From the NCBI GenBank assembly GCA_003153015.1, contig PMBS01000254.1, positions 9,568-73,567 on the forward strand: DNA of 64,000 nt. The letters run 5' to 3'. The position numbers were made by a program, and so were the translations under genes. Position 1 is the stretch's first letter, and each line of letters begins with the position of its first letter. This document shows, piece after piece, positions 1 through 64,000 of the stretch. The notes under the pieces were generated by a model. That model did not search any database. It saw only the letters and a program-made list of their open reading frames with translations, and was not told the DNA's origin. The DNA comes from Myxococcales bacterium. GTDB lineage: Bacteria > Myxococcota_A > Polyangia > Fen-1088.

Positions 1-248
1 TGCGTAGCGTGAGCGACGAAAGGCTCACTGAAACCGAGCTCCATTCCGACAAGAAATTTCGACAGAAGACATCGGGCCAGGATTCGATCCAACGAACCAC
101 TTCGAGCCAGGCGATCCGGCTTGCGCTCTTGCACGGCCGTGGGTTGCTGCAGGGGCTTCGAACATAGCGCATTGGGCAATTATACGCCTTCGGCCAAAGT
201 CCAGCATATTCCACTCCATGGCATCTATTTCACCATGCAATCTCCCTT

Positions 249-842
249 CTACTCCATCACGCCCGCGTCCGCGCCCGCCAGAACCACTGCCCCCTGGCGC
301 AAGACCTGGACGCTCTCGCCGCGCACGCGGGCCAGGGTGCTGGGCTGGCCTCCGGGGGTAGTGCCGCCGTCGAGGATCAAGAAGCGCGGCGAACTAAAGT
401 AAACGGCGACCTCGCTGGCGGTGCGGGGTGGGGCTGCGCCTGCGGGGTTGGCGCTAGTGGCGGTGATGGGGCGGCCCGCGGATTCGACCAACGCTTGCGC
501 AAGTGGGTGCGGCGACACCCGAACTGCCACGCAGCCCTCAGTCACGATCGACGCGGGCACGCCCGGTCGCGCGGGCAGGGCCAGGGTCAGCGGGCCGGGC
601 CAGTAGCGCGCCATCAAACGCTCGGCCGTCGGCGAAATCTCGACACACAAAGATGCCAGCATCTCGCGCCCTGAAACCAGGAGCGAGAAGGCCTTCTCTG
701 CCGCGCGTCCTTTTAGGGCGCGCAACTTGGACAGTGCGCTCTCATTGAGGGCGTCGACCGCCAGGCCGTAGAAGGTCTCGGTTGGAAAGGCGACGACTTC
801 GCCGCGAGCAATGGCCGCGGCTGCTGCAGCGATGTCTACCAC
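249..842 (-). CDS. tsaC: L-threonylcarbamoyladenylate synthase (YrdC/Sua5 family)
   Basis: 197 aa ORF with YrdC/Sua5 motifs (FPTETFYGL, PGPLTL, SANPAG); its start overlaps the purE stop by 7 nt, consistent with an operon. Confidence 0.75.
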   Translation of the reverse strand: MVDIAAAAAAIARGEVVAFPTETFYGLAVDALNESALSKLRALKGRAAEKAFSLLVSGREMLASLCVEISPTAERLMARYWPGPLTLALPARPGVPASIVTEGCVAVRVSPHPLAQALVESAGRPITATSANPAGAAPPRTASEVAVYFSSPRFLILDGGTTPGGQPSTLARVRGESVQVLRQGAVVLAGADAGVME

Positions 843-1339
843 TTCTCGCGCACTTCTGCGTCGGCCTCCAAAACCTTCTGCAGCCGCGCCTCGCGCTCGC
901 CCGCCACGGCCTTGGCCAGCTTGGCATCGCCGAGCGCGATTATCTGTGCGGCCAGCAATCCCGCGTTCTCCGCGCCGCCAATGGCCACAGTGGCCACCGG
1001 AATTCCTGGGGGCATCATGGCGGTGGACAGAAGCGCGTCCATGCCTTGCAAGCTGCCGGCCACAATGGGCACGCCAATCACCGGGTGGGTGGTGTGTGCG
1101 GCCACTGCGCCGGCCAAGTGGGCTGCGCCGCCCGCGCCGCAGATGAAGACCTTGGTGCCTGCCTTAGCCGTGTCGCGCACATACGCCGCGGTCTGCTCGG
1201 GCGTGCGATGGGCGGACAGCACGCGCACGTCTACGCTCAGGCCGAGCTTGCGGCAGGTTTGCGCCGCTGGTTTCATGATCTCGAGGTCGGATTTCGACCC
1301 CATAAGAACGGCTACGTCGCTTCCTAGCTTTCCGCTCAT
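836..1339 (-). CDS. purE: N5-carboxyaminoimidazole ribonucleotide mutase
   Basis: PurE-like sequence (KLGSDVAVLMGSKSDLEIM, SAHRTP, class I PurE motifs). Start taken at the internal Met giving MSGKLGSD, with an ATGA overlap with the purD stop. Confidence 0.85.
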   Translation of the reverse strand: MSGKLGSDVAVLMGSKSDLEIMKPAAQTCRKLGLSVDVRVLSAHRTPEQTAAYVRDTAKAGTKVFICGAGGAAHLAGAVAAHTTHPVIGVPIVAGSLQGMDALLSTAMMPPGIPVATVAIGGAENAGLLAAQIIALGDAKLAKAVAGEREARLQKVLEADAEVREKW

Positions 1340-2655
1340 GTTCGTCCTCGCAGGCCAATGTCTTTTCGAAAATGCATGCCTCTCCACCCAATACGGTCGA
1401 TTCCGGCGTACGCCCGTGCGCGCGCCTCATCCAAGTCCACGCCCCGCGCGGTCACGCCCAGCACGCGGCCGCCACTGGTGAGCAGGCGCTGTCCGTCACG
1501 CTTGGTGCCGGCGTGAAACACGACCAAGTCTGTGCCCTCGCCGGCGAGCTGGCCGTCCTCAGCCAAGCCGTCGATCGCGTCGCCGCTGCGCACTTTGCCG
1601 GGATAGCCCGCGGCTGCCAGCACCACGCACACCGCGATGCCGGGCGACCAGGTCGGTGAGCCGCCCGGCAGCTTGCCCTGGGCTGCGTGGAGCAACCAAG
1701 GCAAAAGGTCATCTTGCATGCGCGGCAATACCACCTGAGTTTCGGGATCGCCGAAGCGGCAGTTCCACTCGATGACCATGGGTCCGCGCTCAGGGGTCAG
1801 CATCAGCCCGCCGTAGAGCAGCCCGCAAAACGGCCGGCCCATGGCAGCCATGGCGGCCACGGTGGGCGCAAAGATGGTTCGGGCAATGCGCTCGGTGAGA
1901 GTCGCGTCCACCAGAGGCGAGGGCGAATAGGCGCCCATGCCACCGGTATTGGGCCCGCGATCCCCGTCGAACACCGCCTTGTGATCCTCGGCCGTGGCCA
2001 GCAACACGAAGCGCTCGCCATCGCACAGGGCCATCATGGAACACTCGCGGCCAAAGAGCCGCTCCTCGATCACCACGGCGGCGCCCGCCTCGCCGAAGCT
2101 GCGGTCTAGCAGCATGGCGCGGGCCGCGGCCTTGGCCTCGTCGTGGCTCGACGCGACCACCACGCCCTTGCCCGCGCACAGCCCGTCAGCCTTGACCACC
2201 ACGTCGCCGGGCTGACCGTCGATGAACGCCTCGGCCGCGGCGAGGTCATTGAAGCTGCCGTAGGCCGCGGTAGGCACTTGGGCGCGCTTCATCAGGTCCT
2301 TGGCGAATCGTTTCGATCCCTCGATCTCGGCGGCTGCCTGCGACGGGCCGAAAAACGCAATCCCCCGCTTGGCAAAGGCATCGCCCAGTCCCTTGGCCAG
2401 GGCCGCTTCCGGGCCGCACACCACGAAATCAATGCGTTCGCGCTCGGCCAGCGCCAGCAGATCAGCCACCGCCTCGGAACCCACCGGCGCCAGGGTGACC
2501 TTGCCAGCGCCCGGCCCCTTGCCGCGGCCAAGGGCCTCGATGCCGGGGTTGCCTGGCGCAGCCACCAGGTGAGCGCAAAGCGGGCTCTGCAGCAGCTTCC
2601 AGGCCAGGGCGTGCTCGCGCCCGCCTGAGCCGACGAGGAGAATCCTATGTTGCAT
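1336..2655 (-). CDS. purD: phosphoribosylamine--glycine ligase
   Basis: N-terminus [24 protein letters not shown]-grasp body and PurD C-terminal domain; start placed at Met 32 of the track ORF. Confidence 0.9.
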
Positions 2656-2973
2656 CTGGAGATTCGTCAGAGGGGTCGACAACCGATAGCCCTGCGGACT
2701 TTGCCTTGTCGGCACGAGACGCCGGGGTGCTTCCGGCCGGCCGGGCATCCAGCATGAAGTGCGGCTCGCGAATCACGGCGAAGCGGCCACCCAACATGAA
2801 CGCCGGGGTTCTGACTGCGGGTGGTGAAACGGCTGGCGCCATCCAGGAACGCACGACCGGTATGCTCTTGCTGGACGACTGCTTGGGCTGCAGGCCCTTT
2901 GACTGTCGACTGTCGTTAGTCAACTGCCGACTCCTTCCTGACCTCGTCAATAACGAAGTCGCAACCGATCCCA

Positions 2974-4527
2974 CTAGTGCCGGAAGTGGCGCTCGCCGGT
3001 GAAGACGAGTGCAAGCTTGTGTTCATCAGCCGCGGCGATGACTTCGGCGTCGCGCACGGATCCGCCGGGCTCGATAATGGCAGTGACGCCGGCCTTGGCA
3101 GCTTCGTCCACGCCGTCGCGGAAGGGGAAGAAGGCGTCGGAGGCGAGCACCGAGCCGGCCAAGGAGGAGCGCGCCTTGGATACCGCCAGCTTGACCGAGT
3201 CCACGCGCGACATCTGGCCCGCGCCCACGCCCAGGGTGCGGCCGCCGCCCACGAACACGATGGCGTTGGACTTCACGTGCTTGGCCACGCGCCAGCCGAA
3301 GTCGAGGTCAGCCAGCTCCTGCGCAGTGGGCTTGCGCGCAGATACGATCTTGCCCGCCGAGGCCGCGCAGGTGGTGATGTCGCTCGATTGCACCAGCATG
3401 CCACCCGAGATGGCGCGCAGGTCGAGTTGCCCGGCTACGCCGGGCGCCAACTTGGCGCGCAGCAAGCGCAGGTTCTTCTTGCCGGAAAAGACCTGCAAAG
3501 CTTCGGGTGTGTAATCGGGCGCCACCACGCATTCGAGAAAACCTTCGCCCATCATGCGCGCCAGATCCGCGTCGGCGGTGCGGTTGAAGGCCACGATGCC
3601 GCCAAAGGCAGACGCGGGGTCGGTTTCCTTGGCCAAGCGAAAGGCTTCATTGACACCCTTGTCGGACACGGCGATGCCGCAAGGGTTGGTGTGTTTGATG
3701 ATGCACGCCGCGGGGGTTTCAAATTCCGCACACAGCTTCATGGCTGCGTCCAGGTCGAGCAGGTTGTTGTAGGAAAGCTCCTTGCCCTGCAGCACCTCGG
3801 CCTTGGCCAGCGACATTCCCGAAGGCGCGTCCCATGAATAGAAGGCGGCCTTCTGGTGGGGGTTCTCGCCGTAGCGGAGCACGCGCTCCAGGTGCAGCGA
3901 GGGGTGCATGGTGGCGGGGAAATCCGAGGCGACACTGCCGTTGTCCGCCAGACGGCCGAGGTGGCTGGCGATGGCACCGTCGTAGGCAGCGGTGTGGGCA
4001 AAGGCCTTGCGGCAAAGCTGGAAGCGTAGGGCGGCCGAAACCTCACCCTTGCTTTCGATCTCGCCCAGCACGCGGTCGTAGTCCTTGGGATCGACTACTA
4101 CGGCCACGCGTTCGTGGTTCTTCGCCGCCGAGCGCACCATGGCCGGGCCGCCGATGTCGATGTTTTCGATGACCTCGTCGAAGGCCGCCCCGCGCGCCAC
4201 GGTCTCGCGGAATGGGTACAGATTCACCACCACCAGATCGATGGGATCGATCTTGTGCTCCTTCATCTGCTTTTCATGCTCGGGCGTGGGCCGGCCCAGG
4301 ATGCCGCCGTGCACGCGCGGGTGTAGCGTCTTCACCCGGCCGTCGAGCATCTCGGGGAAGCCGGTGAAGTCGCTCACGTCGCGCACGGTGAGCCCGGCTT
4401 CGCGCAGCGAGCGCGACGTGCCACCGGTGGAGAGAATCTCGACACCCAGCTTGGCCAACCGGCGGCCGAGATCCACAACGCCGGTCTTGTCGGAAACCGA
4501 GATGAGGGCGCGCGTCACCTTGCTCAT
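2974..4527 (-). CDS. purH: bifunctional AICAR formyltransferase / IMP cyclohydrolase
   Basis: 517 aa with MGS-like N-terminal domain (ALISVSDKTGVV) and AICARFT domain motifs; full length. Confidence 0.9.
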   Translation of the reverse strand: MSKVTRALISVSDKTGVVDLGRRLAKLGVEILSTGGTSRSLREAGLTVRDVSDFTGFPEMLDGRVKTLHPRVHGGILGRPTPEHEKQMKEHKIDPIDLVVVNLYPFRETVARGAAFDEVIENIDIGGPAMVRSAAKNHERVAVVVDPKDYDRVLGEIESKGEVSAALRFQLCRKAFAHTAAYDGAIASHLGRLADNGSVASDFPATMHPSLHLERVLRYGENPHQKAAFYSWDAPSGMSLAKAEVLQGKELSYNNLLDLDAAMKLCAEFETPAACIIKHTNPCGIAVSDKGVNEAFRLAKETDPASAFGGIVAFNRTADADLARMMGEGFLECVVAPDYTPEALQVFSGKKNLRLLRAKLAPGVAGQLDLRAISGGMLVQSSDITTCAASAGKIVSARKPTAQELADLDFGWRVAKHVKSNAIVFVGGGRTLGVGAGQMSRVDSVKLAVSKARSSLAGSVLASDAFFPFRDGVDEAAKAGVTAIIEPGGSVRDAEVIAAADEHKLALVFTGERHFRH

Positions 4528-4639
4528 GGGCTGGTTTCTATCACAGCCGCGAGCGTCGATGGGAGGTCACATTAAAACGGAACGAGATCGCCAGGTTGGC
4601 GGATGAGCGCCTGCGCAGCCGGGCGGCTTGCGCCCGCGC

Positions 4640-5044
4640 TCAGGCCGGCGAGCGCCGATCCGCGTTCCGTGCCCCCACGCCATCGGCTCGCGGCGAACCC
4701 TCGTCCGACAGCAGAAGCTCAGCAATCCGCTGGTGCGTGAGCGCGCTGACCACCATGGGATCTGGTGTTTCAGTTATTCTCCAACCGCTTTCGACTGGCA
4801 CCAGGGAGAGCTGCGTGGCGTCGGTCGCGTCGGGGGAAGCATCACCTACGTTCCAGTCGCTGTTCCGGCGCTCCGTCCACGGATCGTCTGCGGGTTGCGT
4901 GGTGTCCGACTGGCTAGGGGGAGCGTCGCCCACGTTCCAGCCGTCGCTCCGGCGTTCCGTCCGCCATGGATCGTCTTCGGCGAGAGAAGTGATCACGCAG
5001 GCTTCTTGTAGAATTCTCATGCCTGATCCGTACTCCGATTGCAA
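4640..5044 (-). CDS. hypothetical acidic protein with internal 29-aa tandem repeat (DDPW-TERR-SDGWNVGDA)
   Basis: 134 aa ORF; the protein repeat matches a ~87-nt tandem duplication at ~4845-4975; no recognisable family. Confidence 0.4.
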   Translation of the reverse strand: MQSEYGSGMRILQEACVITSLAEDDPWRTERRSDGWNVGDAPPSQSDTTQPADDPWTERRNSDWNVGDASPDATDATQLSLVPVESGWRITETPDPMVVSALTHQRIAELLLSDEGSPRADGVGARNADRRSPA

Positions 5045-5481
5045 AAAGTCGTCGGCGCCGTCTTGGCAACATTTGCGTGGCGCGCCTGTGACACGGGCTG
5101 GGACTTGATGTCGCCTATTGGAACACGGCGCAGCGCGATGCGTCTAATTCAATGTGCCGGTTGTGCAAGAGTTTTCCATCACGTCACCTGTTCGTTTCCG
5201 GAGCTCGCCAAACTCTGCCCCATGAGATCGGAACGCCGTTTGGCCGCCAGCCGGGTTGACCGGGCACATGTCCCGACCGGCCCTCCAGCCGTGCGCCGGA
5301 TTCCAGTTGCCCGAGCCGACGACACGCCTGGTGTTTCCGTGCTCAGCAGGACGCTAGCCAGGACAATCATAACACCTTCGCGCCCCAAGATCGCCTCGCG
5401 TCGCACGAGTCTCGGTTGCCTGGCCGAGGACGCGCCTCGCTGCGACTGGACGGCCGCGGCTCGCACAGGAGTTCACCTATC

Positions 5482-6198
5482 ATGACTGAGCAGGTGTGCA
5501 TTGACCGAGAATACCAGGATGACGTTCGGCGCTTGCGTGTACAACTGATCATGATGGGCGGTCGGGTCGAAACCCTCCTCGGCGCCAGCGTAAGGGCACT
5601 CACCGAGCGCGACCCCGAACTGGCCCACCGAAGCGTCGAGTCCGATTGCGCGGTCGAACAACACGAGATCGCGGTCGATTGCCTCTGCCGCAGAATTCTC
5701 GCGCGTCGCCAGCCGTTGGCCTCGGATCTGCGCTTCGTCACGAGTTCGCTCAGACTCGCGACCGATCTTGAGCATATTGCCGATCTGGGCGTCAGCATAG
5801 GACGGTGCGCGCTCGATCTGTGCGCCGAGGCGCCACTCCAACCCGAAGTGGGCCTTCCTCGCATGGCCACCGAGGTCGAGTCTATGTTGCACGAAGCCCT
5901 CGATGCGTTCGTCACGTCCGATGCAAGCAAAGCCGAGAAGGTCATCGCTCGTGACCGGTTAGTTGGCAACCTTTCCGCCCAGATCTTTTGCGAATTGCTT
6001 ACCCACGTAGGCGAGAACACTCAATGCATCACGCGGGTTTTGCGGCTGCAGTCAGCCGTCAAGTACGTTGAGCGCGTCGCAGACCATGTCGCCAACCTAT
6101 GCAAGATCGTCGCATTGATCGTTGGCGGAGAAGGTGCTCGCGACGCCGACAACTCGGGAGATTCTATTCGTGCTGTTCCGAACCACGAAAGAAACTGA
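5482..6198 (+). CDS. phoU: phosphate signalling complex protein PhoU
   Basis: Two PhoU repeats (DxxxDxLEL-type helices: RDPELAHRSVESD; LATDLEHIADLG; VERVADHVANL). Start placed at MTEQ rather than the upstream Met. Confidence 0.85.
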   Translation: MTEQVCIDREYQDDVRRLRVQLIMMGGRVETLLGASVRALTERDPELAHRSVESDCAVEQHEIAVDCLCRRILARRQPLASDLRFVTSSLRLATDLEHIADLGVSIGRCALDLCAEAPLQPEVGLPRMATEVESMLHEALDAFVTSDASKAEKVIARDRLVGNLSAQIFCELLTHVGENTQCITRVLRLQSAVKYVERVADHVANLCKIVALIVGGEGARDADNSGDSIRAVPNHERN

Positions 6199-6214
6199 AG
6201 AGACTCGCAGCCTG

Positions 6215-7057
6215 ATGACCCGAACTCCGACGGGCCACGGCGCGCAGCCCACGCGTGCCCCGCAGCCGCTTAGCGCGGAGACGGCGCGCCGGTGCAAGGC
6301 TCGAGTCCTGCTGGTGGAGGACGAGGCGGATCTGGCCACCAGCCTCTCCTACAATCTGGAAGCGGCCGGCTACCAGGTGTCGAGCGCGATGGACGGCACA
6401 GCGGCACTGCGGCTGGCGACTGCCCAACCACCGGACATCGTTCTGCTGGATCTCATGCTGCCCGACATATCGGGACTGGAGGTGTGCCGACGGATTCGCG
6501 CCAGCGGCCAGACGCCTCAGCCGATCGTGATCATGGTTACCGCACGCGGTGAAGAGGTCGACCGCGTGGTGGGATTCGAGGTGGGTGCTGATGACTACTT
6601 GGTCAAGCCGTTCAGCGTACGCGAGTTGCTCCTCCGCATGGAGGCGCGGCAGCGCGCCCAAAGCGTTGCCGACGAGCACGAGCACGTCGGCACAGCCGGA
6701 GCTGCGCCGGGCAAGGCTCGCATCACCATCGGCAACCTCGAGGTTGACTCCGACTCCCACCAGGTCTTCGTCAATGGCAGCGAGGTTCACGTGAGTGCGC
6801 TCGAGATGCGTCTTCTGTTGCACCTTTTGGCAGTGCCAGGGAAAGTCCGCTACCGACGCGAGCTGCTGACCGAGGTGTGGGGCTACCACCCGGAGGTCTC
6901 CAGTCGGACTCTGGACACCCACGTGAAACGACTGCGCCAGAAGCTGGGCGAGGTCGGTGCCTACATCCATACGGTTCGCGGGGTGGGCTATCGCATCGTC
7001 GCACAGTCCGCCACGTCTGAGCCGCGCAAGCGAGATCCGGAAGGCAACAAAGGCTGA
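6215..7057 (+). CDS. OmpR/PhoB-family response regulator (paralog 1)
   Basis: Receiver domain (VLLVEDE, DIVLLDLMLPD, VKPF) plus winged-helix domain (LTEVWGYHPEVSSRTLDTHVKRLRQKLG, GVGYRI); start uncertain (Met at 6122 or 6215). Confidence 0.8.
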   Translation: MTRTPTGHGAQPTRAPQPLSAETARRCKARVLLVEDEADLATSLSYNLEAAGYQVSSAMDGTAALRLATAQPPDIVLLDLMLPDISGLEVCRRIRASGQTPQPIVIMVTARGEEVDRVVGFEVGADDYLVKPFSVRELLLRMEARQRAQSVADEHEHVGTAGAAPGKARITIGNLEVDSDSHQVFVNGSEVHVSALEMRLLLHLLAVPGKVRYRRELLTEVWGYHPEVSSRTLDTHVKRLRQKLGEVGAYIHTVRGVGYRIVAQSATSEPRKRDPEGNKG

Positions 7058-8787
7058 CAAAGATCGCGGCCAGTCGGGGCGATGGCATCGCGGGACAGGC
7101 CCAGCAGCGAAGCCAACGTGCGGGTGAAGGCATCGAAGCGTAGCGGTTCCGTGACCAACGTGCCTGCGGGCACACGGCCCGGCGCCCGCAGGTAGAGCGG
7201 CACGCTGCGGTCGAAGCGGCGGGGCGAACCGTGGTTGGTGCCCAGACCCGGATCGAGCTCGGCATCGAAGAAATCGTCCTGGTCCAGCTCGACGAAAAGG
7301 TCTGCGGCTACCTCGACCGGAAGCGACCGGCACAAGAGAGCGTCTGCGCGATCCGGGGAACAGGTGCGGGCGACCTGACGCACGTCCAGCACGGTGCGCA
7401 CGCGGAAGGACTGGCGCAAAGCCTTCTGGGCCACGCGGACGAGCCGCGCCTGATCTGCCGGCGCGACGGACGGCTTGGTCAGGTAGACAAAGGGGCCAGC
7501 CACGCCAGCAACCCAAGGTCCGGGACCGCCAAATTCGCGGGTCAAGGCACTGTCCAGAACCTCGCGCACGGTGTGTCCGGCTGCTGTGGAGCCGGCCTTG
7601 GCAGCTCCGCGCAGACGTCGAGTGGGGGCACAGGGTCGTTGCCAGGGGTCTGGGCTGGCGCACCAGGAGCGCTCGGCCGGCGCCAATTCAGGCAATGGGT
7701 TGATGCCGTGATCGCCGGTAAGGATGACGGCATAGGCGGTCGCGCCCACGGTCGCGTCGAGGAACGAGAAGAACCGCGCCAAGGCCTGGTCGAGCCGCAG
7801 CAGCTCGTCCCATGCCTCCCAAGACTGTGGCCCAAAGAGATGCCCGATGTAGTCGTTGGCGGAGAGCGACAGCGCAAGGAAGATAGGCTTGGAGGAATTC
7901 GCCGGATCGTTTACCGCCGCCTCCGCTAGCCCGAGTACGAGGTCGTCACCGAAGGGCGTGGAGCGCAGGGCCTCCGCCGATGAAACCGCGTGAGGGAAGT
8001 GATTCCCGAGAATGTGCGTCGATTCGCCCGGGTGAGCATCATTCGGGTAGGCATGTCGTGCGACCCACGCGCGCTCCTCCCCTTCCAGGGTCCAGGGTTT
8101 TTGCAGCAGTTTGGCCAAAGCCCCGCCGCCTCCGGCGTTTGCCGCCCATTCCGGCAGTTGCCCGTCCCCGGCAAACGGATTTGAACTGACCATGCGGGCC
8201 GACTTGGTGTCGAGCCACAGCACGAGGTCGGGATTGCGGCCGCCGCCAAACAACGCGCCACGATCTTTGAGAGAGAAACTGAATATGCGTCCCTTCGGAT
8301 GCGCTGCGCGCCACAGGTCAGCAACTGTGGCCACGTCCGAACGGAGGACTATGAGTGAGCTGCCCTCACCCTGCACAGACGTGCTGTCGGCAGCAACCAG
8401 GCGCGTGGCGCGATCACGAAGAATCGACACCTTGTCGACGTCACCCGGCCGGAGAATCTCGTTCGAGTAGATTCCGGTCTCGCGCGGCACACGCCCGGTG
8501 TACAGCGCCGCATGCCCGGGCGCGGTCTCGGTGACCGCATGCTGGAACTCCATTTCGCGCCCATAGAGTCCCTCGCGGCTCAGGCGGGTAAAGCCGCCGT
8601 TCGCAGGCAACTCTTGCGCCCGCTCTGCCATCACCCACGCCGCCAGTTGATCCACCACGATCGCCACCACCACGCGATAGCCTGTCCCGCCTGCCGGGCC
8701 AGTGGAAACCAGCTCACGTGTGGCATGGCACGTGGACAGGGCCGGCAGGGCGAGCGTGAGCGCGAGAAACCCAGATCTACTCATTGC
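6988..8787 (-). CDS. alkaline phosphatase / phosphodiesterase-family metalloenzyme (secreted)
   Basis: Signal peptide MSRSGFLALTLALPALS and alkaline-phosphatase-superfamily core (ILTGDHG, LSLSANDYIGH). Its 3' end overlaps the convergent response regulator by ~70 nt. Confidence 0.7.
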   Translation of the reverse strand, partial: AMSRSGFLALTLALPALSTCHATRELVSTGPAGGTGYRVVVAIVVDQLAAWVMAERAQELPANGGFTRLSREGLYGREMEFQHAVTETAPGHAALYTGRVPRETGIYSNEILRPGDVDKVSILRDRATRLVAADSTSVQGEGSSLIVLRSDVATVADLWRAAHPKGRIFSFSLKDRGALFGGGRNPDLVLWLDTKSARMVSSNPFAGDGQLPEWAANAGGGGALAKLLQKPWTLEGEERAWVARHAYPNDAHPGESTHILGNHFPHAVSSAEALRSTPFGDDLVLGLAEAAVNDPANSSKPIFLALSLSANDYIGHLFGPQSWEAWDELLRLDQALARFFSFLDATVGATAYAVILTGDHGINPLPELAPAERSWCASPDPWQRPCAPTRRLRGAAKAGSTAAGHTVREVLDSALTREFGGPGPWVAGVAGPFVYLTKPSVAPADQARLVRVAQKALRQSFRVRTVLDVRQVARTCSPDRADALLCRSLPVEVAADLFVELDQDDFFDAELDPGLGTNHGSPRRFDRSVPLYLRAPGRVPAGTLVTEPLRFDAFTRTLASLLGLSRDAIAPTGRDLCQPLLPSGSRLRGSDVADCATMR

Positions 8788-9287
8788 GTGCGACCGGAGG
8801 GAGCGCCTGGCGAACTCCCGGGGCAATCCATTGAAACGGCTCGACTTGAGTTGTCCTGGACAAGCTCGCTGCCAGCGCGACGAAATGCCCATGCCGGCGG
8901 CGGTCTCCCATCAGCGGCGAAAGGAACGAAGCCACAGCGGCCAAGCAACAAGAAAAAGCGCGTCCCAATCCCAGGCACACGGCATGCGTTTGCCTCGAAA
9001 TCGCTGTGGAAGCTGCCACAGATCACGAAGTCAAAACCTGGCAAGCGAGGTGACGCGTGATCCGCCACCATGCTCCACGCGGCGGATGGCTCATCAAGCG
9101 CGATCACTCGGAACCCTCTGGCGCGAAGCACTCGGCTCATCCAGCGTCGGGACTCTGCGTCCTGCAGTGCGACCAAGATCCGGGAAGACGGCTGGACACT
9201 GACCGGTTGGCCACCGTTGTCGTTGAATGCGCGGGTATTGAAATCTCTGCATGCGATGGAAGTGGGTGTGAGAGTCGAGGTCGCCAT
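8781..9287 (-). CDS. possible degenerate receiver-domain protein upstream of the phosphatase
   Basis: Frame continues upstream of the phosphatase start with a 4-7 nt overlap. Translation has a CheY-like pattern (ILVALQDAES...GFRVIAL...FDFVICG) but the acidic pocket is degenerate; only the C-terminal ~168 aa from an internal ATG is reported. Confidence 0.3.
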   Translation of the reverse strand: MATSTLTPTSIACRDFNTRAFNDNGGQPVSVQPSSRILVALQDAESRRWMSRVLRARGFRVIALDEPSAAWSMVADHASPRLPGFDFVICGSFHSDFEANACRVPGIGTRFFLLLGRCGFVPFAADGRPPPAWAFRRAGSELVQDNSSRAVSMDCPGSSPGAPSGRTQ

Positions 9288-9552
9288 GGGTCTGGTCCTT
9301 TCGCTTGACCAAGTATTGGCCAACTCCCCAGTCACGCTCGTGGCACCTCGGTGACAAGTCGGAAGAGAAACCGGGTTGGCGTCCTCCACCTTGCTCTGGT
9401 GGCGAGGGCGAAAGCGTCCGAACCGGGTCTCGCAAATGTCGCGCAACGGTAACGCTGTGTTCACGGAGACCCCGCTATGTTGGGTTTGGGTTCCACAGCT
9501 ACTACCCAACCTGCGAACCACAGTCAACCGAACCCGTGATTTGGAGGAGGAA

Positions 9553-9849
9553 ATGAACGACCCAAATGCAAATTCGCACGAAAAGCCGAGCAATTGCGTC
9601 CCTGGCGAGCGGGAAAGAAGGAACGTGCCGGCCGTCATTCCGAACAAGAATCCATGGGACGACAACGAACCCACTTGGCCGGGGACGGAGTACGACGACG
9701 ATGAGGCCGTGGCCGACGGGATGTGCGACGACGACAATGACCCGCCTTGGCCGTGGATGTCTGCGCTTCTCGCCTCTCCGCAACCGTCGCTGTGGGACGA
9801 AGCCATCGCCAGGATCCTCGCCTCCAAGTCCCGCAGCGACTCGGTCTAA
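9553..9849 (+). CDS. small acidic Trp/Asp-rich hypothetical protein
   Basis: ATG preceded by a perfect GGAGGAGG Shine-Dalgarno; 98 aa; local GC lower than surroundings; no family recognised. Confidence 0.45.
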   Translation: MNDPNANSHEKPSNCVPGERERRNVPAVIPNKNPWDDNEPTWPGTEYDDDEAVADGMCDDDNDPPWPWMSALLASPQPSLWDEAIARILASKSRSDSV

Positions 9850-9856
9850 TCGCCTA

Positions 9857-9873
9857 GGGAGCCAGGGTTCCCA
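9857..9873. repeat. REP-like palindromic repeat copy (GGGAGCCagAGGGTTCCCA variant)
   Basis: Imperfect inverted repeat of the same family as 9928, 10071 and 59331. Confidence 0.6.
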
Positions 9874-9927
9874 TGATCGCGTAGGCGAAGGCGGGCTTAG
9901 CCCGCCGGAGCCAGAGCGCGGGAGGGT

Positions 9928-9952
9928 GTGGGAACCCTTTCAGGGTTCCCAC
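9928..9952. repeat. REP-like perfect palindrome GTGGGAACCCT-ttc-AGGGTTCCCAC
   Basis: 11-bp perfect stem with 3-nt loop read directly; preceded by a second palindrome GGCGGGCttaGCCCGCC at ~9890-9907. Confidence 0.7.
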
Positions 9953-10070
9953 ATCAAAAGTGGGCCACCCAGGTCCAGGAGATTGCGACGAACCCAGGCG
10001 GCCCACAAATCCGACACGCGGGATAGCCTCCCGCGTGTAACGCCTCCGTCACGGATCGGACAACTATTGG

Positions 10071-10100
10071 CATGGGAACCCGCGCAGGGTTCCCGCGATG
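10071..10100. repeat. REP-like palindromic repeat copy (ATGGGAACCCgcgcAGGGTTCCCgc)
   Basis: Same GGGAACCC/GGGTTCCC inverted-repeat core. Confidence 0.65.
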
Positions 10101-10137
10101 GTGCGCGGCGAGCAAAGCTCGCCGGCTCCCCACGCGA

Positions 10138-12375
10138 CTATGACAGCAACGTGGGCTTGCCGAGCAGAGCGGGCAGCGCGCCAGTCGCTGCGGTCTTCGC
10201 CGGGCTTTCGCGCCCCGCCGCCACATATTCGTCCGTGCCCTCCCTCTGAGCCGGCGGCGTTGCCTCGGATTGCCTCGCCAGTTCAATGAAGCGATGCTGG
10301 CTGCGCCGCAATGGATCGCCATTCCCAGTGCGTAGACGTGTATAGGTCCCGTCGGGCAGCAACATGCGCGTCTTCACGTTGTCCTCCAGGCTGATGGTCA
10401 AGATTTCGTCGATCAAGCGGTCGCGGAGCGATTCGTCGTCGACCGGAAACATGACCTCAACACGACGAATGAAGTTGCGCGGCATCCAGTCGGCCGACGA
10501 CAGGTACACCTCACGCCGGCCGCCGGCGTGAAAGTGGAAGATGCGGGCGTGCTCGAGAAAGCGGTCGACCACGCTCAGCACGCGGATGTTCTCGCTCATG
10601 CCTGGAATTCCGGGCCGCAGGCAACAGATCCCGCGCACCAGCAGGTCGATCGACACCCCGTTCTGCGATGCCCGATACAGGGCGCGGATGACGTCCGGGT
10701 CGACCAGTGCATTCATCTTGGCCACGATGCGGCCTGAATGACCGTACATCCGCTCGCGCTCGATGAGTTCGACAATGCGCTCGGCAAGGCCCAGCGGTGC
10801 CACGGTAAAACGCTTCCACGAGGGCGGAGCGGAATATCCAGTCAGCAAATTGAACATGGCCCCGGTGTCGTCGGCAAAAGCCTCGCGCGCAGTGAAAAGC
10901 GAAATGTCCCCGTAGGTGCGAGCGGTAAGCGAATTGTAGTTCCCCGTCGAAAGATGCACGTAGCGACGGATGGCATCCCCCTCGCGGCGCACAACTAACG
11001 ATGCTTTGCAGTGGGTCTTCAGTCCCACCACCCCGTACACCACGTGCACACCCGCCTCTTCCAGCACGCGTGCCCAGGTGATGTTCCGTCTCTCGTCGAA
11101 GCGCGCCCGCAGCTCGATCATGGCGGTAACCTGCTTGCCATTCTCTGCGGCCCGGGTCAGCGCGGTGACGATAGGCGAATCGGCGCTGGTCCGGTACAAG
11201 GTCTGCTTGATGGCAAGAACGTCGGGGTCGTTGGCCGCCGCGGACACGAAATCCACCACGTGATCGAACGATTCGTACGGGAGGTGCAAGAGCACATCGT
11301 GCTCGGAAATGACCCGAAACATGTCCGCGTCGAGAAAGGCCGCGACTGGCTGAGGAGAAAACGCCTCGTCCCTGAAATCCCGCAACTCGTCGCGCGTGGC
11401 CAGCGGAGCCAGATCGGCCAGGTGGAGCGGTCCCTCCGCGGGGTAGACGTCATCCGGCTGCAAGTGCAGTGCCTTGCGCAGAAAGCTCTCTACCTCCGAC
11501 GGCGTGTCATGTGCGAGTTCCAGGCGCACTGCCTGGTTACGCTCGCGGCGACGCAGCTCACGCTGGATGGTCTTCAGCAGATCGTCCGCCTCGTCTTCAT
11601 CCACCGACAGGTCGAAATCGCGTGTCACGCGGAAGCAATGGCAGCCCATCACGCGAAAGCCGGGAAACAGCTCGCCCACGTGCATGGCAATCACGTCCTC
11701 GAGCAGGACGAAGGCGGCCCGATGGGGCGAGGACGGCGGGATCTCCACCAGGCGTTTCAGCACCGCCGGCACTTGCACAACCGCGAAAATGCGCGAGCGG
11801 CGAGCCACGCGCTGGCTCTCCTTGCGCAGGACAATGGCCAGGTTGAGGCTGCGGTTGCGCAGCACCGGAAAGGGGTGGCCCTGGTCCACCGCGAGCGGCG
11901 TCAGCACCGGCCACACGTTACGGCTGAAGTGCGCGTTCAGGAACCCCTTCTGCTCGGGGTTGAGTTGGTCAGGCGCCAGGATGGCCAGGCCCGCTTTGGC
12001 GGTCAGTTGGGGCGCGACAAAGTCGCGGAAGTTGCGGTACAGGGCCGCCACCATGTCGTGAGTGCGCGAGGAGATCGCCGCGAGCTGCTCTCCAGGCAAC
12101 ATCCCGTCTGCACCACTGTCGGCCACACCGCCGGCCAGCAACTGCTTGAGCCCGGCGACCCGCACCATGAAGAACTCGTCCAGGTTGGACGCCACGATGC
12201 CCTGGAACTTGCAACGTTCGGCCAGCGGCACATTCGGGTCACACGCCTCTTCCAATACGCGTCCGTTGAACTCCAACCAGGACAGTTCGCGATTGATGAA
12301 GTGGTGCGGGCACACATCGCTCCCTGCGCTGCCGAGCGCGTGGTCAGTCGAAGCAGAATGGCGCTTGGAAGACAA
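10138..12375 (-). CDS. ppk1: polyphosphate kinase 1
   Basis: 745 aa with PPK N-terminal (FINRELSWLEFNGRVLEEA), PLD-like C1/C2 domains (HxK motifs, VYLSSADWMPRN). Confidence 0.9.
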   Translation of the reverse strand: MSSKRHSASTDHALGSAGSDVCPHHFINRELSWLEFNGRVLEEACDPNVPLAERCKFQGIVASNLDEFFMVRVAGLKQLLAGGVADSGADGMLPGEQLAAISSRTHDMVAALYRNFRDFVAPQLTAKAGLAILAPDQLNPEQKGFLNAHFSRNVWPVLTPLAVDQGHPFPVLRNRSLNLAIVLRKESQRVARRSRIFAVVQVPAVLKRLVEIPPSSPHRAAFVLLEDVIAMHVGELFPGFRVMGCHCFRVTRDFDLSVDEDEADDLLKTIQRELRRRERNQAVRLELAHDTPSEVESFLRKALHLQPDDVYPAEGPLHLADLAPLATRDELRDFRDEAFSPQPVAAFLDADMFRVISEHDVLLHLPYESFDHVVDFVSAAANDPDVLAIKQTLYRTSADSPIVTALTRAAENGKQVTAMIELRARFDERRNITWARVLEEAGVHVVYGVVGLKTHCKASLVVRREGDAIRRYVHLSTGNYNSLTARTYGDISLFTAREAFADDTGAMFNLLTGYSAPPSWKRFTVAPLGLAERIVELIERERMYGHSGRIVAKMNALVDPDVIRALYRASQNGVSIDLLVRGICCLRPGIPGMSENIRVLSVVDRFLEHARIFHFHAGGRREVYLSSADWMPRNFIRRVEVMFPVDDESLRDRLIDEILTISLEDNVKTRMLLPDGTYTRLRTGNGDPLRRSQHRFIELARQSEATPPAQREGTDEYVAAGRESPAKTAATGALPALLGKPTLLS

Positions 12376-12408
12376 GGTTTAGGTCTTGCTCCGCGTTGAG
12401 ACCACCTT

Positions 12409-12436
12409 CTGTGACAATTCTGTGAACTCTTGTGAT
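12409..12436. promoter_or_regulatory. candidate Pho-box-like element: three ~11-bp phased direct repeats (CTGTGACaatt CTGTGAActct TGTGAT)
   Basis: Lies 35-60 bp upstream of the ppk1 start on the coding side; its reverse complement contains TTGTCAC/AGTTCAC half-sites resembling the E. coli CTGTCAT Pho box. Confidence 0.45.
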
Positions 12437-12469
12437 GCCCGCCAACCCTGCGTGTTACTGAGCATCTGT

Positions 12470-13969
12470 TCAAGCCACTTCGACCCGCAAACGGCGGCGA
12501 AATACCTGGCGAAACAGCGATGCCTCGCGCATCACGTCCCACATCTCCAGATCCATGGTTCCTCGCGCGGCCAGAGTCAAGACGATCTCGTGCGGCCGGA
12601 CTCGGGCCGTCAAACGTCGCACCGGCCGGGCGTGACTGCGATCGAGCGAGTCTGCCACACGCAGCAGGGTCGCCAGCTTGCGCACGATTACGGCCTCGCT
12701 GCGCGACAGCCCCGCCATGCCGCTGTGGTGGAGGTCAGGGTGGCTTCTGCGGTGATAGCGTGCGATGCGCGCAACCAGATCGCGCTCGCGGTCGGCCAAG
12801 CCCGGAATGTCCGTATTACGCACCAGATACTCCGTGTGACGATGGTGCTTCTGATAGTTCACGGAATTGCCGATGTCGTGCAACCACGCGGCTGCCTCCA
12901 AATACGGACGAACTGCGGCCGGCAAGCGGTGAATCTGCGGGATCTGATCGAACAGGGCCAACGCCAGCGTGGCGACCTGGCGTGCGTGCGCCTCATCGAA
13001 CTGAAACCGGCGCCCAAGCGCAAGCGCCTCATCAGCCAGAGAACGGTCGCGCTGACTGGTGTTGCGACGGTTGAGCAAATCGACCAGCAAACCGTCGCGT
13101 AGGCCTCGATCGACGGCCGTCACCGCATCCAGTGAAAGCCGGCGCGCCAGCGCCTCCAGAATCACAGCGCCAGCGAGCACAATATCGGCACGGGCTGGGT
13201 CAAAACGCTGCCGTCGCTCGCGCGGGCTCATGACCGCCAGTTCCTCGACCGCGCGGCCCAGTTGCTTGACCGTGGCCTGGTTGCTGCCTTCGGCCGCCGT
13301 GTAGTCAACCACCGCCCGGATCGAGCCCGAACTGCCCAACGCCACGCGGGGCGCGCCGGGGAGAACCTTGGGCAGCGACTCGGCCATGGCTTCCCGAGCA
13401 TAACCGCGCGCTAGTCGAAGCTGCTTGCTTGTGGTGGTGTGGGCCAACTTGAACAGCTCGGTCAGGCGAACTGCGCCCATCGCCAGACTCCAGAGGTGGG
13501 TGGGTCGGTCGCCCAACGCCACCGCCACCTCAGTCGATCCCCCGCCGATATCAACACACAGTGATCGGGTTTTGGGCGGCTTGCCGTGCAAGACGCCCAG
13601 GCAAATAAGTCGTGCCTCTTCTTTGCCTGAGATGATCTCCAGATCCAGCTTCGCCTCGCGTTGCACGCGCCGGACGATCTCGTCGCGGTTGCGCGCCTCA
13701 CGCAAGGCACTGGTCGCCACCGCGCGCACCCGAGCGCGATAGCGGCGGCACAGGGATCCATAGCGCCGCAGGGTGGCCACCAACCGCTCGACGGCCGGTC
13801 CCGGAATCGCGCCTCGCATGAACACGTCCTGTCCTGGCCGCACCGGATCCCGTTCCTGATGAGTGATCTCGATACTGCCGTCGGGCAAAGCGCGGCCCAT
13901 CTGCAAGCGCACGGCGTTGGCGCCTACGTCTACGGCTGCGATGATGGAATCAGTTCCTGGTGCTCTCAC
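12470..13969 (-). CDS. ppx: exopolyphosphatase / Ppx-GppA family with C-terminal HD domain
   Basis: Ppx/GppA N-terminus (IAAVDVGANAVRL, ASKH fold motifs) and HD domain. A GTG start at 13969 gives a normal N-terminus; the upstream ATG at 14083 would run through the shared promoter region. Confidence 0.8.
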   Translation of the reverse strand: MRAPGTDSIIAAVDVGANAVRLQMGRALPDGSIEITHQERDPVRPGQDVFMRGAIPGPAVERLVATLRRYGSLCRRYRARVRAVATSALREARNRDEIVRRVQREAKLDLEIISGKEEARLICLGVLHGKPPKTRSLCVDIGGGSTEVAVALGDRPTHLWSLAMGAVRLTELFKLAHTTTSKQLRLARGYAREAMAESLPKVLPGAPRVALGSSGSIRAVVDYTAAEGSNQATVKQLGRAVEELAVMSPRERRQRFDPARADIVLAGAVILEALARRLSLDAVTAVDRGLRDGLLVDLLNRRNTSQRDRSLADEALALGRRFQFDEAHARQVATLALALFDQIPQIHRLPAAVRPYLEAAAWLHDIGNSVNYQKHHRHTEYLVRNTDIPGLADRERDLVARIARYHRRSHPDLHHSGMAGLSRSEAVIVRKLATLLRVADSLDRSHARPVRRLTARVRPHEIVLTLAARGTMDLEMWDVMREASLFRQVFRRRLRVEVA

Positions 13970-14014
13970 GGTGCAAGGCTCCGGCTTGGCTAATCGCCCC
14001 TTGAGGCGTTGTAC

Positions 14015-14043
14015 GAAATTATGACAGGGCAACGTGACAAACC
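14015..14043. promoter_or_regulatory. candidate Pho box (minus-strand reading TTGTTGC-TTGTCAC-CTGTCATaatttc)
   Basis: CTGTCAT is identical to the E. coli half-site; half-sites at 11- and 13-bp spacing. Sits in the divergent region between ppx (minus) and response regulator 2 (plus). Confidence 0.45.
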
Positions 14044-14163
14044 AGCAACAATCGGACGGGCCGGCTCGTCTCCCTTTCCCCATGACCGTCCGCGAGATGG
14101 GAGAAGCACGAAAGTTTCAGCAACTTCACCGTCCCGTAACCTTGGGGCCGTAGCCTGTCGGCA

Positions 14164-14955
14164 ATGGTTGAATCCAGTCGTCGACCCTTGCCCCGCATCC
14201 TGGTCGTCGAGGACGAAGTCGACATCAGCGCCTCGTTGTCGTACAGCCTGAAGGCAATGGGCTATGAAGTGCAGGTCGCGGAACGTGGCGAGGCGGCGCT
14301 GGAGGCGTTGGCCAGCTTTCGTGCCGACTTGGTTCTGCTGGACATCATGCTGCCCGACATATCGGGATTCGATGTCTGCCGCCGCATACGAGCAGCGACT
14401 AGTGGTGTCCAGCCCGTGGTGATCATGCTGACCGCCAAGAGCCAGGAACTGAACCGCGTGGCCGGCTTCGAGGTGGGCGCCGACGATTATGTGACCAAGC
14501 CGTTCAGCATCCGCGAGCTCATGCTGCGCATTGAGGCGCGACTCAAGGCGCGACGGCCAGCGGCTGAGCCGGCCCCGGGATCGAAAGGCGCCAAGAACCC
14601 GGAAGACGAAGCGCGGGTGAAAGTGGGCCCGCTGGAAATCGACCGGGCTGAGCACCGCGTGTTCGTGTCCGGCGAGGAAGTCCGGGTTAGTCCACTGGAG
14701 ATGCGCCTTCTGCTTTTCCTGGTGCGAACCCCGGGCAAGATGCGTACGCGCAAGGAACTGCTGACCGAGGTTTGGGGCTACCATCCGGAGGTATCCAGCC
14801 GCACTCTGGACACGCATGTAAAACGCATCCGTGACAAGTTCGGCGCTTCCGGCGATCTCATTCAGACGGTGCGCGGGGTGGGCTATCGCTTGGCTGTGCA
14901 TGCAGAGCCGGCGGCACAGAAACCAGCAACGGCCACCCCAACGCGCAAAGGCTGA
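14164..14955 (+). CDS. OmpR/PhoB-family response regulator (paralog 2)
   Basis: 263 aa, receiver plus winged helix; highly similar to paralogs 1 and 3 (shared LLDIMLPDISGFDVCRRIRA, VAGFEVGADDYVTKPFS, LLTEVWGYHPEVSSRTLDTHVKRIRDKFG). Confidence 0.85.
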   Translation: MVESSRRPLPRILVVEDEVDISASLSYSLKAMGYEVQVAERGEAALEALASFRADLVLLDIMLPDISGFDVCRRIRAATSGVQPVVIMLTAKSQELNRVAGFEVGADDYVTKPFSIRELMLRIEARLKARRPAAEPAPGSKGAKNPEDEARVKVGPLEIDRAEHRVFVSGEEVRVSPLEMRLLLFLVRTPGKMRTRKELLTEVWGYHPEVSSRTLDTHVKRIRDKFGASGDLIQTVRGVGYRLAVHAEPAAQKPATATPTRKG

Positions 14956-14985
14956 AGAGGCAATGATGTGCGCAGCCGACGCATC

Positions 14986-15774
14986 TCACCTGCGCCGGGC
15001 GACGCTGCCCGGCGGATCGTGGCGACGGACCCGCTGCTGTGGCTTGGCCAGGCGATAGCCTACGCCATGCACTGTCTGGATCATCCACGCCATGGGCCCG
15101 AACTTGTCGCGGATGCGTTTGATATGGGTGTCGAGGGTACGACTGGAAACATCAGGGCGGTAGCCCCAGACCTCAGTCAGCAACTCGCGGCGCGTGTGCA
15201 TCTTGCCCGGCGAACTGGCCATGTATGCCAGCAGGCGCATTTCTTGGGCGCTGAAGCTGATCTCTTCACCCGCAAGAAAAACCCGGTGGCCTGCTTGATC
15301 GATCTCCAATGGTCCCAGGGTCAGGCGCTCGTCAGTCGTATGCTGGCCCCGGAGTTCGCCGACAGCAGCCAGCTCGGCGGTTTGGCGCGCCCGCAGCCGC
15401 ACCTCGATGCGCAACATCAGCTCGCGCAGGCTGAACGGCTTGGTCACAAAGTCGTCCGCTCCAACCTCGAAACCTGCTACCCGGTCACTTTCTCCGGTCT
15501 TGGCGGTCAGAATGACCACGGCTGGTTGCCGGGCCACCGCGCTGGCACGGATTCGACGACAAACCTCGAAGCCGGAGCAATCGGGCAGGCTGATGTCCAG
15601 CAAGACCAGGTCAGGGCACAAATCGGGAAACGCACGCATGGCCTCTTCACCAGTGCCGACGACCTGCACCTTGTAACCCGCAGCCTCGAGAATGTACGAC
15701 AGCGAACCGCTCAGATTAGGCTCGTCTTGCACGACGAGAATGCGCACGGGCGCCTGGGATGAGATCCCGAGCAT
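14986..15774 (-). CDS. OmpR/PhoB-family response regulator (paralog 3)
   Basis: Convergent with paralog 2; same domain architecture; start placed at MLGISSQ (internal Met). Confidence 0.8.
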   Translation of the reverse strand: MLGISSQAPVRILVVQDEPNLSGSLSYILEAAGYKVQVVGTGEEAMRAFPDLCPDLVLLDISLPDCSGFEVCRRIRASAVARQPAVVILTAKTGESDRVAGFEVGADDFVTKPFSLRELMLRIEVRLRARQTAELAAVGELRGQHTTDERLTLGPLEIDQAGHRVFLAGEEISFSAQEMRLLAYMASSPGKMHTRRELLTEVWGYRPDVSSRTLDTHIKRIRDKFGPMAWMIQTVHGVGYRLAKPQQRVRRHDPPGSVARRR

Positions 15775-15901
15775 GCGGCGACCATATTCGGGGTACCATG
15801 GAGATCGTGTTACAGCACTGCAACGTGATTGTGAATGCAATGTGGAGCCCATGGGCGTCATCGAGCGAATGCGTACCGCGCCATAGGAATGCGACGCGCG
15901 A

Positions 15902-16849
15902 CTACTGCGTCACCTTGATCTTGTATTGCTTGAAAGTCGTGCCACCGCGTGAATCGCGCAGCACGAGCCACAGGTAGACCGGCATTGCCGTATCCGGGGC
16001 CTTCCAGGTATTGCTGGTCGAGATTGCGACTTCGGTGCCTGCCACACCCGTGCGGTCGTGTTCAAACGACCCGGACGTGGCAAACCAGGACATGTACAAA
16101 CTCTCGGTTTGATCCACCAGCGCGTCGCCGCTCGGGTTGAGGACCGGGAACGTCTCGGCCGAGCTCGCCGTGAACCTTGCCTCGAAGACGACCGATTCGC
16201 CCGGCGACACGATCTGGGTGTCGAAATCGAGGTTCAGCCGGGAACCGTCGGCCCTGACAACATCGGTGGAGGCGATGCCGGGATCGTTGTTCGGTTGGTA
16301 CCGCGTGTTGTATTCGTCGACAATAGTCGTTGGAGCATTGGCCAGATTGCAGGCAATTCGCTCAAAGGCAAATCCGGTCAGGCTGCCGGTCGCTAGATCA
16401 GGGAATTTCACCCGAACCGGCAAGTAGTAGCCGCCGGTGCTATCCGGATCGCGCGGTCTGATCGCCGGCTGTCCCGCCGAAGGCGGGGGCGCAATGGGGC
16501 CGAACAGGGTGCAGGCGTTGGTGAGGACCGGGGTCTCGAAGGTCTGTCCCGTGGTCGGGCCAGGCGCGGGAGGATTGCAGGCACTGGCCACCGAATTGTT
16601 CTCGGCCGGGGGTTTGGGTGTCTCGCAAACATCCCAGCCTGCGGTGGCGTCGGTCACAGTTCCCGCGGGCGATGCAAGCAAGAAGGAGTACACCACGTCG
16701 GCCCCTGGCTTGGACTCGGGGGGCTCGCCCCTCACCGCGAGAAGAGCGTAGTCGGTGACGAGCGAGGGAGCCTGCCCCACCTCGGGCTTGCACCCGAGCA
16801 CGGTGCTGGCAAGAGCGACCACAAGAAGAGGTTGTTTTGCGTAGGCCAT
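15902..16849 (-). CDS. lipoprotein of unknown function (paralog of 53535..54557)
   Basis: Signal peptide with lipobox (ASTVLGC); start abuts the stop of the upstream TonB-dependent receptor; shared motifs GGYYLPVRV and WYATAGSFEHD with the cassette-B paralog. Confidence 0.7.
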   Translation of the reverse strand: MAYAKQPLLVVALASTVLGCKPEVGQAPSLVTDYALLAVRGEPPESKPGADVVYSFLLASPAGTVTDATAGWDVCETPKPPAENNSVASACNPPAPGPTTGQTFETPVLTNACTLFGPIAPPPSAGQPAIRPRDPDSTGGYYLPVRVKFPDLATGSLTGFAFERIACNLANAPTTIVDEYNTRYQPNNDPGIASTDVVRADGSRLNLDFDTQIVSPGESVVFEARFTASSAETFPVLNPSGDALVDQTESLYMSWFATSGSFEHDRTGVAGTEVAISTSNTWKAPDTAMPVYLWLVLRDSRGGTTFKQYKIKVTQ

Positions 16850-19501
16850 CTAGAACTCCAGGCGTGCACCCGCAACCGCAAGTATCGGCAGTCCGATGAT
16901 GTAGCTTCGCTGCTTGTAGTCCTGACTGTAAATAGTCTCCTCGGGATTCTTGCGATTAGTAACGTTTTGCACGTCGATGAACATGCTCAGCTTCGTCCGC
17001 CGCATGACGAATGCCTTTTCGCCACGGAGATCCAGTTGGTAGAAGGCCGGGATGCGAATGGAGTTGTGCGCTCCGAAGACGGGCTCATAGTAGCCGTTTC
17101 TGCCGAGATAGCTGTCCACCACCGGTGTGCGCGGCATCCCGCTGGAGTAGCGAAAACGTCCACCTACCACGAAGTCCCTGCCCAACTCGTAGCTGGCGAG
17201 GAGAGCCAGCACGTGGGTCTGGTCATAGTCGAACAAGCGAAATGCCTGATCAGGATGATCGCGGCGCTCGCTGCGTGACAGGGTGTAGGTCGCCCAGCCG
17301 AAGAAGCCCTTGAACAGTTCCTGTCGAAGCAGAACTTGGAGTCCAAACACGCGACCGGTTCCATCCTGGGCCAGCGCCTGTCCCACTGGCGGGGATGGAC
17401 TTTCGCTGCGTGAGACGAGGTCGTACAGTTTCTTGTAGAAACCCACGGATTCCAAGGTCAAGGTCGGACGCAGCTTGAACGAGAACCCACCGGTCAGGTG
17501 TACGGCATATGACCCCACAATTGACGGGTTGCCGAATACCGGGGACATGTCCGCGGGATCGGGCGGCTGGCCGTATACTCCCGCGCCGCTGGTGAGGGTG
17601 AGCTTGGGGGTAGGTCGCCACGCGATCTGCAAACGCGGATTGGGAAAGTTGCGCAGCACCGGGACGCTAATCGGATTGGGGGGAGCGTCGAGCCGAGAAT
17701 AGCCGACCGGGGGCGCGATATTGCTGAACGGAAGGCGATGATCCCCTTCGATCCAAGTGGGTTCGAAACGCAAGCCCGGCGTCACGGTCCAGTTGCCGAG
17801 CTTGATGTCCACCGTGGCATAGCTGGCCACGCTGAAGACAGTCACGTTCCAGTTGTCGGATGCGGTCTCGGATGGGGGGCGTTGGCCGAAGACGACGATG
17901 TCTCCTTCCCGGGGCGGCTGGTTCACTGAACCGTTCCGGCTGAGTTGGACTTGCTGTCCCTGTACATCCATGCCGACCAAGAGCACCGCCGTCGGATGAA
18001 TGCGCCGGCGCAGACTTCCGCGCAAAGCGTAGGACAAGGTCTGCGTGTCGAGCTGCGTGCTTTCATCGCCGAAAGTGTCTCGCTCGGCATTGTGGTCGAT
18101 GCCCATCGAGGGAGTCACGCGCACGCTGGAGCCATCGTCGAACAAGCGGCTGTAGCTGACGAAGATGCGGCGAAAAGAGGTGTCATTGTTCTGCGTGCGC
18201 AGATCTGCGGGGTCGCTGGCCGGAATGGTTCGTTGCAGGTGATCGTCCGACGCGAGAAAAGTCGCGGCGATCTCCTCGTCCTTGCGCAGGCTCAGGGAGG
18301 CCCGCGCCTGGTAGTCGTCGTAGCGCGGGATAGGAAATGAGTCGCCGATGTCGGCCGAGGTGACTCCCGATATCACGCGGTCGAGGTAGCTGATACGTCC
18401 AGCCACGGCCAAGCGCAGCCGTGGGGTCACTGCGGCTGACACCTCGGCCGAGGTGTCCATGATGTCGCCGGCAACATAGCCGTGCACGCCGGACGGGGGA
18501 AGCTGGCCGAGTTCGATGCGCACCAGACCGCCCAGCCCGCGTCCGTAGTCGGCGCCGTACGCCCCGGGCGAGAGATCGATGGACTTGACCAGATCGGAGT
18601 TCACCGTCGAGCGTAGACCGCCCATGTGGTACAGGCTGGGAATCTCCACCCCCTCAACCACCACCCTGGTCTCCTTGGGCGAGGAGCCCCAGACCACAAG
18701 CTGGCCTGAACCGAAGCTGGCGCGTCCCACCCCCGGCAGGTTCTGCACAACCTTGAGGGTGTCGCCCTGCGTGCCAGGAACCTTGCGCGCCTCTTCGGTG
18801 CGGATGCGGGTTTCCACCGCCTCCTTCTTGATGCGGGCCGCACGTACGATGACTTCCTCGTCGACGTCTTCCTCCCTCTGTTCGACGTAGTACTTCATGG
18901 TGCGCTTCTGGCTCGGCCGGATGGTTTCGTCGGTCAGCACAGTGACGAGCCGCGGATGTCGGATCTCAACCTTGTGCGCGCCAGGAGGCAGATCAGTGAA
19001 CGAGAAGGCCCCGGCCGCATCGGTCTTGGTGGCCAAGTCCAGGTCCTTGATACGCACGGTCACATCGGCCATGGGCTGCTTTTTGAATCGATCCAGAACC
19101 ACGCCCTCGAAGTTCACCTGTGGTCCGAGTGACACCATCTTGGTCACAATGGTGAAGTCGTAGCGGTAAGTGATCTTGACGGGAATGGCTTGTCCTCCGG
19201 CCTCCGCCGGGGTGAAGAGGAACTGCCGGGCAGCAGCAACCGCGGCGCTGTCGAAATCGGACCCGCCGCTTTCGACAACCTCGACCCCGCCCACCTTGCC
19301 GTCGTCCCCCACCTCGATCGAAAGCAGCACGCGTGCGGTGATGCCGGCGTCGTGCTTGTCCTTGGGGTATTCGGCCGGGACGAAATGAATCAGGCGCGGG
19401 GGCTTGGTGATGGCGACCGTTTCATCGGCACGCGAAGGCCCCGGGCAGACCGGGAACCCGGCGCCCACCAGAGCGGCCACAAAGACAAGGCGGTGGTGCA
19501 A
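16850..19501 (-). CDS. TonB-dependent receptor-like outer-membrane protein with N-terminal TonB-C-like domain and carboxypeptidase-regulatory-like domain
   Basis: 883 aa with signal peptide. The TonB_C signature (AEYPKDK...ARVLLSIEVGDDGKV...SGGSDFDSAAVAAARQFLFTPAE...PVKITYRYDF) is followed by a CarboxypepD_reg-like beta-sandwich, a plug-domain motif (GTQGDTLKVVQNLPGVGR) and a long barrel ending in C-terminal Phe. Confidence 0.8.
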   Translation of the reverse strand: MHHRLVFVAALVGAGFPVCPGPSRADETVAITKPPRLIHFVPAEYPKDKHDAGITARVLLSIEVGDDGKVGGVEVVESGGSDFDSAAVAAARQFLFTPAEAGGQAIPVKITYRYDFTIVTKMVSLGPQVNFEGVVLDRFKKQPMADVTVRIKDLDLATKTDAAGAFSFTDLPPGAHKVEIRHPRLVTVLTDETIRPSQKRTMKYYVEQREEDVDEEVIVRAARIKKEAVETRIRTEEARKVPGTQGDTLKVVQNLPGVGRASFGSGQLVVWGSSPKETRVVVEGVEIPSLYHMGGLRSTVNSDLVKSIDLSPGAYGADYGRGLGGLVRIELGQLPPSGVHGYVAGDIMDTSAEVSAAVTPRLRLAVAGRISYLDRVISGVTSADIGDSFPIPRYDDYQARASLSLRKDEEIAATFLASDDHLQRTIPASDPADLRTQNNDTSFRRIFVSYSRLFDDGSSVRVTPSMGIDHNAERDTFGDESTQLDTQTLSYALRGSLRRRIHPTAVLLVGMDVQGQQVQLSRNGSVNQPPREGDIVVFGQRPPSETASDNWNVTVFSVASYATVDIKLGNWTVTPGLRFEPTWIEGDHRLPFSNIAPPVGYSRLDAPPNPISVPVLRNFPNPRLQIAWRPTPKLTLTSGAGVYGQPPDPADMSPVFGNPSIVGSYAVHLTGGFSFKLRPTLTLESVGFYKKLYDLVSRSESPSPPVGQALAQDGTGRVFGLQVLLRQELFKGFFGWATYTLSRSERRDHPDQAFRLFDYDQTHVLALLASYELGRDFVVGGRFRYSSGMPRTPVVDSYLGRNGYYEPVFGAHNSIRIPAFYQLDLRGEKAFVMRRTKLSMFIDVQNVTNRKNPEETIYSQDYKQRSYIIGLPILAVAGARLEF

Positions 19502-20236
19502 TCAATCCCCCAGCTCAAAACGGCGGGCCAAGACATAGGTCCCTCCCGCGACCGGCTTGCCACAGGCCATGGCTGGCCGGAAGCGCCACTGTTTGACCGC
19601 GGCCACCGCGGCCGCGTCGAGTTCGGGGGAGACGCTGGCCAGCACCTCGACCGCCATCACCGAGCCGTCCGCGCCGACCACGATCTTCAGCTTGAGCTTG
19701 CCTTCGATCCCCTCGGAGCGTGCTGCAGCCGTGTACTCGATCTCGGTCTTGAATACGGGCTCAGGCTTGGAAGGCTCGTCCGTGCAGCGCTCCTCGATGT
19801 TCGGCCCTGCCCCCAGCTCCTGGCGCTGGCGGTGGTGATGCGCCTCGGGTTCGAAGGTGGCCACCTTGGTGGGCGCCACGGCCTGGGGGGCCCGCACGAT
19901 CGGGATTGCCACGGCATCGCCGATATCCTCGTTGCTCATGGCGATCTCGGTCGGCATGACCATGGTAGCCACCTTGGCTGCCGCAACTGGGGCCGCGACC
20001 GGCATGAGCTTGGGCGCGGCCGCGAGTTTCTGCTCCTTCGGCTTCGCATCCACCTTGGCCAGCTTGGGCGGAGCCTTGGGCTTGAGCGGCGCCTCCTTCT
20101 TCTTCTTCTTCTTGGCCTCCTCCTGCAACTGCACAACGTAGGTCTTGCCCGAGGCGCGGTGTTGCGATGCCGTGAGCAGGGCAAACGCAAACCCGGCGTG
20201 AATGACCATCGAAATAGCGACCGTGGACTTCTTCAC
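19502..20236 (-). CDS. tonB: TonB family energy transducer
   Basis: N-terminal TM, Lys/Pro/Ala-rich spacer, C-terminal TonB_C domain. Confidence 0.75.
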   Translation of the reverse strand: MKKSTVAISMVIHAGFAFALLTASQHRASGKTYVVQLQEEAKKKKKKEAPLKPKAPPKLAKVDAKPKEQKLAAAPKLMPVAAPVAAAKVATMVMPTEIAMSNEDIGDAVAIPIVRAPQAVAPTKVATFEPEAHHHRQRQELGAGPNIEERCTDEPSKPEPVFKTEIEYTAAARSEGIEGKLKLKIVVGADGSVMAVEVLASVSPELDAAAVAAVKQWRFRPAMACGKPVAGGTYVLARRFELGD

Positions 20237-20280
20237 GGCAAGACCTCACGACTGGGCAGCAAGTGGCAGAGCAATGTCCG

Positions 20281-20700
20281 CTACTCGCCTCCCACCTGCA
20301 TGACGTTGATTGCGAACTTTGTGACACCGGCGACTTTGGCGAGATCCATGACGTGAACCACCTGGCCGTGGGCCGCCTCTTTGTCAGCGCTGATGACCAC
20401 GCTGATTTCCGGATCGGCCGCCACCACCTCCTTCATGTGGCCTCCCAATTCTTGTTCGGTGACCGGCTGTTCGTTCCAGCGCAGCTCTCCATTCTTGAAC
20501 AACTGCACGGTGTTGGGCTTTTCCGCGGTGCCGTCGCTCATCTTTGCCCTGGGCAGGCTGACCTTCAGGGTCTGCGCCACGATGTATGTCGACGCCACCA
20601 TCAGGATGACCAACAACACCAGGCATACATCGACCAGCGGGGTCACATTGATGGCGGAAATCGTCTTGGCCCGCCCCACACCTGCCATCGTGCCAGCCAT
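20281..20700 (-). CDS. exbD: biopolymer transport protein ExbD/TolR
   Basis: 139 aa with single TM (INVTPLVDVCLVLLVILMV) and ExbD periplasmic domain. Confidence 0.8.
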   Translation of the reverse strand: MAGTMAGVGRAKTISAINVTPLVDVCLVLLVILMVASTYIVAQTLKVSLPRAKMSDGTAEKPNTVQLFKNGELRWNEQPVTEQELGGHMKEVVAADPEISVVISADKEAAHGQVVHVMDLAKVAGVTKFAINVMQVGGE

Positions 20701-21437
20701 CAGCCATTCACCTCGGCCGGGCGCAGCCTGGGAGACTCCCCGATCTCATCCAGCGCGGCAGCTGATGCCTTGTGCGTGTTCTTCGGGTTCCTGGTCGACT
20801 TCATGACCGCCAAGACCTGATTGGCGAGGGCGGCCGAGTTTTCTTCGATGTCATTGCACTTCTTCTGGAACAGGTTGAAGGCGACCACCGCGGGAATGGC
20901 GACCAAGATGCCGATGGCGGTGGCGATGAGGGCCTCGGAGATGCCGCTCATCACGTTGCCCATGCCGCCCGCGCCACCCGCGGCGGCCATGTTGGCCGAG
21001 GCAGCCCCCAATTCCTTGAAAGCCGCAACCACGCCGAGCACAGTGCCGAACAGGCCAATGAATGGGGCGTTGTTGCCCAGGGTGCCGAGGAATATGAGCC
21101 CGCTCTCGAAGACCTTGCGGCGTTGGCGGATGCCTTTCTGCACGATCTCCTGCAGGGAATCGGGACCGTCGGCGTAGTAGTCCAGGGCGTCGCGCAGGAT
21201 CTCGGCCTCGACGGCCCGCATTTCCTCCAGCTCCCGCTTGGCACCGGCCACATCCCCGGCGCGCAGTCGCTTAGCCAACGCATTGCCGGTCGCGATCATG
21301 TCCAGGCGCCGCTTGCGGAAGTACCACCAGCGCTCGATCACCACGCCGACCGAATAGACCGACAGCGCGAGCAGAATGTAGAGGACCGCGGCAGCCCCGG
21401 TTTGGGCAACAAATACCAGTTTGTGCATCAGCAGCAT
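20700..21437 (-). CDS. exbB: MotA/TolQ/ExbB proton-channel protein
   Basis: 245 aa, three TM segments, conserved C-terminal TM2/3 region (GLIFLGTLGNNAPFIGLFGTVLGV...SEALIATAIGILVAIPAV). Confidence 0.8.
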   Translation of the reverse strand: MLLMHKLVFVAQTGAAAVLYILLALSVYSVGVVIERWWYFRKRRLDMIATGNALAKRLRAGDVAGAKRELEEMRAVEAEILRDALDYYADGPDSLQEIVQKGIRQRRKVFESGLIFLGTLGNNAPFIGLFGTVLGVVAAFKELGAASANMAAAGGAGGMGNVMSGISEALIATAIGILVAIPAVVAFNLFQKKCNDIEENSAALANQVLAVMKSTRNPKNTHKASAAALDEIGESPRLRPAEVNG

Positions 21438-21453
21438 GGGTCACCTTTCCTTT

Positions 21454-22374
21454 TTAGTAGTCAAACACCTGCGCCTGTACTCCCGCCCCCTGTCCGTGGG
21501 GAAAACGTGTGTCGAGATCGGTCGATTGTCCGGAAGCTTGCAACAGGGGGTCGACCCCGTTGTTGGTGAAGACGCGAACCAGCCAGCGCGCGGTGGTCTC
21601 GGCGCACAGAGAGAAAGTGTCGACGCGCACGATGTAGCGTCCATTGGGAGCCGTGGTGGGGAAGATCACATTCTCCGCCCGGCGCCCGTCGATCACACAC
21701 GTGCTGTTGGAGTCGAAATCGAGGTAGCCCGCCTGCTTTCCGTCGTCGACACTCGCGCCGACTGTCCCGAGCGGCAGACCAGATGGCTTTCGCGACCAGA
21801 TCTCGTTTACCCCTGCATCCCCATCGCTGGGCAACTGCACGTGCAGGTCGAGATCGGCTTCAGTGTCCCAATCCAGGCTGATGACCAGGGCGCCCGCGGT
21901 CCGCGGCTGGTCCATGGTCATCGGTTGCAACCTCGCCGGCCCCACCTGTCCATCGCGCGTGGTGGCGCGAAAGGCCAGAAACAGATTGCCGGCGTCCCCT
22001 CCAGAGGGCGTTCGCGGGGAGAAGGACGCAGAGAATGAAAAGGTGTAGTTGCCGGTGACGTTATAGTCGATGTCCTGCACGGGCACGACCCAGTGACCCA
22101 CGTCGCCCTGCAACCCAACGAGCACCGCGGTCGAGTTGGGGCCGACGCTGCCCGATATCTTCTTGTTGGCAACGCCCGGGAATAGGTTGGGGTTTTGCAT
22201 CGTTATATTTGCGACTGCTGGCGCAGGATCGCGATCGATGGTGTCAATGGGACCAGGAATGTATTGCGCGCCCTGGATCCTGAACAGCGCCTGCTGGCCA
22301 GAACTCGGGTCAGTGCCGGAACAGCCCCCGCAGAGCAGTCCAGCCGCAAGAAGACTGAGCGCGAGAGGGCGCAT
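21454..22374 (-). CDS. lipoprotein of unknown function (paralog of 49919..50860)
   Basis: Lipobox LLCGGC; shares motifs (ALVISLDWD..DLDLHVQ, YIVRVD.FSLC) with the cassette-B paralog. Confidence 0.65.
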   Translation of the reverse strand: MRPLALSLLAAGLLCGGCSGTDPSSGQQALFRIQGAQYIPGPIDTIDRDPAPAVANITMQNPNLFPGVANKKISGSVGPNSTAVLVGLQGDVGHWVVPVQDIDYNVTGNYTFSFSASFSPRTPSGGDAGNLFLAFRATTRDGQVGPARLQPMTMDQPRTAGALVISLDWDTEADLDLHVQLPSDGDAGVNEIWSRKPSGLPLGTVGASVDDGKQAGYLDFDSNSTCVIDGRRAENVIFPTTAPNGRYIVRVDTFSLCAETTARWLVRVFTNNGVDPLLQASGQSTDLDTRFPHGQGAGVQAQVFDY

Positions 22375-24056
22375 CAGAAGGCGACCTCCGTGCGCAGGGT
22401 GAACGCGTTGTTCTTCAAATCCGCCGGCATGCCACTGGCATTCCGGCCCTGGTTATCGAACACCCAGTCGTACTGGGCCACCAGCCGGCCGGACAGCGCA
22501 CCCGCCTTTCCGATCAACGCAACTGCCGCCGACACCGTCGAAATCGCCTGGCTGGAGGGAACCAGCACCCCTGCCTGGCGGTCGGTGCTGTCCAAGTCGG
22601 GATTGTAGTAGTCGTAGCGCAATCCCAGCTTGAAATGCCGGCCCAGCTCCTGGACAGCAGCCACGTAGTAGCCCCACTCGCGCAGATCGCGACCGAGCGG
22701 ACCATAGGGATCGGCAATCAAGAATCCCCGATCCAGATTGTTGGCACGGGCAAGCTCGGCGTAAATCGTTGTGCTGGCGTTGTTCCAATAGCGCAGCGAA
22801 ACCAGAGCATCTACGCCAATCGCATTGCGGCTGAAGTTCTGCGATGGCTGACCCGAGGTTCCTGGCGACACGATCAACTCGTTGGAATCGTACCGGCCGT
22901 TCTCGTTGAGATCCTGCCAAGTCAAAGTCGGTTTTGTGGGAGGCGCTCCCTTGTGGAATCCCTTGCCGGTCAGGCCCGAGAATCCCGCCTGGACCGACAC
23001 CTCGTCCGAGATTTGGGACACAATCCCAAGTCGCCCTGTGATGTCTTTGGCCTGGTTGGGATCGCGCACGGGGAAGGTGTTCTCGCCTAGCGGCTCGCCG
23101 TTCTGCACCGCTAGGGCATAGCGAACGAAGCGCCAGCCGCCTGACAGTCGCAGCCCCAGGTCGTACTCGCCCGGGAAAAGCGCCCTCACAAAGGCGCTGC
23201 GTTCGGCGAAGAGCCTGTCACGATCGCTCTGCAGCACCTCGAAGCCGAACGGAATCTTGAAAAGTCCTGCGGTCAGGCCCACCAGCGGGATGGAACCACC
23301 CGGCCATTTGACCGTGGCCTCCACATTCATGGGCCGCACCTGGGCACCGTTGACTGTGTTGGCGTCGATCTCGACGACTCCGGCGAAATACCTCTGGTCC
23401 ACCGCCGTGCTCAGGCGCGCGCGACGGAGCAGGAATCGATTGTCATTCAGCGGGGCGCCGGTGGAGGTATTGAGCTGGTCTTCTGAAGTCTGCCTTACGT
23501 TGAGATCGGCCTGCACAAAGCCAGAAATCGTGAGCCATTCTAGTCTTGTCAGGCGAGGGTCGGCCTTCACCGCAACTTCGACTTCAGCGCGCGCGTTGGC
23601 CTGGGCACGCGCCTCGGCTGCCTTGCGCTCCGCCTGCTCCTCGGTCAGCTTGCGCTGGAATTCCTCGCGCAGGCTGGCCAGCTCGGCGCGTTGCTGCGCC
23701 AACTGGGCGGCAATGTCCTCCGTCTCTCTGCGAGGCTCGTCGCTGGTTGTCGGAGGGTTGTCGGCCGGAACCGGATCCGGCACCTGGGCAAAAGGGGGAG
23801 TCTGCCCAAGTGCCGGTCTCGCAAGCGCGAGCGGTGCCCCAGCGCAAAGCAGTCCCAGAACCAGGGCCCGCTTCTTTGGCCAGCCGAGTCGTAGCCAGAT
23901 GGGCGCGGCTGGCTTGCGGAAAACGCTAGGGTACACCGTTGCTTCTCTCGAATCTACATGGCCGAGCAGCTTGGATAGGCGATCGGCGGATTGGGACCGG
24001 GATCGAGCGCGGATACAGTGGACGGCACGGGCGCGTTGATGATGGCAACGTGGCAT
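22374..24056 (-). CDS. outer-membrane beta-barrel porin-like protein with N-terminal coiled-coil (possibly phosphate-selective porin O/P family); start uncertain
   Basis: Charged coiled-coil region followed by alternating beta-strand pattern, ending in terminal Phe (LRTEVAF). Paralog of 48336..49919. The annotated ATG overlaps the upstream small lipoprotein by ~100 nt, so the true start is probably a non-ATG codon near 23956. Confidence 0.55.
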   Translation of the reverse strand: MPRCHHQRARAVHCIRARSRSQSADRLSKLLGHVDSREATVYPSVFRKPAAPIWLRLGWPKKRALVLGLLCAGAPLALARPALGQTPPFAQVPDPVPADNPPTTSDEPRRETEDIAAQLAQQRAELASLREEFQRKLTEEQAERKAAEARAQANARAEVEVAVKADPRLTRLEWLTISGFVQADLNVRQTSEDQLNTSTGAPLNDNRFLLRRARLSTAVDQRYFAGVVEIDANTVNGAQVRPMNVEATVKWPGGSIPLVGLTAGLFKIPFGFEVLQSDRDRLFAERSAFVRALFPGEYDLGLRLSGGWRFVRYALAVQNGEPLGENTFPVRDPNQAKDITGRLGIVSQISDEVSVQAGFSGLTGKGFHKGAPPTKPTLTWQDLNENGRYDSNELIVSPGTSGQPSQNFSRNAIGVDALVSLRYWNNASTTIYAELARANNLDRGFLIADPYGPLGRDLREWGYYVAAVQELGRHFKLGLRYDYYNPDLDSTDRQAGVLVPSSQAISTVSAAVALIGKAGALSGRLVAQYDWVFDNQGRNASGMPADLKNNAFTLRTEVAF

Positions 24057-24385
24057 TGATCCACAGTCAGGCCGGTGCAGATGTCGACTGTAGGCCCGCC
24101 GTCGTTGGGAGTGACGGCGGGAACGTCCGTCCCGGTGACCATGTCAGAAGCGCCGTCTGGCGGGCTGATGGAGGGGCCGTCCACGCTCGCATCCGCCACA
24201 GCGCCACCCATTCCACCCGCGGCATCAATGCCAGCTCCACCGGAGCCAGAAACGCCGCCCGTGGCGATCGCACCGCCGCTGCCGATGCTCGCGACGTCTG
24301 TGTTATTGGTGCTGCTGCAAGCAACCCAGCCGGCCAGTACCAGTACCAGTGCCAGTGCCAGTGTAGAAGTCTTATAGAGATTCAT
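23954..24385 (-). CDS. small Gly/Ala-rich lipoprotein
   Basis: Signal peptide with lipobox (LAGWVAC); same position as the 88-aa lipoprotein 48073..48336 in cassette B. Confidence 0.5.
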   Translation of the reverse strand: MNLYKTSTLALALVLVLAGWVACSSTNNTDVASIGSGGAIATGGVSGSGGAGIDAAGGMGGAVADASVDGPSISPPDGASDMVTGTDVPAVTPNDGGPTVDICTGLTVDQCHVAIINAPVPSTVSALDPGPNPPIAYPSCSAM

Positions 24386-25665
24386 TGTGCATTTCCTCCA
24401 ATAGGCGACTCACAATAACCGGTCTGGCAGCGGGTGCCAGGCACCGTCGTACAGTCAGCATCGCTGGTACAATGGGTGGTGCAGGTGCCAGGCGCCGACT
24501 GCACCAACTTGGCCGCCTCGAAGGCGCAGGTGCAGGAAACCTGTGGGTGGTAGGGCGAGAACTTGCCGCCGTCCTTGTCGATCTTGACCTTCATGGCGCA
24601 CTGGGGAACGTCGCCCCCGAGCGCGACCGTATTGACATACTTGATGTTCTGGGTGTCGGTGGGGTCGATGGGCACAGCACCGGTCAGCCAGTCGATAACC
24701 AATTTCGCATTGGCCGCGGGCGCCGGGGCCCCGCCGTCGGTCGCGACCAACGGAACGAAGAAATGCAGGGGGCCCTGGATCATGTAGTGGCCGTCGCGAA
24801 CATTCTTCAGGTCAGTGGCAATGGCAGTCGAGTCGGGGTAGTAGGCCTTGGTCTGCCCGATGCCGCGAAAGGCAACCGCGTTGAGATTGGCCCTCTGGCC
24901 CGCGTAGATGTCCGCGGCCACGAAGCCGATCCCATTTTGCTGATAGTTCGGATTCAGGAGAGATTGCACCATGACGCCGCTTGATCCGTTTGGAGCGCCC
25001 TTGAATGCGCTTTCCGGGACGCCGATGTTCCTGGCAACGAGAATCTGGGTGCCTGAGGTCTGGCTACGCTGCTGAATGGCGTTCTCGTTGGCGAAAGGGG
25101 GAACCCCGCTTTGGGTGCCGCAGCCCCAGATGGCAGCGGCCTGTTGGGAGGAGAGTGCCGTGGTGGTGTAGTTGGCCTTGGGCACGACGATGAGCATCGC
25201 CTGCTCCGGACCGGCCCATTCCCCGATGTTGGCGGGCTTGTCAACGTTCTGGCATGAGGAAAAGGCGACGTCGGAAACCCCGATGGCGGCAAAGGTATTG
25301 TTAGATAGGGTACATGAGTTTTGCACCACCTTGGTGCTATCCGTGGGGTCGGCAGTGTAGTAGTGGGGCGTGGTCGACAGCGGACTCAGGACTGGATTGT
25401 CCGGAGAGGGAGAAACCGCGAGCACGCCGTTACACGAAGAGATGGGGGAATAGATGATGGAGATCCCCTGCTTCGCTTTGATCTGCACCGCGAGCTGGCC
25501 GAGGATGGGCTCGAAAGCGCTGCTGCCCGCCATGTAGACGGGGTTGCCCAGCACGGTGGTGTCGGCGCAAGCCACCGTGGTTGAGCCCTGGGCCAGGGCG
25601 GTGGACGCAGCAAGGAGAAATCCTGCCGCGCCCGTCAAAGCTACGATCTGTTTTCTGTAGGTCAT
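24382..25665 (-). CDS. divergent PstS-like (PBP_like_2) substrate-binding protein with Cys-rich C-terminal extension
   Basis: Signal peptide; periplasmic-binding-fold motifs (YMAGSSAFEPIL, ISIIY, GVSDVAFSS); Cys-rich tail (CTCAFEAAKL..CTTHCTSDADCTT..CQTGYC). Paralog of 46781..48046. Confidence 0.6.
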   Translation of the reverse strand: MTYRKQIVALTGAAGFLLAASTALAQGSTTVACADTTVLGNPVYMAGSSAFEPILGQLAVQIKAKQGISIIYSPISSCNGVLAVSPSPDNPVLSPLSTTPHYYTADPTDSTKVVQNSCTLSNNTFAAIGVSDVAFSSCQNVDKPANIGEWAGPEQAMLIVVPKANYTTTALSSQQAAAIWGCGTQSGVPPFANENAIQQRSQTSGTQILVARNIGVPESAFKGAPNGSSGVMVQSLLNPNYQQNGIGFVAADIYAGQRANLNAVAFRGIGQTKAYYPDSTAIATDLKNVRDGHYMIQGPLHFFVPLVATDGGAPAPAANAKLVIDWLTGAVPIDPTDTQNIKYVNTVALGGDVPQCAMKVKIDKDGGKFSPYHPQVSCTCAFEAAKLVQSAPGTCTTHCTSDADCTTVPGTRCQTGYCESPIGGNAQ

Positions 25666-25742
25666 GGCAATCCTGCCTCCATTTCAGACCCGGCAAACCC
25701 GGGCCGCGGTGGGACCATAGCGAGATACCCGGCGAGCGACTG

Positions 25743-25781
25743 CGACGGATTTGCGTCGGATTTGTGACGGAAGCGCAACAG
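25743..25781. promoter_or_regulatory. 11-bp phased direct repeats (minus-strand GTCACAAATCC GACGCAAATCC GTCGC)
   Basis: Lies ~80-115 bp upstream of the cassette-A PstS-like gene start, in the divergent region shared with the small MYXO-CTERM ORF. Confidence 0.4.
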
Positions 25782-25928
25782 AAGAGACTACGGAGCTTGG
25801 GACGCAGTGCGAGTGGTCAACCTAGCCGGGAGTGTCGCGCAACGGTCGCGAATGGTTTGCCGAGACTTGGCAACCCTGCACCCAATTGCAGCGCGGGCAA
25901 TCTGCCTCCCGCCATCACGCAGGCTACG

Positions 25929-26171
25929 ATGTATGTCTCGGTCGCCACGCCCAGCGGGGAGGCCGAGTTGCGCAGCTTGTCGCCTGACGACATGCAGGGC
26001 GCGTGCGAAGTCTATCCCATCGCCAACAACTTCGTCTGCCTCCCTCCGTCTGGATCCGGGTCGACCTCAGGAGGATGTTCATACGCGAGGCAGCCAAGGG
26101 GTGACTCCATCGCCGGTGCGCTCGCGCTCCTCGCGCTGGCCCTGGTGTTCCGCGCTCGGCGCTCAGACTAG
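25929..26171 (+). CDS. small ORF ending in a MYXO-CTERM-like sorting tail (GGCS...RGD..AGALALLALALVFRARRSD)
   Basis: C-terminus has Cys motif, hydrophobic helix and Arg cluster typical of the myxobacterial MYXO-CTERM signal. No N-terminal signal peptide from this ATG, so the true start may be elsewhere. Confidence 0.3.
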   Translation: MYVSVATPSGEAELRSLSPDDMQGACEVYPIANNFVCLPPSGSGSTSGGCSYARQPRGDSIAGALALLALALVFRARRSD

Positions 26172-26245
26172 GCGAAGGGTCGCTGGATCATGGCGGCGGG
26201 CAGTCCGCCAGCGCTTCTTTCGTCCGCGCGCTGACTGCCCCACCC

Positions 26246-26872
26246 CTACTTGCTGGCGCCTGCCCCACAGGTCAGGAATGGCTTGACCGGGTTTTTCCTA
26301 ATCGCCTTCTTGGTGCTCCCGTCGAGGATGTCGATGATCATCCTCTGCAACGCAGGAGTTGCATTCGGCGCGTTCTCGACTACCTTGAGTGTCGACTTCA
26401 CCTTGGCCGCGGTGTAGTTCGAGGCCAGCCGCATGCTCCAGTGGAGGAACCCGGGCGCCACGGCGTAGTACAGCGCCCATTCCCCTGCATCACTCTTCGC
26501 TACTCGGGAGAGCCTCTTGAGGCAGTCCAGGTAGGCATCGAAATCCAGACACTCCAGGGTCAGGGTCGCTAGCTCCACTTGGGAGGGAGAGGCTTTCGGG
26601 CTGCAGCGCAAGTAGCGTTCAATCTCGAAGAGCGTCGATTTCGGGCTTGCCGCCCACTTGCGAAAGGTAGCGTCCTTGCTCCACAGCTCCCGCGGATTCT
26701 GCCCGGACTCCTCGGATCGCGACAGGAGGCTCTTGATTCCCTCGGCAAAAGCGAGTGTCGTGGGCAAGCTGCACTCCGCGGGCAAATCCCCCTTTGCAGG
26801 TTCGTTCGCCGAGACGGCGTAGGCGAGGAGCGAGGCGATGACAAGGATTGGGAAACCGACTGTGGTGCGCAT
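26246..26872 (-). CDS. secreted hypothetical protein
   Basis: 208 aa with N-terminal signal peptide (MRTTVGFPILVIASLLAYAVSA); no family recognised. Confidence 0.45.
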   Translation of the reverse strand: MRTTVGFPILVIASLLAYAVSANEPAKGDLPAECSLPTTLAFAEGIKSLLSRSEESGQNPRELWSKDATFRKWAASPKSTLFEIERYLRCSPKASPSQVELATLTLECLDFDAYLDCLKRLSRVAKSDAGEWALYYAVAPGFLHWSMRLASNYTAAKVKSTLKVVENAPNATPALQRMIIDILDGSTKKAIRKNPVKPFLTCGAGASK

Positions 26873-27052
26873 GACAAGCGTGCTTTGGTTATGGGGCGTC
26901 CCACCATTTTGCCAGACCTCCTTGCGACCGGCAAAACACGAAGGCTCGCCTCAATCCCGCGATGGCTGCAGCAGGTCTTGGCCCGGCGTGGCGGGAGCCG
27001 GCGCGGCGAAGCGAACGGCCGCTGAACGCGATGGATTTGCTACGGGGGAGGC

Positions 27053-27080
27053 CGTGACTTGCCTGTCACATAGTTGTAAC
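27053..27080. promoter_or_regulatory. candidate Pho box (cGTGACttgc CTGTCACatag TTGTAACgaat)
   Basis: Half-sites CTGTCAC and TTGTAAC spaced exactly 11 bp, 70-90 bp upstream of the SBBP lipoprotein gene at 27152; closely resembles the element upstream of pstS (61848). Confidence 0.5.
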
Positions 27081-27151
27081 GAATTCTTCTCTATTGCCAT
27101 CGCCAAAGGCGCCTAAAAGAGGCTGCCATTTCCACTGCGTTTCCTGGCCAA

Positions 27152-29170
27152 GTGCAACCTCACAAAGCGATGCTTTCGCGACCTTCTCCACTTCACCACA
27201 TTGTTGCGACGGCTGGTCTATGTCTTCTCGGCGCGGCAAGTTGTAGCAAGAACAGCGGCTCGCCGGTCGTCGATGCTGCCTTCGGGCCAGACGCGGGTCT
27301 CGTTGACGCTCCGACCTGCCCCGCGTCCTGCGACGACAACAACCCGTGCACGGTGGATAGCTGCGATCCCACCACGTACCAGTGCGTTCACGCCAACGTT
27401 CCCGACGGTACGAGCTGCCAAGGCAAGCCCTGCACGACGAACAGCATCTGCCAGGGCGGGCTCTGCCTCGATGGACCGTTCAAGAAATGCACGGTGGCGA
27501 GCGATCAATGCCACGTGGCCGGCCCGTGTAGCCCCAAGACTGGCGACTGCACCAGCGAAAATGCACCCGAAGGGAAGACTTGCGACGATGGCAACTTGTG
27601 CACCTACGCCGACCAGTGTAAGGCCGGCGTGTGCGTCGGGACTCCGCTCGTGTGCCCCACCACCTGCGACCCGGCCACGGGTTCTTGCCCAGGCGGTTTC
27701 CCCACGGCGCTCCTAGATCGGTTGATTGACAACGCATCTTGGCCGGTCAACAGTGGCGCGATTCTCAGATCACCTGACGGACAGATCTTTGCTGCCGGGG
27801 CCTATGTGAAACAGATCGATCTTGGGTCGGGTCCCATTGTCCAGAACCAAGATCCAACTTTCGGGGCCGCCGACACAGACGTCTTTCTTGCTAGGTTGGA
27901 TCCGTCCGCGCTCAAGGCCACTTGGGCCGTGACGTTCGTCGGGCCCAGGGATCAGTCCGTGACCTCCTTCGCGGTGGACGGAGCCGGCCACTTGGGCGTG
28001 ATAGGTCCCCTGATGGGTTCCATCACGGTGGCCGGCAATGAACTGGAGGCGCTGAGGCCCGGGGACCAGTACATCCTGGGCGCCAGCACCGCGGATGGCA
28101 GTGGCTTGTGGGTGCGGCGGGTGAACCTGCAGAGCGGGACGGAAGACAGCCGAACCGTTGGCCTTCGCGCGATAGCGGGCGACCCCAATGGCAGCTCCTT
28201 CGTGGTTTGTGGGACGGTAGCGTGCGCAACCGGACCCATGCGGGGGGATGCTGGTCCTGATCCCAATCCGGCCAAAGACTTTTCGTCTTCGCTTGCCTGC
28301 AAGGGCGGTACTGATTTGGTTGTGGCGCGTATTGATAGCAGCACGCCCGACGCTGGCACCAACACCGGCAATGGGACGATCGTCTGGGCGGATGAGGTGG
28401 GCGGCATCAATGATGAGTATTGTGGAACGCTGACCATGGATGCCCAATCGAACACCTACGTCGTCGGCACGTATCGATTCGGAAGCGAAGTGGCGTTCGG
28501 AAGCACAACCCTGCCGATGGTGGACTCCGCAGGCTCGACGGCGTGGATGTACCTGGCCAAGCTGGGTCCCGACAACAAGTGGATTTGGGCGAAGCGCATT
28601 GGCTCGGGCGCGCAGTCCATCACACCTACCGCTATTCTCGCTGTTGACAATGTCGACGGCGCCAGCAGTGACGTCATCGTGGCTGGAACGATCGAAGTAG
28701 GGTCCCTGTTGTTTTCGACGGACAACGTGGGCGTTGTGCTGGACTCGCCCAATTTCATGGCCCGGTTCGATGGGTCGACGGGGGAGGAGCTTCGTTGGGT
28801 CAAAGGGATGGCCGTGGTCGTGAACAGTATGGCGGCGGACGGGGGGCACATCCTGGCTACCGGCAGCTATAGCGCCGCCGGCAACCTGGGGTCGGCTTCC
28901 TTGTCCCCGCCCTTGAAAACAGGTGCGTTCATCGCGGAGATTGATGGCAGCAACGGCGCGGTCGTGGCCGCCAAGGGGTACGGGTCGTCGCAGTACCTCA
29001 ACAGCGGCGCTGGCGTTGTTGCGATCACCGGTGCGGCTGGGTCGAGTGAGACCGGTAGCGTCTTGCTGCTCTCCTACGCGTCGCAAGTGGATCTGGGACC
29101 TCCCATCGGCGTCTTGCGAGCCACCGCGACCGCAAGCACGGCCAGTTGCCTGGCCAGGATCGCCCCATGA
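27152..29170 (+). CDS. lipoprotein with Cys-rich N-terminal module and SBBP beta-propeller repeats
   Basis: Lipobox LLGAASC. Cys-rich module (CPASCDDNNPCTVDSC...CDDGNLCT) also occurs in the 42949 gene. Repeated D.{2}GN.Y.{2}G motifs (DAQSNTYVVGTY etc.) typical of SBBP repeats. Confidence 0.7.
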   Translation: MQPHKAMLSRPSPLHHIVATAGLCLLGAASCSKNSGSPVVDAAFGPDAGLVDAPTCPASCDDNNPCTVDSCDPTTYQCVHANVPDGTSCQGKPCTTNSICQGGLCLDGPFKKCTVASDQCHVAGPCSPKTGDCTSENAPEGKTCDDGNLCTYADQCKAGVCVGTPLVCPTTCDPATGSCPGGFPTALLDRLIDNASWPVNSGAILRSPDGQIFAAGAYVKQIDLGSGPIVQNQDPTFGAADTDVFLARLDPSALKATWAVTFVGPRDQSVTSFAVDGAGHLGVIGPLMGSITVAGNELEALRPGDQYILGASTADGSGLWVRRVNLQSGTEDSRTVGLRAIAGDPNGSSFVVCGTVACATGPMRGDAGPDPNPAKDFSSSLACKGGTDLVVARIDSSTPDAGTNTGNGTIVWADEVGGINDEYCGTLTMDAQSNTYVVGTYRFGSEVAFGSTTLPMVDSAGSTAWMYLAKLGPDNKWIWAKRIGSGAQSITPTAILAVDNVDGASSDVIVAGTIEVGSLLFSTDNVGVVLDSPNFMARFDGSTGEELRWVKGMAVVVNSMAADGGHILATGSYSAAGNLGSASLSPPLKTGAFIAEIDGSNGAVVAAKGYGSSQYLNSGAGVVAITGAAGSSETGSVLLLSYASQVDLGPPIGVLRATATASTASCLARIAP

Positions 29171-29187
29171 GCGGGACGGCCAGCGAG

Positions 29188-29205
29188 GTGTAACAAATCC
29201 GACAC
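29188..29205. promoter_or_regulatory. imperfect palindrome GTGTAACAAATCCGACAC related to the perfect palindrome at 35782
   Basis: Shares the GTGT....TCCGACAC arms; lies ~80 bp upstream of the SBBP lipoprotein gene at 29284. Confidence 0.35.
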
Positions 29206-29283
29206 GAGAAATTCATAAATACCTCACCCGACACTGCCATGGGCGGGGGTATCTACGCATGACAACTATTCCCGGGCAGGGAC

Positions 29284-31212
29284 TTGACCAACAGCGAGGA
29301 AAACATGATTCGATATGCACAAGGAATACTTACCGTTCGCGGCCGGAAGCTAGGCACTCTCGTCTTGACTGGCGCGGTCGCCGCTTTCGCTTTGGCTGGA
29401 TGCAGCAGCGGTAGTAGTGAAAATCCGGGGAACCCGAAGGATGCAAGCCCGCCCAAGCAAGACACGGCGCAGCCTCCTGCAGATGTCGGCACGGGCGGCA
29501 CCGGGGGCGGGATGGGCGGTGCGGGAGGGGCCGGGGGCATGGATGCGTCACCGGATCGAGCCCCTCTAGGCGGAGCCGACAGTGGTGTTGATGCGGCCCC
29601 GGCCGATCGGCTCCCTGTCAACCCGGACGTTGCTGCTGGCGAGGCTGGCGCACCGGATGGGCTCTCGCCCAACCTAGACGTTCCTGCTGGCGATGCTGGC
29701 GCACCCGACGCGCTCCTGCCGAAGGACGTTCTCGCCAGCGATGCTGGCGCACCCGACGCGCCCTCGCCCAAGGACGGTCTCGCCCCCGATGGCGGCGGAA
29801 CCGCGTCGGATGGTGGCGGCGGGGAGGCAGGCTCCGGCACGTGCCCAAGTCCTGTGCATGCCTGGGCCTATCCGGTTGGGCAGTTCAACTCAATTGCTTG
29901 GGACCGGGACGGAAGCCTGGTTACCACAGCCTTGTTCAATTTCTCTACCACGAGCTTCGCCGGCCACCCGGTGACCAACGCGGGCGGCTCCGACCTGCTG
30001 GTCGCCAAGCTCGATCCTGCCACCGGCAACGCGACTTGGGTATTCACCGCTGGTGATTCCAACGATCAGACTGGCTACAAAGTGGAAGTGACCAGTAGTA
30101 ATTTGGCTGTGATTGGAAACTTCACCGGGACCCTGGACATCGATCCCGTGAATGGTGTGATTCCGCCGATTGTCAATGCAGGCACCACGCCAGTCGACTT
30201 CATCGTGGGCCTGAATGACAGCGACGGCACAGGGGCATGGTCCAAGAAGGTCGACCTGGGTGGGGGCCAGCTTTCTGCAGTGGCGGGCAACCGGGGCAAG
30301 GACTACTTCCTTGTTTGCGGCGCAGCGGCGAAGAAACCGACCACTCTCGCGGCGAGTGGAACGCTGGGCGGTGGGCAGGACGTGATCGTGGCTGCGATCA
30401 AGGCCAGCGATGGCACCGTCGTGTGGGCCAAGCTGTTCGGGGGCGCTATGGATCAAGCGTGCTACGCCGCAGCCCTTGATGACAGCGGAAATGCCTACTT
30501 CGCTGGCAGCTACGCCGGGACTCTCGACTTCGGGCTCGGCGCCCTCACGCCTGCCCCGACTGGTGCCAGTGATCAAATCGCCTGGGTGGCCAAGCTGAGC
30601 GGAGCGGACGGGACCGCCATCGCGACCAACACCTTCGGCACGTCGGGCCAGGTGAGACCCGAGAGCATGACGCTCGACCCTCAAGGTGCCTTGATCGTGA
30701 CTGGCGGGATCGGCGCGGCGGCGACCTTCGGGGATCGAACCTTGACCCCTTCCGGCAAAACGGATGCGTTTGTTGCCAAGCTCAGCCCATCCACCTTGGT
30801 TCCCTTGTGGGCGCGGAACATGGGCGGCAGCGGCACGGCCGTAGCCAGTGGCAAAGGCGCAGGGGTGGATTCGGCTGGCAACGTCACAGTGGTGGGCACT
30901 TTCAATGTTTCTCTCAAGGTGGGCCCGGGCGATGCGGCGTTGGTGCCCGCCGCGCAGGTCTCCGAGACCTGGGTGGCTACGCTGAACGGCACCGACGGGC
31001 AGACCCTGTGCGCCCATGGCTACGGGGATTCTTCGTCGACTGGCGGCGGGGCGTATGCCATCGCAATCAACCCTGGCGCTGCCGGGGCCAACAAGGATCG
31101 CGCGGCCATCGTCGGCTTCTTCGGCAAGGTCATCGACTTTGGTGCCCCGACCACGGCGCTGAGCGCGGTGGCGCAGAACACCCCGGTCACCGCGTATCTG
31201 CTAGAGATGTAG
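29284..31212 (+). CDS. lipoprotein with low-complexity Ala/Pro/Asp linker and SBBP beta-propeller repeats
   Basis: RBS GAGGAAAAC before ATG; lipobox LAGC; repeats DDSGNAYFAGSYAGTLDFG, DSAGNVTVVGTF. Confidence 0.7.
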   Translation: MTNSEENMIRYAQGILTVRGRKLGTLVLTGAVAAFALAGCSSGSSENPGNPKDASPPKQDTAQPPADVGTGGTGGGMGGAGGAGGMDASPDRAPLGGADSGVDAAPADRLPVNPDVAAGEAGAPDGLSPNLDVPAGDAGAPDALLPKDVLASDAGAPDAPSPKDGLAPDGGGTASDGGGGEAGSGTCPSPVHAWAYPVGQFNSIAWDRDGSLVTTALFNFSTTSFAGHPVTNAGGSDLLVAKLDPATGNATWVFTAGDSNDQTGYKVEVTSSNLAVIGNFTGTLDIDPVNGVIPPIVNAGTTPVDFIVGLNDSDGTGAWSKKVDLGGGQLSAVAGNRGKDYFLVCGAAAKKPTTLAASGTLGGGQDVIVAAIKASDGTVVWAKLFGGAMDQACYAAALDDSGNAYFAGSYAGTLDFGLGALTPAPTGASDQIAWVAKLSGADGTAIATNTFGTSGQVRPESMTLDPQGALIVTGGIGAAATFGDRTLTPSGKTDAFVAKLSPSTLVPLWARNMGGSGTAVASGKGAGVDSAGNVTVVGTFNVSLKVGPGDAALVPAAQVSETWVATLNGTDGQTLCAHGYGDSSSTGGGAYAIAINPGAAGANKDRAAIVGFFGKVIDFGAPTTALSAVAQNTPVTAYLLEM

Positions 31213-31298
31213 GGTGAAGCAGGGCGGGGCGCTCGATGGGACCGTAATCCAGCGGCTGTAGGCCATACCCCCCAACCATCTACGAGACGAATACCGCC

Positions 31299-33629
31299 GT
31301 GGCATCCAGCAAATCGCCACTTCACCATGGCCGCTTACCGGCGTCCATCATCGTCTTCTTGGGGCTGGCCGCTTCTTGCAAGAGCACGCCCCAAGAAAAG
31401 ATCGATGCCGGTCAGCGCAGGTATTGCAGCGCTTCGCTGGACGGGGGATCGGACGTCCGTGTCCGCGAGAGTGGAACAACCGACTTGTCCACCGATTCGC
31501 CTGACCTGGGCTCGGGCAACGAGGTCAGCACTCCGGATTTGTCGCCCCCGGCAGTCGACGGTCGCGCAGCGGACTCGGCTGAGGCGGGCGGTGGCGACAG
31601 CCGCGGTGGCGGGATAGATCTGGCCTTGTCGGATGCGCGGGACCGGGCGAATGAGGTGGGCGGCACGGGTGGCAGCACCGGCGAAGGCGGCAGTACTGGC
31701 ACGGGAGGCAGTGGTGGCGAGGGTGGCAGTACTGCCACTGGTGGCACCAGCGGCAGCGGTGGTACCGGCGATGCGCGTGGGCTCGACGCACCCTCGATCA
31801 GCGGCGGCGATGGCGGCGGCGACGTTTCCGTTGACCGCGGTTCGCCAGACCTGGCTCGGGATGCGCCGGCGGCCGATGTGGGCAGCGTCTATGACGTCTA
31901 TGACGTGCAAAGTGTCTACGACGCCTACCCGGATGCACCGGCAGATGCGCCCATGGCCGCTGATGTGGGCGCGGTCACGGACGCGCCCACAGTCGTGGAT
32001 CTCGGTCCCGACGCCGCCCCTGACGGCGCTGCCCTGACCTGCAGCACCGGCGGGGTGAGTTGGGCCAAGGCCTGGGACCCCCGCACGGTCAGCTTGATCA
32101 GGTCGGCGGTGTCTCCCGCCGGGATCCCGTGGGCTACCGGCTATTTTAGTGCAGCCACGGACTTTGGCACGGGAACACCGCTGCCGTCTTCCGCCAGCGG
32201 GGACACCGATGCATTCTTGGTCAAGCTGGACCCTTTGTCGGGGCTGGCCACTCAGGCCTTCAGCTTCAGCGATCCCAGCGGCAGAGACCAGATTGGGACC
32301 GGAGTAGCGGTCGCCCAGCCGGGAAACGTGGTGGTCACCGGCAATTACTACGGTGAAATCGACTTCACAGCGGTTGGCAGCGGCGATACCGGCACCAGCG
32401 GTGTTGACTATCTGGCGAAATCATCTGTCGTCCAGGCAGCCGCCATGAACTTCTACATTGTGGTGGATGGCGCGTCGTCTGGTCAGTACGTGACGCCTAT
32501 CAAGGCGCACAACATCGACGTGGGCACGGGCGCGATCGTGGCCGTCGCGTCCAACCCCAGCCAGAATAGCGTCGCTTTTTGCGGCAAGACCAGCAGGCTT
32601 GTCGATGCCTACACCACGGGCGCCAGCAACACTGGGTTGCGCACCGCTGGCAACTATGGCACGGGCGGCACCGGCCTTGCCGCTGCCACCTACGGCGGGA
32701 GCATGGACATCGTGGTAGCCGTGATCGACGCGAGCAACGACCCGAACAGCGTCGGCAAAGTCATCTGGGGCAGGCAGTTTGGTGGCGCAGGCGACCAGGC
32801 CTGTGAGTCCGTGGCCATGGACAGCGCCGGCAACGTGGCCATTGCCGGTAGCTACAATGGGACCTTGTTCTTCGACCCGACGAATGCGGCTCTCCAACTC
32901 GACGCTGGGAGCACCAGCGGCTCTCTCGCGCTTCCGTTCGTGGCCGTTCTGGACCCGAACGGGACGCCAGTACACGCCGCGAGCTGGGGCACCAGCGGCC
33001 TCTCGGATGTCAATGGCATAGCGTTTGATAGCAGCTCGCCAGCCAATATCGTCATCGGGGGATCCCTCGGTGCCACCATCACCATGACCATCAACTCCCA
33101 GCCGGTGCAGGTTGTCGACCTGGGCAAGACAGACGGCTTTGTGGCCAAGCTGAACTCCAGCCTGGTTCCGCAGTGGGCCATGTCGTTCGGCGACGCCGCC
33201 TACGATCAGAAGGTCCACGCTTTGGCCCTGTCGTCGAGCGGCAACGTGTTCATCGGTGGAAACTTTGAGGGCACGCTCAACGGGCTCAACGGTCTGACTT
33301 CAAACGGCAACGCCACGTACGACGCCTTCAGCGCGGAGCTCTCTGGGGCTGACGGCTCCGTGGTCTGCGCGCAACCGTACGGGGATGCCGAAGGGACACA
33401 GGATGTCTTTGCGCTTACTGTGGCCAGTGCCGCGACCGGGCCTTTGGCCGACTCTGTGATGATCGGCGGAAGTTTCAGCAACACCATCGCGCTGGGCTCC
33501 GCCACCCTGTGGAGTCCAGGCAACGTCTGCACTGTGCAAGCGGACTGCAAGAGCGGCGCGAGCTGTAGCAACGGGCACTGCGCAAGTGCCGGCACTAGCA
33601 GGAGCTTCATAGCCCGCCTTGGCCCCTAG
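31299..33629 (+). CDS. lipoprotein with Gly/Ser/Thr-rich linker and SBBP beta-propeller repeats
   Basis: Lipobox LAASC; C-terminal ~430 aa ~80% identical to the C-terminus of 42949..46467, with near-identical nucleotide stretches. Confidence 0.7.
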   Translation: MASSKSPLHHGRLPASIIVFLGLAASCKSTPQEKIDAGQRRYCSASLDGGSDVRVRESGTTDLSTDSPDLGSGNEVSTPDLSPPAVDGRAADSAEAGGGDSRGGGIDLALSDARDRANEVGGTGGSTGEGGSTGTGGSGGEGGSTATGGTSGSGGTGDARGLDAPSISGGDGGGDVSVDRGSPDLARDAPAADVGSVYDVYDVQSVYDAYPDAPADAPMAADVGAVTDAPTVVDLGPDAAPDGAALTCSTGGVSWAKAWDPRTVSLIRSAVSPAGIPWATGYFSAATDFGTGTPLPSSASGDTDAFLVKLDPLSGLATQAFSFSDPSGRDQIGTGVAVAQPGNVVVTGNYYGEIDFTAVGSGDTGTSGVDYLAKSSVVQAAAMNFYIVVDGASSGQYVTPIKAHNIDVGTGAIVAVASNPSQNSVAFCGKTSRLVDAYTTGASNTGLRTAGNYGTGGTGLAAATYGGSMDIVVAVIDASNDPNSVGKVIWGRQFGGAGDQACESVAMDSAGNVAIAGSYNGTLFFDPTNAALQLDAGSTSGSLALPFVAVLDPNGTPVHAASWGTSGLSDVNGIAFDSSSPANIVIGGSLGATITMTINSQPVQVVDLGKTDGFVAKLNSSLVPQWAMSFGDAAYDQKVHALALSSSGNVFIGGNFEGTLNGLNGLTSNGNATYDAFSAELSGADGSVVCAQPYGDAEGTQDVFALTVASAATGPLADSVMIGGSFSNTIALGSATLWSPGNVCTVQADCKSGASCSNGHCASAGTSRSFIARLGP

Positions 33630-33741
33630 CACGACTGATTGAGATTCTCCCGTCGCGGTCGCTGCTACGGCCCCCGCCCGCTGCCTCAGAGAATATGGCT
33701 TGGCAAAGGCGAGCCGGGGGTGATTATCATCGCGGCGTCCG

Positions 33742-35595
33742 ATGCCGAACCGATGGCTCATAGCCGCCCTGGCAGGATTGCTGCTGCTAACCGTGGTGGT
33801 CTATGCGCCAGGGCTTCACGGCGAGTTCCAATTCGATGACGTGCGTGCGGTGCAGTTCAACCAGAGTATTCGCCGCTTCGACAACTTCACTCACGCCCAG
33901 TCGCTCATGGACATGGTTCGGGGTAGGCGCGTCCTCACCGATCTTACCTTTGCCATCGATTACCATATTGCGGGCAACGATCCATTTGCATTTCACGCGA
34001 CCAATTTGGGCATTCACCTCGCTGTCATTCTGCTGGTGTTCTTCTTCACGCGCAGGATGCTCAAGCTCAGCGGTGCCTTGGGCGGCGATTTCTTGGCTTT
34101 GGCGGTGACTGCGGTATTCGCGTTGCATCCGCTGCAGACCCAGGCGGTGGCCTACGTCTCGCAACGGGCAGAGTCGCTGGCTTCTGCCTTCTACCTAGCC
34201 TCACTTCTGTCGTTGTTGGCGGCCGAGCGGCGCGGACGTTGCGCGGCTGGCGCCAGGCTCTACGCCGCTTCGTTTGCCTTGTTCGCGCTCGGGCTCGGCG
34301 CCAAAGTCATCGTGGCCACTCTTCCCGTCGCCTATCTATTGATGGGACTTCTGCCCGGTCCCCATGGCCTGCTGGCGCGCCGGTTGCGACGACTGGCGCT
34401 GGCCGCACCCTTTCTTGCCTACGCGCTGTTGACGACGGTTTTGACGGTGCCGAACTTGAAAGGAGAGGATGCGGGTTTCTTCATCCCGTTCATGCCACCG
34501 GGCCGCTATTTTCTGACCCAGTTGCACGTTCTCGTGACCTATCTGCGCCTGCTCTTTTGGCCGGCTGGCCAAAATGTGGATTGGGACTTCCCAGTGGCGC
34601 GCGGCCTGGCCGATCCAGCCGTACTCGGCTCTGGCTTTCTTCTCATCGTCCTGCTTGCGGGCGCGGGAATTCTCTTCTTCCGATGCCACTCGCGCACGGA
34701 CAGGGCAGGCGCGGCGGGACGAGCGGCCGGGTTTGGCGTGGCCTGGTTCTTTCTCGTCCTGGCCCCCACTTCCAGCGTGGTGCCCCTCGCCGACGTCGTG
34801 ATGGAGCATCGGCTCTATCTCGCATCTTGGGGCGTGCTTTTTGCAGTGGCAGTGCCGGCCACCGGCTTCGCCGCGCGCCTGCACCTGCAGGGCCTTTCGC
34901 GTTTCGGGGTGGCCGCGGTGGTGGGGCTATGCGCAGTTCTCGCCATGACCACTTACCTTCGCGTCGGGTTGTGGAGGTCGAAACTGCAGCTCTGGTCGGA
35001 CGCGGTGGCGAAGTCACCGCACAAGGCGCGCACACACCTTGGATTAGGGAATGCCTATCGTCTGGCAGGCCAGTTCCAACCGGCCATCGACGAGTATATG
35101 AACGCGCTGAATCTGGCGGGCAATGACCCGACTTGGGTGCGAAACAGCATCCGCGAAAAGCTTGCCGCGGCTCTGCTGTGGCAGGCACGTAGTGAAGAGG
35201 CCATCGCCGCGCTCCAGGCGGGCTTGGCAGAGGATCCGAACCACAGCGCCTTGCTCGGTACCCTGGCCATGGCCTATCTGCAGCGACACGAGCTGGCGCA
35301 GGCCGAGGCGGCGGCAGAGCAATCTGTGCGCACGTCTCCCAGACCTGCATCCTCCCTGCTCGTGTTGGGCATGGTTCGCACGCAGAGGGGCGACCAGGCG
35401 GGTGCGACAGACGCATTCGCACGAGCGGTGAAATTGGAACCCGACGAGTTGCAGGGGAGCCGCCTGCTCGCCCAGGCGTATCGCGCGCAGGGGCGCACCC
35501 GGGAGGCTTGCGATGTCTTGCGCTCCTTCCGAGAGCCGAACCTGGAGCAGCATGAGCAATTGCAGCAGGCAATGGCAGGCTGCCCGCCCCGCTGA
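33742..35595 (+). CDS. TMTC/PMT-like (GT-C fold) membrane glycosyltransferase with C-terminal TPR repeats
   Basis: N-terminal YAPGLHGEFQFDDVRAVQFN motif, characteristic of the DUF1736/TMTC family, at the first TM; ~10 predicted TM helices; TPR-like C-terminus (NAYRLAGQFQPAIDEYMNAL, LAQAYRAQGR). Confidence 0.6.
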   Translation: MPNRWLIAALAGLLLLTVVVYAPGLHGEFQFDDVRAVQFNQSIRRFDNFTHAQSLMDMVRGRRVLTDLTFAIDYHIAGNDPFAFHATNLGIHLAVILLVFFFTRRMLKLSGALGGDFLALAVTAVFALHPLQTQAVAYVSQRAESLASAFYLASLLSLLAAERRGRCAAGARLYAASFALFALGLGAKVIVATLPVAYLLMGLLPGPHGLLARRLRRLALAAPFLAYALLTTVLTVPNLKGEDAGFFIPFMPPGRYFLTQLHVLVTYLRLLFWPAGQNVDWDFPVARGLADPAVLGSGFLLIVLLAGAGILFFRCHSRTDRAGAAGRAAGFGVAWFFLVLAPTSSVVPLADVVMEHRLYLASWGVLFAVAVPATGFAARLHLQGLSRFGVAAVVGLCAVLAMTTYLRVGLWRSKLQLWSDAVAKSPHKARTHLGLGNAYRLAGQFQPAIDEYMNALNLAGNDPTWVRNSIREKLAAALLWQARSEEAIAALQAGLAEDPNHSALLGTLAMAYLQRHELAQAEAAAEQSVRTSPRPASSLLVLGMVRTQRGDQAGATDAFARAVKLEPDELQGSRLLAQAYRAQGRTREACDVLRSFREPNLEQHEQLQQAMAGCPPR

Positions 35596-35781
35596 GCCAG
35601 GCTTCTGCCCGCTTCACCGACTCGCCGCGCCCGCGCCAGTTCCAGCTCGCCTGACTCTGACTGCGGCAGGCGCCGATTTTCTGTCGCTGATGGGGAGGTC
35701 GTCACCAAGGATCTCGGCTGGTGACGAGCAAGGCGGCGAGCGCAACCCGTGTTTGGCCGCTGGCTTGCGAGGCGGCCTTCA

Positions 35782-35799
35782 GTGTCGGAATTCCGACAC
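35782..35799. promoter_or_regulatory. perfect 18-bp palindrome GTGTCGGAATTCCGACAC
   Basis: Read directly; lies in the intergenic region ~180 bp upstream of the PKD-like lipoprotein gene (35979) and next to an AT-rich stretch at ~35850-35890. Confidence 0.5.
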
Positions 35800-35978
35800 C
35801 CGAAGACGTCAGCTTTCCGTCGGGGAGAGATACATCCTGCGAGATTACTCATGCAGAAAATAGTAAGCAATATTTCTAAACATCCATGGCCGATGATCCG
35901 AACCTCCTTCTGTGACCGCTGGTTCGCAGTTCAGCAAACAGCACGAGCGCTGTGCCCCGCGACAGGAGGAGTTCCACC

Positions 35979-36731
35979 ATGCCCCATGCTCTTCGCGGAA
36001 GTGTTCTTCTGGCCCTGGTCATCGCTGTGACTCTGGGATGTGAAGGCCAGCCGCCGACAGACAGCCCGACACAACCTGCACTCAATAGCGCGCCCCTCTC
36101 GGCAACCGAGCCTGACCAAGGCACCGGCAAGGTTGAAATCGTGGTCAACTCCCCGCCGCGGGTGGATAGCATGACGAGTTCACCTGGACATGTGGCGAGC
36201 CACGCTCCCGTCACCCTGCAGGTCACGGCCAGCGACCCTGACCACGACCCGCTGGTCTTCGCGTGGACCAGCACCTGTCCCGGCACGTTCGATCGAACGG
36301 ATCGGGATCAGGTGACCTTCATCACCGGCACCCTGGCCACCGGCGCGGATTGCGCCTTCCAGGTTTCGCTGAGTGATGGCCATGGCGGAACCGCCACCGG
36401 CACGCTCGTCCTGTCGGCCGCCGTGCCGGTGATCAACATTGCCCCGACCATGGGCATCGTCTACCAGTCGACCGACGCTGCCGACGTGGGGGAGGTCGTC
36501 CTGTTGCACGCAAGTGCGACCGACCCGGAAGGCCAACCGCTGACCTGGATGTGGAAGGCCAGCGACGGCGCATTTTCGGATCAAGTCGACCAGGTCGGAT
36601 CTAGCGACGTGCGCTGGACCGCGCCCGCAACCCCAGGCGTCCGCTGCACCATAACCGCGACCGCCACGGACCCAGGAGGAGCCAGCGCATCCTGGGCCTT
36701 CAAGGTCCAGGTTCAGGGCGGGGGCGGATAG
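35979..36731 (+). CDS. lipoprotein with PKD/Ig-like repeats
   Basis: Lipobox TLGC; repeated modules with TASDPDHDPLVFAWTS / SATDPEGQPLTWMWKAS motifs. Confidence 0.6.
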   Translation: MPHALRGSVLLALVIAVTLGCEGQPPTDSPTQPALNSAPLSATEPDQGTGKVEIVVNSPPRVDSMTSSPGHVASHAPVTLQVTASDPDHDPLVFAWTSTCPGTFDRTDRDQVTFITGTLATGADCAFQVSLSDGHGGTATGTLVLSAAVPVINIAPTMGIVYQSTDAADVGEVVLLHASATDPEGQPLTWMWKASDGAFSDQVDQVGSSDVRWTAPATPGVRCTITATATDPGGASASWAFKVQVQGGGG

Positions 36732-36811
36732 CGGCTAGCCGGCGTCAAATCGCGGACCGTGCTCGATGATGCCGGTTTCCCTGGACGTACCGTTGGTGAG
36801 ACCTGCGCGGT

Positions 36812-38239
36812 CTACGGATGGTTGGCCGGGGTCAGCGAGAAGTTGAAGGACGACTGCAGATTCGACGCTGCGCTGGTCGCGCTGACCGTGACCACCACAT
36901 CGCTCGCCGCATTCTCGGCACCATCAGGAGCGGTCCAGGTGGCTGCGGTGGCAAAAGCCGGGTCGAGACCCATCGCCACCGGATCCCCCGCAACCGGGGC
37001 CGAGGCCGACGAGGCGGACCAGACAAAGCTCAATTGCCCGCCGGCAGGATCGGACGCCATGGCAGCGAAGGTCACTAGGCTCCCGCCGGTGGCAATGTCC
37101 CGTGATTGATAGGCAATGCCAAAGACCGGCGGCGTTTGCGCCACTACGGGATGGGTGGCGGCCAGGGTCAGACTGGCGGTGGAAACGTTCTTGACGAAGC
37201 TCGTACCCGGCCAGTACCCATCGCTTACCGCCACCAGGAAAGTACAAGAGGTGGTTCCCGCTGCTGTGCCGCTGACGGTGAACAGGGTCGAAGGCTCGGT
37301 CGGGGTTGCGAATTGGACTGTGCAGGGAGAAGCGGACGGTACGGTCCAAGAGTAGCTCAGAGTGTCGTTCTCCGGATCGGTGGCCTGAACTGCCATTACG
37401 CCGCTGGTCGGGCCGTCAACGGAGATCTGGGCGGGGTCGGCAGTGAGGACGTTGATGACGGGGGCGCCATTGAAGACCACCGAGACCCTGGCGCCCCCGA
37501 CTCCATCCGCGGTCGTCACGCTGACCACGAAAATCGCACTGTTGGCAAGGCCAAAGGCGTCCTTGACCACGAGAGTGATCGAGCATTTTTCATTTGCCTG
37601 CGGAGCTGTCCAGGTCGCCTGGGATTCGGAAGGATGGGCGAAATCCGTCCCTGAGACTGTGTGGACATCGGATATCGCGCCACATGCGGTCGCGGGAACC
37701 CAACTGAAAGCCAGCGTGGCGGTTTGGCCCGGATCCGGATCGTGCGCCGTGGCCCCGACCGTGATGTGGCCGCCCGGCTTGACTGAACTGGCAGACAGCG
37801 TGATCGCATCAATAAGGGGGCTGGAATTGTGGAAGGGCGACGGCTGTTCGATCTCGTTGAGGTAGATGATAACCGTGGTTGTGTGGCCCTTGCTGATGAC
37901 CACACCGGCCGCCACCCCGTGCGCGATGATCTTGCTGCCAGCCCCAAACGCTTCAGCGGTAAACACGTAGTCAGCCGCCACCGCCAGATTGCTAAGCACG
38001 GCCGAGAATTGATCGCCCTTGGCCGCCAGCGCCACTTTCATGGGACTTGAAAGTACACTGGGGGATTGTACCGTCAGCCTCACTTCGACCACGGGCAACG
38101 CGGTCAATGCGTGCGCCGTGACCTCGGCCGCCCCGCCGGCCGGGGAGGACGACTGGCAAGCGAGGAATGGTGATGCGCCGAGCGCAATCAGTAGCGCCAC
38201 CGCAGCCAGAATGCGCGATATTGATTCCGGCTGTGGCAT
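36812..38239 (-). CDS. lipoprotein with PKD/Ig-like repeats
   Basis: Lipobox FLAC; repeats TAHDPDPGQTATLAFSWV, QATDPENDTLSYSWTV; last gene of the minus-strand operon 40506 to 36812. Confidence 0.6.
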   Translation of the reverse strand: MPQPESISRILAAVALLIALGASPFLACQSSSPAGGAAEVTAHALTALPVVEVRLTVQSPSVLSSPMKVALAAKGDQFSAVLSNLAVAADYVFTAEAFGAGSKIIAHGVAAGVVISKGHTTTVIIYLNEIEQPSPFHNSSPLIDAITLSASSVKPGGHITVGATAHDPDPGQTATLAFSWVPATACGAISDVHTVSGTDFAHPSESQATWTAPQANEKCSITLVVKDAFGLANSAIFVVSVTTADGVGGARVSVVFNGAPVINVLTADPAQISVDGPTSGVMAVQATDPENDTLSYSWTVPSASPCTVQFATPTEPSTLFTVSGTAAGTTSCTFLVAVSDGYWPGTSFVKNVSTASLTLAATHPVVAQTPPVFGIAYQSRDIATGGSLVTFAAMASDPAGGQLSFVWSASSASAPVAGDPVAMGLDPAFATAATWTAPDGAENAASDVVVTVSATSAASNLQSSFNFSLTPANHP

Positions 38240-38242
38240 TTC

Positions 38243-39760
38243 CTACTGGGCTACACGGGTGGGAATCTCGCGCAGGTCGTTTGAACCAATGCCCAACTGA
38301 CCCGCCGAATTGTCGCCCCAGCACCACAGCGAGCCACCCGTGGCCAACGCGCAGGCGTGGGTGACGCCTGCGGCCACCATGGCCCAGGTCTGCCCGGATG
38401 TGACGACGGCAACCGGCGTGCTCCTCAAATTGACGGTGTTGTCCCCCAGTTGCCCCGAACTGTTGCTGCCCCAGCACCAGAGGGTACCGTCCAGCATGAT
38501 GGCACACGTGTGGGACTGACCGGCCGACACGCTCTGCCAGGTGGTGCCCGCGACCTGCACCGGATCGCTGGTTTGCGAGGTGGGGAGCACAGGAATGCTG
38601 TCGTTGCCCAGTTGGCCGGAGAGGTTCCCGCCCCAACACCAAAGGGTTCCATCGGGCTTGGTCGCGCAAGAGTGGTACAGGCCCGTCGTCACCTGCGCCC
38701 AGGTTCCGCTCAGCTGAACCGGTGACCAGGGGAACTGCGACTTGGTGCCAACCTCCAGATTGGCATTGAGGCCCCAGCACCAAAGGGTTCCGTCGGTCTT
38801 GACGGCGCACGCGTGCAAGTAGTTCGCACTTACCTGGCTCCAGCCTTGCCCGGTGACGTGAATGGGGACGGCACTCGAATTCGTGTCGCCGGTTCCGAGC
38901 GTGCCATTGGTATTGTCACCCCAGCACCAGAGGGTGCCGTCCTGCTTGATTGCGCAGGTTGAATACAGGCCGGCGGCCACGCTTTGCCAGGGCCCCCCGG
39001 GCACATCCGCCTGTCCAGCCGCTGCAGATCCAGGGACCGCCCCCAGTTGACCTGAACCGTTGTTGCCCCAACAGGACAGCGTGGCCTGGTTGCTCACCGC
39101 ACAGGAGTGGCTCTGTCCGCAAGCCACCTGATTCCACGCAGCACCCCCCACTGCGACCGGGGTCAAGCGGTTGAAGGTGCTGGGCAAGAGAAGTTGACCG
39201 TAGGTGTTGCTGCCCCAGCACCAGAGACTGCCATTCGAGCGGATTGCGCAGGTGCTCTCCTTGCCCACGGCCACCTGGGCAAAGGGAACGCCGCCGCCTG
39301 CGGTCGATTCCGGCGGGCCGGTAGTCCCGGCGTCGGGATACCCGGACTGACCGCTATCCACAGAACCTGAGGATGCCGGCGCAGTGGCAAGCGCAGCTAA
39401 TTGCACATTCAGGTCAATTCGTCCGCCCGCGACGACTTGACCGCTGACTGTGCCAGAACCCACGAGGGTGAACTTGTTGTCGATCGCCTCGACCTGCACC
39501 TGGATGGCACCACTGCGCGAACTTGGCAAGATCAACACCAGCGTGCTGGGAAACCCTAGCTCGCCAGCAGCGGTTTCGGGAATGATCTTCTGGAACTGGG
39601 CGGTGCCCGGGTTGCTGACGGTCACGCGAAGCTGGTAGACGCGAGGAACGTCGCAGTTCACGTCTGTGTGAAGCACCAAATACGAGTCCTTTTCGGACTG
39701 GCACGAAAGGCTGCACAGAACGACCGCTGCCGTGGAAAAGGTGGCCAGACGCGAAATCAT
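38243..39760 (-). CDS. RCC1-repeat (beta-propeller) protein
   Basis: At least 7 repeats of the form ..H[ST]CA.....LWCWG.N..GQLG; ATGA overlap with the upstream TPR gene. Confidence 0.7.
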   Translation of the reverse strand: MISRLATFSTAAVVLCSLSCQSEKDSYLVLHTDVNCDVPRVYQLRVTVSNPGTAQFQKIIPETAAGELGFPSTLVLILPSSRSGAIQVQVEAIDNKFTLVGSGTVSGQVVAGGRIDLNVQLAALATAPASSGSVDSGQSGYPDAGTTGPPESTAGGGVPFAQVAVGKESTCAIRSNGSLWCWGSNTYGQLLLPSTFNRLTPVAVGGAAWNQVACGQSHSCAVSNQATLSCWGNNGSGQLGAVPGSAAAGQADVPGGPWQSVAAGLYSTCAIKQDGTLWCWGDNTNGTLGTGDTNSSAVPIHVTGQGWSQVSANYLHACAVKTDGTLWCWGLNANLEVGTKSQFPWSPVQLSGTWAQVTTGLYHSCATKPDGTLWCWGGNLSGQLGNDSIPVLPTSQTSDPVQVAGTTWQSVSAGQSHTCAIMLDGTLWCWGSNSSGQLGDNTVNLRSTPVAVVTSGQTWAMVAAGVTHACALATGGSLWCWGDNSAGQLGIGSNDLREIPTRVAQ

Positions 39761-40506
39761 GGCGAGACCCGAATCGCACCGTAGGTTGAAAGGGGAACCT
39801 GGTTTTCGGGACGGGTAAACCACCAGGCCGCCGCGCCGCCAGCAGCCAGCGCAACACCCACCGACGTCCAGAACCACCACCGGCGATATACCGGGCGCCG
39901 GGTTGGCTCGACCGGCGCGGCCGGCTCGGACGAGAGTGACAGGCCAACCGCCGGCGGGGGCGGCGGGGGCCGGGGAGTCAGCACGACCGGCGGTGGCTCA
40001 GCAGCTTCGGCCTGCAGATCCTCCAGCGGGGGCGGTGCCAGATCCCGCCCGGCTGGAGCCGGCGCGGTCATCAAGTTGTCCAGTTGCTTGTCTTGTTGTT
40101 TCTCTTGGCCGCCCCGATCCGCCGGTCGATTGAGCACGAACGAGGTGATGGTCTCGATCTCTGCCGCGGCTCGCTCGAGCTGCGTCCGGTATTTCGGCAT
40201 CGAACCGGCGGCACGAAGGAAGGAGCTGTATGACGCCAGAGCCTTCTCGGGCTTGCCGGCCAGACGATACGCCTGCCCCAGACTATAGAGGAGCATTGGA
40301 TCCTGGGTCAGGGTGTAGGCCTGCGAGAGATGCTCGATGGCTTCGTCGTACCGGCCCAGATTGAGCGCGACCATTCCCTTGGCGCGCTCGGCGCCAGCGA
40401 TCGAGCTTTCGCCCGATCCTTTGGCCAGTACCGACGGGCAGGGAAGCGCGAGCAGCAACGCCACGGCGAGCAGATGAAGCCGCAGCCACAGAGGACAGGA
40501 ACGCAT
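39757..40506 (-). CDS. membrane-anchored TPR-repeat protein
   Basis: Strong RBS GGAGGTG 7 nt before ATG at 40506; signal/TM; TPR-like helices; Pro-rich linker and C-terminal TM (WWFWTSVGVALAAGGAAAWWF). Confidence 0.6.
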   Translation of the reverse strand: MRSCPLWLRLHLLAVALLLALPCPSVLAKGSGESSIAGAERAKGMVALNLGRYDEAIEHLSQAYTLTQDPMLLYSLGQAYRLAGKPEKALASYSSFLRAAGSMPKYRTQLERAAAEIETITSFVLNRPADRGGQEKQQDKQLDNLMTAPAPAGRDLAPPPLEDLQAEAAEPPPVVLTPRPPPPPPAVGLSLSSEPAAPVEPTRRPVYRRWWFWTSVGVALAAGGAAAWWFTRPENQVPLSTYGAIRVSP

Positions 40507-40576
40507 GACGGGACACCTCCACAATGCAAGACGCAATATCGAATGGAGGAAGCGCCGGATCAAGCAAGGATCGCGT

Positions 40577-40594
40577 ATGTGACAGGAGTGTCAC
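40577..40594. promoter_or_regulatory. ATGTGACagga GTGTCAC - 11-bp phased half-sites (also an inverted repeat)
   Basis: Lies ~280 bp upstream of the PstS-like gene at 40871. A second element, CGTCAGTTATCCGTTGCG at 40720-40742, resembles (as reverse complement) the element at 46662-46698 upstream of the cassette-B PstS-like gene. Confidence 0.35.
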
Positions 40595-40870
40595 CCTTCC
40601 TTTGCAAAGAGTTAACAAATCGAGGTCATCGACGTCGATGACGCTAGCAACTGAAAGCTGCGACTTCCGTCGGTGCGTTCGCTCTGGGTTGTGCGGGGCA
40701 GCGAGGGATTTCGCAAGAGCGTCAGTTATCCGTTGCGAATGGTTGGCAAAGCCCTCACACACATCCCGCTTGCAAGCTGCTATTCAGTGTGCCGCCGGAA
40801 TAGGGGAAGCGGCCAAGGGGGTGCGCGACCAAGCCGGCGCGGAAAACGAACGATTCAAGGAGGCAGCAAA

Positions 40871-42694
40871 ATGTCAACAGCATGGAATCGCATCATGAGG
40901 ATGCTCGGGGTGGCCATCCCGACATCGATCGCCGTCTTGGCGATGGCAAGCGGCGCCGCCTGGGCGCAGGAAACCTGCCCTAGCACCGCACTCGACCCGA
41001 ATACTGTGCCAATGGCGCCCGACCCGGGGTACATGGATCCAAACGTCGCTGCGGCCTGCAACGCCACATACGGTGCTGGTCACGGGTGCTTCCGCTTGGA
41101 CGGGTCGGACACTCTGACTGATGTCGTCCACAACGCGATCAACGCCTCGGGGGCGTGCATCAGCTATCACAACATCGGCTCGGGACAGGCCGAAACCAAC
41201 ATGCTAGCCGGGGCCGGTACTGGAAGCGGCACCGTCAACCAGGGAATCGGCCCGATGTCGCGGAATTTCAAGGTCAGCGTGGCCAACGACAATACTGCTT
41301 TGGGCGCCGTAGTTAACCCGACCTGGGTCGCATACGACCCGCAGGTGGTCGCGCTGGACGCTGGTGTCTTCACTTTCTACAAGCGGGTCGGTGGCGCTGT
41401 CAATCTTGACAATGTCAAAGGCTGGCCGGCCGCCTGCGCTAGCGCTTCCTATTGTCAGTCCGCCATAACCTCCGGCGTCGTCCCTCTGGCGGTCCTTATG
41501 AGTGGCAAGCCCACCTCCGGGGCCAAGAGCCTGGCGACCACGGCCGAGTGCGCGGATCCTTGCCGGGTTTGCCTGGTTGAGTGGCTCGGCAGTCAGAGCG
41601 TTGAGGGTGTACCCATCGAACACATCCTCCGCCGCGATGACAAGTCCGGTACGCAGGACACCTTCCGCGAGATGACCAATGTCGACCGCTGGTGCAACGG
41701 CAAGTCCGAGGGCAATATCAACCATGCCGGCAGCAACTTGCTCAACGAGGACCTGGATCCCATCCGGCGCGACTGCATGGCCGGGCCCACCGGCGCGTTG
41801 GCGGCGACCCGTTGCACCTACTACCCGACCGGCCAGAGCTGTCTGAGCGGAGATGCTAACATCCCGGCAAACGGATCGATCGTCATCAGAGGTGTCACTC
41901 TCGCGAACACGTACAGTGAAGCCCTCAAGTGTACCCAGGGGCTTGTCGTGGCGATTTCGGAGAACGATCCTCCTCCCGCGACTGACATCACCACGTCGAT
42001 TGGACTCCGGGTTGAGTTCGGGGCCGGCCTGGCGCAAGGCTCAATCATTGGGATGACAGGGCTAGCTGGCGATCTTAGTGGGTTGGGGGCCCATGCGGCG
42101 GGCGCCGCGATAAACGTTCCGGTCGCCATCGACGGCATCACCCCGACCAATCACGACAACATCTACTTCGGAACCTACAAGTTCTCGCGGCGTTTGTTCC
42201 TGCAGCGGAACCCCGGCTTCACCGATGCCAACCGAAGCGCGGGCGAGGCGGCGGGCCGAACGGCGGAAGAGACCAAGCTCTACAACTGGGCGCAAGGCCA
42301 TACCTGTCCCCTGGCGACGCTGGCCACCAACGCGGGATTCCTCGGGAAACTGCGTAGTGGCGGCTGCGGCGATGACTGCAGCACCGGTCAGAATCCAAGC
42401 ACGCTCAGCTGCTTGAAGGGTGATCCAGGAATCGGCACGCCCAAGCAGAACATCGGCGCGGAGACCGGGTCGAATCATGCCTGCAACGCGTCCTATCCGT
42501 GCGTCGCGAACGGTACAGTGGGCACCGGTACCCCGATCAGCTGCGGTGTCACGGGTAGCACCAGCTGCCCGAATATCCCGGTTCTGGCCAGCGGCGCCCC
42601 GGGCTCCGCTTGCAGCATGAACGAAAAATGCTCAGGCAGCAATTGCGCGATCGCTGCCGGCGAGGTGGGTGGCTGCTGCGGTTCGTGCCCATAA
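40871..42694 (+). CDS. PstS-like (PBP_like_2) substrate-binding protein with long Cys-rich C-terminal region (third paralog)
   Basis: Signal peptide; motifs IGSGQAETN...GTGSGTVNQGIGPMSRNFK and RRDDKSGTQDTFREMTN match the phosphate-binding-protein fold; C-terminal ~120 aa Cys/Gly/Ser-rich. Confidence 0.55.
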   Translation: MSTAWNRIMRMLGVAIPTSIAVLAMASGAAWAQETCPSTALDPNTVPMAPDPGYMDPNVAAACNATYGAGHGCFRLDGSDTLTDVVHNAINASGACISYHNIGSGQAETNMLAGAGTGSGTVNQGIGPMSRNFKVSVANDNTALGAVVNPTWVAYDPQVVALDAGVFTFYKRVGGAVNLDNVKGWPAACASASYCQSAITSGVVPLAVLMSGKPTSGAKSLATTAECADPCRVCLVEWLGSQSVEGVPIEHILRRDDKSGTQDTFREMTNVDRWCNGKSEGNINHAGSNLLNEDLDPIRRDCMAGPTGALAATRCTYYPTGQSCLSGDANIPANGSIVIRGVTLANTYSEALKCTQGLVVAISENDPPPATDITTSIGLRVEFGAGLAQGSIIGMTGLAGDLSGLGAHAAGAAINVPVAIDGITPTNHDNIYFGTYKFSRRLFLQRNPGFTDANRSAGEAAGRTAEETKLYNWAQGHTCPLATLATNAGFLGKLRSGGCGDDCSTGQNPSTLSCLKGDPGIGTPKQNIGAETGSNHACNASYPCVANGTVGTGTPISCGVTGSTSCPNIPVLASGAPGSACSMNEKCSGSNCAIAAGEVGGCCGSCP

Positions 42695-42754
42695 CAGTAG
42701 ACGAACACCGCCTGATGTTGGGCACTTTGGAGGCGTGGCGAGTCGGGGTCGGGG

Positions 42755-42783
42755 CCTTGCCTCCCGCACAGCGGGAGGCAAGG
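42755..42783. other. 13-bp perfect-stem hairpin CCTTGCCTCCCGC-aca-GCGGGAGGCAAGG
   Basis: Read directly; no flanking T-tract. Followed by a partial copy of the GGGAACCC REP-like core (gtggggtggggaacccgg). Confidence 0.6.
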
Positions 42784-42860
42784 CGGTGTGGGGTGGGGAA
42801 CCCGGCACTGGCGCAGGATGCTGCGGGCGCAGTGCGAATAGCCAAGACTTAGCGTATTCA

Positions 42861-42920
42861 CCAATCAACGAATCAACCAACCAGTCAGTCAATCAACCAA
42901 CCAGTCAGTCAGTCAGTCAA
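42861..42920. repeat. low-GC simple-sequence region: tandem 20-bp repeat (aatcaaccaaccagtcagtc x2) extended by (CAGT)4
   Basis: Read directly; lies between the putative promoter and the AAGGAGGA RBS of the 1172-aa lipoprotein gene. Confidence 0.7.
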
Positions 42921-42948
42921 CGAGAACAGAGAATCAAGGAGGATCCAA

Positions 42949-45900
42949 ATGGCTACTAAGCGAATGACATGGATGGCAGCCGCGCTCGGCGCGGTCGCCC
43001 TGAGTGGCATGGTGAGCTGTAACGGTAAGGGTGGTAAGGAAGCGGGCGCGGCGGCGGTCGGCGTGAGCGGCCAGGCATTGACCCTCGGCGACGTCAAGTC
43101 GGTCAGCGTTACCGTCACGGGCGGGATCGCCAACCCGCTGACTGTTCCCCTCGTCGGGAATTCGAACGTTCCCCCCACGCAATACTCCGCATTGATCAGC
43201 GACCTGCCCATCGGCTGCAACTACGTCTTCACCGCCACGGCCACGAACACCGCCGGCGCCACAATCTATCAGGGCGTCGCGAGCGGCCAGTGCATCACGA
43301 AGAACCAGACCGCGAACATCATCATCGACATGAACGACACGACGACGCACGTAACCGTGGATGACGAGGCCCCGTTCATCGACTCGATCACGGACACAGC
43401 CGCCTGTGTCGCGGTCGGCGACACCGTCACCATCAAGGCCACCGCCCACGATAGCGATCCCGGCGACACGGCTGGCATGACGTTCGTGTGGAGCGTTCCG
43501 AGCTGCGGTACCCTCAGCACGCCGGTCAACACGGTCGGCACCGACACCACCCCAGGCACTTCGACGGTTGTCTTCACGGCGGTCACCAACAACGTCAACT
43601 GCCAGGTCAACCTGGTGGTGAAGGACGCGCGGATGCCCACGACTTTGCAGACCACCGCGGTGGTCGCAATCTCGATCGGCGACGCTTGCGCGTACGGCAA
43701 TGCCAAGATCACGGCCATCCCGGACACCTGCCCGGCCATCACCGGCCTGACCTCCAGCGCATCGCCCTTGGTCACCGGTGTTCCCACGACCCTGACGGTG
43801 ACCGCCTCGGACTCGGATGGCGACGCCCTCAGCTATCACTGGACCTCTGACTGCAATCCCACCAACGGCCTCGGTCACTTCCTTGGCGCCAACCCTGCTT
43901 CTGCCACTGGAAATCCAGTGCAATTCGTCTACGACAGCGCCCTCAGCGGACCGGACTGCATCTTCACCGTGACCGTGGACGACGGCACGTGGACGAGCGG
44001 ACAGTTGCAAGGCCAAACCAAGTGCTCGGTCATCACCCACATGAGCCTGCCGGCACAGTCGACCGGGTACCATCAGGCGGACGCCTGCACGTTCGGCTAC
44101 GACTACATGTCGACGAATACCGTAGGCGATGGCGACCAGGTGACGATCGAGATCGCCGCCCCATGCTCGAACCCGGTTTGGTCGGCTGGAACGCCGATTC
44201 CGGCTGGGAACCTCACCGCGCCCTTCACCACTGGCGTCACCTTCATCGCCCCAACCGGCGCGGGTGCTAACGGCGCTACCGTGACCGTGACCTGCCCGGA
44301 CTGCGGGGGAGGCACGCTGCACACCTTCACCATGATCGGGGTGAACTCCTTCTGCACTCAACCTGGCGTCAGCGAAGGCGCGGACTGCACCTTGACGGCT
44401 CAGCTCAGCGACAAGTGCATCCTGACGGCTGCGTGCCACGCTGGGCAGTGCCAGCAGACGAGCTACCATGCTCCATGCGGGCCAAGCGGCGTCGCGTGCC
44501 AGGATTACGTGTGCCAGAAGACCACCGGTCAGTGCGCCAACCAGCCCTCGGCCGACGGCACTGATTGCACCGACGGCCTCGCCTGCGACGGAACCGCCGA
44601 CAAGTGCGCTGGCGGCGCCTGCCACCCGACGGGAACCCCGGTGTCCTGCCCCGCGACCGGCAATCCCTGCATGGTTAACGCCTGCACCGAGCCGAACGGC
44701 TCGTGCGTGGCCGCCGCCGCGCCTAGCGGCACGGCCTGCGACGACGGCAACGCCTGCACCGGCACGGTCGTAACCGCGCCGAGCGGGACCACCCCCGGGA
44801 CCTCTGCTGACTTCTGCAACGCCAACGGCGTGTGCGTCGGCTCGGGTGCGACTGTTGCCTGCCCGTCGGGCGACGTCTGCACGGCGGTTAGCGGCAGCGA
44901 CACCCAGTACACCTGCCCGGTCAAGGTCTGCATGGGCCCGGCCAACGCGGTCTCCGTCAGCACCCCTCTGATGTTCGGCATGGGCGTCGCTCCCGATGCT
45001 ACGCTTTGGACCACGGGCTCGTTCGCCAACTTCTCCACCAACCCGATCAACTTCGGCGCTGGCCCCGTCTATTCCTCTGGTGGCTCGGACGTCTACCTCA
45101 ACAAGGTGTCTGCGACCGGGCTGACTGCAAGCCAGACCTTCACCTTTGGCTACCAGGGCGGCGGCGACCAGGTCGGGACCGGTGTGGCGGTTGCCTCCAC
45201 CAACAACGTTGGCCTCATCGGGAACTACTACACCGAGGTCGACTTCGACCCGATCAGGTCTGGCGACCCAGCCTACAACGGCGGCGGCGGCCCGATTGAC
45301 AACTTCGACTTCCTTGCGAAGTCCTCGTTGGTCCAAGCCGCGGCCATGAACTTCGTCCTGGTCGCCAGTGGTGCGTCAACCATGCCGGAAATCACGCCCC
45401 TCAAGGCCCACAACATCGATGTGGGCACGGGCGCGATCGTGGCCGTCGCATCCAACCCCAGCCAGAACAAGATCGCGATCTGTGGCAAGAGCATGAGGCT
45501 TGTCGGCGCCTACAACGCGGCCACTACCAACACTGGATTGCTCACCGCTGGCAACTATGGCACGGGCGGCAGCGGCACCACCGCCGCCGTCGCCGGCGGC
45601 AGCATGGACATCGTGGTAGCCGTGATCGACGCGAGCAACGACCCGAACAACGTCGGCAAGGTCCTCTGGGGCAGGCAGTTTGGTGGCGCAGGCGACCAGG
45701 CCTGTGAGTCCGTGGCCATGGACAGCGCCGGCAACGTGGCCATTGCCGGTAACTACAATGGAGTCTTGAACTTCCACCCGACGAATACTGCTCTCCAACT
45801 CACCAAGTCTGGTGGGAGCACCAGCGGCGCTCTCGCGCTTCCGTTCGTGGCCGTTCTGGACCCCAACGGGACGCCAGTGCAGGCCATGGACTGGGGCACC

Positions 45901-46467
45901 AGTGGCGCGTCGGATGTCAATGGCATAGCGTTTGATAGCAGCGGCAATGTCGTCATCGGGGGAGCCCTCGGTGCCACCATCGCCATGCCCAAAGCCGACG
46001 CCACCTTGATCACGGTTACCGACCTGGGCAAGACCGACGGCTTCGTGGCCAAGCTGAACCCCAACCTGTCTGCGCAGTGGGCGATGTCGTTCGGCGACGC
46101 CAGCTACGCCCAGGCGGTCAAGTCGTTGGCCCTATCGTCGAGCGGCGACGTATTCATCGGTGGGAATTTCGAGGGCACGCTCAACGGGCTGAACGGCCTG
46201 GTTTCAAACGGCAATGCCACGCTCGACGCGTTCAGCGCCGAGCTCTCTGGAACTGACGGCTCGGTGCTGTGCGCGCAAGAGTATGGCGATACTCAAGGGA
46301 CGCAATCGGTCAACTTCGTCACCGTGGCGAATGCCGCGACCGGGTCCTTGGCCAACAACGTGGTGTACGGTGGCAGCTACTCGAACACGATCACCTTCGG
46401 GACGTTCACCCTCAACACGGGAAGCGCCGGTACGGGCTGGAACTTCCTCGCTCGCCTGATTCCGTAG
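42949..46467 (+). CDS. giant lipoprotein: PKD/Ig-like repeats + Cys-rich module + SBBP beta-propeller repeats
   Basis: RBS AAGGAGGA; lipobox GMVSC; N-terminal repeats like those in 35979/36812/55295; Cys-rich module like 27152; C-terminal ~430 aa near-duplicate of the 31299 gene. Confidence 0.7.
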   Translation: MATKRMTWMAAALGAVALSGMVSCNGKGGKEAGAAAVGVSGQALTLGDVKSVSVTVTGGIANPLTVPLVGNSNVPPTQYSALISDLPIGCNYVFTATATNTAGATIYQGVASGQCITKNQTANIIIDMNDTTTHVTVDDEAPFIDSITDTAACVAVGDTVTIKATAHDSDPGDTAGMTFVWSVPSCGTLSTPVNTVGTDTTPGTSTVVFTAVTNNVNCQVNLVVKDARMPTTLQTTAVVAISIGDACAYGNAKITAIPDTCPAITGLTSSASPLVTGVPTTLTVTASDSDGDALSYHWTSDCNPTNGLGHFLGANPASATGNPVQFVYDSALSGPDCIFTVTVDDGTWTSGQLQGQTKCSVITHMSLPAQSTGYHQADACTFGYDYMSTNTVGDGDQVTIEIAAPCSNPVWSAGTPIPAGNLTAPFTTGVTFIAPTGAGANGATVTVTCPDCGGGTLHTFTMIGVNSFCTQPGVSEGADCTLTAQLSDKCILTAACHAGQCQQTSYHAPCGPSGVACQDYVCQKTTGQCANQPSADGTDCTDGLACDGTADKCAGGACHPTGTPVSCPATGNPCMVNACTEPNGSCVAAAAPSGTACDDGNACTGTVVTAPSGTTPGTSADFCNANGVCVGSGATVACPSGDVCTAVSGSDTQYTCPVKVCMGPANAVSVSTPLMFGMGVAPDATLWTTGSFANFSTNPINFGAGPVYSSGGSDVYLNKVSATGLTASQTFTFGYQGGGDQVGTGVAVASTNNVGLIGNYYTEVDFDPIRSGDPAYNGGGGPIDNFDFLAKSSLVQAAAMNFVLVASGASTMPEITPLKAHNIDVGTGAIVAVASNPSQNKIAICGKSMRLVGAYNAATTNTGLLTAGNYGTGGSGTTAAVAGGSMDIVVAVIDASNDPNNVGKVLWGRQFGGAGDQACESVAMDSAGNVAIAGNYNGVLNFHPTNTALQLTKSGGSTSGALALPFVAVLDPNGTPVQAMDWGTSGASDVNGIAFDSSGNVVIGGALGATIAMPKADATLITVTDLGKTDGFVAKLNPNLSAQWAMSFGDASYAQAVKSLALSSSGDVFIGGNFEGTLNGLNGLVSNGNATLDAFSAELSGTDGSVLCAQEYGDTQGTQSVNFVTVANAATGSLANNVVYGGSYSNTITFGTFTLNTGSAGTGWNFLARLIP

Positions 46468-46507
46468 TGGGTAGATTGGAAGGTTAGCCGGGAAAGGCCG
46501 GCTGGTT

Positions 46508-46540
46508 GAAGGGGCGTCCAGAAATGGGCGCCCCTTTTTC
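46508..46540 (+). terminator. rho-independent terminator (GAAGGGGCG..loop..CGCCCCTTTTTC)
   Basis: GC stem followed by T5 immediately after the 42949..46467 gene. Confidence 0.7.
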
Positions 46541-46780
46541 TATATGCGGGCACAAGCGCAAGGACTCGGTGTCCAAAGAGGGGGGCGGCGAAACGCCGGG
46601 GCGCGTGGTCAGCAGGGACAGACCGGGACGACTCCTCGACGGAAAAGCGACTCGACAGGAATTGTCACGCAACGGAATAGTGACGGAAAAGCGACAAGAG
46701 CGCGCACATAACCATTTCTGTTGACCCCACGATTTGCCGATTGCTATAGGCACTCCATCCTCGAACCACGCGGAGGCCCG

Positions 46781-48046
46781 ATGAATCGCCCGAAAAGCTC
46801 TCGTATTGTCGGATTCTGCGTACTTGCCGCCCTGGCCGGCTCGTCTCGCTTGGCCCGGGCTCAGGGTGTTGACTGTCCGACTACGGCGGATACAGTCTAC
46901 ATGGCCGGCACGACCGCGGTCATCCCGGTCATCCGCCTCATGGGTGCAAGGCTGAAAAAGGTCGGCGTAACCCTGCTCTGGAACGAGAACAGCGAGGGTT
47001 GCGGCTCGGTCTACACGCTTACGAGGGCGACGAGTGCAGGTCAAAGGAGCGTGTTCACGCAGTACACCGAGGACCCCAATCAACCGGGCAAGGTCTATCC
47101 CACCAACTGCAACGGAGCTCTTGGCAAGATGCCGGATCTCGTGATCAACGACGTCGCGTGGACGAGTTGTGCGGCAGCGTACTCCGCCAATCCGTCGGCA
47201 CCTCCCCCTCCGCTACCAACGGGTTTCGCCGAGTTCCCGGGGCCGGTGCAGGGATTGGTGCCCATCGTCGCCATGGGCTTCATCCAATACAACGACATCA
47301 CGGTTGAGGAGCTGGCGGACCTGTACATCTGCCTTTCCAAGGGAAACATCCTGACTTTCACGTCCGACCAATTCATCTATGACTACAATTCCGTGACTAG
47401 TGGGATGCGCGAGTTGTTCGCCCGGGGGCTCGGGTTGCCCAATGCTTCTCCGTTGGTGACGGGCGCCGGCAGCACAATTAGCGCTGAGTCCATGGTGACG
47501 GGCTGCGTTTCGCCCGCGACCTCACCGGACCAAACCATCGGCTACACATCGACGGAGTACTACGACCAGTACCGCGATCGGGTGCGCGCGCTCAAGGTGC
47601 GCGGGGTGAATCAGAAACTCGCCTACTGGCCCGACTCGGACATGGCTGCGACCGACAAGCTCAACATCCGCGAGGGCCGCTATACCCTGCAAGGCCCGCT
47701 CCGATTGGTGGCTGCGGTGGACAGCAAAGGTGTGCCGACCCCCGAGGTGGCAAAACATGTCATCGATTGGTTCCAGGGAAATCCCGTGGATCCAGCCCTG
47801 CAGCTTCCCTTCGACATCAACGAGATCTACGCGCAACGAGGCGTGGTTCCCCAGTGCGCGATGAAGGTGAAAACAGAGGCGGACAAGCCGGTGTTCAGCC
47901 ACTATAGCCCGCTCCAGCCCTGTCATTGCAGCTTCCAGTTCTTGGCCACCGGCAAGACGAGTTGCGCGGCCTGCACGGGCACGGATGCATCGGCTTGCCC
48001 GGACAAGCAAGTGTGCAGCCACGGATACTGCGAGCCAGTCCAGTAG
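46781..48046 (+). CDS. divergent PstS-like substrate-binding protein with Cys-rich C-terminal extension (paralog of 24382..25665)
   Basis: Signal peptide (IVGFCVLAALAGSSRLARAQG); shared motifs VYMAGT, QCAMKVK, C-terminal CHCSF..CAACTGTDASAC..CSHGYC. Confidence 0.6.
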   Translation: MNRPKSSRIVGFCVLAALAGSSRLARAQGVDCPTTADTVYMAGTTAVIPVIRLMGARLKKVGVTLLWNENSEGCGSVYTLTRATSAGQRSVFTQYTEDPNQPGKVYPTNCNGALGKMPDLVINDVAWTSCAAAYSANPSAPPPPLPTGFAEFPGPVQGLVPIVAMGFIQYNDITVEELADLYICLSKGNILTFTSDQFIYDYNSVTSGMRELFARGLGLPNASPLVTGAGSTISAESMVTGCVSPATSPDQTIGYTSTEYYDQYRDRVRALKVRGVNQKLAYWPDSDMAATDKLNIREGRYTLQGPLRLVAAVDSKGVPTPEVAKHVIDWFQGNPVDPALQLPFDINEIYAQRGVVPQCAMKVKTEADKPVFSHYSPLQPCHCSFQFLATGKTSCAACTGTDASACPDKQVCSHGYCEPVQ

Positions 48047-48072
48047 GCATGCACGATCAAGAGGAGAAACAG

Positions 48073-48336
48073 ATGCGCGGACAACTGCTACGGGGCCTGT
48101 TCATGGGCCTCTTTCTGGCCGGGTGTGGTTCGGGAAACCCCGGACCCCAGGTGGATGGGCCACCACCACCACCACCACCGGACGCGCCGTCCGTGATTCT
48201 CGACAACCCTGACGCCGGTTGCGACGAGGACGCAGTGGGCGAGGACTACTTCATCAAGAATTGTACTCCGGGCGGAGGCGGGACACAGGTGTTGCGCCAG
48301 AATCCGGTTCCCTACCAGACCTGCAAGACGCTTTGA
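48073..48336 (+). CDS. small lipoprotein (Pro-rich)
   Basis: RBS GAGGAG; lipobox FLAGC; its stop overlaps the porin start (TGATG). Confidence 0.55.
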   Translation: MRGQLLRGLFMGLFLAGCGSGNPGPQVDGPPPPPPPDAPSVILDNPDAGCDEDAVGEDYFIKNCTPGGGGTQVLRQNPVPYQTCKTL

Positions 48337-49919
48337 TGGGCATGTTGTTCATGAAGTTGGGGCAGGACTCTTGCCCGCGGAAATGCCTAGGTACCGCGGT
48401 CTTCCTGGTGGGCCTGGCCGTCACAAGCTGGGCAAGCCCGGTTTCCGCGCAGGTTGGTGCAAGGAAGCCGAAAGAGCCCGCGCCTGATCCGATGGCCGAG
48501 ATAGAGAAGGTCAAGGCGGAATTCGAGCAACGCCTTGCCGACGGGGAGGCTGCGGCCAAGGCGCGCGAGGAAGCCATCCGCAAGGAACAGGCGGCTGCGG
48601 TCGAGGCCGCACGGGATGAGGCGGACAAGCGCGTGACCGCGGATCGCAACGAGCGCCAGGCCGAAGTCCTGCGCCTGCAAAAGGCACTGGATGAGGCGGC
48701 CGCGCGCGAGGATGCGCGCGAGCGCAACGCGCCGCCTGCGGTGAAGGCGGGCATGGCCGGTGTATCGCTCTACAGCTATGTGCAGGCCGACTATCAAGTG
48801 CGCCAATCGTCTGAGGATCAGCTTGACCCCGGAAGTGGCCAGCCGCTCAACCAGGACCGGTTTTTCATCCGGCGTGCCCGCCTGGGTGTGACCCTGGATC
48901 GGCGATTCGGCGAGGGTCGGCTGGAGATCGACGGCAACACGGTCAACGGACCTCAGTTGCGGCTGTTCGACGTGGAAGCCTCGGCGAAATGGCCAGGCCG
49001 GGGCGATGGCGCCCCGCCCGTGGCCATGGGAACCATTGGATTGTTCAGGATTCCGTTCGGGCGCGAGGTGCCGCAAGATGACCGCCGGCGCTTCTTCATG
49101 GAACGCAGCACGGCGGCCCGAGCACTGTTCCCGGGCGAGGCCGACCTGGGCGCCAGGGTGGGTGGTGGGTGGCGCTTTGTCCGGTATGTCCTGGCGGTGA
49201 TGAACGGTCAGCCACTGGGCAGCAGCGCGTTTGCCGGGCTGGATCCCAATCATCAGAAAGATCTGGTTGGGCGTCTGGGGGTCGAGGACTCGCGGGGTCG
49301 GATCGATTTTGCGGGCGGGGTATCCGGGCTGCGCGGCACGGGATTCCACCCGGGAACGACCGCGACCAAACCGACGCTGCAATGGAATGATTCGAACGAC
49401 GACGGTATCGTCAACGTTGGCGCAGGGGAGGTGAACGGAGTTCCCGGCGTGGCAGCGGGGACGTCGTCCAACTACACCCGTTTCGCATTCGGGGCGGATC
49501 TGGCCCTGTCGCTGCGTTTGCCGCACCAACTGAAGACGAGTCTGGAGGCGGAGTTCTTTCTGGCCAACGATCTGGATCGCGGAGTGTCTCCCGCCGATCC
49601 ACAGGGAACCTTGGGCCGAAGCATGCGCGAGCTCGGCTACTACCTGGCCTTGATCCAGGAATTCGGGCGCTGGCGGCTGGGTGTCCGATACGACTACTAC
49701 AACCCTGATCAAGACTCGAACAAGATAGCCAAGGGCAACCCTGTCCCCACCGACGTGACCTACTCCACTTTGGCCGTGGCCGCGGCCTGCGTGGCGCCCT
49801 GGGGCAGGTTGATTGTCGAGTACGACCGCAACCAGAACCATCTGGGCATCAACACATCAGGCATGCCTGCCAATCTGGGCGACAACGCCCTGCTCATTCG
49901 TGGCGAGGTGAGTTTCTGA
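48336..49919 (+). CDS. outer-membrane beta-barrel porin-like protein with N-terminal coiled-coil (possibly phosphate-selective porin O/P family)
   Basis: Signal peptide; coiled-coil region; beta-strand-rich body ending IRGEVSF; paralog of 22374..24056 (shared FVQADLNVRQTSEDQL / YVQADYQVRQSSEDQL). Confidence 0.6.
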   Translation: MGMLFMKLGQDSCPRKCLGTAVFLVGLAVTSWASPVSAQVGARKPKEPAPDPMAEIEKVKAEFEQRLADGEAAAKAREEAIRKEQAAAVEAARDEADKRVTADRNERQAEVLRLQKALDEAAAREDARERNAPPAVKAGMAGVSLYSYVQADYQVRQSSEDQLDPGSGQPLNQDRFFIRRARLGVTLDRRFGEGRLEIDGNTVNGPQLRLFDVEASAKWPGRGDGAPPVAMGTIGLFRIPFGREVPQDDRRRFFMERSTAARALFPGEADLGARVGGGWRFVRYVLAVMNGQPLGSSAFAGLDPNHQKDLVGRLGVEDSRGRIDFAGGVSGLRGTGFHPGTTATKPTLQWNDSNDDGIVNVGAGEVNGVPGVAAGTSSNYTRFAFGADLALSLRLPHQLKTSLEAEFFLANDLDRGVSPADPQGTLGRSMRELGYYLALIQEFGRWRLGVRYDYYNPDQDSNKIAKGNPVPTDVTYSTLAVAAACVAPWGRLIVEYDRNQNHLGINTSGMPANLGDNALLIRGEVSF

Positions 49920-50860
49920 TGAGGAGCGTAATCAGCGGTCTGCTGGCGGTCTGGTCTCTGTGCGCTTTGTCGGCACCCGCTTGTCAGTGGTCTTCGGACT
50001 CGTTTTCGGGTTTGACCTCGGTGATACGGGTGCAAGGCGGCCAGGCGATGCGTGGTTCCATTGCAGGGCCAACCGATACCATCTCGGCCCAAGCGACTCT
50101 GTCACCCCGGGACTACACGATCTTTCCCGGTGAGAGCAACAAGTCGATCAAGGGGACGGTTGAGGCTGACGCCCACGCGGTTGCGCTGGGCGTGGCCGGG
50201 GACGATGCCTATTGGCTGGTGCCAGCCCTGAGCCCGGACAATCCATTGGATCCGCAGTACTTCAACTTCACCGCCAGCCTCTCGTTGTCGCCCGCGCTGG
50301 CAAGTAGCCCGCTGCTGCAGGACAACCAAGATGGCACGTGGACGCTTCCCCTGTCCTATCGTGCGGTTGACGATGCGGGGAACTTCGGGTCGGCGAGGGT
50401 TCAGCCGCTGATTATGGACGCGCTGGGGCCCAAGGGCGCATTGGTCGTGTCTCTCGACTGGGACGCGCCAGTCGATCTGGATCTGCACGTGCAGACCCCG
50501 ATCCCCGCCAATAATAGGGCGGGTTTCGTCATTGTCTGGGCCAAGCAGCGCAGCGCGGAACCCAACCTCCCGGATGGCGGCGTGGATGGCAACCTGGATT
50601 TCGATTCCAACGAGGATTGCCAGATCGATGGGCGCGATCGCGAGAACGTGGTGTGGACAGGGCAGCCGCCCTCCGGCCACTACATCGTGCGGGTGGATGC
50701 CTTTTCATTGTGCGGGCAGGTGTCGGCCGCCTGGCACGCCCTTGCCTACTCCCCGCAGGGAACCGTGGGCGAGGCCTCGGGCGTGCTCACCGATGCCTCC
50801 ACCCGCGAGGCTCCGACCGCGGGCGCCGGCCTGACCGCCTTCGAGTTCGACTACCCGTAG
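49919..50860 (+). CDS. lipoprotein of unknown function (paralog of 21454..22374)
   Basis: ATG overlaps the porin TGA; signal peptide. Confidence 0.6.
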   Translation: MRSVISGLLAVWSLCALSAPACQWSSDSFSGLTSVIRVQGGQAMRGSIAGPTDTISAQATLSPRDYTIFPGESNKSIKGTVEADAHAVALGVAGDDAYWLVPALSPDNPLDPQYFNFTASLSLSPALASSPLLQDNQDGTWTLPLSYRAVDDAGNFGSARVQPLIMDALGPKGALVVSLDWDAPVDLDLHVQTPIPANNRAGFVIVWAKQRSAEPNLPDGGVDGNLDFDSNEDCQIDGRDRENVVWTGQPPSGHYIVRVDAFSLCGQVSAAWHALAYSPQGTVGEASGVLTDASTREAPTAGAGLTAFEFDYP

Positions 50861-50871
50861 GTTCCGCAAGC

Positions 50872-53535
50872 ATGCGTCTTCTCGCAGTTGCCGCCACCTG
50901 GTTTCTTGCGGCAGGGATTTCCCTGGCAGCGCGGGGCGAGTCTCCGCCGGGCGAGGCGGGGGAGCCCGGCAAGGGCTTGCATCCGCCCAAGCTGCTGAAG
51001 TTCGTCGAAGCGGTCTACCCTGAAGACAAGCGCGCCGTCGGCGCAGGCGCCAAGGTGGTGCTGTCCATCGAGGTGGAGGACAGCGGACGGGTGGGAAACG
51101 TGGAGGTGGTGGTACCCGCCGGTCCCGATTTCGACGCGGCGGCAGTGGCCGCGGCCCGGCAGTTCGAGTTCGAGCCCGCCACGCTGGACGGAACGCCGGT
51201 GCCGGTGAAAATCCAGTACGCGTACAAGTTCGTGGTCAAGGAAGTGCTGGTGCCGGTAGGCCTGCAGGTCAACCTGGAAGGCGTGGTCCTGGATCGGTTC
51301 AGCAAGGCTCCCTCACGCGGGGTGAAGGTCAGAATCGTGGATTTGGGGGTCGACGCGTCCACCGACCAGGATGGTGCTTTTGCCTTCACCGACGTGCCAC
51401 CGGGCCCGCACGTGATCGAGCTGTCATCGCGCGAGCTGGTGACCATCAAGACAGAAGAGGTCATCACCAAAGGCAAGAAGAAGTCGGTCAAGTACATGGT
51501 CGAGGCCAAAGAAGCCGACGTGGACGAAGAAGCAGTGGTACGCGCGCCGCGTATCAAGAAGGAAGTGGTTGAGACACGGGTGCGCACCGAAGAGGCCAAG
51601 CGCGTCCCCGGCACCCAGGGCGACACGCTCAAGGTGGTGCAGAATTTGCCCGGCGTGGGCCGCTCGGCCTTCGGCTCGGGTGCACTCATCGTGTGGGGAT
51701 CGGCACCGCAGGACACGCGAGTCAACGTCGACGGGGTGGAGATTCCGGTGCTGTACCACGTGGGCGGCATGCGTTCGACCATCAACGCGGATCTAGTGCG
51801 TTCCATCGACCTGTCGCCCGGCTCGTTCGGGGCCGACTACGGCCGTGGCCTGGGCGGGTTGGTGCGCATCGACCTGCTGGACCCCGGGCACGAGGGCGTG
51901 CACGGCTACCTGGCCGCGGATGTGATGGACGTCTCCGGCATGGTCAGGGCCGCCATCACGCCCAATCTTCGGGTGGCCGTGTCTGGCCGCCAGGGCTATC
52001 TCGACCAAACCCTCAAGGCGGCGGTGTCCAAGGACGTGGGCGATTTCTTCCCCATTCCTCGCTACGACGACTATCAAGCGCGGGTCTCGGCCACCCTGGG
52101 CAAGGACGAGGAACTCTCCGCGACCTTCCTGGCTTCCGACGATCACCTGACCCGTACCGTTCCTTCATCGGATCCATTGGAATACAAGAAACAGGACCAG
52201 AATCTGCTCTACCGGCGCTTCATGGTGCGCTACACGCGCCTGTTTGCGGACGGTTCCAGCATTGCCGTCACGCCATCCTTGGGCTACGACCAGAACCAGC
52301 AGCAGTGGAGTTTCGGCGGCACCCCCCTCCTGCTCGACACCACCACCTGGCAGTACGCGCTGCGCGCCTCGTACCGACGGCGGGTCACGGGCAAGATCAT
52401 TCTTTCCACGGGCCTGGATTTCCAGGGGCGCAGCAGCACCTCTGACCGGGTTGGGTCCCTGGAGTTGCCGGCCCGCGAGGGTGACGTCACCGTCTTCGGC
52501 CAGTCGCCGGGGACCGATCTTGCGTCCGATCGCTGGAAGGTCAATCTGCTGTCAGCCGCGGCCTACGTCTTCGCGGAGATCAATATCGGCCGCCTGACTC
52601 TGACCCCGGGATTCCGGTTCGAGCCCACGGTGATCGATGGTAGCCTGCGGCTGCCCCACAGCTATCAGGCGCCGGACATCGGGTACCGGCGAATGGATCT
52701 AGCCCGGAATCCTTCATTCGGACCACTGAGCTGGATGCCCAATCCAAGACTGTCGGCTGCCTACCGGGCCACCCACAAGCTGACCTTCACGGCAGGCGCC
52801 GGCATCTACGGCCAGCCACCTACGGTCGAGGATCTGAGTCCGGTCTTCGGCAATCCGAATCTGTCAAGCTCGTCCGCGATTCACGCCAGTGGAGGCGGTT
52901 CTTACAAGCTGACGGGAACCCTGGTCTTCGAGGTCGTGGGATTCTACAAGCGTCTTTACGACCTGGTGGCGCGCAGCGGATTGCCGTCGCCGCCAGTGGG
53001 CCAGTCCCTGCAGCAGACTGGCATCGGCCACAGCTATGGCGGGCAGGCGCTATTGCGGCAGGAGCTGGCCAAGGGGTTCTTCGGCTGGTTCACCTATTCG
53101 CTCATCCGCAGCGAGCGCAAGGATCGACCGACGAGCAACTGGCGCCTGTTTGACTACGACCAGACCCATGTACTCGCGCTGCTGGCCAGCTACGAGATCA
53201 CCCGCGGTTTTCTGGCCGGCGCGCGCTTTCGCTACACCACGGGCGCGCCGCGAACGCTGGTCGTAGGAGCCTACTTCAATGCTACGTCTCAGCAGTACGA
53301 GCCCATCTTCGGGGCGCAGAACTCGATTCGCCTTCCCGGATTCTACTCGCTCGACGTTCGGCTGGAGAAGGCCTTCGTGCTTCGGCGTCTCAAGTTCAAC
53401 GTCTTCGCCGACGTGCAGAATGTGACCAATCGGAAGAACCCCGAGGAAATCATCTACAGTGCCGACTACAGCCAGCGCAGCTACATCACGGGGTTGCCGG
53501 TTCTGGCGGTGGTTGGCATGCGAATGGAGTTCTGA
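50872..53535 (+). CDS. TonB-dependent receptor-like outer-membrane protein with N-terminal TonB-C-like domain (paralog of 16850..19501)
   Basis: Signal peptide; TonB_C-like region; plug motif GTQGDTLKVVQNLPGVGR identical to paralog; C-terminal F. Confidence 0.8.
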   Translation: MRLLAVAATWFLAAGISLAARGESPPGEAGEPGKGLHPPKLLKFVEAVYPEDKRAVGAGAKVVLSIEVEDSGRVGNVEVVVPAGPDFDAAAVAAARQFEFEPATLDGTPVPVKIQYAYKFVVKEVLVPVGLQVNLEGVVLDRFSKAPSRGVKVRIVDLGVDASTDQDGAFAFTDVPPGPHVIELSSRELVTIKTEEVITKGKKKSVKYMVEAKEADVDEEAVVRAPRIKKEVVETRVRTEEAKRVPGTQGDTLKVVQNLPGVGRSAFGSGALIVWGSAPQDTRVNVDGVEIPVLYHVGGMRSTINADLVRSIDLSPGSFGADYGRGLGGLVRIDLLDPGHEGVHGYLAADVMDVSGMVRAAITPNLRVAVSGRQGYLDQTLKAAVSKDVGDFFPIPRYDDYQARVSATLGKDEELSATFLASDDHLTRTVPSSDPLEYKKQDQNLLYRRFMVRYTRLFADGSSIAVTPSLGYDQNQQQWSFGGTPLLLDTTTWQYALRASYRRRVTGKIILSTGLDFQGRSSTSDRVGSLELPAREGDVTVFGQSPGTDLASDRWKVNLLSAAAYVFAEINIGRLTLTPGFRFEPTVIDGSLRLPHSYQAPDIGYRRMDLARNPSFGPLSWMPNPRLSAAYRATHKLTFTAGAGIYGQPPTVEDLSPVFGNPNLSSSSAIHASGGGSYKLTGTLVFEVVGFYKRLYDLVARSGLPSPPVGQSLQQTGIGHSYGGQALLRQELAKGFFGWFTYSLIRSERKDRPTSNWRLFDYDQTHVLALLASYEITRGFLAGARFRYTTGAPRTLVVGAYFNATSQQYEPIFGAQNSIRLPGFYSLDVRLEKAFVLRRLKFNVFADVQNVTNRKNPEEIIYSADYSQRSYITGLPVLAVVGMRMEF

Positions 53536-54557
53536 TGAAACGGGCAAACATCGGAGCCATGGTTCTGTTGGTTCTGCTTGCTGCCTGCAAGCCGCAGGTG
53601 GGGCCGCCCATTTCTCTGATCAGCGGGCCCGCGATCCTGGCTGTGAAAGGCGAGCCTGCTGAGGTCGATCCCAAGGCCGCGGATCCGACCGTCCACTACG
53701 AGGCGTTGGCCGTGGACATGGGCGGTCGCGTCCCCGCGCCCAACGCTGACATAACCTCACCTCTGCTCTGGTCCATCTGCAACAGGCCCAAGCCACCGAC
53801 CGAGAGCAACTCGGTGAGTGCCGCCTGCCTGGACGAAAATGCCTTGCCCGGCACAGCCGGGGACTCGCCCGATACCTACTCTGCACCCGCCCCGTTAGAC
53901 TCGTGCACCCTGTTTGGTCCGCAGATACCGCAATCCCCAGAGGGCCAGCCACCCATCCGGCCGCGGGATCCCGACGTCACCGGTGGGTACTACTTGCCGG
54001 TGCGGGTGAGTCTGTCAGTTCCGGAGGAATTGCGTCGCGCGGGGATGGCCACCGAAGATTCCGTGATCGGCTTCCAGCTACAGCGCATCTACTGCGGCCT
54101 AGCCAATGCGCCGGGCCAGTATGTATACCAGTACGGCAAGGACTACACGCCCAACCAAAACCCGGTGATTGCCTCGCTAACCCTGCAGCAGCCCGGTGCT
54201 GATCCGGTCGAGGTTCCTCCGATTTCGGCCGGAGGCGCGGCGTTCCCGGTTGCGGCTGGGCAGACGGTCTCGTTGACGGTTAGCTGGCCTGCCGAGTCGG
54301 TGGAAAACTACCCCGCCTGGGATGTACTCACTCGCACACTTCCCAATCACTACGAAGCCATGCGGGTTTCTTGGTACGCGACGGCGGGGTCATTTGAACA
54401 CGACATCACCGGGCGCAGCGAATCAGAATTTGAAACCCTCTTCGCCGAGAATACTTGGACGCCCGGCGCTCCGGGGCCGGTTCACCTGTGGGTGGTGCTA
54501 CACGACAGCCGTGGCGGAACGGATTTCGCCGGCTACGATCTCGACGTCACGCCCTGA
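53535..54557 (+). CDS. lipoprotein of unknown function (paralog of 15902..16849)
   Basis: ATG overlaps the receptor TGA; lipobox LLAAC. Confidence 0.65.
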   Translation: MKRANIGAMVLLVLLAACKPQVGPPISLISGPAILAVKGEPAEVDPKAADPTVHYEALAVDMGGRVPAPNADITSPLLWSICNRPKPPTESNSVSAACLDENALPGTAGDSPDTYSAPAPLDSCTLFGPQIPQSPEGQPPIRPRDPDVTGGYYLPVRVSLSVPEELRRAGMATEDSVIGFQLQRIYCGLANAPGQYVYQYGKDYTPNQNPVIASLTLQQPGADPVEVPPISAGGAAFPVAAGQTVSLTVSWPAESVENYPAWDVLTRTLPNHYEAMRVSWYATAGSFEHDITGRSESEFETLFAENTWTPGAPGPVHLWVVLHDSRGGTDFAGYDLDVTP

Positions 54558-54712
54558 GGTCGTCGATCGCCGCGGACGGGATTTGCTAGACCCTGCCAAG
54601 TGAACGAATTGTGACAACTCAGGGCCTGAAGGCGTAACACAAGCGTAACAGACGCGAACCGCTAAACAGGGATTATCCACGCGCGGCACAGGAGAATGCC
54701 GGCCTGAGACTC

Positions 54713-55075
54713 GTGCATCCCATTGACCATTTCTGGCTGAGAGCGTTGGCGCTAGGTGCGGCTGCGGTGGCAACATCTGTGAGCTGCGCCAGGCCGACAC
54801 CGAATGACACGGGAGCGGCGAACGTCACGGTACAGGCCGTGCGGACCAGCGATGTAACTTCGGTGATTGTCACGGTGGCGGGTTCGGTGCTGCCGGTGCC
54901 GCTGGCGATTCCCCTAGTCCATTCCGGCAACCAGTTCTACGGGCTGGCAGGCGACCTCCCGGTGGGCGCCGGCTACACCTTCACAGCCTCGGCCATCGAC
55001 GGCTCCACGCCGCCGGTCGTTTCCCTGTTGTTGCCCGGCGAGGATTCGAACCCGCATACCATGCGGGGGCGGTGA
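54713..55075 (+). pseudogene. truncated N-terminal fragment paralogous to the start of the 55295 lipoprotein gene
   Basis: 120-aa ORF with signal/lipobox-like N-terminus and a PKD/Ig-like module similar (~35% identity) to the N-termini of 55295 and 42949. Reading frame terminates inside a tRNA-like sequence. Confidence 0.45.
55033..55067 (-). other. tRNA-like fragment (minus strand ...CCCGC-atGGTat-GCGGGTTCGAATCC...)
   Basis: Contains canonical T-loop sequence GGTTCGAATCC and a perfect 5-bp stem / 7-nt loop with GGT at the anticodon position. No D-arm or acceptor pairing is found, so not a complete tRNA. Confidence 0.35.
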
Positions 55076-55294
55076 CTCTCCCTAGTCTGACGTCGCTGGC
55101 CACGTCGAGCGCCGCAGATTAACGCCCACGACCTGAGACAGTCCTCGCTGCGCGGCAACCCCACGACACCCAGTTGTCGCAATTGTCACAACTTGGCCGC
55201 TAGCGTTTTCTCTTTCTTTGCGTAGTCGTCGCGTGCGGGGCGCGGATGGAGGCATAGGCTGCGCCCGGTTCGCTATTTCCACCGGAGGATTACC

Positions 55295-58192
55295 ATGTTG
55301 CAACTTCGCTCTCATCGTTCCGCCTTGTTGCCCCTCGGGGCGCTCGCCATCGCCGCGGCGCTCTCGGCGTGTGGCCAGGACAACCAACCCTCGGTCAGCA
55401 CGGGGTCAGCCGAGGTGAGCGTCCAACCGCTCAGCTCCGTGCCGCTCGGCCAGGTCACCGTCACGATCACCGGTCCTGCTCTGCCCAACCCGAAACCCGT
55501 GATTCTCTCCGCCCAGGGTTCGGGTGGCAGCTACGGCGCCCTGATTTCTTCGCTGCCGGTTGGCAGCAACTACACGTTCACGGTCAGTGCCACCGATACC
55601 AGCGACGTCGTCGCATACGTCGGACAAGCTACCAACGTAGCCATTCTGCACAATCACGTGACCACGGTTGTGATCACCGCCCAACCCGTCCAACCGCCTG
55701 CTCCCTTCGTGAACACGGTCCCGGTCATCGATTCTCTTGTCGTGTCATCTACCAACATCGCTCCGGGCGAAACCATCACCGCCAAGGTCACGGCCCATGA
55801 TGACCAGCCCAGCGACACCATCACCTTTGCCTGGTCGGCCAACCCCGCCAGCGGCAGCTTCTCCGCCCCCACCGCAACCACCACCGCCTGGACCGCGCCT
55901 TCCACCGAGGGTGACGTGACGCTTGCCATTCAGGTGCAGGATGATCACGGCGCCACCACATCCGCCTCCATCGTGATTCACGTATCCAACTCCAATGGCA
56001 AGGGTCAGGCCGACGTCAATGTCACGTTCAACAACTGGCCCGTAGTGACGGATGTCCTTGCCACGCCCGGCTGGATTGCCCTCGGCGCACCCGTATCCCT
56101 GTCGGTGACGGCCAGCGATTCGGATGGCGACACGCTCAGCTACCTGTGGAGCACCGGCACTACCTGCACCTCGGGCAGCTTCACCAACGCCACCTCCGCC
56201 ACCACCATGTTCATTCTGCCGGCCTCCGCCCCGGACGGGTACTGCGAATTCGACGTCGCGGTAAGCGATGGGCACGGCGGATCCGCCCACGGCACGATGT
56301 ATCTCCCGGTGGGAGCGCCTGCTTCCATCATCGCTCCGGCCATCGTCGACGCTGCGCAATCAGCCTCGGTCGTTGATCCGTCCAGCACGGTTCTGTTCTC
56401 GGTAGAGGCGATGGACCCGCAGGCCAGCACCATGACCTTCGTGTGGTCGACAACGGGGGGCACGCTCTCCGGACAGTCCGACACCGGCACCACCTCGCAG
56501 GTGACCCTGACCGCGCCTGCCACCGCGTCCAGCGATGTGGTGGTTTCCGTGGTGGTGACCGACGCGGTGGGCGCCAGCAAGCAGTACGACTTCTCCGCGC
56601 ACACCGCGGCCGTAACCACGGCCTGCACGCCGCCTGCTTCGACGGCATGGAAATTCGGAATGATGTCGGATACGCAGTGGACGACTGCGGATCCAGCGGG
56701 TCAGAACCCGACCACCGTGTCGGTGTCGATCATCAATCAGCTCAACCCGATCTTCATCCAGGCGGGCGTCAAGTTCGTCATCCAGGTGGGTGACCTCGCC
56801 GACACCGGCAACGACGCCGACGAGATCGTGCGCGCCCAGGCCGCTCAGCCGCTCTACGACGCTGGCATCGGCTTCTACCCGATGCGCGGTAACCACGAAA
56901 CCTACGGCACGGCCAATAGCTTCGCCATCCCGGTGTTCCAGACGAGCTACCCGCAGACGCGTGGCCTGAGCAACACCTTCGGCGCCACGAACTTCAGCAG
57001 CCCGACTTCGCTCAGCACCGAGCTCGACGGCATGACCTACTCGTTCGACTACAACAACGCCCGCTTCGTGATCCTCGATACCTGGGCCACGCCGAGCATC
57101 GATATCTCCGCGGCGGGATACTCCTACGGCTACTCGGTCGCGCAGCAGCAACCGTGGATCAACAGCCGGCTCGACAAGACCACGCGCGGCACCGACCATG
57201 CCTTCGTGTTGTCCCACCAGCCGCTCATGGCGGAGAGCCACCAGGACACCATGTTCCAGGGCTACACCAACGCCAACCCGGACATGCAGAACGCCTTCTA
57301 CGCCAGCCTGCAGAGCAACAACGTCAAGTACTTCCTGGCCGGCCACGACCACATGAACCAGCATTCGATCATGGCGAGCCCCGATGGACTGTCGAGCGTG
57401 CACGAGATCATCGGCGCCTCGGACAGCAGCAAGTTCTACACGCCATCGGCCGTCTCGGGCGCGAACTGGTTCGGGCAGAAGGTGCGCGAGACCCCTGTGG
57501 CGCAAGAGCTGTACACGGTCGGCTACTACATCTTCACGGTGGATGGGCCGAACGTGACGGTGGACTTCTACTCCGACAGCCACGGCAACTGGAAGTCGGA
57601 CGCCAGCTATCCGATGGGTGCCGGAAATGCCAGCTATCCTATCAACATCACTCCGGTCCTCACCTTCGCCAAGAAGCAAACCTTCGGCTACAGCCAGAAC
57701 GGAGCCGAGTTCCTGGTTGCTGAGGGAGCTTCCTATCCCACCACGCCGTTCACCTTCTCCGGCACCACGGCGCAGTTTCTCGCCGGCACCAATACCAGCA
57801 CGGCGATGGATTACATAAGCCGCAAGCTTACCCATGCCGTGGACATCGGTTGGGACGCCGCCACCTGCGCCACCTCGAGCGCCATCCTGTCCTTGTGGGG
57901 CACGACGGATATTGGCAGCAGCAGTGGCGACACGATCGCCCTGTCGATGTCCTTTGACCGCAACAGCGTCAGTGATGCCACGCTGGTCAGTGGCAACTTC
58001 GGCTTGGCCGCCGTGGACAGCGCGGGCAACCTGACCGGCGCGGTCGCGCAGAACGTGGGTGGAGCACCGAACTTCGTGTTCGGCCCCTGGAACGCGCGCT
58101 ACACCCTCGGCACCTACGGCGTCGACCCCGACACCAATACCGTGTGGGCCGTGGTTAATCACGCCGGGCGCTTCGCCGCAGGTCGGTTCTAA
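55295..58192 (+). CDS. lipoprotein with N-terminal PKD/Ig-like repeats and C-terminal calcineurin-like metallophosphoesterase domain
   Basis: Lipobox LSAC; metallophosphoesterase motifs (GDLADTG, GNHE, GHDH) in the C-terminal half. Confidence 0.7.
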   Translation: MLQLRSHRSALLPLGALAIAAALSACGQDNQPSVSTGSAEVSVQPLSSVPLGQVTVTITGPALPNPKPVILSAQGSGGSYGALISSLPVGSNYTFTVSATDTSDVVAYVGQATNVAILHNHVTTVVITAQPVQPPAPFVNTVPVIDSLVVSSTNIAPGETITAKVTAHDDQPSDTITFAWSANPASGSFSAPTATTTAWTAPSTEGDVTLAIQVQDDHGATTSASIVIHVSNSNGKGQADVNVTFNNWPVVTDVLATPGWIALGAPVSLSVTASDSDGDTLSYLWSTGTTCTSGSFTNATSATTMFILPASAPDGYCEFDVAVSDGHGGSAHGTMYLPVGAPASIIAPAIVDAAQSASVVDPSSTVLFSVEAMDPQASTMTFVWSTTGGTLSGQSDTGTTSQVTLTAPATASSDVVVSVVVTDAVGASKQYDFSAHTAAVTTACTPPASTAWKFGMMSDTQWTTADPAGQNPTTVSVSIINQLNPIFIQAGVKFVIQVGDLADTGNDADEIVRAQAAQPLYDAGIGFYPMRGNHETYGTANSFAIPVFQTSYPQTRGLSNTFGATNFSSPTSLSTELDGMTYSFDYNNARFVILDTWATPSIDISAAGYSYGYSVAQQQPWINSRLDKTTRGTDHAFVLSHQPLMAESHQDTMFQGYTNANPDMQNAFYASLQSNNVKYFLAGHDHMNQHSIMASPDGLSSVHEIIGASDSSKFYTPSAVSGANWFGQKVRETPVAQELYTVGYYIFTVDGPNVTVDFYSDSHGNWKSDASYPMGAGNASYPINITPVLTFAKKQTFGYSQNGAEFLVAEGASYPTTPFTFSGTTAQFLAGTNTSTAMDYISRKLTHAVDIGWDAATCATSSAILSLWGTTDIGSSSGDTIALSMSFDRNSVSDATLVSGNFGLAAVDSAGNLTGAVAQNVGGAPNFVFGPWNARYTLGTYGVDPDTNTVWAVVNHAGRFAAGRF
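58106..58192. repeat. direct repeat copy 1 (3' end of phosphoesterase gene)
   Basis: ~85% identical to 59127..59213 including the stop codon. Confidence 0.7.
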
Positions 58193-58223
58193 CCAGCAGC
58201 AGCAGCGAGCCTAGAAATCCAAC

Positions 58224-58268
58224 GCGGCCCTGGCGCCTTCACCGCTGCCAGGGCCGCATTCATTTTTG
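58224..58268 (+). terminator. bidirectional-looking terminator hairpin GCGGCCCTGGC-loop-GCCAGGGCCGC followed by T-rich run
   Basis: 11-bp perfect stem between convergent genes 55295..58192 and 58276..58989. Confidence 0.65.
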
Positions 58269-58275
58269 CGGCGCT

Positions 58276-58989
58276 CTACCAGTCGGCCAGAAATCCATCC
58301 AGTCGCGTCCCGTCATATCCGACCAGCAAGCGACCGCGCACGTCGAGGATGGGCACCCGGTCAGCCGGAATTCCGAAACGCGAGGCTTTCTGTTGCAACT
58401 CGCGAGCAGCGGAAGGGTCATTCTCGATGTCTTTGGCGATGAAGGGTATGAGATTGGTGACCAGGTACCGGCGCGCCGCCTCGCAGGCCTCGCACCACGA
58501 CGTGCCGTACAGGATCACGATGGGCGGCTCGCCCGAAGGCCCAGCCCGTTCGGGCTGGGCGGGCAAAGGCGGGCGGTGCGGACCCGCAAGCCGGCAGGAA
58601 TCGCCGGATGGCAACTGGGCCAGCGCGCCGGTCTCGAATGCCTCGCGCAACATCACCCGCGGCTGTGTCTTTCCCTTGGCGAGCAATTCGCGCAGGTCGA
58701 TGACCTCGACATTGGAATTGTTCCGTCGCTGGGCCTCGCCTTTGGCCCGGCCCATGATCCGCACCAGTCGCCGGACCGCTTCGGGCACCTTCTCGGCGCT
58801 GTCGGTCGTGGCGAACATTCCGCTCGGTTCGACGTAGGTAAAGAACAGCGGCGAATCCCTGCTTACCTCGCGCGGTGGCAGCTCGGCCCGGGCCGCGGGC
58901 GGCGGCGGCGCGCCTTTCTTGCAAGCGCTTACGAGAACGAAGAACGCAAAGACCGTGTGGGCTCGAGAGCCCGGCCGATGGAACCACAT
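58276..58989 (-). CDS. glutaredoxin-like lipoprotein (thioredoxin fold, CxxC)
   Basis: Lipobox LVSAC; C-terminal domain ILYGTSWCEACEAARRYL...VPILDVRGRLLVGY typical of glutaredoxin/NrdH-like proteins. Confidence 0.55.
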   Translation of the reverse strand: MWFHRPGSRAHTVFAFFVLVSACKKGAPPPPAARAELPPREVSRDSPLFFTYVEPSGMFATTDSAEKVPEAVRRLVRIMGRAKGEAQRRNNSNVEVIDLRELLAKGKTQPRVMLREAFETGALAQLPSGDSCRLAGPHRPPLPAQPERAGPSGEPPIVILYGTSWCEACEAARRYLVTNLIPFIAKDIENDPSAARELQQKASRFGIPADRVPILDVRGRLLVGYDGTRLDGFLADW

Positions 58990-59093
58990 ACGCAGGAGTC
59001 TACCCGCGGTCGCGATAGTGCGCCGTCCGCTCGATGCAGGTAGGAGGTTCAAGTCGCTTTTCGTTCCGGCGAGGGTTCGCCCATTTGTCCGAC

Positions 59094-59213
59094 ATGGAAT
59101 ATGTCGACTACGTCCTCATTGTCCCGCTCGGCACCTACGGCGTGGATCCCGACACCAACACCGTGTGGGCCGTTTTGAATCACGCGGGTAGCCTCGCGGC
59201 CACCCGATTCTAG
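59094..59213 (+). pseudogene. 39-aa remnant duplicating the C-terminus of the phosphoesterase gene (…LGTYGVDPDTNTVWAVLNHAG…RF*)
   Basis: Direct repeat of 58106..58192 at nucleotide and protein level. Confidence 0.6.
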
Positions 59214-59330
59214 TCAGCACTGTAGTCGCGTGGGGAGCCCGCCGGCTTTGCCGGCGGCGCACCATCGCGCGAAGCCGAGCGAAGCGAGCGGGGAGGAGGT
59301 GGCAGGTGGGGCGCCGGGGGGCCGGAGGGT

Positions 59331-59355
59331 ATGGGAGCCCTCTCAGGGTTCCCAT
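59331..59355. repeat. REP-like palindromic repeat copy (ATGGGAGCCCtctcAGGGTTCCCAT)
   Basis: Same family as 9857/9928/10071; followed at 59374-59400 by a terminator-like hairpin (CGGACCaccgGGTCCGgggcTTTGTTTT). Confidence 0.6.
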
Positions 59356-59404
59356 ATCAGTAGACAAAGCCTCGGACCACCGGGTCCGGGGCTTTGTTTT
59401 GGGT

Positions 59405-59430
59405 GCAGGATGTCGTCGGTTCAGATCCGG
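59405..59430. repeat. direct repeat copy 1 (GCAGGATGTCGTCGGTTCAGATCCGG)
   Basis: ~85% identical to 61137..61164; contains a T-arm-like CGG-TTCAGAT-CCG. Confidence 0.5.
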
Positions 59431-59725
59431 CCGCCCCGACAGCGTCGCAGCCTGCACCCTCGCAGCCCGTAGCAGGCTCGGCGAAGCCAGCGACACCACC
59501 AGCAAGCGCGTCCGGACAGCGACCCGTCGGTGATGGTTCTGGTCTCGGTCAGGTGGCTGGCCGCACATGCTGGGTGATCAAGACCCGTTGAGGCCCGTTG
59601 AGGGGCGCGGTTGCCTGTCGCCTGAACGTCTGTATCATCCCGTCATGGTTTCACAGCAACCGCCAGTAGTGGCGCGCTCTGCGATACGGAGCGGGCGCAG
59701 AATGGTCGACGGGACCCTCTAAGAG

Positions 59726-60544
59726 GTGATCGGTGTGAAGATTTCGCTCAAGCTGACCCTGTTCCTGGCTGGCGTCGTCGCGCTTTTCGTAGGACTGGCT
59801 GACGCTTTGATCGGGCAGACCCGGGCCTTGGTTGCCAGCTACGATGAACTGTTGAAGACCTCCGTCAAGCAGGCTGACTTGGCTCGCGTCACGCAGGTCG
59901 ACTTCAAGAAGCAGGTGCAAGAGTGGAAGGACATCCTGTTGCGCGGCCACAATCCGCAAGACCTGGCGAAGTACAGCAGGCAATTCCACGAAGCCGAGGC
60001 GAGGGTTCATGAGAATTCCGTCGCACTCAGCAAACAGCTCAAAGACCCGGCGGCAAGTCAGCTTCTTGCCGAATTCGTCGTCCAGCACGACGCTCTCGGC
60101 AAGAAGTACCAGGAGGCGTACGACACGTATGTCGGAAGCGGCTTCGATTTCAAAGCGGCAGACAAGATGGTACGTGGCATGGATCGACAGCCGACCAACC
60201 TGTTCGACCAGGTCGTGGCGCGGCTGGCAGCGCAAACCGAGCGGTCGGTGAAGGCACAGCAGGCGGTCGCGGCGCACAAGCAGATCCTCGCCCTTGCGAT
60301 TGCAGGAGGCTCCTTGCTGCTCCTCACCGTCGCCGGCCTGCTCGTGGTCCACAACGTGACGTCGCGGCTTGGTTGTCTCAAGGTGATATCGGACAAGTTG
60401 GCGAAAGGTAAAATTGCTGGCTTGGCCATCGAGATCGCCGGCAACGACGAGGTTGGTGAATTCGGCCAAAGCCTCAAGGGCGTCCAGGCCGAAATCGAGG
60501 AGCTAGCGACGGCGAAGACAGGCCAATCGACGATACTGTCCTAG
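59726..60544 (+). CDS. standalone membrane sensor: four-helix-bundle (4HB_MCP-like) periplasmic domain + HAMP domain, no output domain
   Basis: TM1 (LKLTLFLAGVVALFVGL), ~180-aa helical periplasmic region, TM2 (ILALAIAGGSLLLLTVAGLLVV) and HAMP (LAKGKIAGLAIEIAGNDEVGEFGQSLKGVQAEIEEL), then a stop. Confidence 0.55.
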   Translation: MIGVKISLKLTLFLAGVVALFVGLADALIGQTRALVASYDELLKTSVKQADLARVTQVDFKKQVQEWKDILLRGHNPQDLAKYSRQFHEAEARVHENSVALSKQLKDPAASQLLAEFVVQHDALGKKYQEAYDTYVGSGFDFKAADKMVRGMDRQPTNLFDQVVARLAAQTERSVKAQQAVAAHKQILALAIAGGSLLLLTVAGLLVVHNVTSRLGCLKVISDKLAKGKIAGLAIEIAGNDEVGEFGQSLKGVQAEIEELATAKTGQSTILS

Positions 60545-60553
60545 CGCATAGGT

Positions 60554-61108
60554 GTGGAAGATCACGCCATGAACGGATCAAGGGCATACTTCGCAATGGG
60601 CTTGGTGGTGCAAGCCGCGGCCTGCGCTGCCGTCCAGGCGCCGGTCGCGAGACCACCACGCTGCACCGAAAAGCCCACTGCTGAAACGCCTTCCCGTATC
60701 GACTCCACCTCAGGAGAGAACGGAGAGGCGGTTCTCAATGCAAAGCGATGGAAGTTCGCCATTTTCTTCAATCGGGTGAAAACGAAGGTGAAAGCGCACT
60801 GGAAGCCAGTCGAGGAGTACCGGCGCCGCGATCCCGATGGCACACTCTACGGTTACCAGGACCGGACCACTCTCTTGCACGTGTGCCTGCGGGCCGACGG
60901 TTCGCTGGATCAGATCACAATCGAACGCTCGTCGGGCCTCGAATTTCTCGACGAACTCGCCGAGGAAACCTTCCAAAAGGCGCAGCCCTTTGGCGAGCCG
61001 CCGTGCCAACTGATTGGGAGCACGGGCCTGGTTCAATTCCAGTTCGGGTTCCACTTGGAGGTGGCGCAGCCCGCGGTGAAAGTCCCCGAGTCCGCCCCTG
61101 CACCTTAG
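60554..61108 (+). CDS. TonB-C-terminal-domain-like protein
   Basis: Hydrophobic N-terminus; C-terminal region (WKPVEEY...DGTLYGYQDRTTLLHVCLRADGSLDQITIERSSGLEFLDELAEETFQKAQPFGEPP) fits the TonB_C pattern; 10 nt downstream of the HAMP gene. Confidence 0.45.
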   Translation: MEDHAMNGSRAYFAMGLVVQAAACAAVQAPVARPPRCTEKPTAETPSRIDSTSGENGEAVLNAKRWKFAIFFNRVKTKVKAHWKPVEEYRRRDPDGTLYGYQDRTTLLHVCLRADGSLDQITIERSSGLEFLDELAEETFQKAQPFGEPPCQLIGSTGLVQFQFGFHLEVAQPAVKVPESAPAP

Positions 61109-61136
61109 TCTGCGTGTCGACGGCATCCAGCGCGTC

Positions 61137-61164
61137 AGCAAGGATGTCGTCGGTTCAAGTTCGG
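61137..61164. repeat. direct repeat copy 2 (GCAAGGATGTCGTCGGTTCAAGTTCGG)
   Basis: Pairs with 59405..59430, bracketing the HAMP + TonB_C-like gene pair. Confidence 0.5.
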
Positions 61165-61643
61165 TCCCTCGGGCTAAGGATCGAGCGCAGGGTACTGACC
61201 GTTTTGAGATTGAGATTGGACCAGCGGTCGACGGGCAAGATGCATTCCGCGAGCGCGGTTGTCGCGAGCTCGACGCGCTCACCCGTCAAGGTCGAGACCA
61301 AGTTCTCGAGGCCGGGATTGTGCCCCACTACCATCACCCGCTCGGACGACCTTGCGTGCGAGCGAATCTCGCGAAGGATCGCGGCCGGCTCGGCGAGATA
61401 GAGCGCATCCAGAAAATCGACGGGCGCGTCGAGCTTTGCGCCTTGGGCGAAGAGCTTGATCGTTTCTCGCGCGCGCGTCGCGGTCGAGCAGAGCACGCGC
61501 TCGGGGAGCAGATTCTTTTCGCGGGCGAGTTCGCCCATGCGGCGAGCGTCCTTTCGGCCGCGCGAGGTGAGCCTGCGCTGCTCGTCCGGGACGGGCTCGT
61601 CGTGGCCAGACTTCGAGTGCCGGAGAACAAAGAGCGTTCGCAC
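61155..61643 (-). CDS. sixA: phosphohistidine phosphatase SixA (histidine phosphatase superfamily)
   Basis: 162 aa with N-terminal RHSKS (RHG motif variant) and VVGHNPGL. Confidence 0.7.
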   Translation of the reverse strand: MRTLFVLRHSKSGHDEPVPDEQRRLTSRGRKDARRMGELAREKNLLPERVLCSTATRARETIKLFAQGAKLDAPVDFLDALYLAEPAAILREIRSHARSSERVMVVGHNPGLENLVSTLTGERVELATTALAECILPVDRWSNLNLKTVSTLRSILSPRDRT

Positions 61644-61847
61644 GCATCCATGGTCCGCCGGGTCGCCTCCAGATGCAATCCCGAAGGCCGGGAGTCCAGA
61701 TCCGCTCTTGGCGGGCCACCGCGGACGAAGGCGTCGCGGACGCTCATCTGGCCGAGCACAGTCCGCGCATGCGGCGGCACGGGACAGGATCCGTAGCGAG
61801 ATTCAAGTCTTGCGCCAACTCCACGACGCAGGCCGGGATCCTTTGAT

Positions 61848-61865
61848 TTGTAACGTAACTGGCAC
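61848..61865. promoter_or_regulatory. candidate Pho box TTGTAACgtaa CTGGCAC (11-bp phased)
   Basis: Lies 90-107 bp upstream of pstS in an AT-richer stretch; same half-site family as 27063-27080. Confidence 0.5.
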
Positions 61866-61954
61866 ATCCGCTTGAACCTCGAAGACCCAGACTGCTGAGC
61901 GGAAGGTGGGACGTCTCCCGCCTCGTATTTCAAGACGCACGAAAGGGTAGCCGC

Positions 61955-63022
61955 ATGATCAAGCTAGAATCCATAGGACTGCTCGCCGCCGCCTTCGGCT
62001 TGACACTGCTGAGTGGAGGAGCGCTTGCGGGCGAAGCGAGCACCATCTCTGGTGCCGGAGCGACGTTCCCCTACCCGGTCTACTCGAAGTGGGCCGACAC
62101 ATACGCGAAAGAGACGCACATCAAGTTGAACTACCAGGCCATCGGATCGGGCGGCGGTATCAAACAGATCACCGAAGGGACGGTTGATTTCGGTGCTTCC
62201 GATGCGCCGCTGACACCCGAGGATTTGGACAAGGCCGGCCTGATCCAGTTTCCGGTGGTCATGGGTGGGGTGGTTCCGGTGATCAATGTCGCCGGCATCA
62301 AAGCGGGCGAATTGAAGCTGGCGCCGGATGTGCTGGCGGACATTTTCCTGGGCAAGATCAAGAAGTGGAATGACCCACGGCTGGTGCAGAGCAACCCTGG
62401 TCTCAAGCTGCCCGACACGGCGGTGACCGTGGTGCACCGGTCGGACGGCTCCGGTACGACCTGGATCTTCACGAACTATCTGGCCAAGGTCAGCCCCGAA
62501 TGGTCCAAGGCGGTCGGCAGCGACAAATCGGTTGCCTGGCCGACTGGTGTAGGGGGCAAGGGAAACCAGGGCGTAGCCTCATATGTTCAGCGCATCAACG
62601 GCGCCATTGGCTATGTCGAATCGGCCTATGCCATCCAGAATCACATGGCCCACGCCAAGCTCAGGAACCACGACGGCAGGTTCGTCGATCCCACGGATGA
62701 CAGTGTGCAGGCCGCTGCCAAGGGCGCTGACTGGACACACGCTCGCAGCTTCTACATGGTTCTCACCGATCAGGCGGGCGCTGCCTCGTGGCCCATCACG
62801 GGCGCCTCCTTTGTTCTGGTTCACCGCCAACAGAAGGACGCTGATACCGGTCGGGCGGTGCTGCGCTTCTTCGATTGGGGCTACCGCAACGGCGGCGCGG
62901 CGGCAAAGGAGCTCGGCTACATCCCGATGCCGGCGAGCGTGGTGGACCTGGTCGAGAAGACCTGGGAAAAGGATCTGAAGGACGCCGGCGGCCAGAAGCT
63001 CTGGCCGGCCAGCAAGAAGTAG
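61955..63022 (+). CDS. pstS: phosphate ABC transporter substrate-binding protein
   Basis: Signal peptide plus canonical PstS motifs ([42 protein letters not shown]). Confidence 0.9.
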
Positions 63023-63057
63023 GGCAGACGTCCCCAAGCGAATCGGCTAGTGGCATC

Positions 63058-64000
63058 GTGAGCTCGGTCGGCGCAGCGACGCAGGAAAGCCAGAGCGAGC
63101 CTCCCGAATCGGTCGGCCCATTGGCCGCGGGAGTTCGCTTGCGCTCGCCTGCCGATCGGTTCTTTCGCGGACTGACCGGATTCTTCGCGCTGCTGGTCTT
63201 GCTTTCCGTCTTTGGGATGCTGGTCACCCTTCTCGTAGGATCGTGGCCAGCCCTGAGGACCTTCGGACCGAAGTTCCTTGCCAGCAAGGAATGGAACCCG
63301 GTCACCGGCCAGTTTGGGGCACTGGCCCCGCTGTACGGCACCGTGATCACCTCGCTGATCGCGCTGCTGGTGGGCGTTCCGGTCAGCTTCGGGATTGCCC
63401 TGGTGATCACTGAACTCGCACCGCGCTGGCTGAAGCGGCCCATCGGTGTAGCCATCGAGCTTCTGGCAGCCATTCCCAGCATCATCTACGGCATGTGGGG
63501 CCTGTTCGTGTTCGCGCCGGCGTTTGCGGCACACCTGCAACCTTGGCTGACAGAACACATCGGGTCGTGGCCGATCCTGGGTCTGCTTTTCGAAGGCCCG
63601 CCCATGGGGATTGGCATGCTCACCGCCGGGCTCATTTTGGCCATCATGATTATTCCCTTCATGGCGGCGGTGATGCGTGACGTGTTCGAGACCGTGCCCG
63701 CGTCTTTGCGCGAATCCGCCTATGCACTTGGCTGCACGACCTGGGAGGTCGTGTGGCGCGTGATCTTGCCCTACACCCGCGTGGGGGTCATTGGCGGCAT
63801 CATGTTGGGCCTAGGCCGGGCCCTGGGCGAGACCATGGCCGTCACGTTCGTCATCGGTAACGCCCACGACATTCACCTGTCGCTCTTCATGCCAGGCAAC
63901 ACCATATCGTCGACCTTGGCCAATGAGTTCACTGAGGCAGTCACGCCACTTTACACATCGTCGCTGCTCGCGTTGGGGCTTGTGCTCTTTGTGCTGACCC
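63058..64000 (+). CDS. pstC: phosphate ABC transporter permease PstC (partial; 3' end beyond window)
   Basis: Open frame from a GTG at 63058 with TM segments and the ABC permease EAA-like region ([14 protein letters not shown]). Not in the ORF track because there is no ATG/stop in the window; start is approximate. Confidence 0.7.

Follow-up and report, generated by a model that had tools for sequence, protein, structure and literature searches.

Regulator genes and their surroundings

Three paralogous response regulators are encoded among phosphate genes in the window (the whole 64-kb stretch of DNA that was analysed), and no histidine kinase gene lies beside them. The three PhoB/OmpR-type paralogs that an earlier note had described from the letters of the DNA were confirmed, their coordinates matching gene calls of 280, 263 and 262 aa. 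The genes of the locus are as follows.

5482-6198, plus strand: phoU, 238 aa, directly 5' of RR1
6215-7057, plus strand: RR1, OmpR/PhoB-type response regulator, 280 aa (translation, Pfam, NCBIfam); key residues E35-D36, D79, T109, Y128, K131
14164-14955, plus strand: RR2, OmpR/PhoB-type response regulator, 263 aa, with ppx divergent from it; key residues E16-D17, D60, T90, Y109, K112
14986-15774, minus strand: RR3, OmpR/PhoB-type response regulator, 262 aa, closing uptake cassette A as its last gene; key residues Q16-D17, D60, T90, F109, K112
15902-19501, minus strand: TonB-dependent receptor (883 aa) and translationally coupled 315-aa lipoprotein, preceding RR3; neither is a kinase

Other gene calls place the start of RR1 at 6122 or 6314.

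PhoU was identified by TIGR02135 (phoU_full, 161.5 bits against a cut-off of 130) and by Pfam PF01895. The ATG of RR1 lies 16 nt past the phoU stop codon, an ATG/TTG start is kept at that spot in the related locus L022, and the two genes are probably co-transcribed. Adjacency of phoU and a regulator gene also occurs in L022 and L023. Of the three copies that had been placed next to phoU, RR1 alone adjoins it, and RR2 and RR3 lie 8 kb away. The convergent arrangement of these two beside ppx and cassette A was borne out, their stop codons being 30 bp apart. The regulator-ppx adjacency recurs in L016, L021 and L019, and the module of TonB-dependent receptor, lipoprotein and regulator in L021, L017, L018 and L026. 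The three paralogs neighbour different modules: signalling and transport for RR1, polyphosphate turnover for RR2, and outer-membrane uptake for RR3. The surrounding island, given over to acquiring and storing phosphate, spans at least 80 kb and comprises pstSCAB-phoU, phoU-RR1, a PafA-like phosphatase, ppk, ppx, two TonB-dependent uptake cassettes and metallophosphoesterases. The pstSCAB genes (pstS identified by Pfam) have a second phoU of their own and lie about 55 kb from phoU-RR1. No RNA families were found in the window by Rfam.

Relationship to PhoB and the phosphorylation site

Precomputed Pfam annotations, taken from metagenome contigs identical to the window, assign PF00072 and PF00486 to each of RR1, RR2 and RR3, which places them in the OmpR/PhoB subfamily. 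Pairwise identity is 57% for RR1-RR2, 58% for RR2-RR3 and 50% for RR1-RR3, and the long identical stretches seen earlier hold up, the longest runs being 24 aa (ELLTEVWGYHPEVSSRTLDTHVKR); SSRTLDTH[VI]KR[LI]R is common to all three. The recognition helix is the same in the three proteins and almost the same in kinase-paired PhoB-like regulators of Myxococcota. Because it is identical among the paralogs, the suggestion that they recognise similar DNA sites is plausible.

The label "PhoB-type" stands at the level of the subfamily and fails at that of the NCBIfam equivalogs. The top NCBIfam match of all three regulators is TIGR02154 (PhoB), at 216.5, 213.2 and 198.8 bits against an equivalog cut-off of 296.2, and their scores for the PhoB equivalog NF053854 (189, 198 and 184 bits) likewise fall below its cut-off of 270. 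Kinase-paired Myxococcota relatives also remain under the TIGR02154 cut-off (242-257 bits), and RR1-RR3 score 25-58 bits under these relatives. The regulators of the window are a derived branch. Among proteins of solved structure, the phosphate regulator RegX3 is their closest relative. In full-length alignment to RegX3 and MtrA, the residues of the acidic pocket, the acceptor Asp, the Thr and the Lys of RegX3 align with those of the window regulators, and the linkers and C-terminal tails of the clade described below are longer than in canonical relatives.

The residues for phosphorylation expected of the OmpR/PhoB subfamily are present in RR1-RR3, with one acidic residue swapped in RR3, where Gln replaces the first acidic residue of the pocket; the pockets of RR1 and RR2 are complete. 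The corresponding motif VVQDE is kept in 3/3 RR3 orthologues. A Gln at this position could impair Mg2+ binding or phosphorylation in RR3. The acceptor Asp, Thr, Lys and second acidic residue are invariant across all regulators of the clade. Atypical, phosphorylation-independent members of the OmpR family have lost the acceptor Asp or several pocket residues; no such loss is seen here, the single E-to-Q exchange being confined to the RR3 orthologues.

The genes could also be redundant or decaying duplicates, with the missing kinase a product of metagenome assembly or of chance gene order. The sequence does come from a metagenome assembly, and large paralog families are known in myxobacteria (PMC8538405). 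The same arrangement was, however, recovered in separate assemblies from many samples (over 20 contigs each) and is syntenic in the other species L016, L021 and L022. Each gene translates full-length with receiver and winged-helix domains, and the catalytic residues are conserved. Compared with two other species, dN/dS is 0.13-0.17 for RR1, 0.10-0.12 for RR2 and 0.13-0.14 for RR3, so that all three are under purifying selection. Decay is rejected on dN/dS and synteny, and this explanation is highly improbable.

Search for a partner kinase

The claim that no HisKA/HATPase open reading frame is present in the 64 kb was confirmed by four checks. Histidine kinases were absent from all called genes of the window according to precomputed Pfam, from its six-frame open reading frames of at least 100 aa searched with H-box/G1/G2 regular expressions, and from the six-frame open reading frames of at least 60 aa of the window and its longer-contig flanks searched with an HK-core HMM trained on 61 kinases. 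No kinase was found by Pfam among ten large, otherwise unannotated open reading frames. Cognate kinases directly adjoining the window on the outside had been named beforehand as the finding that would remove the orphan character of the regulators. The longer contigs, which add about 9.7 kb on the upstream side of the window and 9 kb on the downstream side and bring the covered region to about 83 kb, carry none. As neither the window nor its flanks of about 9 kb on either side contain a kinase, the orphan aspect is not refuted, and the adjoining PhoR-type kinase gene that characterises PhoB/PhoR systems is missing over this region.

RR3-type genes are always preceded by a gene for a 315-aa or 340-aa protein. 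A role of these proteins as hidden sensors was rejected, since they are lipoproteins with a lipobox, have neither a transmembrane nor a cytoplasmic part, and match no Pfam or NCBIfam family. When the PhoR of L023 was used as a query, 4573 matches were obtained, including thousands of PhoR proteins from Polyangia. The two contigs inspected belonged to other organisms, coming from other samples or from an organism of 70% GC, and gave no link to the organism of the window.

A clade of regulators lacking adjacent kinase genes

A neighbour-joining (NJ) tree groups RR1-RR3 with the regulators of L016-L026, from about ten related Myxococcota MAGs, in one clade. Among its 14 regulators from outside the window, none (0/14) has a kinase within 6 kb. 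In most outgroup and sister PhoB-like regulators a kinase gene lies directly downstream, and all eight such kinases tested (8/8) were confirmed by Pfam. L023 contains, in order, a canonical regulator-PhoR pair, a porin, pst genes, phoU and then a clade regulator; both types therefore coexist in one genome.

This distribution bears on the possibility that the clade acts independently of kinases, its activity depending on expression level through a Pho-box cascade, on partners such as PhoU or on small phosphodonors, for example acetyl phosphate, with RR3 in particular as an atypical regulator. The lack of a nearby kinase for any clade regulator in about ten genomes speaks for it, as do the Q in place of E/D in the acidic pocket of the RR3 orthologues, the translational closeness of RR1 to PhoU, and the longer linkers and tails. 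However, dispensable phosphorylation is not expected where the phosphorylation residues are invariant throughout the clade. The complete pockets of RR1 and RR2 and the canonical PhoR that L023 retains in one locus with a clade regulator also count against kinase independence, which we regard as improbable. A more specific version is decidedly improbable: the whole clade would be free of dedicated kinase control, and a transcriptional cascade of orphan PhoB proteins would carry phosphate signalling. Activity would then be set through expression, through PhoU contact for RR1 and through small or polymeric phosphodonors tied to ppk/ppx for RR2, and RR3 (Q16) would be a phosphorylation-insensitive competitor for Pho boxes.

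Pho-box-like repeats in the island promoters

A repeated element was found by reading promoters by eye and then letting the fourth position vary; exact 6-mers repeated every 11 bp give only few matches in intergenic DNA. The pattern TGTnAC-N5-TGTnAC with at most one mismatch has 14 matches in the window against 1.85 expected, a count reached by 0/100 shuffles, and 13 of the 14 lie within the 7.4 kb of intergenic DNA, where 0.16 would be expected (count reached by 0/500 simulations). The following sites were recorded.

14124-14156, plus strand: predicted proximal promoter of RR2, with 11-bp-phased units CTTCAC at 14124 and CGTAAC at 14135
14151-14156: -10-like TAGCCT of the RR2 promoter, starting 16 nt after the start of the last unit and ending 7 nt before the ATG
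14018-14050, minus strand: three-unit site TGTTGC / TGTCAC / CCTGTCAT in the ppx/RR2 divergent region, sense for ppx; kept at the orthologous place in L016, L021 and L022
15808-15851, strand undecided: four 11-bp-phased units TGTTAC, TGCAAC, TGTGAA and TGTGGA in the 127 bp that separate the lipoprotein gene from RR3, 34-77 nt 5' of the RR3 start; near-identical in L021 and L016
12410-12443, unstranded: three-unit site TGTGAC / TGTGAA / TTGTGAT in the ppx-ppk gap, 35 nt 5' of the ppk start (ppk lies downstream of ppx); kept in L016, L021 and L022
25752-25785, unstranded: weaker units upstream of the first gene of cassette A (PstS-like, 427 aa, minus strand)
61849-61870, plus strand: TGTAAC-N5-TGGCAC, sense, about 105 nt 5' of pstS
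27053-27085, plus strand: three-unit site CGTGAC / TGTCAC / TGTAAC upstream of the gene for a 666-aa secreted protein
40578-40599, plus strand: exact TGTGAC-N5-TGTCAC in a divergent intergenic region
54599-54655, unstranded: cluster of units past cassette B, 5' of a 120-aa open reading frame and a 965-aa metallophosphoesterase gene

Sites thus precede pstS, ppk, ppx, cassette A, RR2, RR3 and other operons and are kept in relatives. On computational evidence, these 11-bp-phased tandem repeats before phosphate genes and before RR2 and RR3 agree with the Pho boxes of PhoB/PhoR systems, and their positions give concrete support to the layered control of the cassettes proposed earlier. The layout of the RR2 promoter is also found in L021 and L016 and upstream of regulators in L017, L019, L023 and L026; sites lie directly upstream of regulator genes in L017, L018, L019, L025 and L026, with a common spacing from box to -10. 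The repeats at 15808-15851 are a candidate autoregulatory promoter of RR3. A position weight matrix (PWM), trained on sites from the window itself, scores highest at 27053 and 54634, and its matches before cassette A (25752, 25763 and 25764) all lie outside the training set. The orientation of the boxes is ambiguous because the unit, TGTnACA, is near-palindromic. Scans detected neither consensus sigma-70 promoters nor intrinsic terminators around RR2/RR3.

A proposed branched Pho circuit

The explanation that we consider best, with a probability of roughly 60%, is a branched, autoregulated Pho circuit, in which three functional, phosphorylation-dependent factors of the PhoB family are served by a PhoR-type kinase encoded elsewhere. 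As part of this explanation, RR1-RR3 would belong to a lineage-specific clade within the Myxococcota regulators, whose genes lost their linkage to phoR. RR1 would be made jointly with PhoU, and all three regulators are predicted to bind the tandem 11-bp-phased TGTnAC repeats in the island promoters. Because RR2 and RR3 have Pho-box promoters of their own, they may be auto- or cross-activated, forming a positive-feedback or feed-forward layer. The phosphodonor would most likely be a PhoR-type kinase (HAMP-PAS-HisKA-HATPase) elsewhere in the genome, branching from one to many. Weighing against this explanation are the PhoB scores below the equivalog cut-off, the Gln in the pocket of RR3, the ambiguous box orientation, the PWM training on sites of the window, and the scans that detected no sigma-70 promoters or terminators.

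It is possible, but unlikely, that each paralog instead has a separate distal orphan kinase and a separate signal, such as polyphosphate or energy status for RR2 and the substrate of the TonB-dependent cassette for RR3, so that the island integrates several inputs rather than one PhoR signal. Each paralog is stably tied to a different gene module across genomes, the proteins share just 50-58% identity and diverge in alpha1, the region on which kinase specificity usually depends, and many orphan kinases are encoded by myxobacteria (PMC4603909). The alpha1 segment is nevertheless very alike in all three (SLSYxLxAxGY), candidate kinases are lacking, and the identical recognition helices together with the one motif shared by the promoters imply that the outputs of the paralogs overlap heavily. 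In work attributed to Pham et al. in 2006, PhoP4 of M. xanthus reportedly interacts with PhoR2 and probably with another kinase, which would support separate kinases.

If the branched circuit is correct, a single signal distributed over three self-amplifying PhoB paralogs would run a very large phosphate-scavenging and polyphosphate island in an uncultured peat myxobacterium, providing a compact natural one-to-many two-component pathway with a feed-forward layer. The repeats offer a defined candidate Pho box for Myxococcota, with which Pho regulons could be predicted in MAGs of phosphorus-limited peatlands. The parts themselves are ordinary, and it is the conserved wiring and the testable cis-element that are of value rather than a novel type of protein.

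Comparison with known systems

In a myxobacterium, the lack of kinases, which had been called notable, is not so by itself. Orphans make up about 35% of the two-component genes of myxobacteria (PMC4603909, Table 2), and M. xanthus possesses the orphan PhoP4 in addition to its three PhoR-PhoP pairs (PMC4415409). In Caulobacter a phoU-phoB operon occurs with phoR encoded separately (PMC11208175). The arrangement is a variation on orphan regulators already known in myxobacteria. New here are the conserved kinase-less clade, the purifying selection, the Pho-box-like repeats and the position of RR1 16 nt past phoU. M. xanthus, of the same phylum, likewise possesses several PhoB/PhoP-like phosphate regulators (PhoR1-P1, PhoR2-P2, PhoR3-P3 and PhoP4), at least one of them with no adjacent kinase (PMC4415409), whereas here all three regulators of the island are orphans located inside a Pho gene cluster. 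Kinase-less regulators of Myxococcaceae/Archangium (L083, L055, L061, L028_10001) fall on another branch of the NJ tree than the clade of the window. The location of RR1 directly past phoU and away from any kinase resembles pstCAB-phoUB of Caulobacter crescentus (PMC11208175, Fig. 1B legend), but phoU-RR1 is detached from pstSCAB, two further paralogs are present, and no phoR is nearby.

With E. coli PhoB and M. tuberculosis RegX3, the regulators share domain architecture and conserved phosphorylation residues; they differ in scoring below the PhoB equivalog cut-off, in having longer linkers and tails, and in lacking a phoBR or senX3-regX3 operon. Direct repeats with 11-bp phasing are likewise common to the E. 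coli Pho box and the RegX3 system. The half-site consensus of the E. coli Pho box is CTGTCAT, which the TGTCAC-like core in the window resembles, whereas the units of the window are near-palindromic, TGTnAC(A).

Response regulators and their gene neighbourhood

The three response regulator genes named in the earlier note are real, and the window that holds them is essentially one phosphate island.

6215-7057, + strand, RR1
14164-14955, + strand, RR2
14986-15774, - strand, RR3

Each product consists of a receiver domain and a Trans_reg_C winged helix. Pairwise identity among the three is 50-58%, the longest identical run spans 24 residues, and the recognition helix SSRTLDTH[VI]KR[LI]R is identical across them. 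The best solved relative is RegX3, a phosphate regulator of M. tuberculosis, with which the acidic pocket, the acceptor Asp, the Thr and the Lys align. RR1 and RR2 contain the full set of phosphorylation residues, and the first acidic pocket residue is replaced by Gln in RR3 (Q16) and its orthologues. Purifying selection acts on all three window paralogs, with dN/dS values of 0.10-0.17 against two other species. TIGR02154 (PhoB) is the top family for RR1, RR2 and RR3 at 199-217 bits, under the cut-off of 296, and the kinase-paired relatives in Myxococcota, at 242-257 bits, are likewise under it. The three are OmpR/PhoB-subfamily members, not PhoB equivalogs, and constitute a more derived branch within a phylum-wide, divergent PhoB-like radiation.

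Gene content of the phosphate island, in order
First part: purH/D/E; phoU-RR1; PafA-like phosphatase; ppk, ppx; RR2 convergent with RR3
Uptake cassette A: PstS-like protein, porin O/P, lipoprotein, ExbB, ExbD, TonB, TonB-dependent receptor, lipoprotein
After cassette A: secreted repeat proteins; paralogous cassette B; metallophosphoesterase; pstS, pstC
Past the window end: pstA, pstB, second phoU, low-molecular-weight phosphatase, another metallophosphoesterase, third receptor

The phoU stop codon is followed after 16 nt by the start of RR1, and a 127-bp gap separates the cassette A lipoprotein gene from RR3 downstream. The paralogous TonB-dependent cassettes A (15902-25665, - strand) and B (46781-54557, + strand) have a common gene order of PstS-like secreted protein, small ORF, phosphate-type porin, lipoprotein, TonB-dependent receptor and lipoprotein, to which cassette A adds ExbB-ExbD-TonB. 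The receptors of the cassettes have an N-terminal TonB_C domain, and their three lipoprotein families gave no match in Pfam or NCBIfam.

Absence of a neighbouring kinase

HisKA and HATPase domains are absent from the precomputed Pfam annotation of every called gene, a regex for the H-box and G1/G2 motifs matched none of the six-frame ORFs of at least 100 aa, and Pfam detected no kinase domain in ten large unannotated ORFs. A kinase-core HMM was built from 61 kinases adjoining related regulators (8 of 8 tested were verified by Pfam); it had zero matches among six-frame ORFs of at least 60 aa in the window, its flanks (-9.7 kb to +9 kb) and nine related loci. The kinase just outside the window that, according to the earlier note, would remove the orphan status of the regulators is not present. 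The kinase of the window organism was not found. A PhoR homologue search yielded Polyangia proteins by the thousand, and both contigs examined among them come from other organisms.

Scanning species-representative genomes with RR2 yielded 80 loci. When all the regulators they encode were placed in an NJ tree, RR1, RR2 and RR3 fell into one clade with the regulators of the related loci L016-L026. RR1 is the first branch within this clade, RR2 and RR3 being duplicates of later origin. A kinase within 6 kb was found for 0 of the 14 non-window clade members; a HisKA-HATPase gene lies directly downstream of most outgroup PhoB/PhoP-like regulators, and these kinase-bearing loci served as the positive control for the neighbour-kinase method. 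The kinase-less state is a property of the clade. Together with Q16 of RR3, this clade-wide lack of kinases hints at a kinase-independent or atypical mode of action, which is nevertheless improbable, given that the acceptor Asp, the Thr and the Lys are invariant.

Synteny is kept for phoU-RR1 in L022 and L023, for the order regulator-ppx-ppk in L016, L021 and L019, and for receptor-lipoprotein-regulator in L021, L017, L018 and L026. Redundancy of the duplicates, contradicted by this synteny and by the selection on all three genes, is very hard to sustain. Canonical and orphan regulator types coexist in one genome, because in L023 a canonical regulator-PhoR pair (HAMP-PAS-HisKA-HATPase; JGI name PhoR) precedes a porin, pst genes, phoU and finally a clade regulator.

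Loci of Archangium and relatives (L027-L029, L031, L032 and L091) contain a regulator-kinase pair with a second, kinase-less PhoB-like regulator 1.1-2.5 kb downstream. Together with orphans from Myxococcus and Corallococcus, these downstream regulators make up a separate clade and could represent the PhoP4 lineage. The Pho locus of a related organism (L107/L108, Polyangia contig, 70% GC) is organised differently, with a canonical phoB-phoR pair flanked by PhoU_div-PHO4 (Pit-type transporter), ppx, a CHAD protein and a Ser/Thr kinase.

A candidate Pho box

Reading of the intergenic regions revealed tandem TGTnAC units with 11-bp phasing. The pattern TGTNAC-N5-TGTNAC (at most 1 mismatch) occurs 14 times versus 1.85 expected, a count reached in 0 of 100 shuffles. 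Thirteen of the 14 sites are intergenic. The intergenic DNA totals 7.4 kb, for which a first-order Markov model predicts 0.16 sites (0 of 500 simulations had as many).

Pho-box-like sites
12410, before ppk
14034, before ppx
15808-15851, before RR3
61849, before pstS
9340, 10036, 27053-27085, 40578 and 54599-54655, before other operons
25752, weaker PWM site before cassette A
5076, weaker PWM site upstream of phoU
14124-14156, RR2 proximal box of the common promoter layout

The PWM, from whose training the other genomes were absent, finds sites at orthologous positions in L016, L021 and L022 and immediately 5' of the regulator genes in L017, L018, L019, L025 and L026. The regulator promoters have a common layout on the sense strand, with two or three units, a -10-like hexamer 16 nt past the start of the last unit, and 7-20 nt to the ATG. 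The clade recognition helix is nearly identical to that of the kinase-paired PhoB-like proteins of Myxococcota, and they probably all recognise one and the same DNA core.

Proposed regulatory circuit

The best-supported reading, with a probability of about 0.6, is a branched Pho circuit of a distal PhoR-type kinase, three PhoB paralogs and a shared Pho box, for which we infer binding, phosphorylation and expression. The three maintained paralogs, each beside a different module, would be phosphorylated by a PhoR-type kinase whose gene lies elsewhere, and they would bind the common Pho box throughout the island. RR1 would be co-expressed with PhoU, and RR2 and RR3 would be subject to auto- or cross-activation. 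A separate distal kinase and a separate signal for each paralog would be an unlikely arrangement, though a likelier one than kinase-independent action.

In M. xanthus, three PhoR-PhoP pairs are accompanied by the orphan PhoP4 (PMC4415409), orphans make up about 35% of myxobacterial two-component genes (PMC4603909, Table 2), and in Caulobacter phoR is encoded apart from pstCAB-phoUB (PMC11208175). The novelty is modest and consists of a distinct conserved clade in which every Pho-island copy is an orphan, the tie of each regulator copy to a module, and a defined, conserved, predicted cis-element with apparent autoregulation.

Sequence source and other features

The window is part of a metagenome contig and has a GC content of 63%. 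Identical sequence was assembled from many peat and fen samples, e.g., JGI 3300048786, whose 78.7-kb contig Ga0494725_0000058 carries the window sequence, and ENA WOOD18-1 scaffolds. RR2 is 87-88% identical in the nearest genomes, the 'Myxococcales bacterium' MAGs fen_1121 and fen_1103, and the Sua5 protein of MAG GCA_003160835.1 is identical to that of the window.

Between the phosphatase gene and ppk, 8785-10137 (1.35 kb) is without a confident gene (callers are split between a 285-aa and a 98-aa ORF) and without an Rfam family match; it holds two Pho-box-like sites (9340 and 10036) and a hairpin element. The two copies of this element (9907-9956, downstream of ppk, and 59310-59359, in a divergent intergenic region) are 82% identical, with a perfect 12-14-bp hairpin, TGTGGGAACCCT-TTC-AGGGTTCCCACA, and folding z-scores of -2.6 to -4.1 on the + strand.

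Two large secreted proteins of 776 aa and 1172 aa have no Pfam match above the gathering cut-off. Their genes share DNA blocks (32406-33400 and 45307-46304, 77-91% identical) at a constant 12.9-kb offset, which suggests that a partial duplication took place recently. At 42862-42917, just 5' of the 1172-aa gene, is a short tetranucleotide-like repeat (CAATCAAC / CAGTCAGT). The last 90 nt of the gene for the 965-aa metallophosphoesterase, including the stop codon (58106-58198), are repeated 1 kb downstream (59127-59219) with 81% identity, and this repeat could be the remnant of a second copy.

Follow-up and report, generated by a model that had tools for sequence, protein, structure and literature searches.

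The locus and its genes

The window, i.e., the whole 64-kb stretch of DNA that was analyzed, has a G+C content of 63% and is dense in phosphate genes. Its genes were identified by means of Pfam and NCBIfam profiles, and they include a Pho-type set comprising PhoU, PstS/C, Ppk1, Ppx, a phosphodiesterase and a metallophosphoesterase, the same locus recurring in many JGI and ENA metagenome assemblies. The features needed below are the following:

4640-5044, minus strand: small repeat-containing ORF
5416-6198: phoU, directly followed by RR1
about 6290-7057, plus strand: RR1, a response regulator of the OmpR/PhoB family (Pfam Response_reg and Trans_reg_C)
6988-8892, minus strand: type I phosphodiesterase
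10138-12375, minus strand: ppk1
12470 to about 13930, minus strand: ppx
14164-14955, plus strand: RR2, PhoB-like response regulator, transcribed divergently to ppx
14986-15774, minus strand: RR3, also a PhoB-like response regulator, where cassette A ends
15902-25665, minus strand: cassette A
27152-33629 and 40673-46467: arrays of paralogous lipoproteins with lipoboxes
46721-54557, plus strand: cassette B, a paralogue of cassette A
54713-55075: small lipoprotein-like ORF
55295-58192: metallophosphoesterase gene
61955 onward: pstS-pstC

Taken together, the two cassettes code for an unannotated protein of 427/441 aa, a porin O/P-like protein, ExbB, ExbD, TonB and a TonB-dependent receptor with a TonB_C domain at its N-terminus; ExbB, ExbD and TonB were detected in cassette A only. 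A plus-strand ORF at 14968-15762, which overlaps RR3 on the minus strand, was set aside as spurious. No histidine kinase gene lies within the 64-kb window. An Rfam search of the whole window returned zero matches, and a structured-RNA reading was rejected.

An 11-bp direct repeat in the intergenic DNA

The initial annotation of this DNA had described seven Pho-box-like elements, built of direct repeats with 11-bp phasing and a half-site of about YTGTMAC. All seven sequences lie where it had placed them and the distances to the genes are right, with 72 bp separating 27080 from the lipoprotein start at 27152 and 90 bp separating 61865 from the pstS ATG at 61955. Counted on both strands, TGTNAC occurs 30 times in the intergenic DNA, which makes up 11% of the window, as against 31 times in coding DNA. 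No value in 60 composition-matched permutations comes up to this 7.9-fold intergenic enrichment, the median being 1.04 and the next best 4.2. Further, a second site (at least 4/5 matches) accompanies the intergenic TGTNAC anchors in 7-8 cases at a direct offset of ±11, where 0.41 would be expected, and in 3 cases at ±22, with 0.41 again expected per offset. Dimers of the form TGTNAC-N5-TGTNAC (at least 9/10 matches), i.e., with a spacing of 11, number 12 in intergenic and 2 in coding DNA; at the same threshold, the other spacings in the range 6-17 yield only 0-3 intergenic dimers each. With the refined gene map, the intergenic 11-bp dimers (at least 9/10) come to 13, as compared with a mean of 0.22 ± 0.49 and a maximum of 3 in 1000 dinucleotide-preserving shuffles. 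The offset-11 peak and the spacing-11 excess bear out the direct repeats and the phasing originally proposed. A spacing of 11 is not preferred in a control set of unrelated ppk1 loci (1.3 Mb, other phyla), and the motif is essentially absent from the other Myxococcota ppk1 loci scanned (55-59% identity), which mostly do without it.

The seven elements are real but form an incomplete list, as further sites are found at 5066-5093, 5182-5199, 9337-9358, 9435-9467, 10034-10053, 14122-14143, 15806-15835, 29187-29206, 54597-54650 and 55171-55190. Boxes are absent before purE/D/H and Sua5 in the window and before housekeeping genes in two related contigs (L089, L090).

De novo motif recovery and conservation in related Polyangia

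Run from 400 random intergenic 22-mer seeds of the window, EM returned as its top motif tGTgACgaattcGTcACa, which reads tGTgAC-gaattc-GTcACa, the overall de novo consensus being tGTnAC-N6-GTnACa. An AT-rich second motif near 4724, reported in the first EM run, is an artefact of the method, since nothing of the kind is present in the sequence. Related contigs were found through homologues of PstS (L087-L090, pstS 94-73% identical), of Ppk1 (L091-L094, 90-84%) and of the cassette protein (L095-L097, 75-59%); a scan of the genome collection with Ppk1 retrieved only distant relatives (at most 59%) that are unusable for footprinting. EM on the intergenic DNA of the relatives alone (16.3 kb, 300 random seeds, window left out) produced tGTnACanatntGTnACa, again tGTnAC-anatn-tGTnACa. 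When this relatives-only matrix is used to scan the window, its best 12 matches (27062, 25761, 40576, 12408, 25750, 14031, 54631, 54597, 10034, 61847, 9435 and 46677) are all intergenic, as are 20 of the best 21. These best 12 recover six of the seven elements of the initial annotation, together with the array that adjoins the seventh, the half-site at 46662.

Seven related Polyangia contigs (L087 and L091-L094, with 84-94% protein identity; L095-L096, with 68-75%) retain the boxes at orthologous promoters, with diverged intergenic DNA flanking them, and the more distant L088-L090 and L097 retain them only in part. Across seven related loci, in a count that leaves out L088-L090, dimers (at least 8/10) number 98 in intergenic as against 27 in coding DNA, the intergenic DNA amounting to 8-20% of each locus.

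Anatomy of the box and promoter geometry

A matrix of 69 units, taken in gene orientation from one-directional spacers, has T (27) or C (23) at position -1, no constraint at position -2, a core of G-T-(C32/G14/A13/T10)-A-C that ends in C in 67 of the 69 units, and A in 35 units at position +5. The majority reading in the direction of transcription is Y-GTCAC-A, which is near the YTGTMAC first given; the real half-site is looser than that, closer to Y-GTNAC-A. The GTNAC core is palindromic, so that strand assignment is soft and only the flanks give direction. In almost all arrays a T stands 5' of the core on the same strand in successive units. By this 5'-T rule the orientations are mixed, the boxes of ppk1, RR3, cassette A and at 54634 reading antisense to their genes; all boxes that are antisense by the rule can be read in sense too, and in the sense-oriented matrix GTCAC exceeds GTGAC by only 2.3:1.

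Two classes of distance separate the box from the candidate -10 element, one of 10-11 nt and one of 21-22 nt. The ppx box stands 10 nt from a conserved CATAAT, and the cassette A and RR3 boxes stand 22 nt from a conserved TATGGT, which at RR3 occupies 15781-15786. A promoter search predicted neither a TTGACA-type -35 nor a TTGACA/TATAAT promoter. The notion that the repeats are -35-like elements of ordinary promoters was rejected, given that the 11-bp repeats are found at Pho-type genes only and that no TTGACA/TATAAT promoters were predicted. The boxes discussed individually below are as follows:

5066-5093, minus strand: three-unit array before the small repeat-containing ORF, TGTCAC-aggcg-CGCCAC-gcaaa-TGTTGC
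5182-5199, plus strand: phoU-RR1 box, CGTCAC-ctgtt-CGTTTC
9337-9358, minus strand: box of the operon that encodes a small protein and the type I phosphodiesterase, TTGTCAC-CGAG-GTGCCAC
9435-9467: second array of the phosphodiesterase operon, three units
12406-12426, minus strand: ppk1 box, a 9/10 dimer, reading CTTCTGTGACAATTCTGTGAA on the plus strand
12430-12436, plus strand: TTGTGAT, initially annotated as a third ppk1 unit
14018-14051, minus strand: ppx promoter, TTGTTGC-TGGT-TTGTCAC, 10 nt, CATAAT
14122-14143, plus strand: RR2 box, AACTTCAC-CGTCC-CGTAAC, matrix score 10.2
15806-15835, minus strand: RR3 array of three units, on the plus strand TGTTAC, TGCAAC and TGTGAA
25739-25782, minus strand: cassette A array of 4-5 units, CTGTTGC-gctt-CCGTCAC-aaat-CCGACGC-aaat-CCGTCGC
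27051-27083, plus strand: lipoprotein-1 array of three units, CGTGAC-ttgcc-TGTCAC-atagt-TGTAAC
29187-29208, no strand assigned: box between lipoproteins 1 and 2, GGTGTAACAAATCCGACACGAG
40576-40597, plus strand: box in the divergent spacer of the TPR-RCC1 operon and lipoprotein 4, TATGTGAC-AGGAG-TGTCAC
46657-46698, plus strand: cassette B array, an out-of-phase TTGTCAC, then GCAAC-N6-GTGAC-N6-GCGAC, 11 nt, CATAAC
54597-54652: two dimers before the small lipoprotein-like ORF and the metallophosphoesterase gene, AGTGAAcgaatTGTGAC (plus strand) and TGTTACgcttgTGTTAC (minus strand)
61847-61868, plus strand: pstS box, TTGTAAC-GTAA-CTGGCAC, a 9/10 dimer

Boxes at the phosphate genes

Read in ppk1 sense, the ppk1 box is TTCAC-AGAAT-TGTCAC-AGAAG, i.e., two units 11 bp apart, and it is the fourth best match of the relatives-only matrix. 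The 94-bp spacer between ppx and ppk1 has diverged between the window and L091-L094, and its sole conserved block is TTCACa(g/c)aa(t/a/c)TGTCACAGAAG, which corresponds to window positions 12406-12426. The ppk1 element had been annotated as extending over 12409-12436; two of its units hold up, but the third, TTGTGAT, stands at 10 rather than 11 bp and is not conserved, the relatives having GCGAT, GCGGAT or TTGCAAA in its place, and the TGTGAT unit (12431-12436) thus probably lies outside the ppk1 operator. The box is 35 bp from the start of the longest ORF, with no convincing -10 element, leaving room for repression or for a shorter ppk1. If the start used in the shorter relatives (725-728 aa) applies, the box is about 95-110 bp from it, a distance that would be in line with the 87-106 bp measured for other genes.

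At ppx, the CATAAT that resembles a -10 hexamer lies at 14018-14023, and the combination gATTGTTGCnnGTTTGTCAC-N10-CATAAT is kept in five genomes, L091-L094 among them, the box also being present in L087, irrespective of the upstream gene. A triple repeat had been proposed for this promoter. Its first two units stand; the third, 'CTGTCAT', stands 13 bp out of phase, is conserved as CTGCCATAAT, with CTGCCAT in the relatives, and is therefore better read as contributing to the candidate -10 hexamer (CATAAT).

In the window and in L087-L090, pstS is preceded by a strong first unit (TTGTAAC/TTGTCAC) about 105 bp before the ATG and a weaker second one at 11 bp, the distant L088-L090 having only one strong half-site there. 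A conserved -10-like CAGACT (61888-61893) lies 22 nt downstream of the pstS box, and all five genomes have a CAnnnT hexamer 21-22 nt after it. A sigma-54 promoter at pstS (TGGCAC-N5-CTTGA) was considered and rejected, as it lacks the GC at -12 and has GA in place of GG in L087.

The box of the phosphodiesterase operon, TTGTCACCnAGGTGCCAC, is found unchanged upstream of the orthologous operon of L087 and is present in L094 too; its conservation shows that a 348-aa ORF at 8781-9827 is over-extended. The array at 5066-5093 is conserved in L087 (128-166) and L092 (14804-14821). The two dimers at 54597-54652 match at 10/10 and 8/10, with relatives-only matrix scores of 13.4 and 12.3, and L096 carries GGTGAAcagaaTGTGAC 135 bp before its metallophosphoesterase gene.

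The regulator genes are themselves boxed. CGTCACCTGTTyGTTAC stands before regulator genes in L087 (255-272) and L094 (14507-14524), as the counterpart of the phoU-RR1 box; CAACTTCACCGTyyyGTAAC is found 39-47 bp before the RR2 orthologues of L087 and L092; and the RR3 block TCACAATCACGTTGCAGTGCTGTAACACGA, followed by the conserved TATGGT, is kept in L092 (with 4 units) and L095.

Boxes at the cassettes and lipoproteins

The cassette A array provides the second and the fifth best match of the relatives-only matrix and is accompanied by a -10-like TATGGT at 25714-25719. TATGGT stands at precisely 44 nt from GTCAC in the window and in L094 alike, the orthologous proteins being only 47% identical, and in L095-L097 boxes lie 103-115 bp before the gene orthologous to the first of cassette A. 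Cassette B has a three-unit chain at 11 bp (matrix score 12.1), the weakest among the sites of the initial annotation; the half-site chosen there, at 46662, is out of phase with the better array at 46669-46695.

The lipoprotein-1 array, a 10/10 dimer with a third unit, is the best match of the relatives-only matrix (16.5 bits), and similar three-unit arrays occur 60-90 bp before the lipoprotein arrays of L095-L097. The box at 29187-29208 is an 8/10 dimer 95 bp before the start of lipoprotein 2 (matrix score 11.9). That at 40576-40597 is a 10/10 dimer and the third best relatives-only match, and L096 has arrays in the equivalent spacer between the divergent lipoprotein and TPR genes.

The 427-aa product of the first gene of cassette A matches no family. 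Its predicted model (pLDDT 87.7, from an alignment of 43 sequences) retrieves from the PDB a top set of about 45 matches that are almost all PstS/DING-type phosphate-binding proteins, with E-values as low as 7e-11 and target TM-scores as high as 0.82. At the level of the predicted fold, this supports the label 'PstS-like' given earlier, and it strengthens the placing of the cassettes in the regulon. That the cassettes and lipoproteins belong to the predicted Pho regulon, as had been suggested, is supported by their boxes being among the best relatives-only matrix matches, by the recurrence of these boxes in L094-L097 and by the PstS fold.

Three PhoB-like regulators

For RR1, RR2 and RR3 alike, the best NCBIfam model is TIGR02154 PhoB, at 216, 213 and 198 bits respectively, all of which are below the 296-bit equivalog cutoff. 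The recognition helix of RR1 is SSRTLDTHVKRLR, and the helix common to all three is SSRTLDTH(V/I)KR(L/I)R. Comparison with the E. coli PhoB sequence, checked against PDB 1b00/1gxp, indicates that all three keep R193, T194, D196, H198, R201, R203, T217 and G220, as well as the phospho-acceptor D53, V197 of PhoB being replaced by T in each of them. The compared residues reportedly contact the major groove of TGTCA in the PhoB-DNA structure of Blanco et al. 2002. The best solved relatives of RR2 are RegX3, MtrA and PhoP. The earlier description of three PhoB-like regulators is upheld by the PhoB model being the best for each and by the retention of most DNA-contact residues of PhoB. Owing to the near-identical recognition helices of the three paralogues, the motif cannot say which of them acts.

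A predicted PHO box and the competing explanations

Several features of a PHO box are present together at this locus, namely 11-nt direct repeats, their location at the promoters of Pho genes, conservation in relatives and genes for PhoB-like regulators. As judged from sequence, the repeats are likely operators of PhoB-type response regulators, constituting the PHO box of an uncultured Polyangia lineage, and the local Pho regulon proposed at the outset is supported computationally by phasing, gene associations, conservation and regulator features. The boxed genes are pstS, phoU-RR1, ppx, ppk1, the phosphodiesterase operon, the metallophosphoesterase and RR1-RR3.

The principal competitor of this reading is that the boxes serve a regulator of the OmpR/PhoB family that does not sense phosphate, with the Pho genes as mere neighbors or secondary targets; RR2 or RR3, for example, might answer to some other nutrient or to an envelope signal by controlling the TonB cassettes and lipoproteins. 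It could draw on the near-identical helices of three paralogues, none of which passes the PhoB equivalog cutoff, and on the strongest boxes being those at the lipoproteins and cassettes, not at pstS. Moreover, direct repeats of the TGTNA type with 11-bp phasing also serve other members of the family, ArcA among them (PMC4173790). However, boxes are conserved in several genomes at pstS, phoU-RR1, ppx, ppk1, the phosphodiesterase operon and the metallophosphoesterase, the first cassette protein has the predicted fold of a phosphate-binding protein, and the targets show no theme other than phosphate, all of which render this explanation improbable.

A different kind of objection concerns the symmetry of the motif. 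The GTNAC core is a palindrome and the both-strand EM consensus, tGTgAC-N6-GTcACa, looks symmetric, so that the sites might be taken for palindromic operators of a CRP/FNR-like or other helix-turn-helix dimer (TGTGA-N6-TCACA) and not for direct repeats, TGTGA being the CRP half-site. Such operators would need cores 9 bp apart, but there are 3 intergenic dimers at that spacing as compared with 12-13 at 11; the arrays of 3-5 units hold the 11-bp register, with the ±22 offset also enriched; the flanking T remains on the same side of successive units; and genes of the CRP/FNR family were not found among the window ORFs. Hence, this explanation is to be considered highly improbable. The looseness of the half-site as first described and the modest size of the window, only 64 kb, could finally be invoked for the view that the matches reflect chance or the composition of AT-richer intergenic DNA. 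That view has already been refuted by the permutations, the dinucleotide shuffles and the spacing and unrelated-loci controls, as well as by the cross-genome conservation and the independently trained matrix, and its residual probability is negligible.

Under the favored PHO-box reading, the operator consists of 11-bp units with the core Y-GTNAC-A, most often TGTCAC in sense, arranged head to tail with 2-5 units per promoter. When phosphate is limiting, the phosphorylated regulator, as a dimer or oligomer, would occupy the tandem units along one face of the helix. The bound regulator would sit at the -35 position or immediately upstream of it at promoters without a -35 hexamer, the last strong unit lying one or two helical turns before the -10-like hexamer, and would then recruit RNA polymerase. 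Binding, phosphate dependence and activation rather than repression are what we infer from these features. The targets would be pstSCAB, phoU-RR1, ppx, ppk1, the phosphodiesterase operon and the metallophosphoesterase, along with the two TonB/ExbBD/receptor cassettes and the lipoprotein arrays; the regulator genes may likewise be targets, which would amount to autoregulation. More doubtfully, the three paralogues, with boxes of their own and a neighborhood devoid of kinases, might form a multi-input phosphate circuit that converges on one operator type, with a TonB-energized outer-membrane machine for phosphate capture as its main output. This machine, present in two copies, could comprise the PstS-fold protein, the porin O/P-like protein, ExbB/ExbD/TonB and the TonB_C receptor, in addition to the arrays of surface lipoproteins.

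Comparison with known phosphate regulons

In the layout known from E. coli, the box ends 10 nt before the -10 hexamer, with no -35 hexamer. The ppx promoter of the window, whose box ends 10 nt before a candidate -10 and for which no TTGACA-type -35 was found, would match this layout. The PHO box is defined as two 11-nt direct repeats of 7 conserved and 4 less conserved nucleotides, with CTGTCAT as the E. coli sequence (PMC4415409). The boxes described here resemble it in being tandem 11-bp direct repeats with a T-G-T-x-A core, in standing before pst, phoU, ppk/ppx, phosphatase and regulator genes, and in being associated with regulators that keep R193, T194, H198, R201 and R203 of PhoB. The likeness to CTGTCAT pointed out in the initial annotation extends to the shared TGT-A core, but the CTGTCAT half-site itself is not what the 69-unit matrix yields. 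Unlike the E. coli half-site, Y-GTNAC-A ends in C rather than T, has a free central base and a palindromic core. Further differences from E. coli are spacers that are not consistently A/T-rich, arrays that reach 4-5 units, several promoters with the last strong unit 21-22 nt from the candidate -10, and three paralogous regulators instead of one, none of which attains the PhoB equivalog score.

A second point of comparison is PhoP of Streptomyces coelicolor, which uses 11-nt direct repeat units (DRus) with the core GTTCACC (PMC2275107, PMC4415409). Shared with that system are the high GC content, 11-nt units variable in number and quality, simple as well as complex operators, and occurrence on either strand; the ppk1 box of the window even contains GTTCAC in sense, as does the PhoP core. 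The two differ in core sequence and phylum, and binding has been shown in Streptomyces, whereas the Polyangia sites are predictions. Within the same phylum, the phosphate response of Myxococcus xanthus involves PhoR1-P1, PhoR2-P2, PhoR3-P3 and the orphan PhoP4 (PMC4415409), and is thus comparable in having several PhoP/PhoB-like regulators, some of them without an adjacent kinase. A literature search found no published PHO box for myxobacteria.

As for the cassettes, TonB-dependent receptors and lipoproteins induced by phosphate starvation are reported from Caulobacter (PMC2996285), and phosphorus-acquisition loci from Bacteroidetes (PMC8115612); there, too, TonB-dependent transport across the outer membrane and surface lipoproteins come under the control of phosphate. 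The cassettes described here differ in starting with PstS-fold and porin O/P-like proteins and in having a receptor with an N-terminal TonB_C domain. The box is best read as a lineage-specific PHO box, and what is more unusual is the predicted output in PstS-fold/TonB cassettes and the set of three paralogous regulators.

The regulatory principle is a textbook one, and the value of the finding hence lies in annotation and in the biology of the cassettes and not in a new mechanism. For uncultured Polyangia that are common in metagenomes from peat, soil and wood, it supplies an operator sequence open to testing along with a predicted phosphate regulon. Additionally, it offers a physiological context, namely phosphate scarcity, for the unannotated PstS-fold cassette gene, the paralogous lipoproteins and several small ORFs, and it points to TonB-powered outer-membrane phosphorus acquisition in myxobacteria.

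Genes and leaders associated with predicted Pho boxes

The three response regulators RR1 (6290-7057), RR2 (14164-14955) and RR3 (14986-15774, minus strand) are PhoB-like, have almost the same recognition helix and all lie inside 10 kb, and no histidine kinase is found in the whole 64-kb window. Ahead of RR3, in the stretch 15772-15786, a conserved TATGGT stops only about 7 nt short of the likely ATG at 15774, on account of which RR3 may be made from a leaderless transcript.

Further features of the window are these:

4640-5044, minus strand: small ORF with an internal tandem duplication
8781-9827, minus strand: 348-aa ORF, an over-extended call
61905-61922: hairpin GGTGGGA-cgtc-TCCCGCC in the pstS leader

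The small ORF, whose duplicated segment spans 84 nt (28 aa), has no family match, and a conserved box of three units lies upstream of it. Relatives have a gene call of only 166 aa at the locus of the 348-aa ORF, and a conserved box (9340-9356) falls within the spurious extension. The counterpart of the pstS-leader hairpin in L087, a related Polyangia metagenome contig, reads GGTGGGA-cgtc-TTCCACC; two pairs differ (T-G to T-A and G-C to G-T) yet the pairing holds, and the hairpin may represent a conserved 5'UTR structure.

Separately, a perfect 12-nt inverted repeat upstream of an EAL-GGDEF gene in L087 (7873-7901; TGTTCTCCATTT-GTCAC-AAATGGAGAACA) is picked up as a box whichever strand is scored, but it resembles a hairpin and is probably a false positive.

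Lipoproteins and TonB cassettes

The window also encodes paralogous lipoproteins and two TonB/ExbBD/receptor cassettes:

27152-33629, 42949-46467, 36812-38239 and 54713-55075: paralogous lipoproteins
16850-19501 (minus) and 50617-53535 (plus): cassette receptors
24382-25665 (minus) and 46781-48046 (plus): first genes, one per cassette

Lipoboxes are present in all these lipoproteins, and lipoprotein 3 shares 63% identity with the 1172-aa protein over the latter's C-terminal half; the SBBP match is confined to the 1172-aa lipoprotein and is weak there. Both cassette receptors display an unusual fusion, kept in relatives, in which the Plug and barrel come after two other domains, an N-terminal TonB_C and a CarboxypepD_reg.

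The cassette first genes gave no match in Pfam or NCBIfam; however, a structure model (pLDDT 87.7) predicts a PstS phosphate-binding fold for the product, beyond which extends a Cys-rich C-terminal tail. All 264 matches to this family come from within this Polyangia lineage. The predicted fold, together with the porin O/P-like gene that comes after it in the cassettes, suggests that they might specify a TonB-energised outer-membrane phosphate-capture system.

What the first reader, a model, noticed from the sequence alone, without database searches (positions are those of the whole stretch)
15902..54557. Two inverted paralogous outer-membrane cassettes (PstS-like binder / porin / TBDT) bracketing a 21-kb lipoprotein island
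Cassette A (25665 down to 15902, minus strand) and cassette B (46781 to 54557, plus strand) encode the same ordered set of proteins. The set is a divergent PstS-like binding protein with Cys-rich tail, a small lipoprotein, a coiled-coil beta-barrel porin-like protein, a lipoprotein, a TonB-dependent receptor-like barrel, and a lipoprotein. A additionally carries exbB-exbD-tonB. Gene junctions are translationally coupled (ATGA/TGATG overlaps), implying single operons. Protein identity between paralogs is roughly 50-80%, so the duplication is old and both copies are maintained. The surrounding window is a Pho regulon (phoU, PhoB-like regulators, alkaline phosphatase, ppk/ppx, pstSC). A plausible, not established, function is a two-membrane scavenging system for phosphate or a phosphorus-containing substrate: a PstS-like binder delivers ligand to a TonB-energised outer-membrane gate. 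A PstS-like binder combined with a TonB-dependent transporter is not a described architecture as far as I know.
Basis: partly seen in the sequence, partly recalled or inferred. Interest (0 to 1): 0.85.

Follow-up and report, generated by a model that had tools for sequence, protein, structure and literature searches.

The report
Paired phosphate-linked outer-membrane uptake operons
Two old, diverged copies of a myxobacterial operon join a very divergent phosphate-binding protein, a phosphate-porin-like channel and a TonB-powered outer-membrane transporter, probably to scavenge phosphorus, in a gene arrangement I could not find described.

Summary
The two inverted cassettes exist at the stated coordinates with the stated gene order and coupled junctions. 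They are more diverged than claimed: 30-59% protein identity, and no detectable similarity between the small lipoproteins. Cassette A also extends to a PhoB-like response regulator (14986-15861).

The "PstS-like" call holds at fold level. There is no Pfam hit, but an AlphaFold model (pLDDT 86) matches only phosphate-binding proteins at the top of a PDB search. Cassette A's binder keeps all four PstS phosphate-ligand motifs. Cassette B's binder has lost the arginine and a threonine.

The porin belongs to a divergent Porin_O_P branch. The barrel is a true TonB-dependent transporter (TBDT) carrying an extra TonB_C-like N-terminal domain.

The order binder-porin-lipoprotein-exbB-exbD-tonB-TBDT-lipoprotein-regulator recurs in about 25-30 of 71 Myxococcota loci. 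An 11-bp-phased Pho-box-like repeat lies about 115-175 bp upstream and is 16-fold enriched there.

Best reading: a Pho-controlled phosphorus-acquisition module. It is a new variant of known Pho-regulated TonB-dependent phosphorus uptake. Interest is moderate to high.

The parts
25742..25780 (-). Candidate operator of cassette A. Four 11-bp-phased hexamers (TGTTGC / CGTCAC / CGACGC / CGTCGC), 115 bp upstream of the A1 ATG.
   Evidence: Read directly from the sequence. Related loci carry a matching repeat at the same position, -114/-115, in L003, L007, L010 and L002. The window copy has 3 mismatches to TGTMAC-N5-TGTMAC, so it fell just outside the scan.
24382..25665 (-). A1: Sec-exported, disulfide-rich PstS-fold binder (427 aa) with all four phosphate-ligand motifs retained and a Cys-rich C-terminal tail.
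   Evidence: No Pfam hit. TIGR02136 PstS at 23 bits, E 3e-5. AlphaFold2 pLDDT 86, pTM 0.85. Ranks 1-42 of a Foldseek PDB search are all phosphate-binding proteins. Motifs G47-S-S-A50, S77, D132, R200 and S204-G-T206 are conserved. Twelve Cys are invariant.
23954..24385 (-). A2: small lipoprotein (143 aa) with a Gly/Ala-rich linker. Poorly conserved.
   Evidence: ORF and ATGA overlap with A1. tblastn hits only in close relatives. No similarity to B2.
22374..23936 (-). A3: outer-membrane porin of a divergent Porin_O_P branch. It has an N-terminal coiled coil and an EF-hand-like loop. The start is probably the GTG at 23936.
   Evidence: Pfam PF07396 at 24 bits against a cut-off of 20.9. 6 of 16 locus homologues and about 30 of 120 database homologues carry PF07396, and one is named phosphate-selective porin. 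Start codon.
21454..22374 (-). A4: lipoprotein (306 aa), function unknown.
   Evidence: Signal peptide ending LLCGGC (the automated lipobox pattern did not flag it, and the lipobox was judged by eye). No Pfam family; a DUF2135 hint at E 0.022 in only 1 of 16 homologues. Conserved position.
20700..21437 (-). exbB
   Evidence: Pfam MotA_ExbB, E 1.4e-28.
20281..20700 (-). exbD
   Evidence: Pfam ExbD, E 2.6e-28.
19502..20236 (-). tonB
   Evidence: Pfam TonB_C, E 8e-17.
16850..19501 (-). A5: TonB-dependent transporter. Domain order: signal peptide, TonB_C-like domain, CarboxypepD_reg, TonB box (EEVIVRA, aa 215), plug, barrel.
   Evidence: Pfam TonB_dep_Rec_b-barrel 5e-18, TonB_C 3e-13, CarboxypepD_reg 1e-9, Plug 6e-7. 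TonB box.
15902..16849 (-). A6: lipoprotein (315 aa) built of Ig-like beta-sandwich domains. It always follows the TBDT gene.
14986..15861 (-). PhoB-like OmpR-family response regulator, 40 nt downstream of A6. Conserved last gene of the A-type unit.
   Evidence: Pfam Response_reg + Trans_reg_C. Best NCBIfam match is PhoB TIGR02154 at 198 bits, below the 296 cut-off. A regulator follows the last lipoprotein in L003, L007, L010, L019-21, L025, L026, L029, L053, L061, L063 and L067.
46662..46698 (+). Candidate operator of cassette B (TTGTCAC ... AGTGAC-N5-AGCGAC).
   Evidence: Match at 46680-46696 with 2 mismatches. Sequence.
46781..48046 (+). B1: paralogous PstS-fold binder. The Cys-rich tail is retained but the pocket is altered: the Arg is lost and SGT has become SGM.
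   Evidence: 30% identity to A1. Aligned motifs. Forms a separate long-branch clade with L009_851. TIGR02136 at 18 bits.
48049..48336 (+). B2: small lipoprotein (lipobox FLAGC).
   Evidence: No similarity to A2.
48336..49919 (+). B3: porin paralogue with an N-terminal coiled coil.
   Evidence: 44% identity to A3 over 497 aa. No Pfam hit of its own. Aligns across the family.
49919..50860 (+). B4: lipoprotein paralogue of A4.
   Evidence: 39% identity.
50872..53535 (+). B5: TBDT paralogue with the same domain order as A5 (TonB box EEAVVRA).
   Evidence: 59% identity to A5. Pfam TonB_C, CarboxypepD_reg and Plug. Start and TonB box.
53535..54557 (+). B6: lipoprotein paralogue of A6.
   Evidence: 40% identity. 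Lipobox LAAC.

Best explanation
Each cassette is a Myxococcota-specific envelope operon for phosphorus acquisition, under Pho-type control.

Shown:
- The operon encodes a Sec-exported PstS-fold protein whose phosphate-ligand motifs are intact in copy A.
- It also encodes a Porin_O_P-type outer-membrane channel, a TonB-dependent transporter with (in copy A) its own ExbB-ExbD-TonB motor, two or three accessory lipoproteins, and a PhoB-like response regulator.
- This unit and an upstream 11-bp-phased direct repeat are conserved across several myxobacterial families.

Inferred mechanism:
- When phosphate is scarce, a PhoB-like regulator binds the phased repeats about 115 bp upstream and switches the operon on.
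- The porin admits orthophosphate or pyrophosphate by diffusion.
- The TBDT, energised by the co-encoded TonB complex, imports a scarcer or bulkier phosphorus species, such as polyphosphate, an organophosphate or a metal-phosphate complex.
- The Ig-like lipoproteins act as accessory partners.
- The disulfide-rich binder traps the released phosphate in the periplasm and passes it to the canonical PstSCAB system encoded at the window's end.

Cassette B is an old, specialised duplicate. Its binder pocket has lost the arginine, so its ligand probably differs, and it must borrow a TonB complex in trans.
For: Fold and pocket:
- The AlphaFold2 model of A1 (pLDDT 86) gives phosphate-binding proteins at all of ranks 1-42 in Foldseek against the PDB (best E 1e-10, TM-score normalised to target up to 0.81).
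- A1 motifs GSSA, SSC, SDV and R-x3-SGT are collinear with GATF, GSG, ASD and R-x3-SGT of the window's own canonical PstS.
- They sit at strand-to-helix junctions of the model.
- They are conserved in every A-type and kinase-linked homologue examined.

Porin and motor:
- Porin_O_P is the only family that recurs among A3 homologues.
- The TBDT, ExbB, ExbD and TonB domains are clear.

Synteny:
- The same order recurs in about 25-30 of 71 loci. These include MAGs labelled Polyangia, Polyangiaceae, Kofleriaceae, Sandaracinaceae, Vulgatibacter and Myxococcaceae, and the Minicystis rosea genome.
- The regulator is nearly always the last gene.

Regulation:
- TGTMAC-N5-TGTMAC with up to 2 mismatches occurs 19 times in the window against 7.6 +/- 2.9 expected. 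Most sites lie in intergenic regions, including upstream of ppk, pstS and cassette B.
- In 26 related loci its density is 2.15 per kb in the 460 bp before the binder gene and 0.13 per kb elsewhere.

Context:
- Pho genes neighbour the binder in other lineages too: pstS in L021, pstS and phoU in L024, phoU in L041.
- Binder paralogues sit next to membrane Ser/Thr kinases. That fits a periplasmic location.
- Pi-starvation-induced TBDTs with downstream lipoproteins are documented in Flavobacterium (PMC8115612).
Against: - No expression, binding or localisation data exist for any component.
- The binder fails every sequence-based PstS threshold. A profile comparison with the window's own PstS reaches only 40% probability.
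- The pocket assignment rests on motif order and predicted secondary structure, not on a superposition.
- No pstCAB gene lies next to either binder.
- OmpR-family regulators in general bind phased direct repeats, so the motif does not prove PhoB control.
- The TBDT substrate is unknown, and the barrel has no close characterised relative.
- Six conserved disulfides and a Cys-rich tail are also what one would expect of a secreted protein.
Confidence: 0.5

Rival explanations
1. The PstS-like protein works outside the outer membrane as a secreted or surface-held phosphate carrier. It docks on the TBDT and delivers phosphate for TonB-energised import, as a haemophore does for haem.
For: - Binder and TBDT are strictly co-inherited in one translationally coupled operon.
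- Twelve invariant Cys and a Cys-rich tail absent from canonical PstS suggest a robust extracellular protein or a docking module.
- A canonical periplasmic PstS already exists at 61955-63022, so a second periplasmic binder is not obviously needed.
- The phosphate pocket is intact in A1.
Against: - The conserved neighbourhood contains no secretion system or surface-anchoring signal.
- A1 has a plain Sec signal and no lipobox.
- Paralogues with the same tail and pocket are paired with membrane Ser/Thr kinases. That argues for a periplasmic family.
- A dedicated phosphate-type porin in the same operon already provides a route for orthophosphate.
- No TBDT is known, from my own knowledge, to import orthophosphate.
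Confidence: 0.2
2. The TBDT is an exporter. Like Oar, which M. xanthus needs to secrete the protease PopC, it moves the binder or the accessory lipoproteins across the outer membrane.
For: - A5 and B5 carry CarboxypepD_reg before the plug.
- Oar-dependent protein secretion is documented in a myxobacterium (PMC6434023).
- The binder is a soluble Sec substrate encoded in the same operon.
Against: - Oar is the only documented case I know of. My recollection, not checked here, is that CarboxypepD_reg-type TBDTs are numerous and mostly presumed importers.
- A5 is much shorter than I recall Oar-type proteins to be (recollection, not checked here), and it has an extra TonB_C-like domain.
- Nothing here links the binder's tail to export.
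Confidence: 0.08
3. The cassette is mainly a sensor. The binder reports periplasmic or external phosphate, and together with the TBDT's N-terminal extension it signals to the co-encoded orphan response regulator.
For: - A regulator without a kinase is the conserved last gene.
- Paralogous binders are paired with Ser/Thr kinases.
- The TBDT has a two-domain N-terminal extension before its TonB box. In other TBDTs, N-terminal extensions serve signalling (own knowledge).
Against: - The extension is TonB_C-like, not an STN signalling domain.
- No anti-sigma, ECF sigma or kinase gene lies in the unit.
- A porin plus a dedicated ExbBD-TonB motor is a heavy investment for sensing alone.
Confidence: 0.1
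4. The system is not about phosphate. It imports another oxyanion or an unrelated nutrient, and the Pho neighbourhood is coincidental.
For: - Sequence similarity to PstS is below every curated threshold.
- ModA-type and sulfite-sensing proteins appear further down the fold list.
- B1 has lost the pocket arginine.
- The TBDT's first 90 residues match the N-terminus of a myxochelin (siderophore) receptor model.
Against: - All of Foldseek ranks 1-42 are phosphate binders, ahead of ModA.
- The aspartate is invariant. From own knowledge of E. coli PstS Asp56, this residue selects protonated phosphate over sulfate.
- Porin_O_P is the only porin family hit.
- Pho genes and Pho-box-like repeats recur next to the binder in independent lineages.
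- The MxcH match covers only the TonB_C-like domain.
Confidence: 0.1

Closest known systems
PstS / OprP pair of classical Pho regulons (periplasmic phosphate-binding protein plus phosphate-selective porin; Pfam PBP_like_2 and Porin_O_P)
   Same: - A type II binding-protein fold with collinear phosphate-ligand motifs.
- A Porin_O_P-type barrel.
- A Pho-gene neighbourhood and Pho-box-like repeats.
   Different: - The binder fails Pfam and TIGR thresholds, has six conserved disulfides and a Cys-rich tail, and is not next to pstCAB.
- The porin carries an N-terminal coiled coil and an EF-hand-like loop.
- Both are fused into one operon with a TBDT, ExbBD-TonB, lipoproteins and a regulator.
Phosphate-depletion-induced TBDT/lipoprotein loci of Bacteroidetes (PusCD and orphan TBDTs with downstream hypothetical lipoproteins; Lidbury et al. 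2021, PMC8115612)
   Same: - A TonB-dependent transporter with an adjacent lipoprotein in a Pho-linked locus next to phosphatases.
- The proposed role is outer-membrane import of phosphorus compounds.
   Different: - The lipoprotein here is an Ig-like beta-sandwich, not a SusD-type helical cap.
- The locus adds a PstS-fold binder, a porin and its own TonB motor.
- The plant-associated Bacteroidetes described there lack PstS altogether.
- The phylum differs.
Oar of Myxococcus xanthus (TBDT required for PopC secretion; PMC6434023)
   Same: A myxobacterial TBDT with a CarboxypepD_reg domain before the plug.
   Different: A5 and B5 have an additional TonB_C-like domain and sit in a Pho-linked operon. 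No evidence for export was obtained here.
Secreted PstS-like (DING-type) phosphate-binding proteins
   Same: A PstS fold; DING-type structures (4f1v, 2q9t, 4m1v) appear among the Foldseek hits. A possible extracellular life.
   Different: These hits rank below canonical PstS. The mature N-terminus of A1 has no DINGGG-type motif. The Cys-rich tail and the operon context are not DING features (own knowledge).
ElpS / Cc0171 of Caulobacter crescentus (Pi-starvation-induced secreted lipoprotein next to a TBDT; PMC2996285)
   Same: A phosphate-starvation-linked lipoprotein genetically paired with a TBDT and proposed to aid phosphate acquisition.
   Different: No sequence relationship was tested. There the TBDT is reported as constitutively expressed, and no PstS-like binder or porin belongs to the unit.

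Membership tests
PstS family (phosphate ABC-transporter substrate-binding protein; Pfam PF12849, TIGR02136) | Score above the curated family threshold | tested here: not met
   No Pfam hit for A1 or B1. TIGR02136 gives 23 and 18 bits against a cut-off of 206.6. No PDB sequence hit with the single sequence or the profile.
PstS family | Type II periplasmic binding-protein fold closest to phosphate binders | tested here: met
   AlphaFold2 pLDDT 86. Foldseek PDB ranks 1-42 are all phosphate-binding proteins, E down to 1e-10. Tested for A1 only.
PstS family | Phosphate-ligand residues (Thr/Ser + backbone after strand 1; Ser; Asp; Arg-x3-Ser-Gly-Thr) | tested here: met
   A1 has G47-S-S-A, S77, D132, R200 and S204-G-T206, collinear with the window's PstS motifs and conserved in A-type homologues. 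B1 does not meet this: the Arg is replaced and SGT is SGM. The assignment is by motif order, not by superposition.
PstS family | Encoded with pstCAB permease/ATPase genes | tested here: not met
   No pstC, pstA or pstB lies next to A1 or B1, or in the conserved unit. The canonical pstS at 61955-63022 lies at the window's end.
PstS family | High-affinity orthophosphate binding | not testable with these tools
   Needs purified protein (ITC or equilibrium dialysis).
Porin_O_P (OprO/OprP-type phosphate-selective porins, PF07396) | Score above the Pfam gathering threshold | tested here: met
   A3 scores 24.2 bits against 20.9, but only over profile positions 13-114 of 370. 6 of 16 locus homologues and about 30 of 120 database homologues carry PF07396. 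B3 itself has no hit but is 44% identical to A3.
Porin_O_P | Trimeric 16-strand barrel with an Arg/Lys ladder and anion selectivity | not tested
The PDB profile search gave no porin hit.
TonB-dependent transporter | Plug domain, 22-strand barrel domain and TonB box | tested here: met
   For A5: Plug 6e-7 and barrel 5e-18, TonB box EEVIVRA. For B5: Plug 1e-5, 59% identity to A5 over the full length, TonB box EEAVVRA.
ExbB-ExbD-TonB energiser | All three Pfam domains in adjacent genes | tested here: met
   E 1e-28, 3e-28 and 8e-17 in cassette A. Absent from cassette B.
SusCD/PusCD-type TBDT-lipoprotein pair | SusD-like, mainly helical (TPR-like) cap lipoprotein next to the TBDT | tested here: not met
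PhoB (TIGR02154 equivalog) | Score above the equivalog cut-off | tested here: not met
   PhoB is the best-scoring model for all three regulators, but at 198-216 bits against 296.2. They are PhoB-like, not assignable as PhoB.
Haemophore-type secreted binder + TBDT systems (functional analogy only) | Binder is extracellular and docks on the transporter | not testable with these tools
   Needs fractionation and interaction assays. No complex prediction was available.

The most novel reading that the evidence does not exclude
The disulfide-rich PstS-fold protein is released to the cell surface or the medium. It captures orthophosphate at very low concentration and docks on the TBDT. The transporter, powered by the co-encoded ExbB-ExbD-TonB, then pumps phosphate across the outer membrane. 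This would be a protein 'phosphate carrier' system analogous to haemophores, and the first TonB-energised import of orthophosphate.
Probability: 0.17. Interest if true: 0.88.

Novelty: new variant of a known kind. Interest (0 to 1): 0.6.

Why it matters
Phosphorus limits growth in many soils and peatlands. The closest relatives of this window are uncultured Myxococcales MAGs labelled "fen".

Outer-membrane steps of bacterial phosphorus uptake are well described only for porins. TonB-dependent phosphorus import has so far been inferred mainly in Bacteroidetes.

This locus is a compact, widely conserved and apparently self-regulated module. It ties a phosphate-pocket protein to a porin, a TBDT and a dedicated motor. 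That makes three questions directly testable in culturable carriers such as Minicystis rosea:
- what a TBDT does in phosphate scavenging;
- whether a PstS-fold protein can work with it;
- what ligand the pocket-altered second copy has acquired.

The analysis also defines a new Cys-rich PstS-like family. It has two other genomic contexts, including a pairing with Ser/Thr kinases.

Tried and rejected
- **Sequence routes to classify the binder failed.** Pfam gave nothing. PDB phmmer and profile hmmsearch gave no hit. BLASTP and hhalign against the window's own PstS gave E about 1 and 40% probability over the N-terminus only. Only the fold search and motif analysis were informative.
- **The porin profile found no porin in the PDB**.
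- **The lipoproteins remain unclassified.** A4 and A6 have no Pfam, NCBIfam or PDB sequence match, even when 15-16 homologues were scanned individually. The A6 model gave only generic Ig-like sandwich matches, so its role stays open. A resemblance of A4's C-terminal half to DUF2135, recalled from memory, got only E 0.022 in one homologue and is not claimed.
- **A2 and B2 could not be shown to be homologous**.
- **The afdb50 fold library was unavailable**.
- **Literature searches found nothing.** Five full-text searches for a PstS-TBDT architecture or a myxobacterial Pho-TBDT locus turned up no description. The library lacks most subscription papers, so this is weak negative evidence.
- **Rejected: gliding-motility (Glt/Nfs-type) envelope machine.** The cassettes have no matching domains.
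- **Rejected: recent duplication or assembly artefact.** DNA identity is only about 65% over the TBDT gene, with three short further matches elsewhere. The B-type binder also has an orthologue in another genome.
Full report
**1. What is in the sequence**

The window is 61-66% G+C in 2-kb windows. I chose genes by ORF length and third-position GC content.

Cassette A lies on the minus strand:
- A1 binder, 24382-25665
- A2 small lipoprotein, 23954-24385
- A3 porin-like, 22374-23936 (probable GTG start)
- A4 lipoprotein, 21454-22374
- exbB, 20700-21437
- exbD, 20281-20700
- tonB, 19502-20236
- A5 TonB-dependent transporter (TBDT), 16850-19501
- A6 lipoprotein, 15902-16849

Cassette B lies on the plus strand:
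- B1, 46781-48046
- B2, 48049-48336
- B3, 48336-49919
- B4, 49919-50860
- B5, 50872-53535
- B6, 53535-54557

A1/A2 overlap as ATGA. A3/A4, exbB/exbD, B2/B3, B3/B4 and B5/B6 overlap as TGATG. tonB/A5 and A5/A6 abut.

Pairwise identities are lower than claimed:

| Pair | Protein identity |
|---|---|
| Binders A1/B1 | 30% |
| Porins A3/B3 | 44% |
| Lipoproteins A4/B4 | 39% |
| TBDTs A5/B5 | 59% |
| Lipoproteins A6/B6 | 40% |
| Small lipoproteins A2/B2 | none detectable |

DNA similarity survives mainly in the TBDT gene, at 65%, with three short further matches.

**2. The binder**

Neither binder matches any Pfam family. The only sequence signal is a sub-threshold match to the PstS model TIGR02136, at 23 and 18 bits against a cut-off of 206. 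PDB sequence and profile searches and a direct comparison with the window's canonical PstS gave nothing useful.

A database search found 264 relatives. Almost all are unnamed metagenomic proteins; a few were auto-named [quoted passage not shown] or "Cys-rich repeat protein".

With a 40-sequence alignment, AlphaFold2 gave a confident model (pLDDT 86, pTM 0.85). In Foldseek against the PDB, ranks 1-42 are all phosphate-binding proteins: PstS of several bacteria and cyanophages, PhoX and DING proteins. The best E-value is 1e-10 and the TM-score normalised to target length reaches 0.81. ModA and sulfite sensors come only below these.

Four motifs of A1 are collinear with motifs in the window's canonical PstS:

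| A1 | Canonical PstS (61955-63022) |
|---|---|
| G47-S-S-A50 | GATF |
| S77 | GSG |
| S-D132-V | ASD |
| R200-x3-S204-G-T206 | R-x3-SGT |

From my own knowledge of E. coli PstS, these PstS motifs correspond to the ligands Thr10/Phe11, Ser38, Asp56, Arg135 and Ser139-Gly140-Thr141. In the model they lie at strand-to-helix junctions. That is where PstS places its helix dipoles.

The motifs are invariant or nearly so across the family. They are kept in every A-type homologue taken from genomes.

B1 keeps the Asp but replaces the Arg and turns SGT into SGM. Its only close relative, L009_851 (49% identity), does the same. The two form a separate long branch. The duplication is therefore old, and the second binder probably has a changed ligand.

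The family has twelve invariant cysteines, eight of them in the last ~70 residues. A1 has a plain signal peptide and no lipobox.

**3. The other components**

*Porin.* A3 passes the Pfam Porin_O_P threshold narrowly and only over the first third of the profile. Porin_O_P is nonetheless the only family that recurs. It hits 6 of 16 homologues from genomes and about 30 of the top 120 database homologues, one of which is named phosphate-selective porin. The family also has an N-terminal coiled coil of roughly 60-100 residues. A conserved W-x-D-x-N-x-[DN]-G...E loop resembles an EF-hand.

*TBDT.* A5 and B5 are genuine TBDTs, with plug, barrel and a TonB box (EEVIVRA / EEAVVRA). Before the TonB box they carry two extra domains, one TonB_C-like and one CarboxypepD_reg.

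*Motor.* ExbB, ExbD and TonB in cassette A are unambiguous.

**4. Conservation elsewhere**

A scan of one genome per species returned 71 loci. About half are labelled Myxococcales, Polyangia or families within them: MAGs labelled Polyangiaceae, Kofleriaceae, Sandaracinaceae, Byssovorax, Vulgatibacter and Myxococcaceae, plus complete genomes of Sorangium, Minicystis and Labilithrix. The rest carry only generic delta-proteobacterium or Proteobacteria labels.

The order binder-(small lipoprotein)-porin-lipoprotein-exbB-exbD-tonB-TBDT-lipoprotein recurs in about 25-30 of them wherever the contig is long enough. Binder identity there goes down to about 31%.

Versions without exbBD-tonB, like cassette B, occur in four places. 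One lies directly upstream of an A-type unit in L009. The others are in Minicystis rosea (L030), L059 and a Myxococcaceae MAG (L068).

An OmpR/PhoB-family regulator follows the last lipoprotein in nearly all A-type loci. The window's regulator at 14986-15861 therefore belongs to the unit.

About 30 further loci hold a lone binder paralogue with an intact pocket and tail. In the three I examined (Labilithrix, Minicystis, a Kofleriaceae MAG) it follows a Ser/Thr kinase gene and a TPR/PEGA gene.

**5. Link to phosphate regulation**

The window carries these Pho-type genes:
- PhoU
- three regulators whose best model is PhoB (198-216 bits, below the 296 cut-off)
- a PafA-like phosphatase
- ppk and ppx
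- a lipoprotein metallophosphoesterase
- a canonical PstS

Reading the intergenic regions, I saw hexamers of the type TGTCAC/TGTAAC repeated with an 11-bp phase. From my own knowledge, that is the layout of E. coli Pho boxes.

A scan for TGTMAC-N5-TGTMAC with up to two mismatches gave 19 sites against 7.6 +/- 2.9 expected. None of 100 shuffles reached 19. Most sites lie in intergenic regions. They include sites upstream of ppk, pstS, cassette B (46680-46696) and several island genes.

Cassette A has four phased hexamers at 25742-25780, 115 bp before the ATG. With three mismatches they fell just outside the scan.

In 26 related loci the motif density is 2.15 per kb in the 460 bp before the binder gene and 0.13 per kb elsewhere. 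Sites lie mostly at -114 to -175 in several clades.

Pho genes lie next to the binder in other lineages too: pstS in L021, pstS and phoU in L024, and phoU in L041.

This supports Pho-type control. It does not prove which regulator binds, because OmpR-family proteins in general use phased direct repeats.

**6. Mechanism**

Shown by the analysis:
- The parts list.
- The operon structure.
- The fold and pocket of the binder.
- Conservation of the unit.
- The upstream repeat.

Inferred:
- Phosphate limitation activates a PhoB-like regulator, which binds the phased repeats and switches the operon on.
- The porin admits orthophosphate or pyrophosphate.
- The TBDT, energised by its own TonB complex, imports a scarcer or larger phosphorus species.
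- The binder traps phosphate in the periplasm for PstSCAB.

I prefer a periplasmic binder for three reasons. The family's other members are partnered with membrane kinases. No export device is conserved nearby. A phosphate-type porin is already in the operon.

It is supported by the six disulfides, the extra tail, the strict linkage to the TBDT and the presence of a separate canonical PstS. I give it about 0.2.

Two smaller rivals remain. One is Oar-like export of the binder (PMC6434023). The other is a sensing role tied to the orphan regulator.

A non-phosphate function is unlikely given the invariant Asp, the ranking of fold hits and the recurrent Pho context.

**7. Comparison with known systems and novelty**

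The cassette combines two familiar Pho themes: a PstS/OprP-like pair, and a Pi-starvation TBDT with a downstream lipoprotein. The second is documented in Flavobacterium, where SusCD-like PusCD complexes and orphan TBDTs with adjacent hypothetical lipoproteins are induced by phosphate depletion (PMC8115612). It has a looser parallel in Caulobacter ElpS/Cc0171 (PMC2996285).

What appears undescribed:
- Fusion of all these parts, plus a dedicated ExbBD-TonB and a regulator, into one conserved operon.
- The Cys-rich PstS-like family itself.
- The TonB_C-like extension on the TBDT.

Five full-text searches found no such description. The library is incomplete, so this is weak negative evidence.

I class it as a new variant of a known kind. 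Interest is 0.6. It is solidly conserved and experimentally tractable, but the striking part, a binder feeding a TBDT, is still only one of several readings.

Noticed in passing
window 27152-33629 and 42949-46467; also 35952-38239 and 54713-58192: The island is built from paralogous lipoprotein modules. o27152, o29284, o31299 and o42949 share a ~450-aa C-terminal domain with weak SBBP beta-propeller signals; o31299 and o42949 are 63% identical there. o36812, o42949, o54713, Big35952 and the metallophosphoesterase at 55295-58192 share Big_9-like modules. o27152, o29284 and o31299, often with the TPR gene at 33742, are conserved neighbours upstream of the binder in close relatives. They could be surface phosphohydrolases or substrate catchers.
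   Followed up: partly
window 27053-27080, 29189-29205, 40578-40595, 54600-54650, 55174-55192, 12405-12437, 61848-61869: Pho-box-like 11-bp-phased TGTCAC/TGTAAC repeats also lie upstream of island lipoprotein genes, ppk, pstS and the metallophosphoesterase gene. The Pho-type regulon may therefore cover most of the window.
   Followed up: partly
A3, window 22374-23936 (loop WQDLNENGRYDSNEL); B3, 48336-49919: The porin family has a conserved EF-hand-like loop, W-x-D-x-N-x-[DN]-G...E, with a weak match to a calcium-binding FrpC segment. A calcium site in a phosphate-type porin would be unusual.
   Followed up: no
L032-L034, L040, L043 (Sorangium), L057 (Labilithrix), L048 (Minicystis), L039 (Kofleriaceae MAG): About 30 loci carry a lone Cys-rich PstS-like paralogue with an intact phosphate pocket. 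In the three examined (L057, L048, L039) it directly follows a Ser/Thr protein kinase gene and a TPR/PEGA gene, which suggests a phosphate-sensing kinase module.
   Followed up: partly
A5, window 16850-19501 (aa 43-117 and 132-215); B5, 50872-53535: Both TBDTs carry a TonB_C-like domain and a CarboxypepD_reg domain ahead of their own TonB box. The same N-terminal ~90 residues match the myxochelin receptor model MxcH, so this extension may be common among myxobacterial TBDTs. Its function is unknown.
   Followed up: no
window 6122-7057, 14164-14955, 14986-15861: Three paralogous PhoB-like response regulators (53-63% identical to each other) lie in the window. None of the ORFs I scanned matched a histidine-kinase family.
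   Followed up: no
L006, L011, L015: In these genomes an extra binder + small lipoprotein + regulator unit converges on a complete cassette on the opposite strand. In L009 a cassette without exbBD-tonB sits in tandem directly upstream of a complete one. The two-copy state therefore has several layouts.
   Followed up: no
window 6988-8892 versus 6122-7057: The PafA-like phosphatase ORF (minus strand) and the first regulator ORF (plus strand) overlap convergently by about 70 nt as listed. One of the ends may be mis-called.
   Followed up: no
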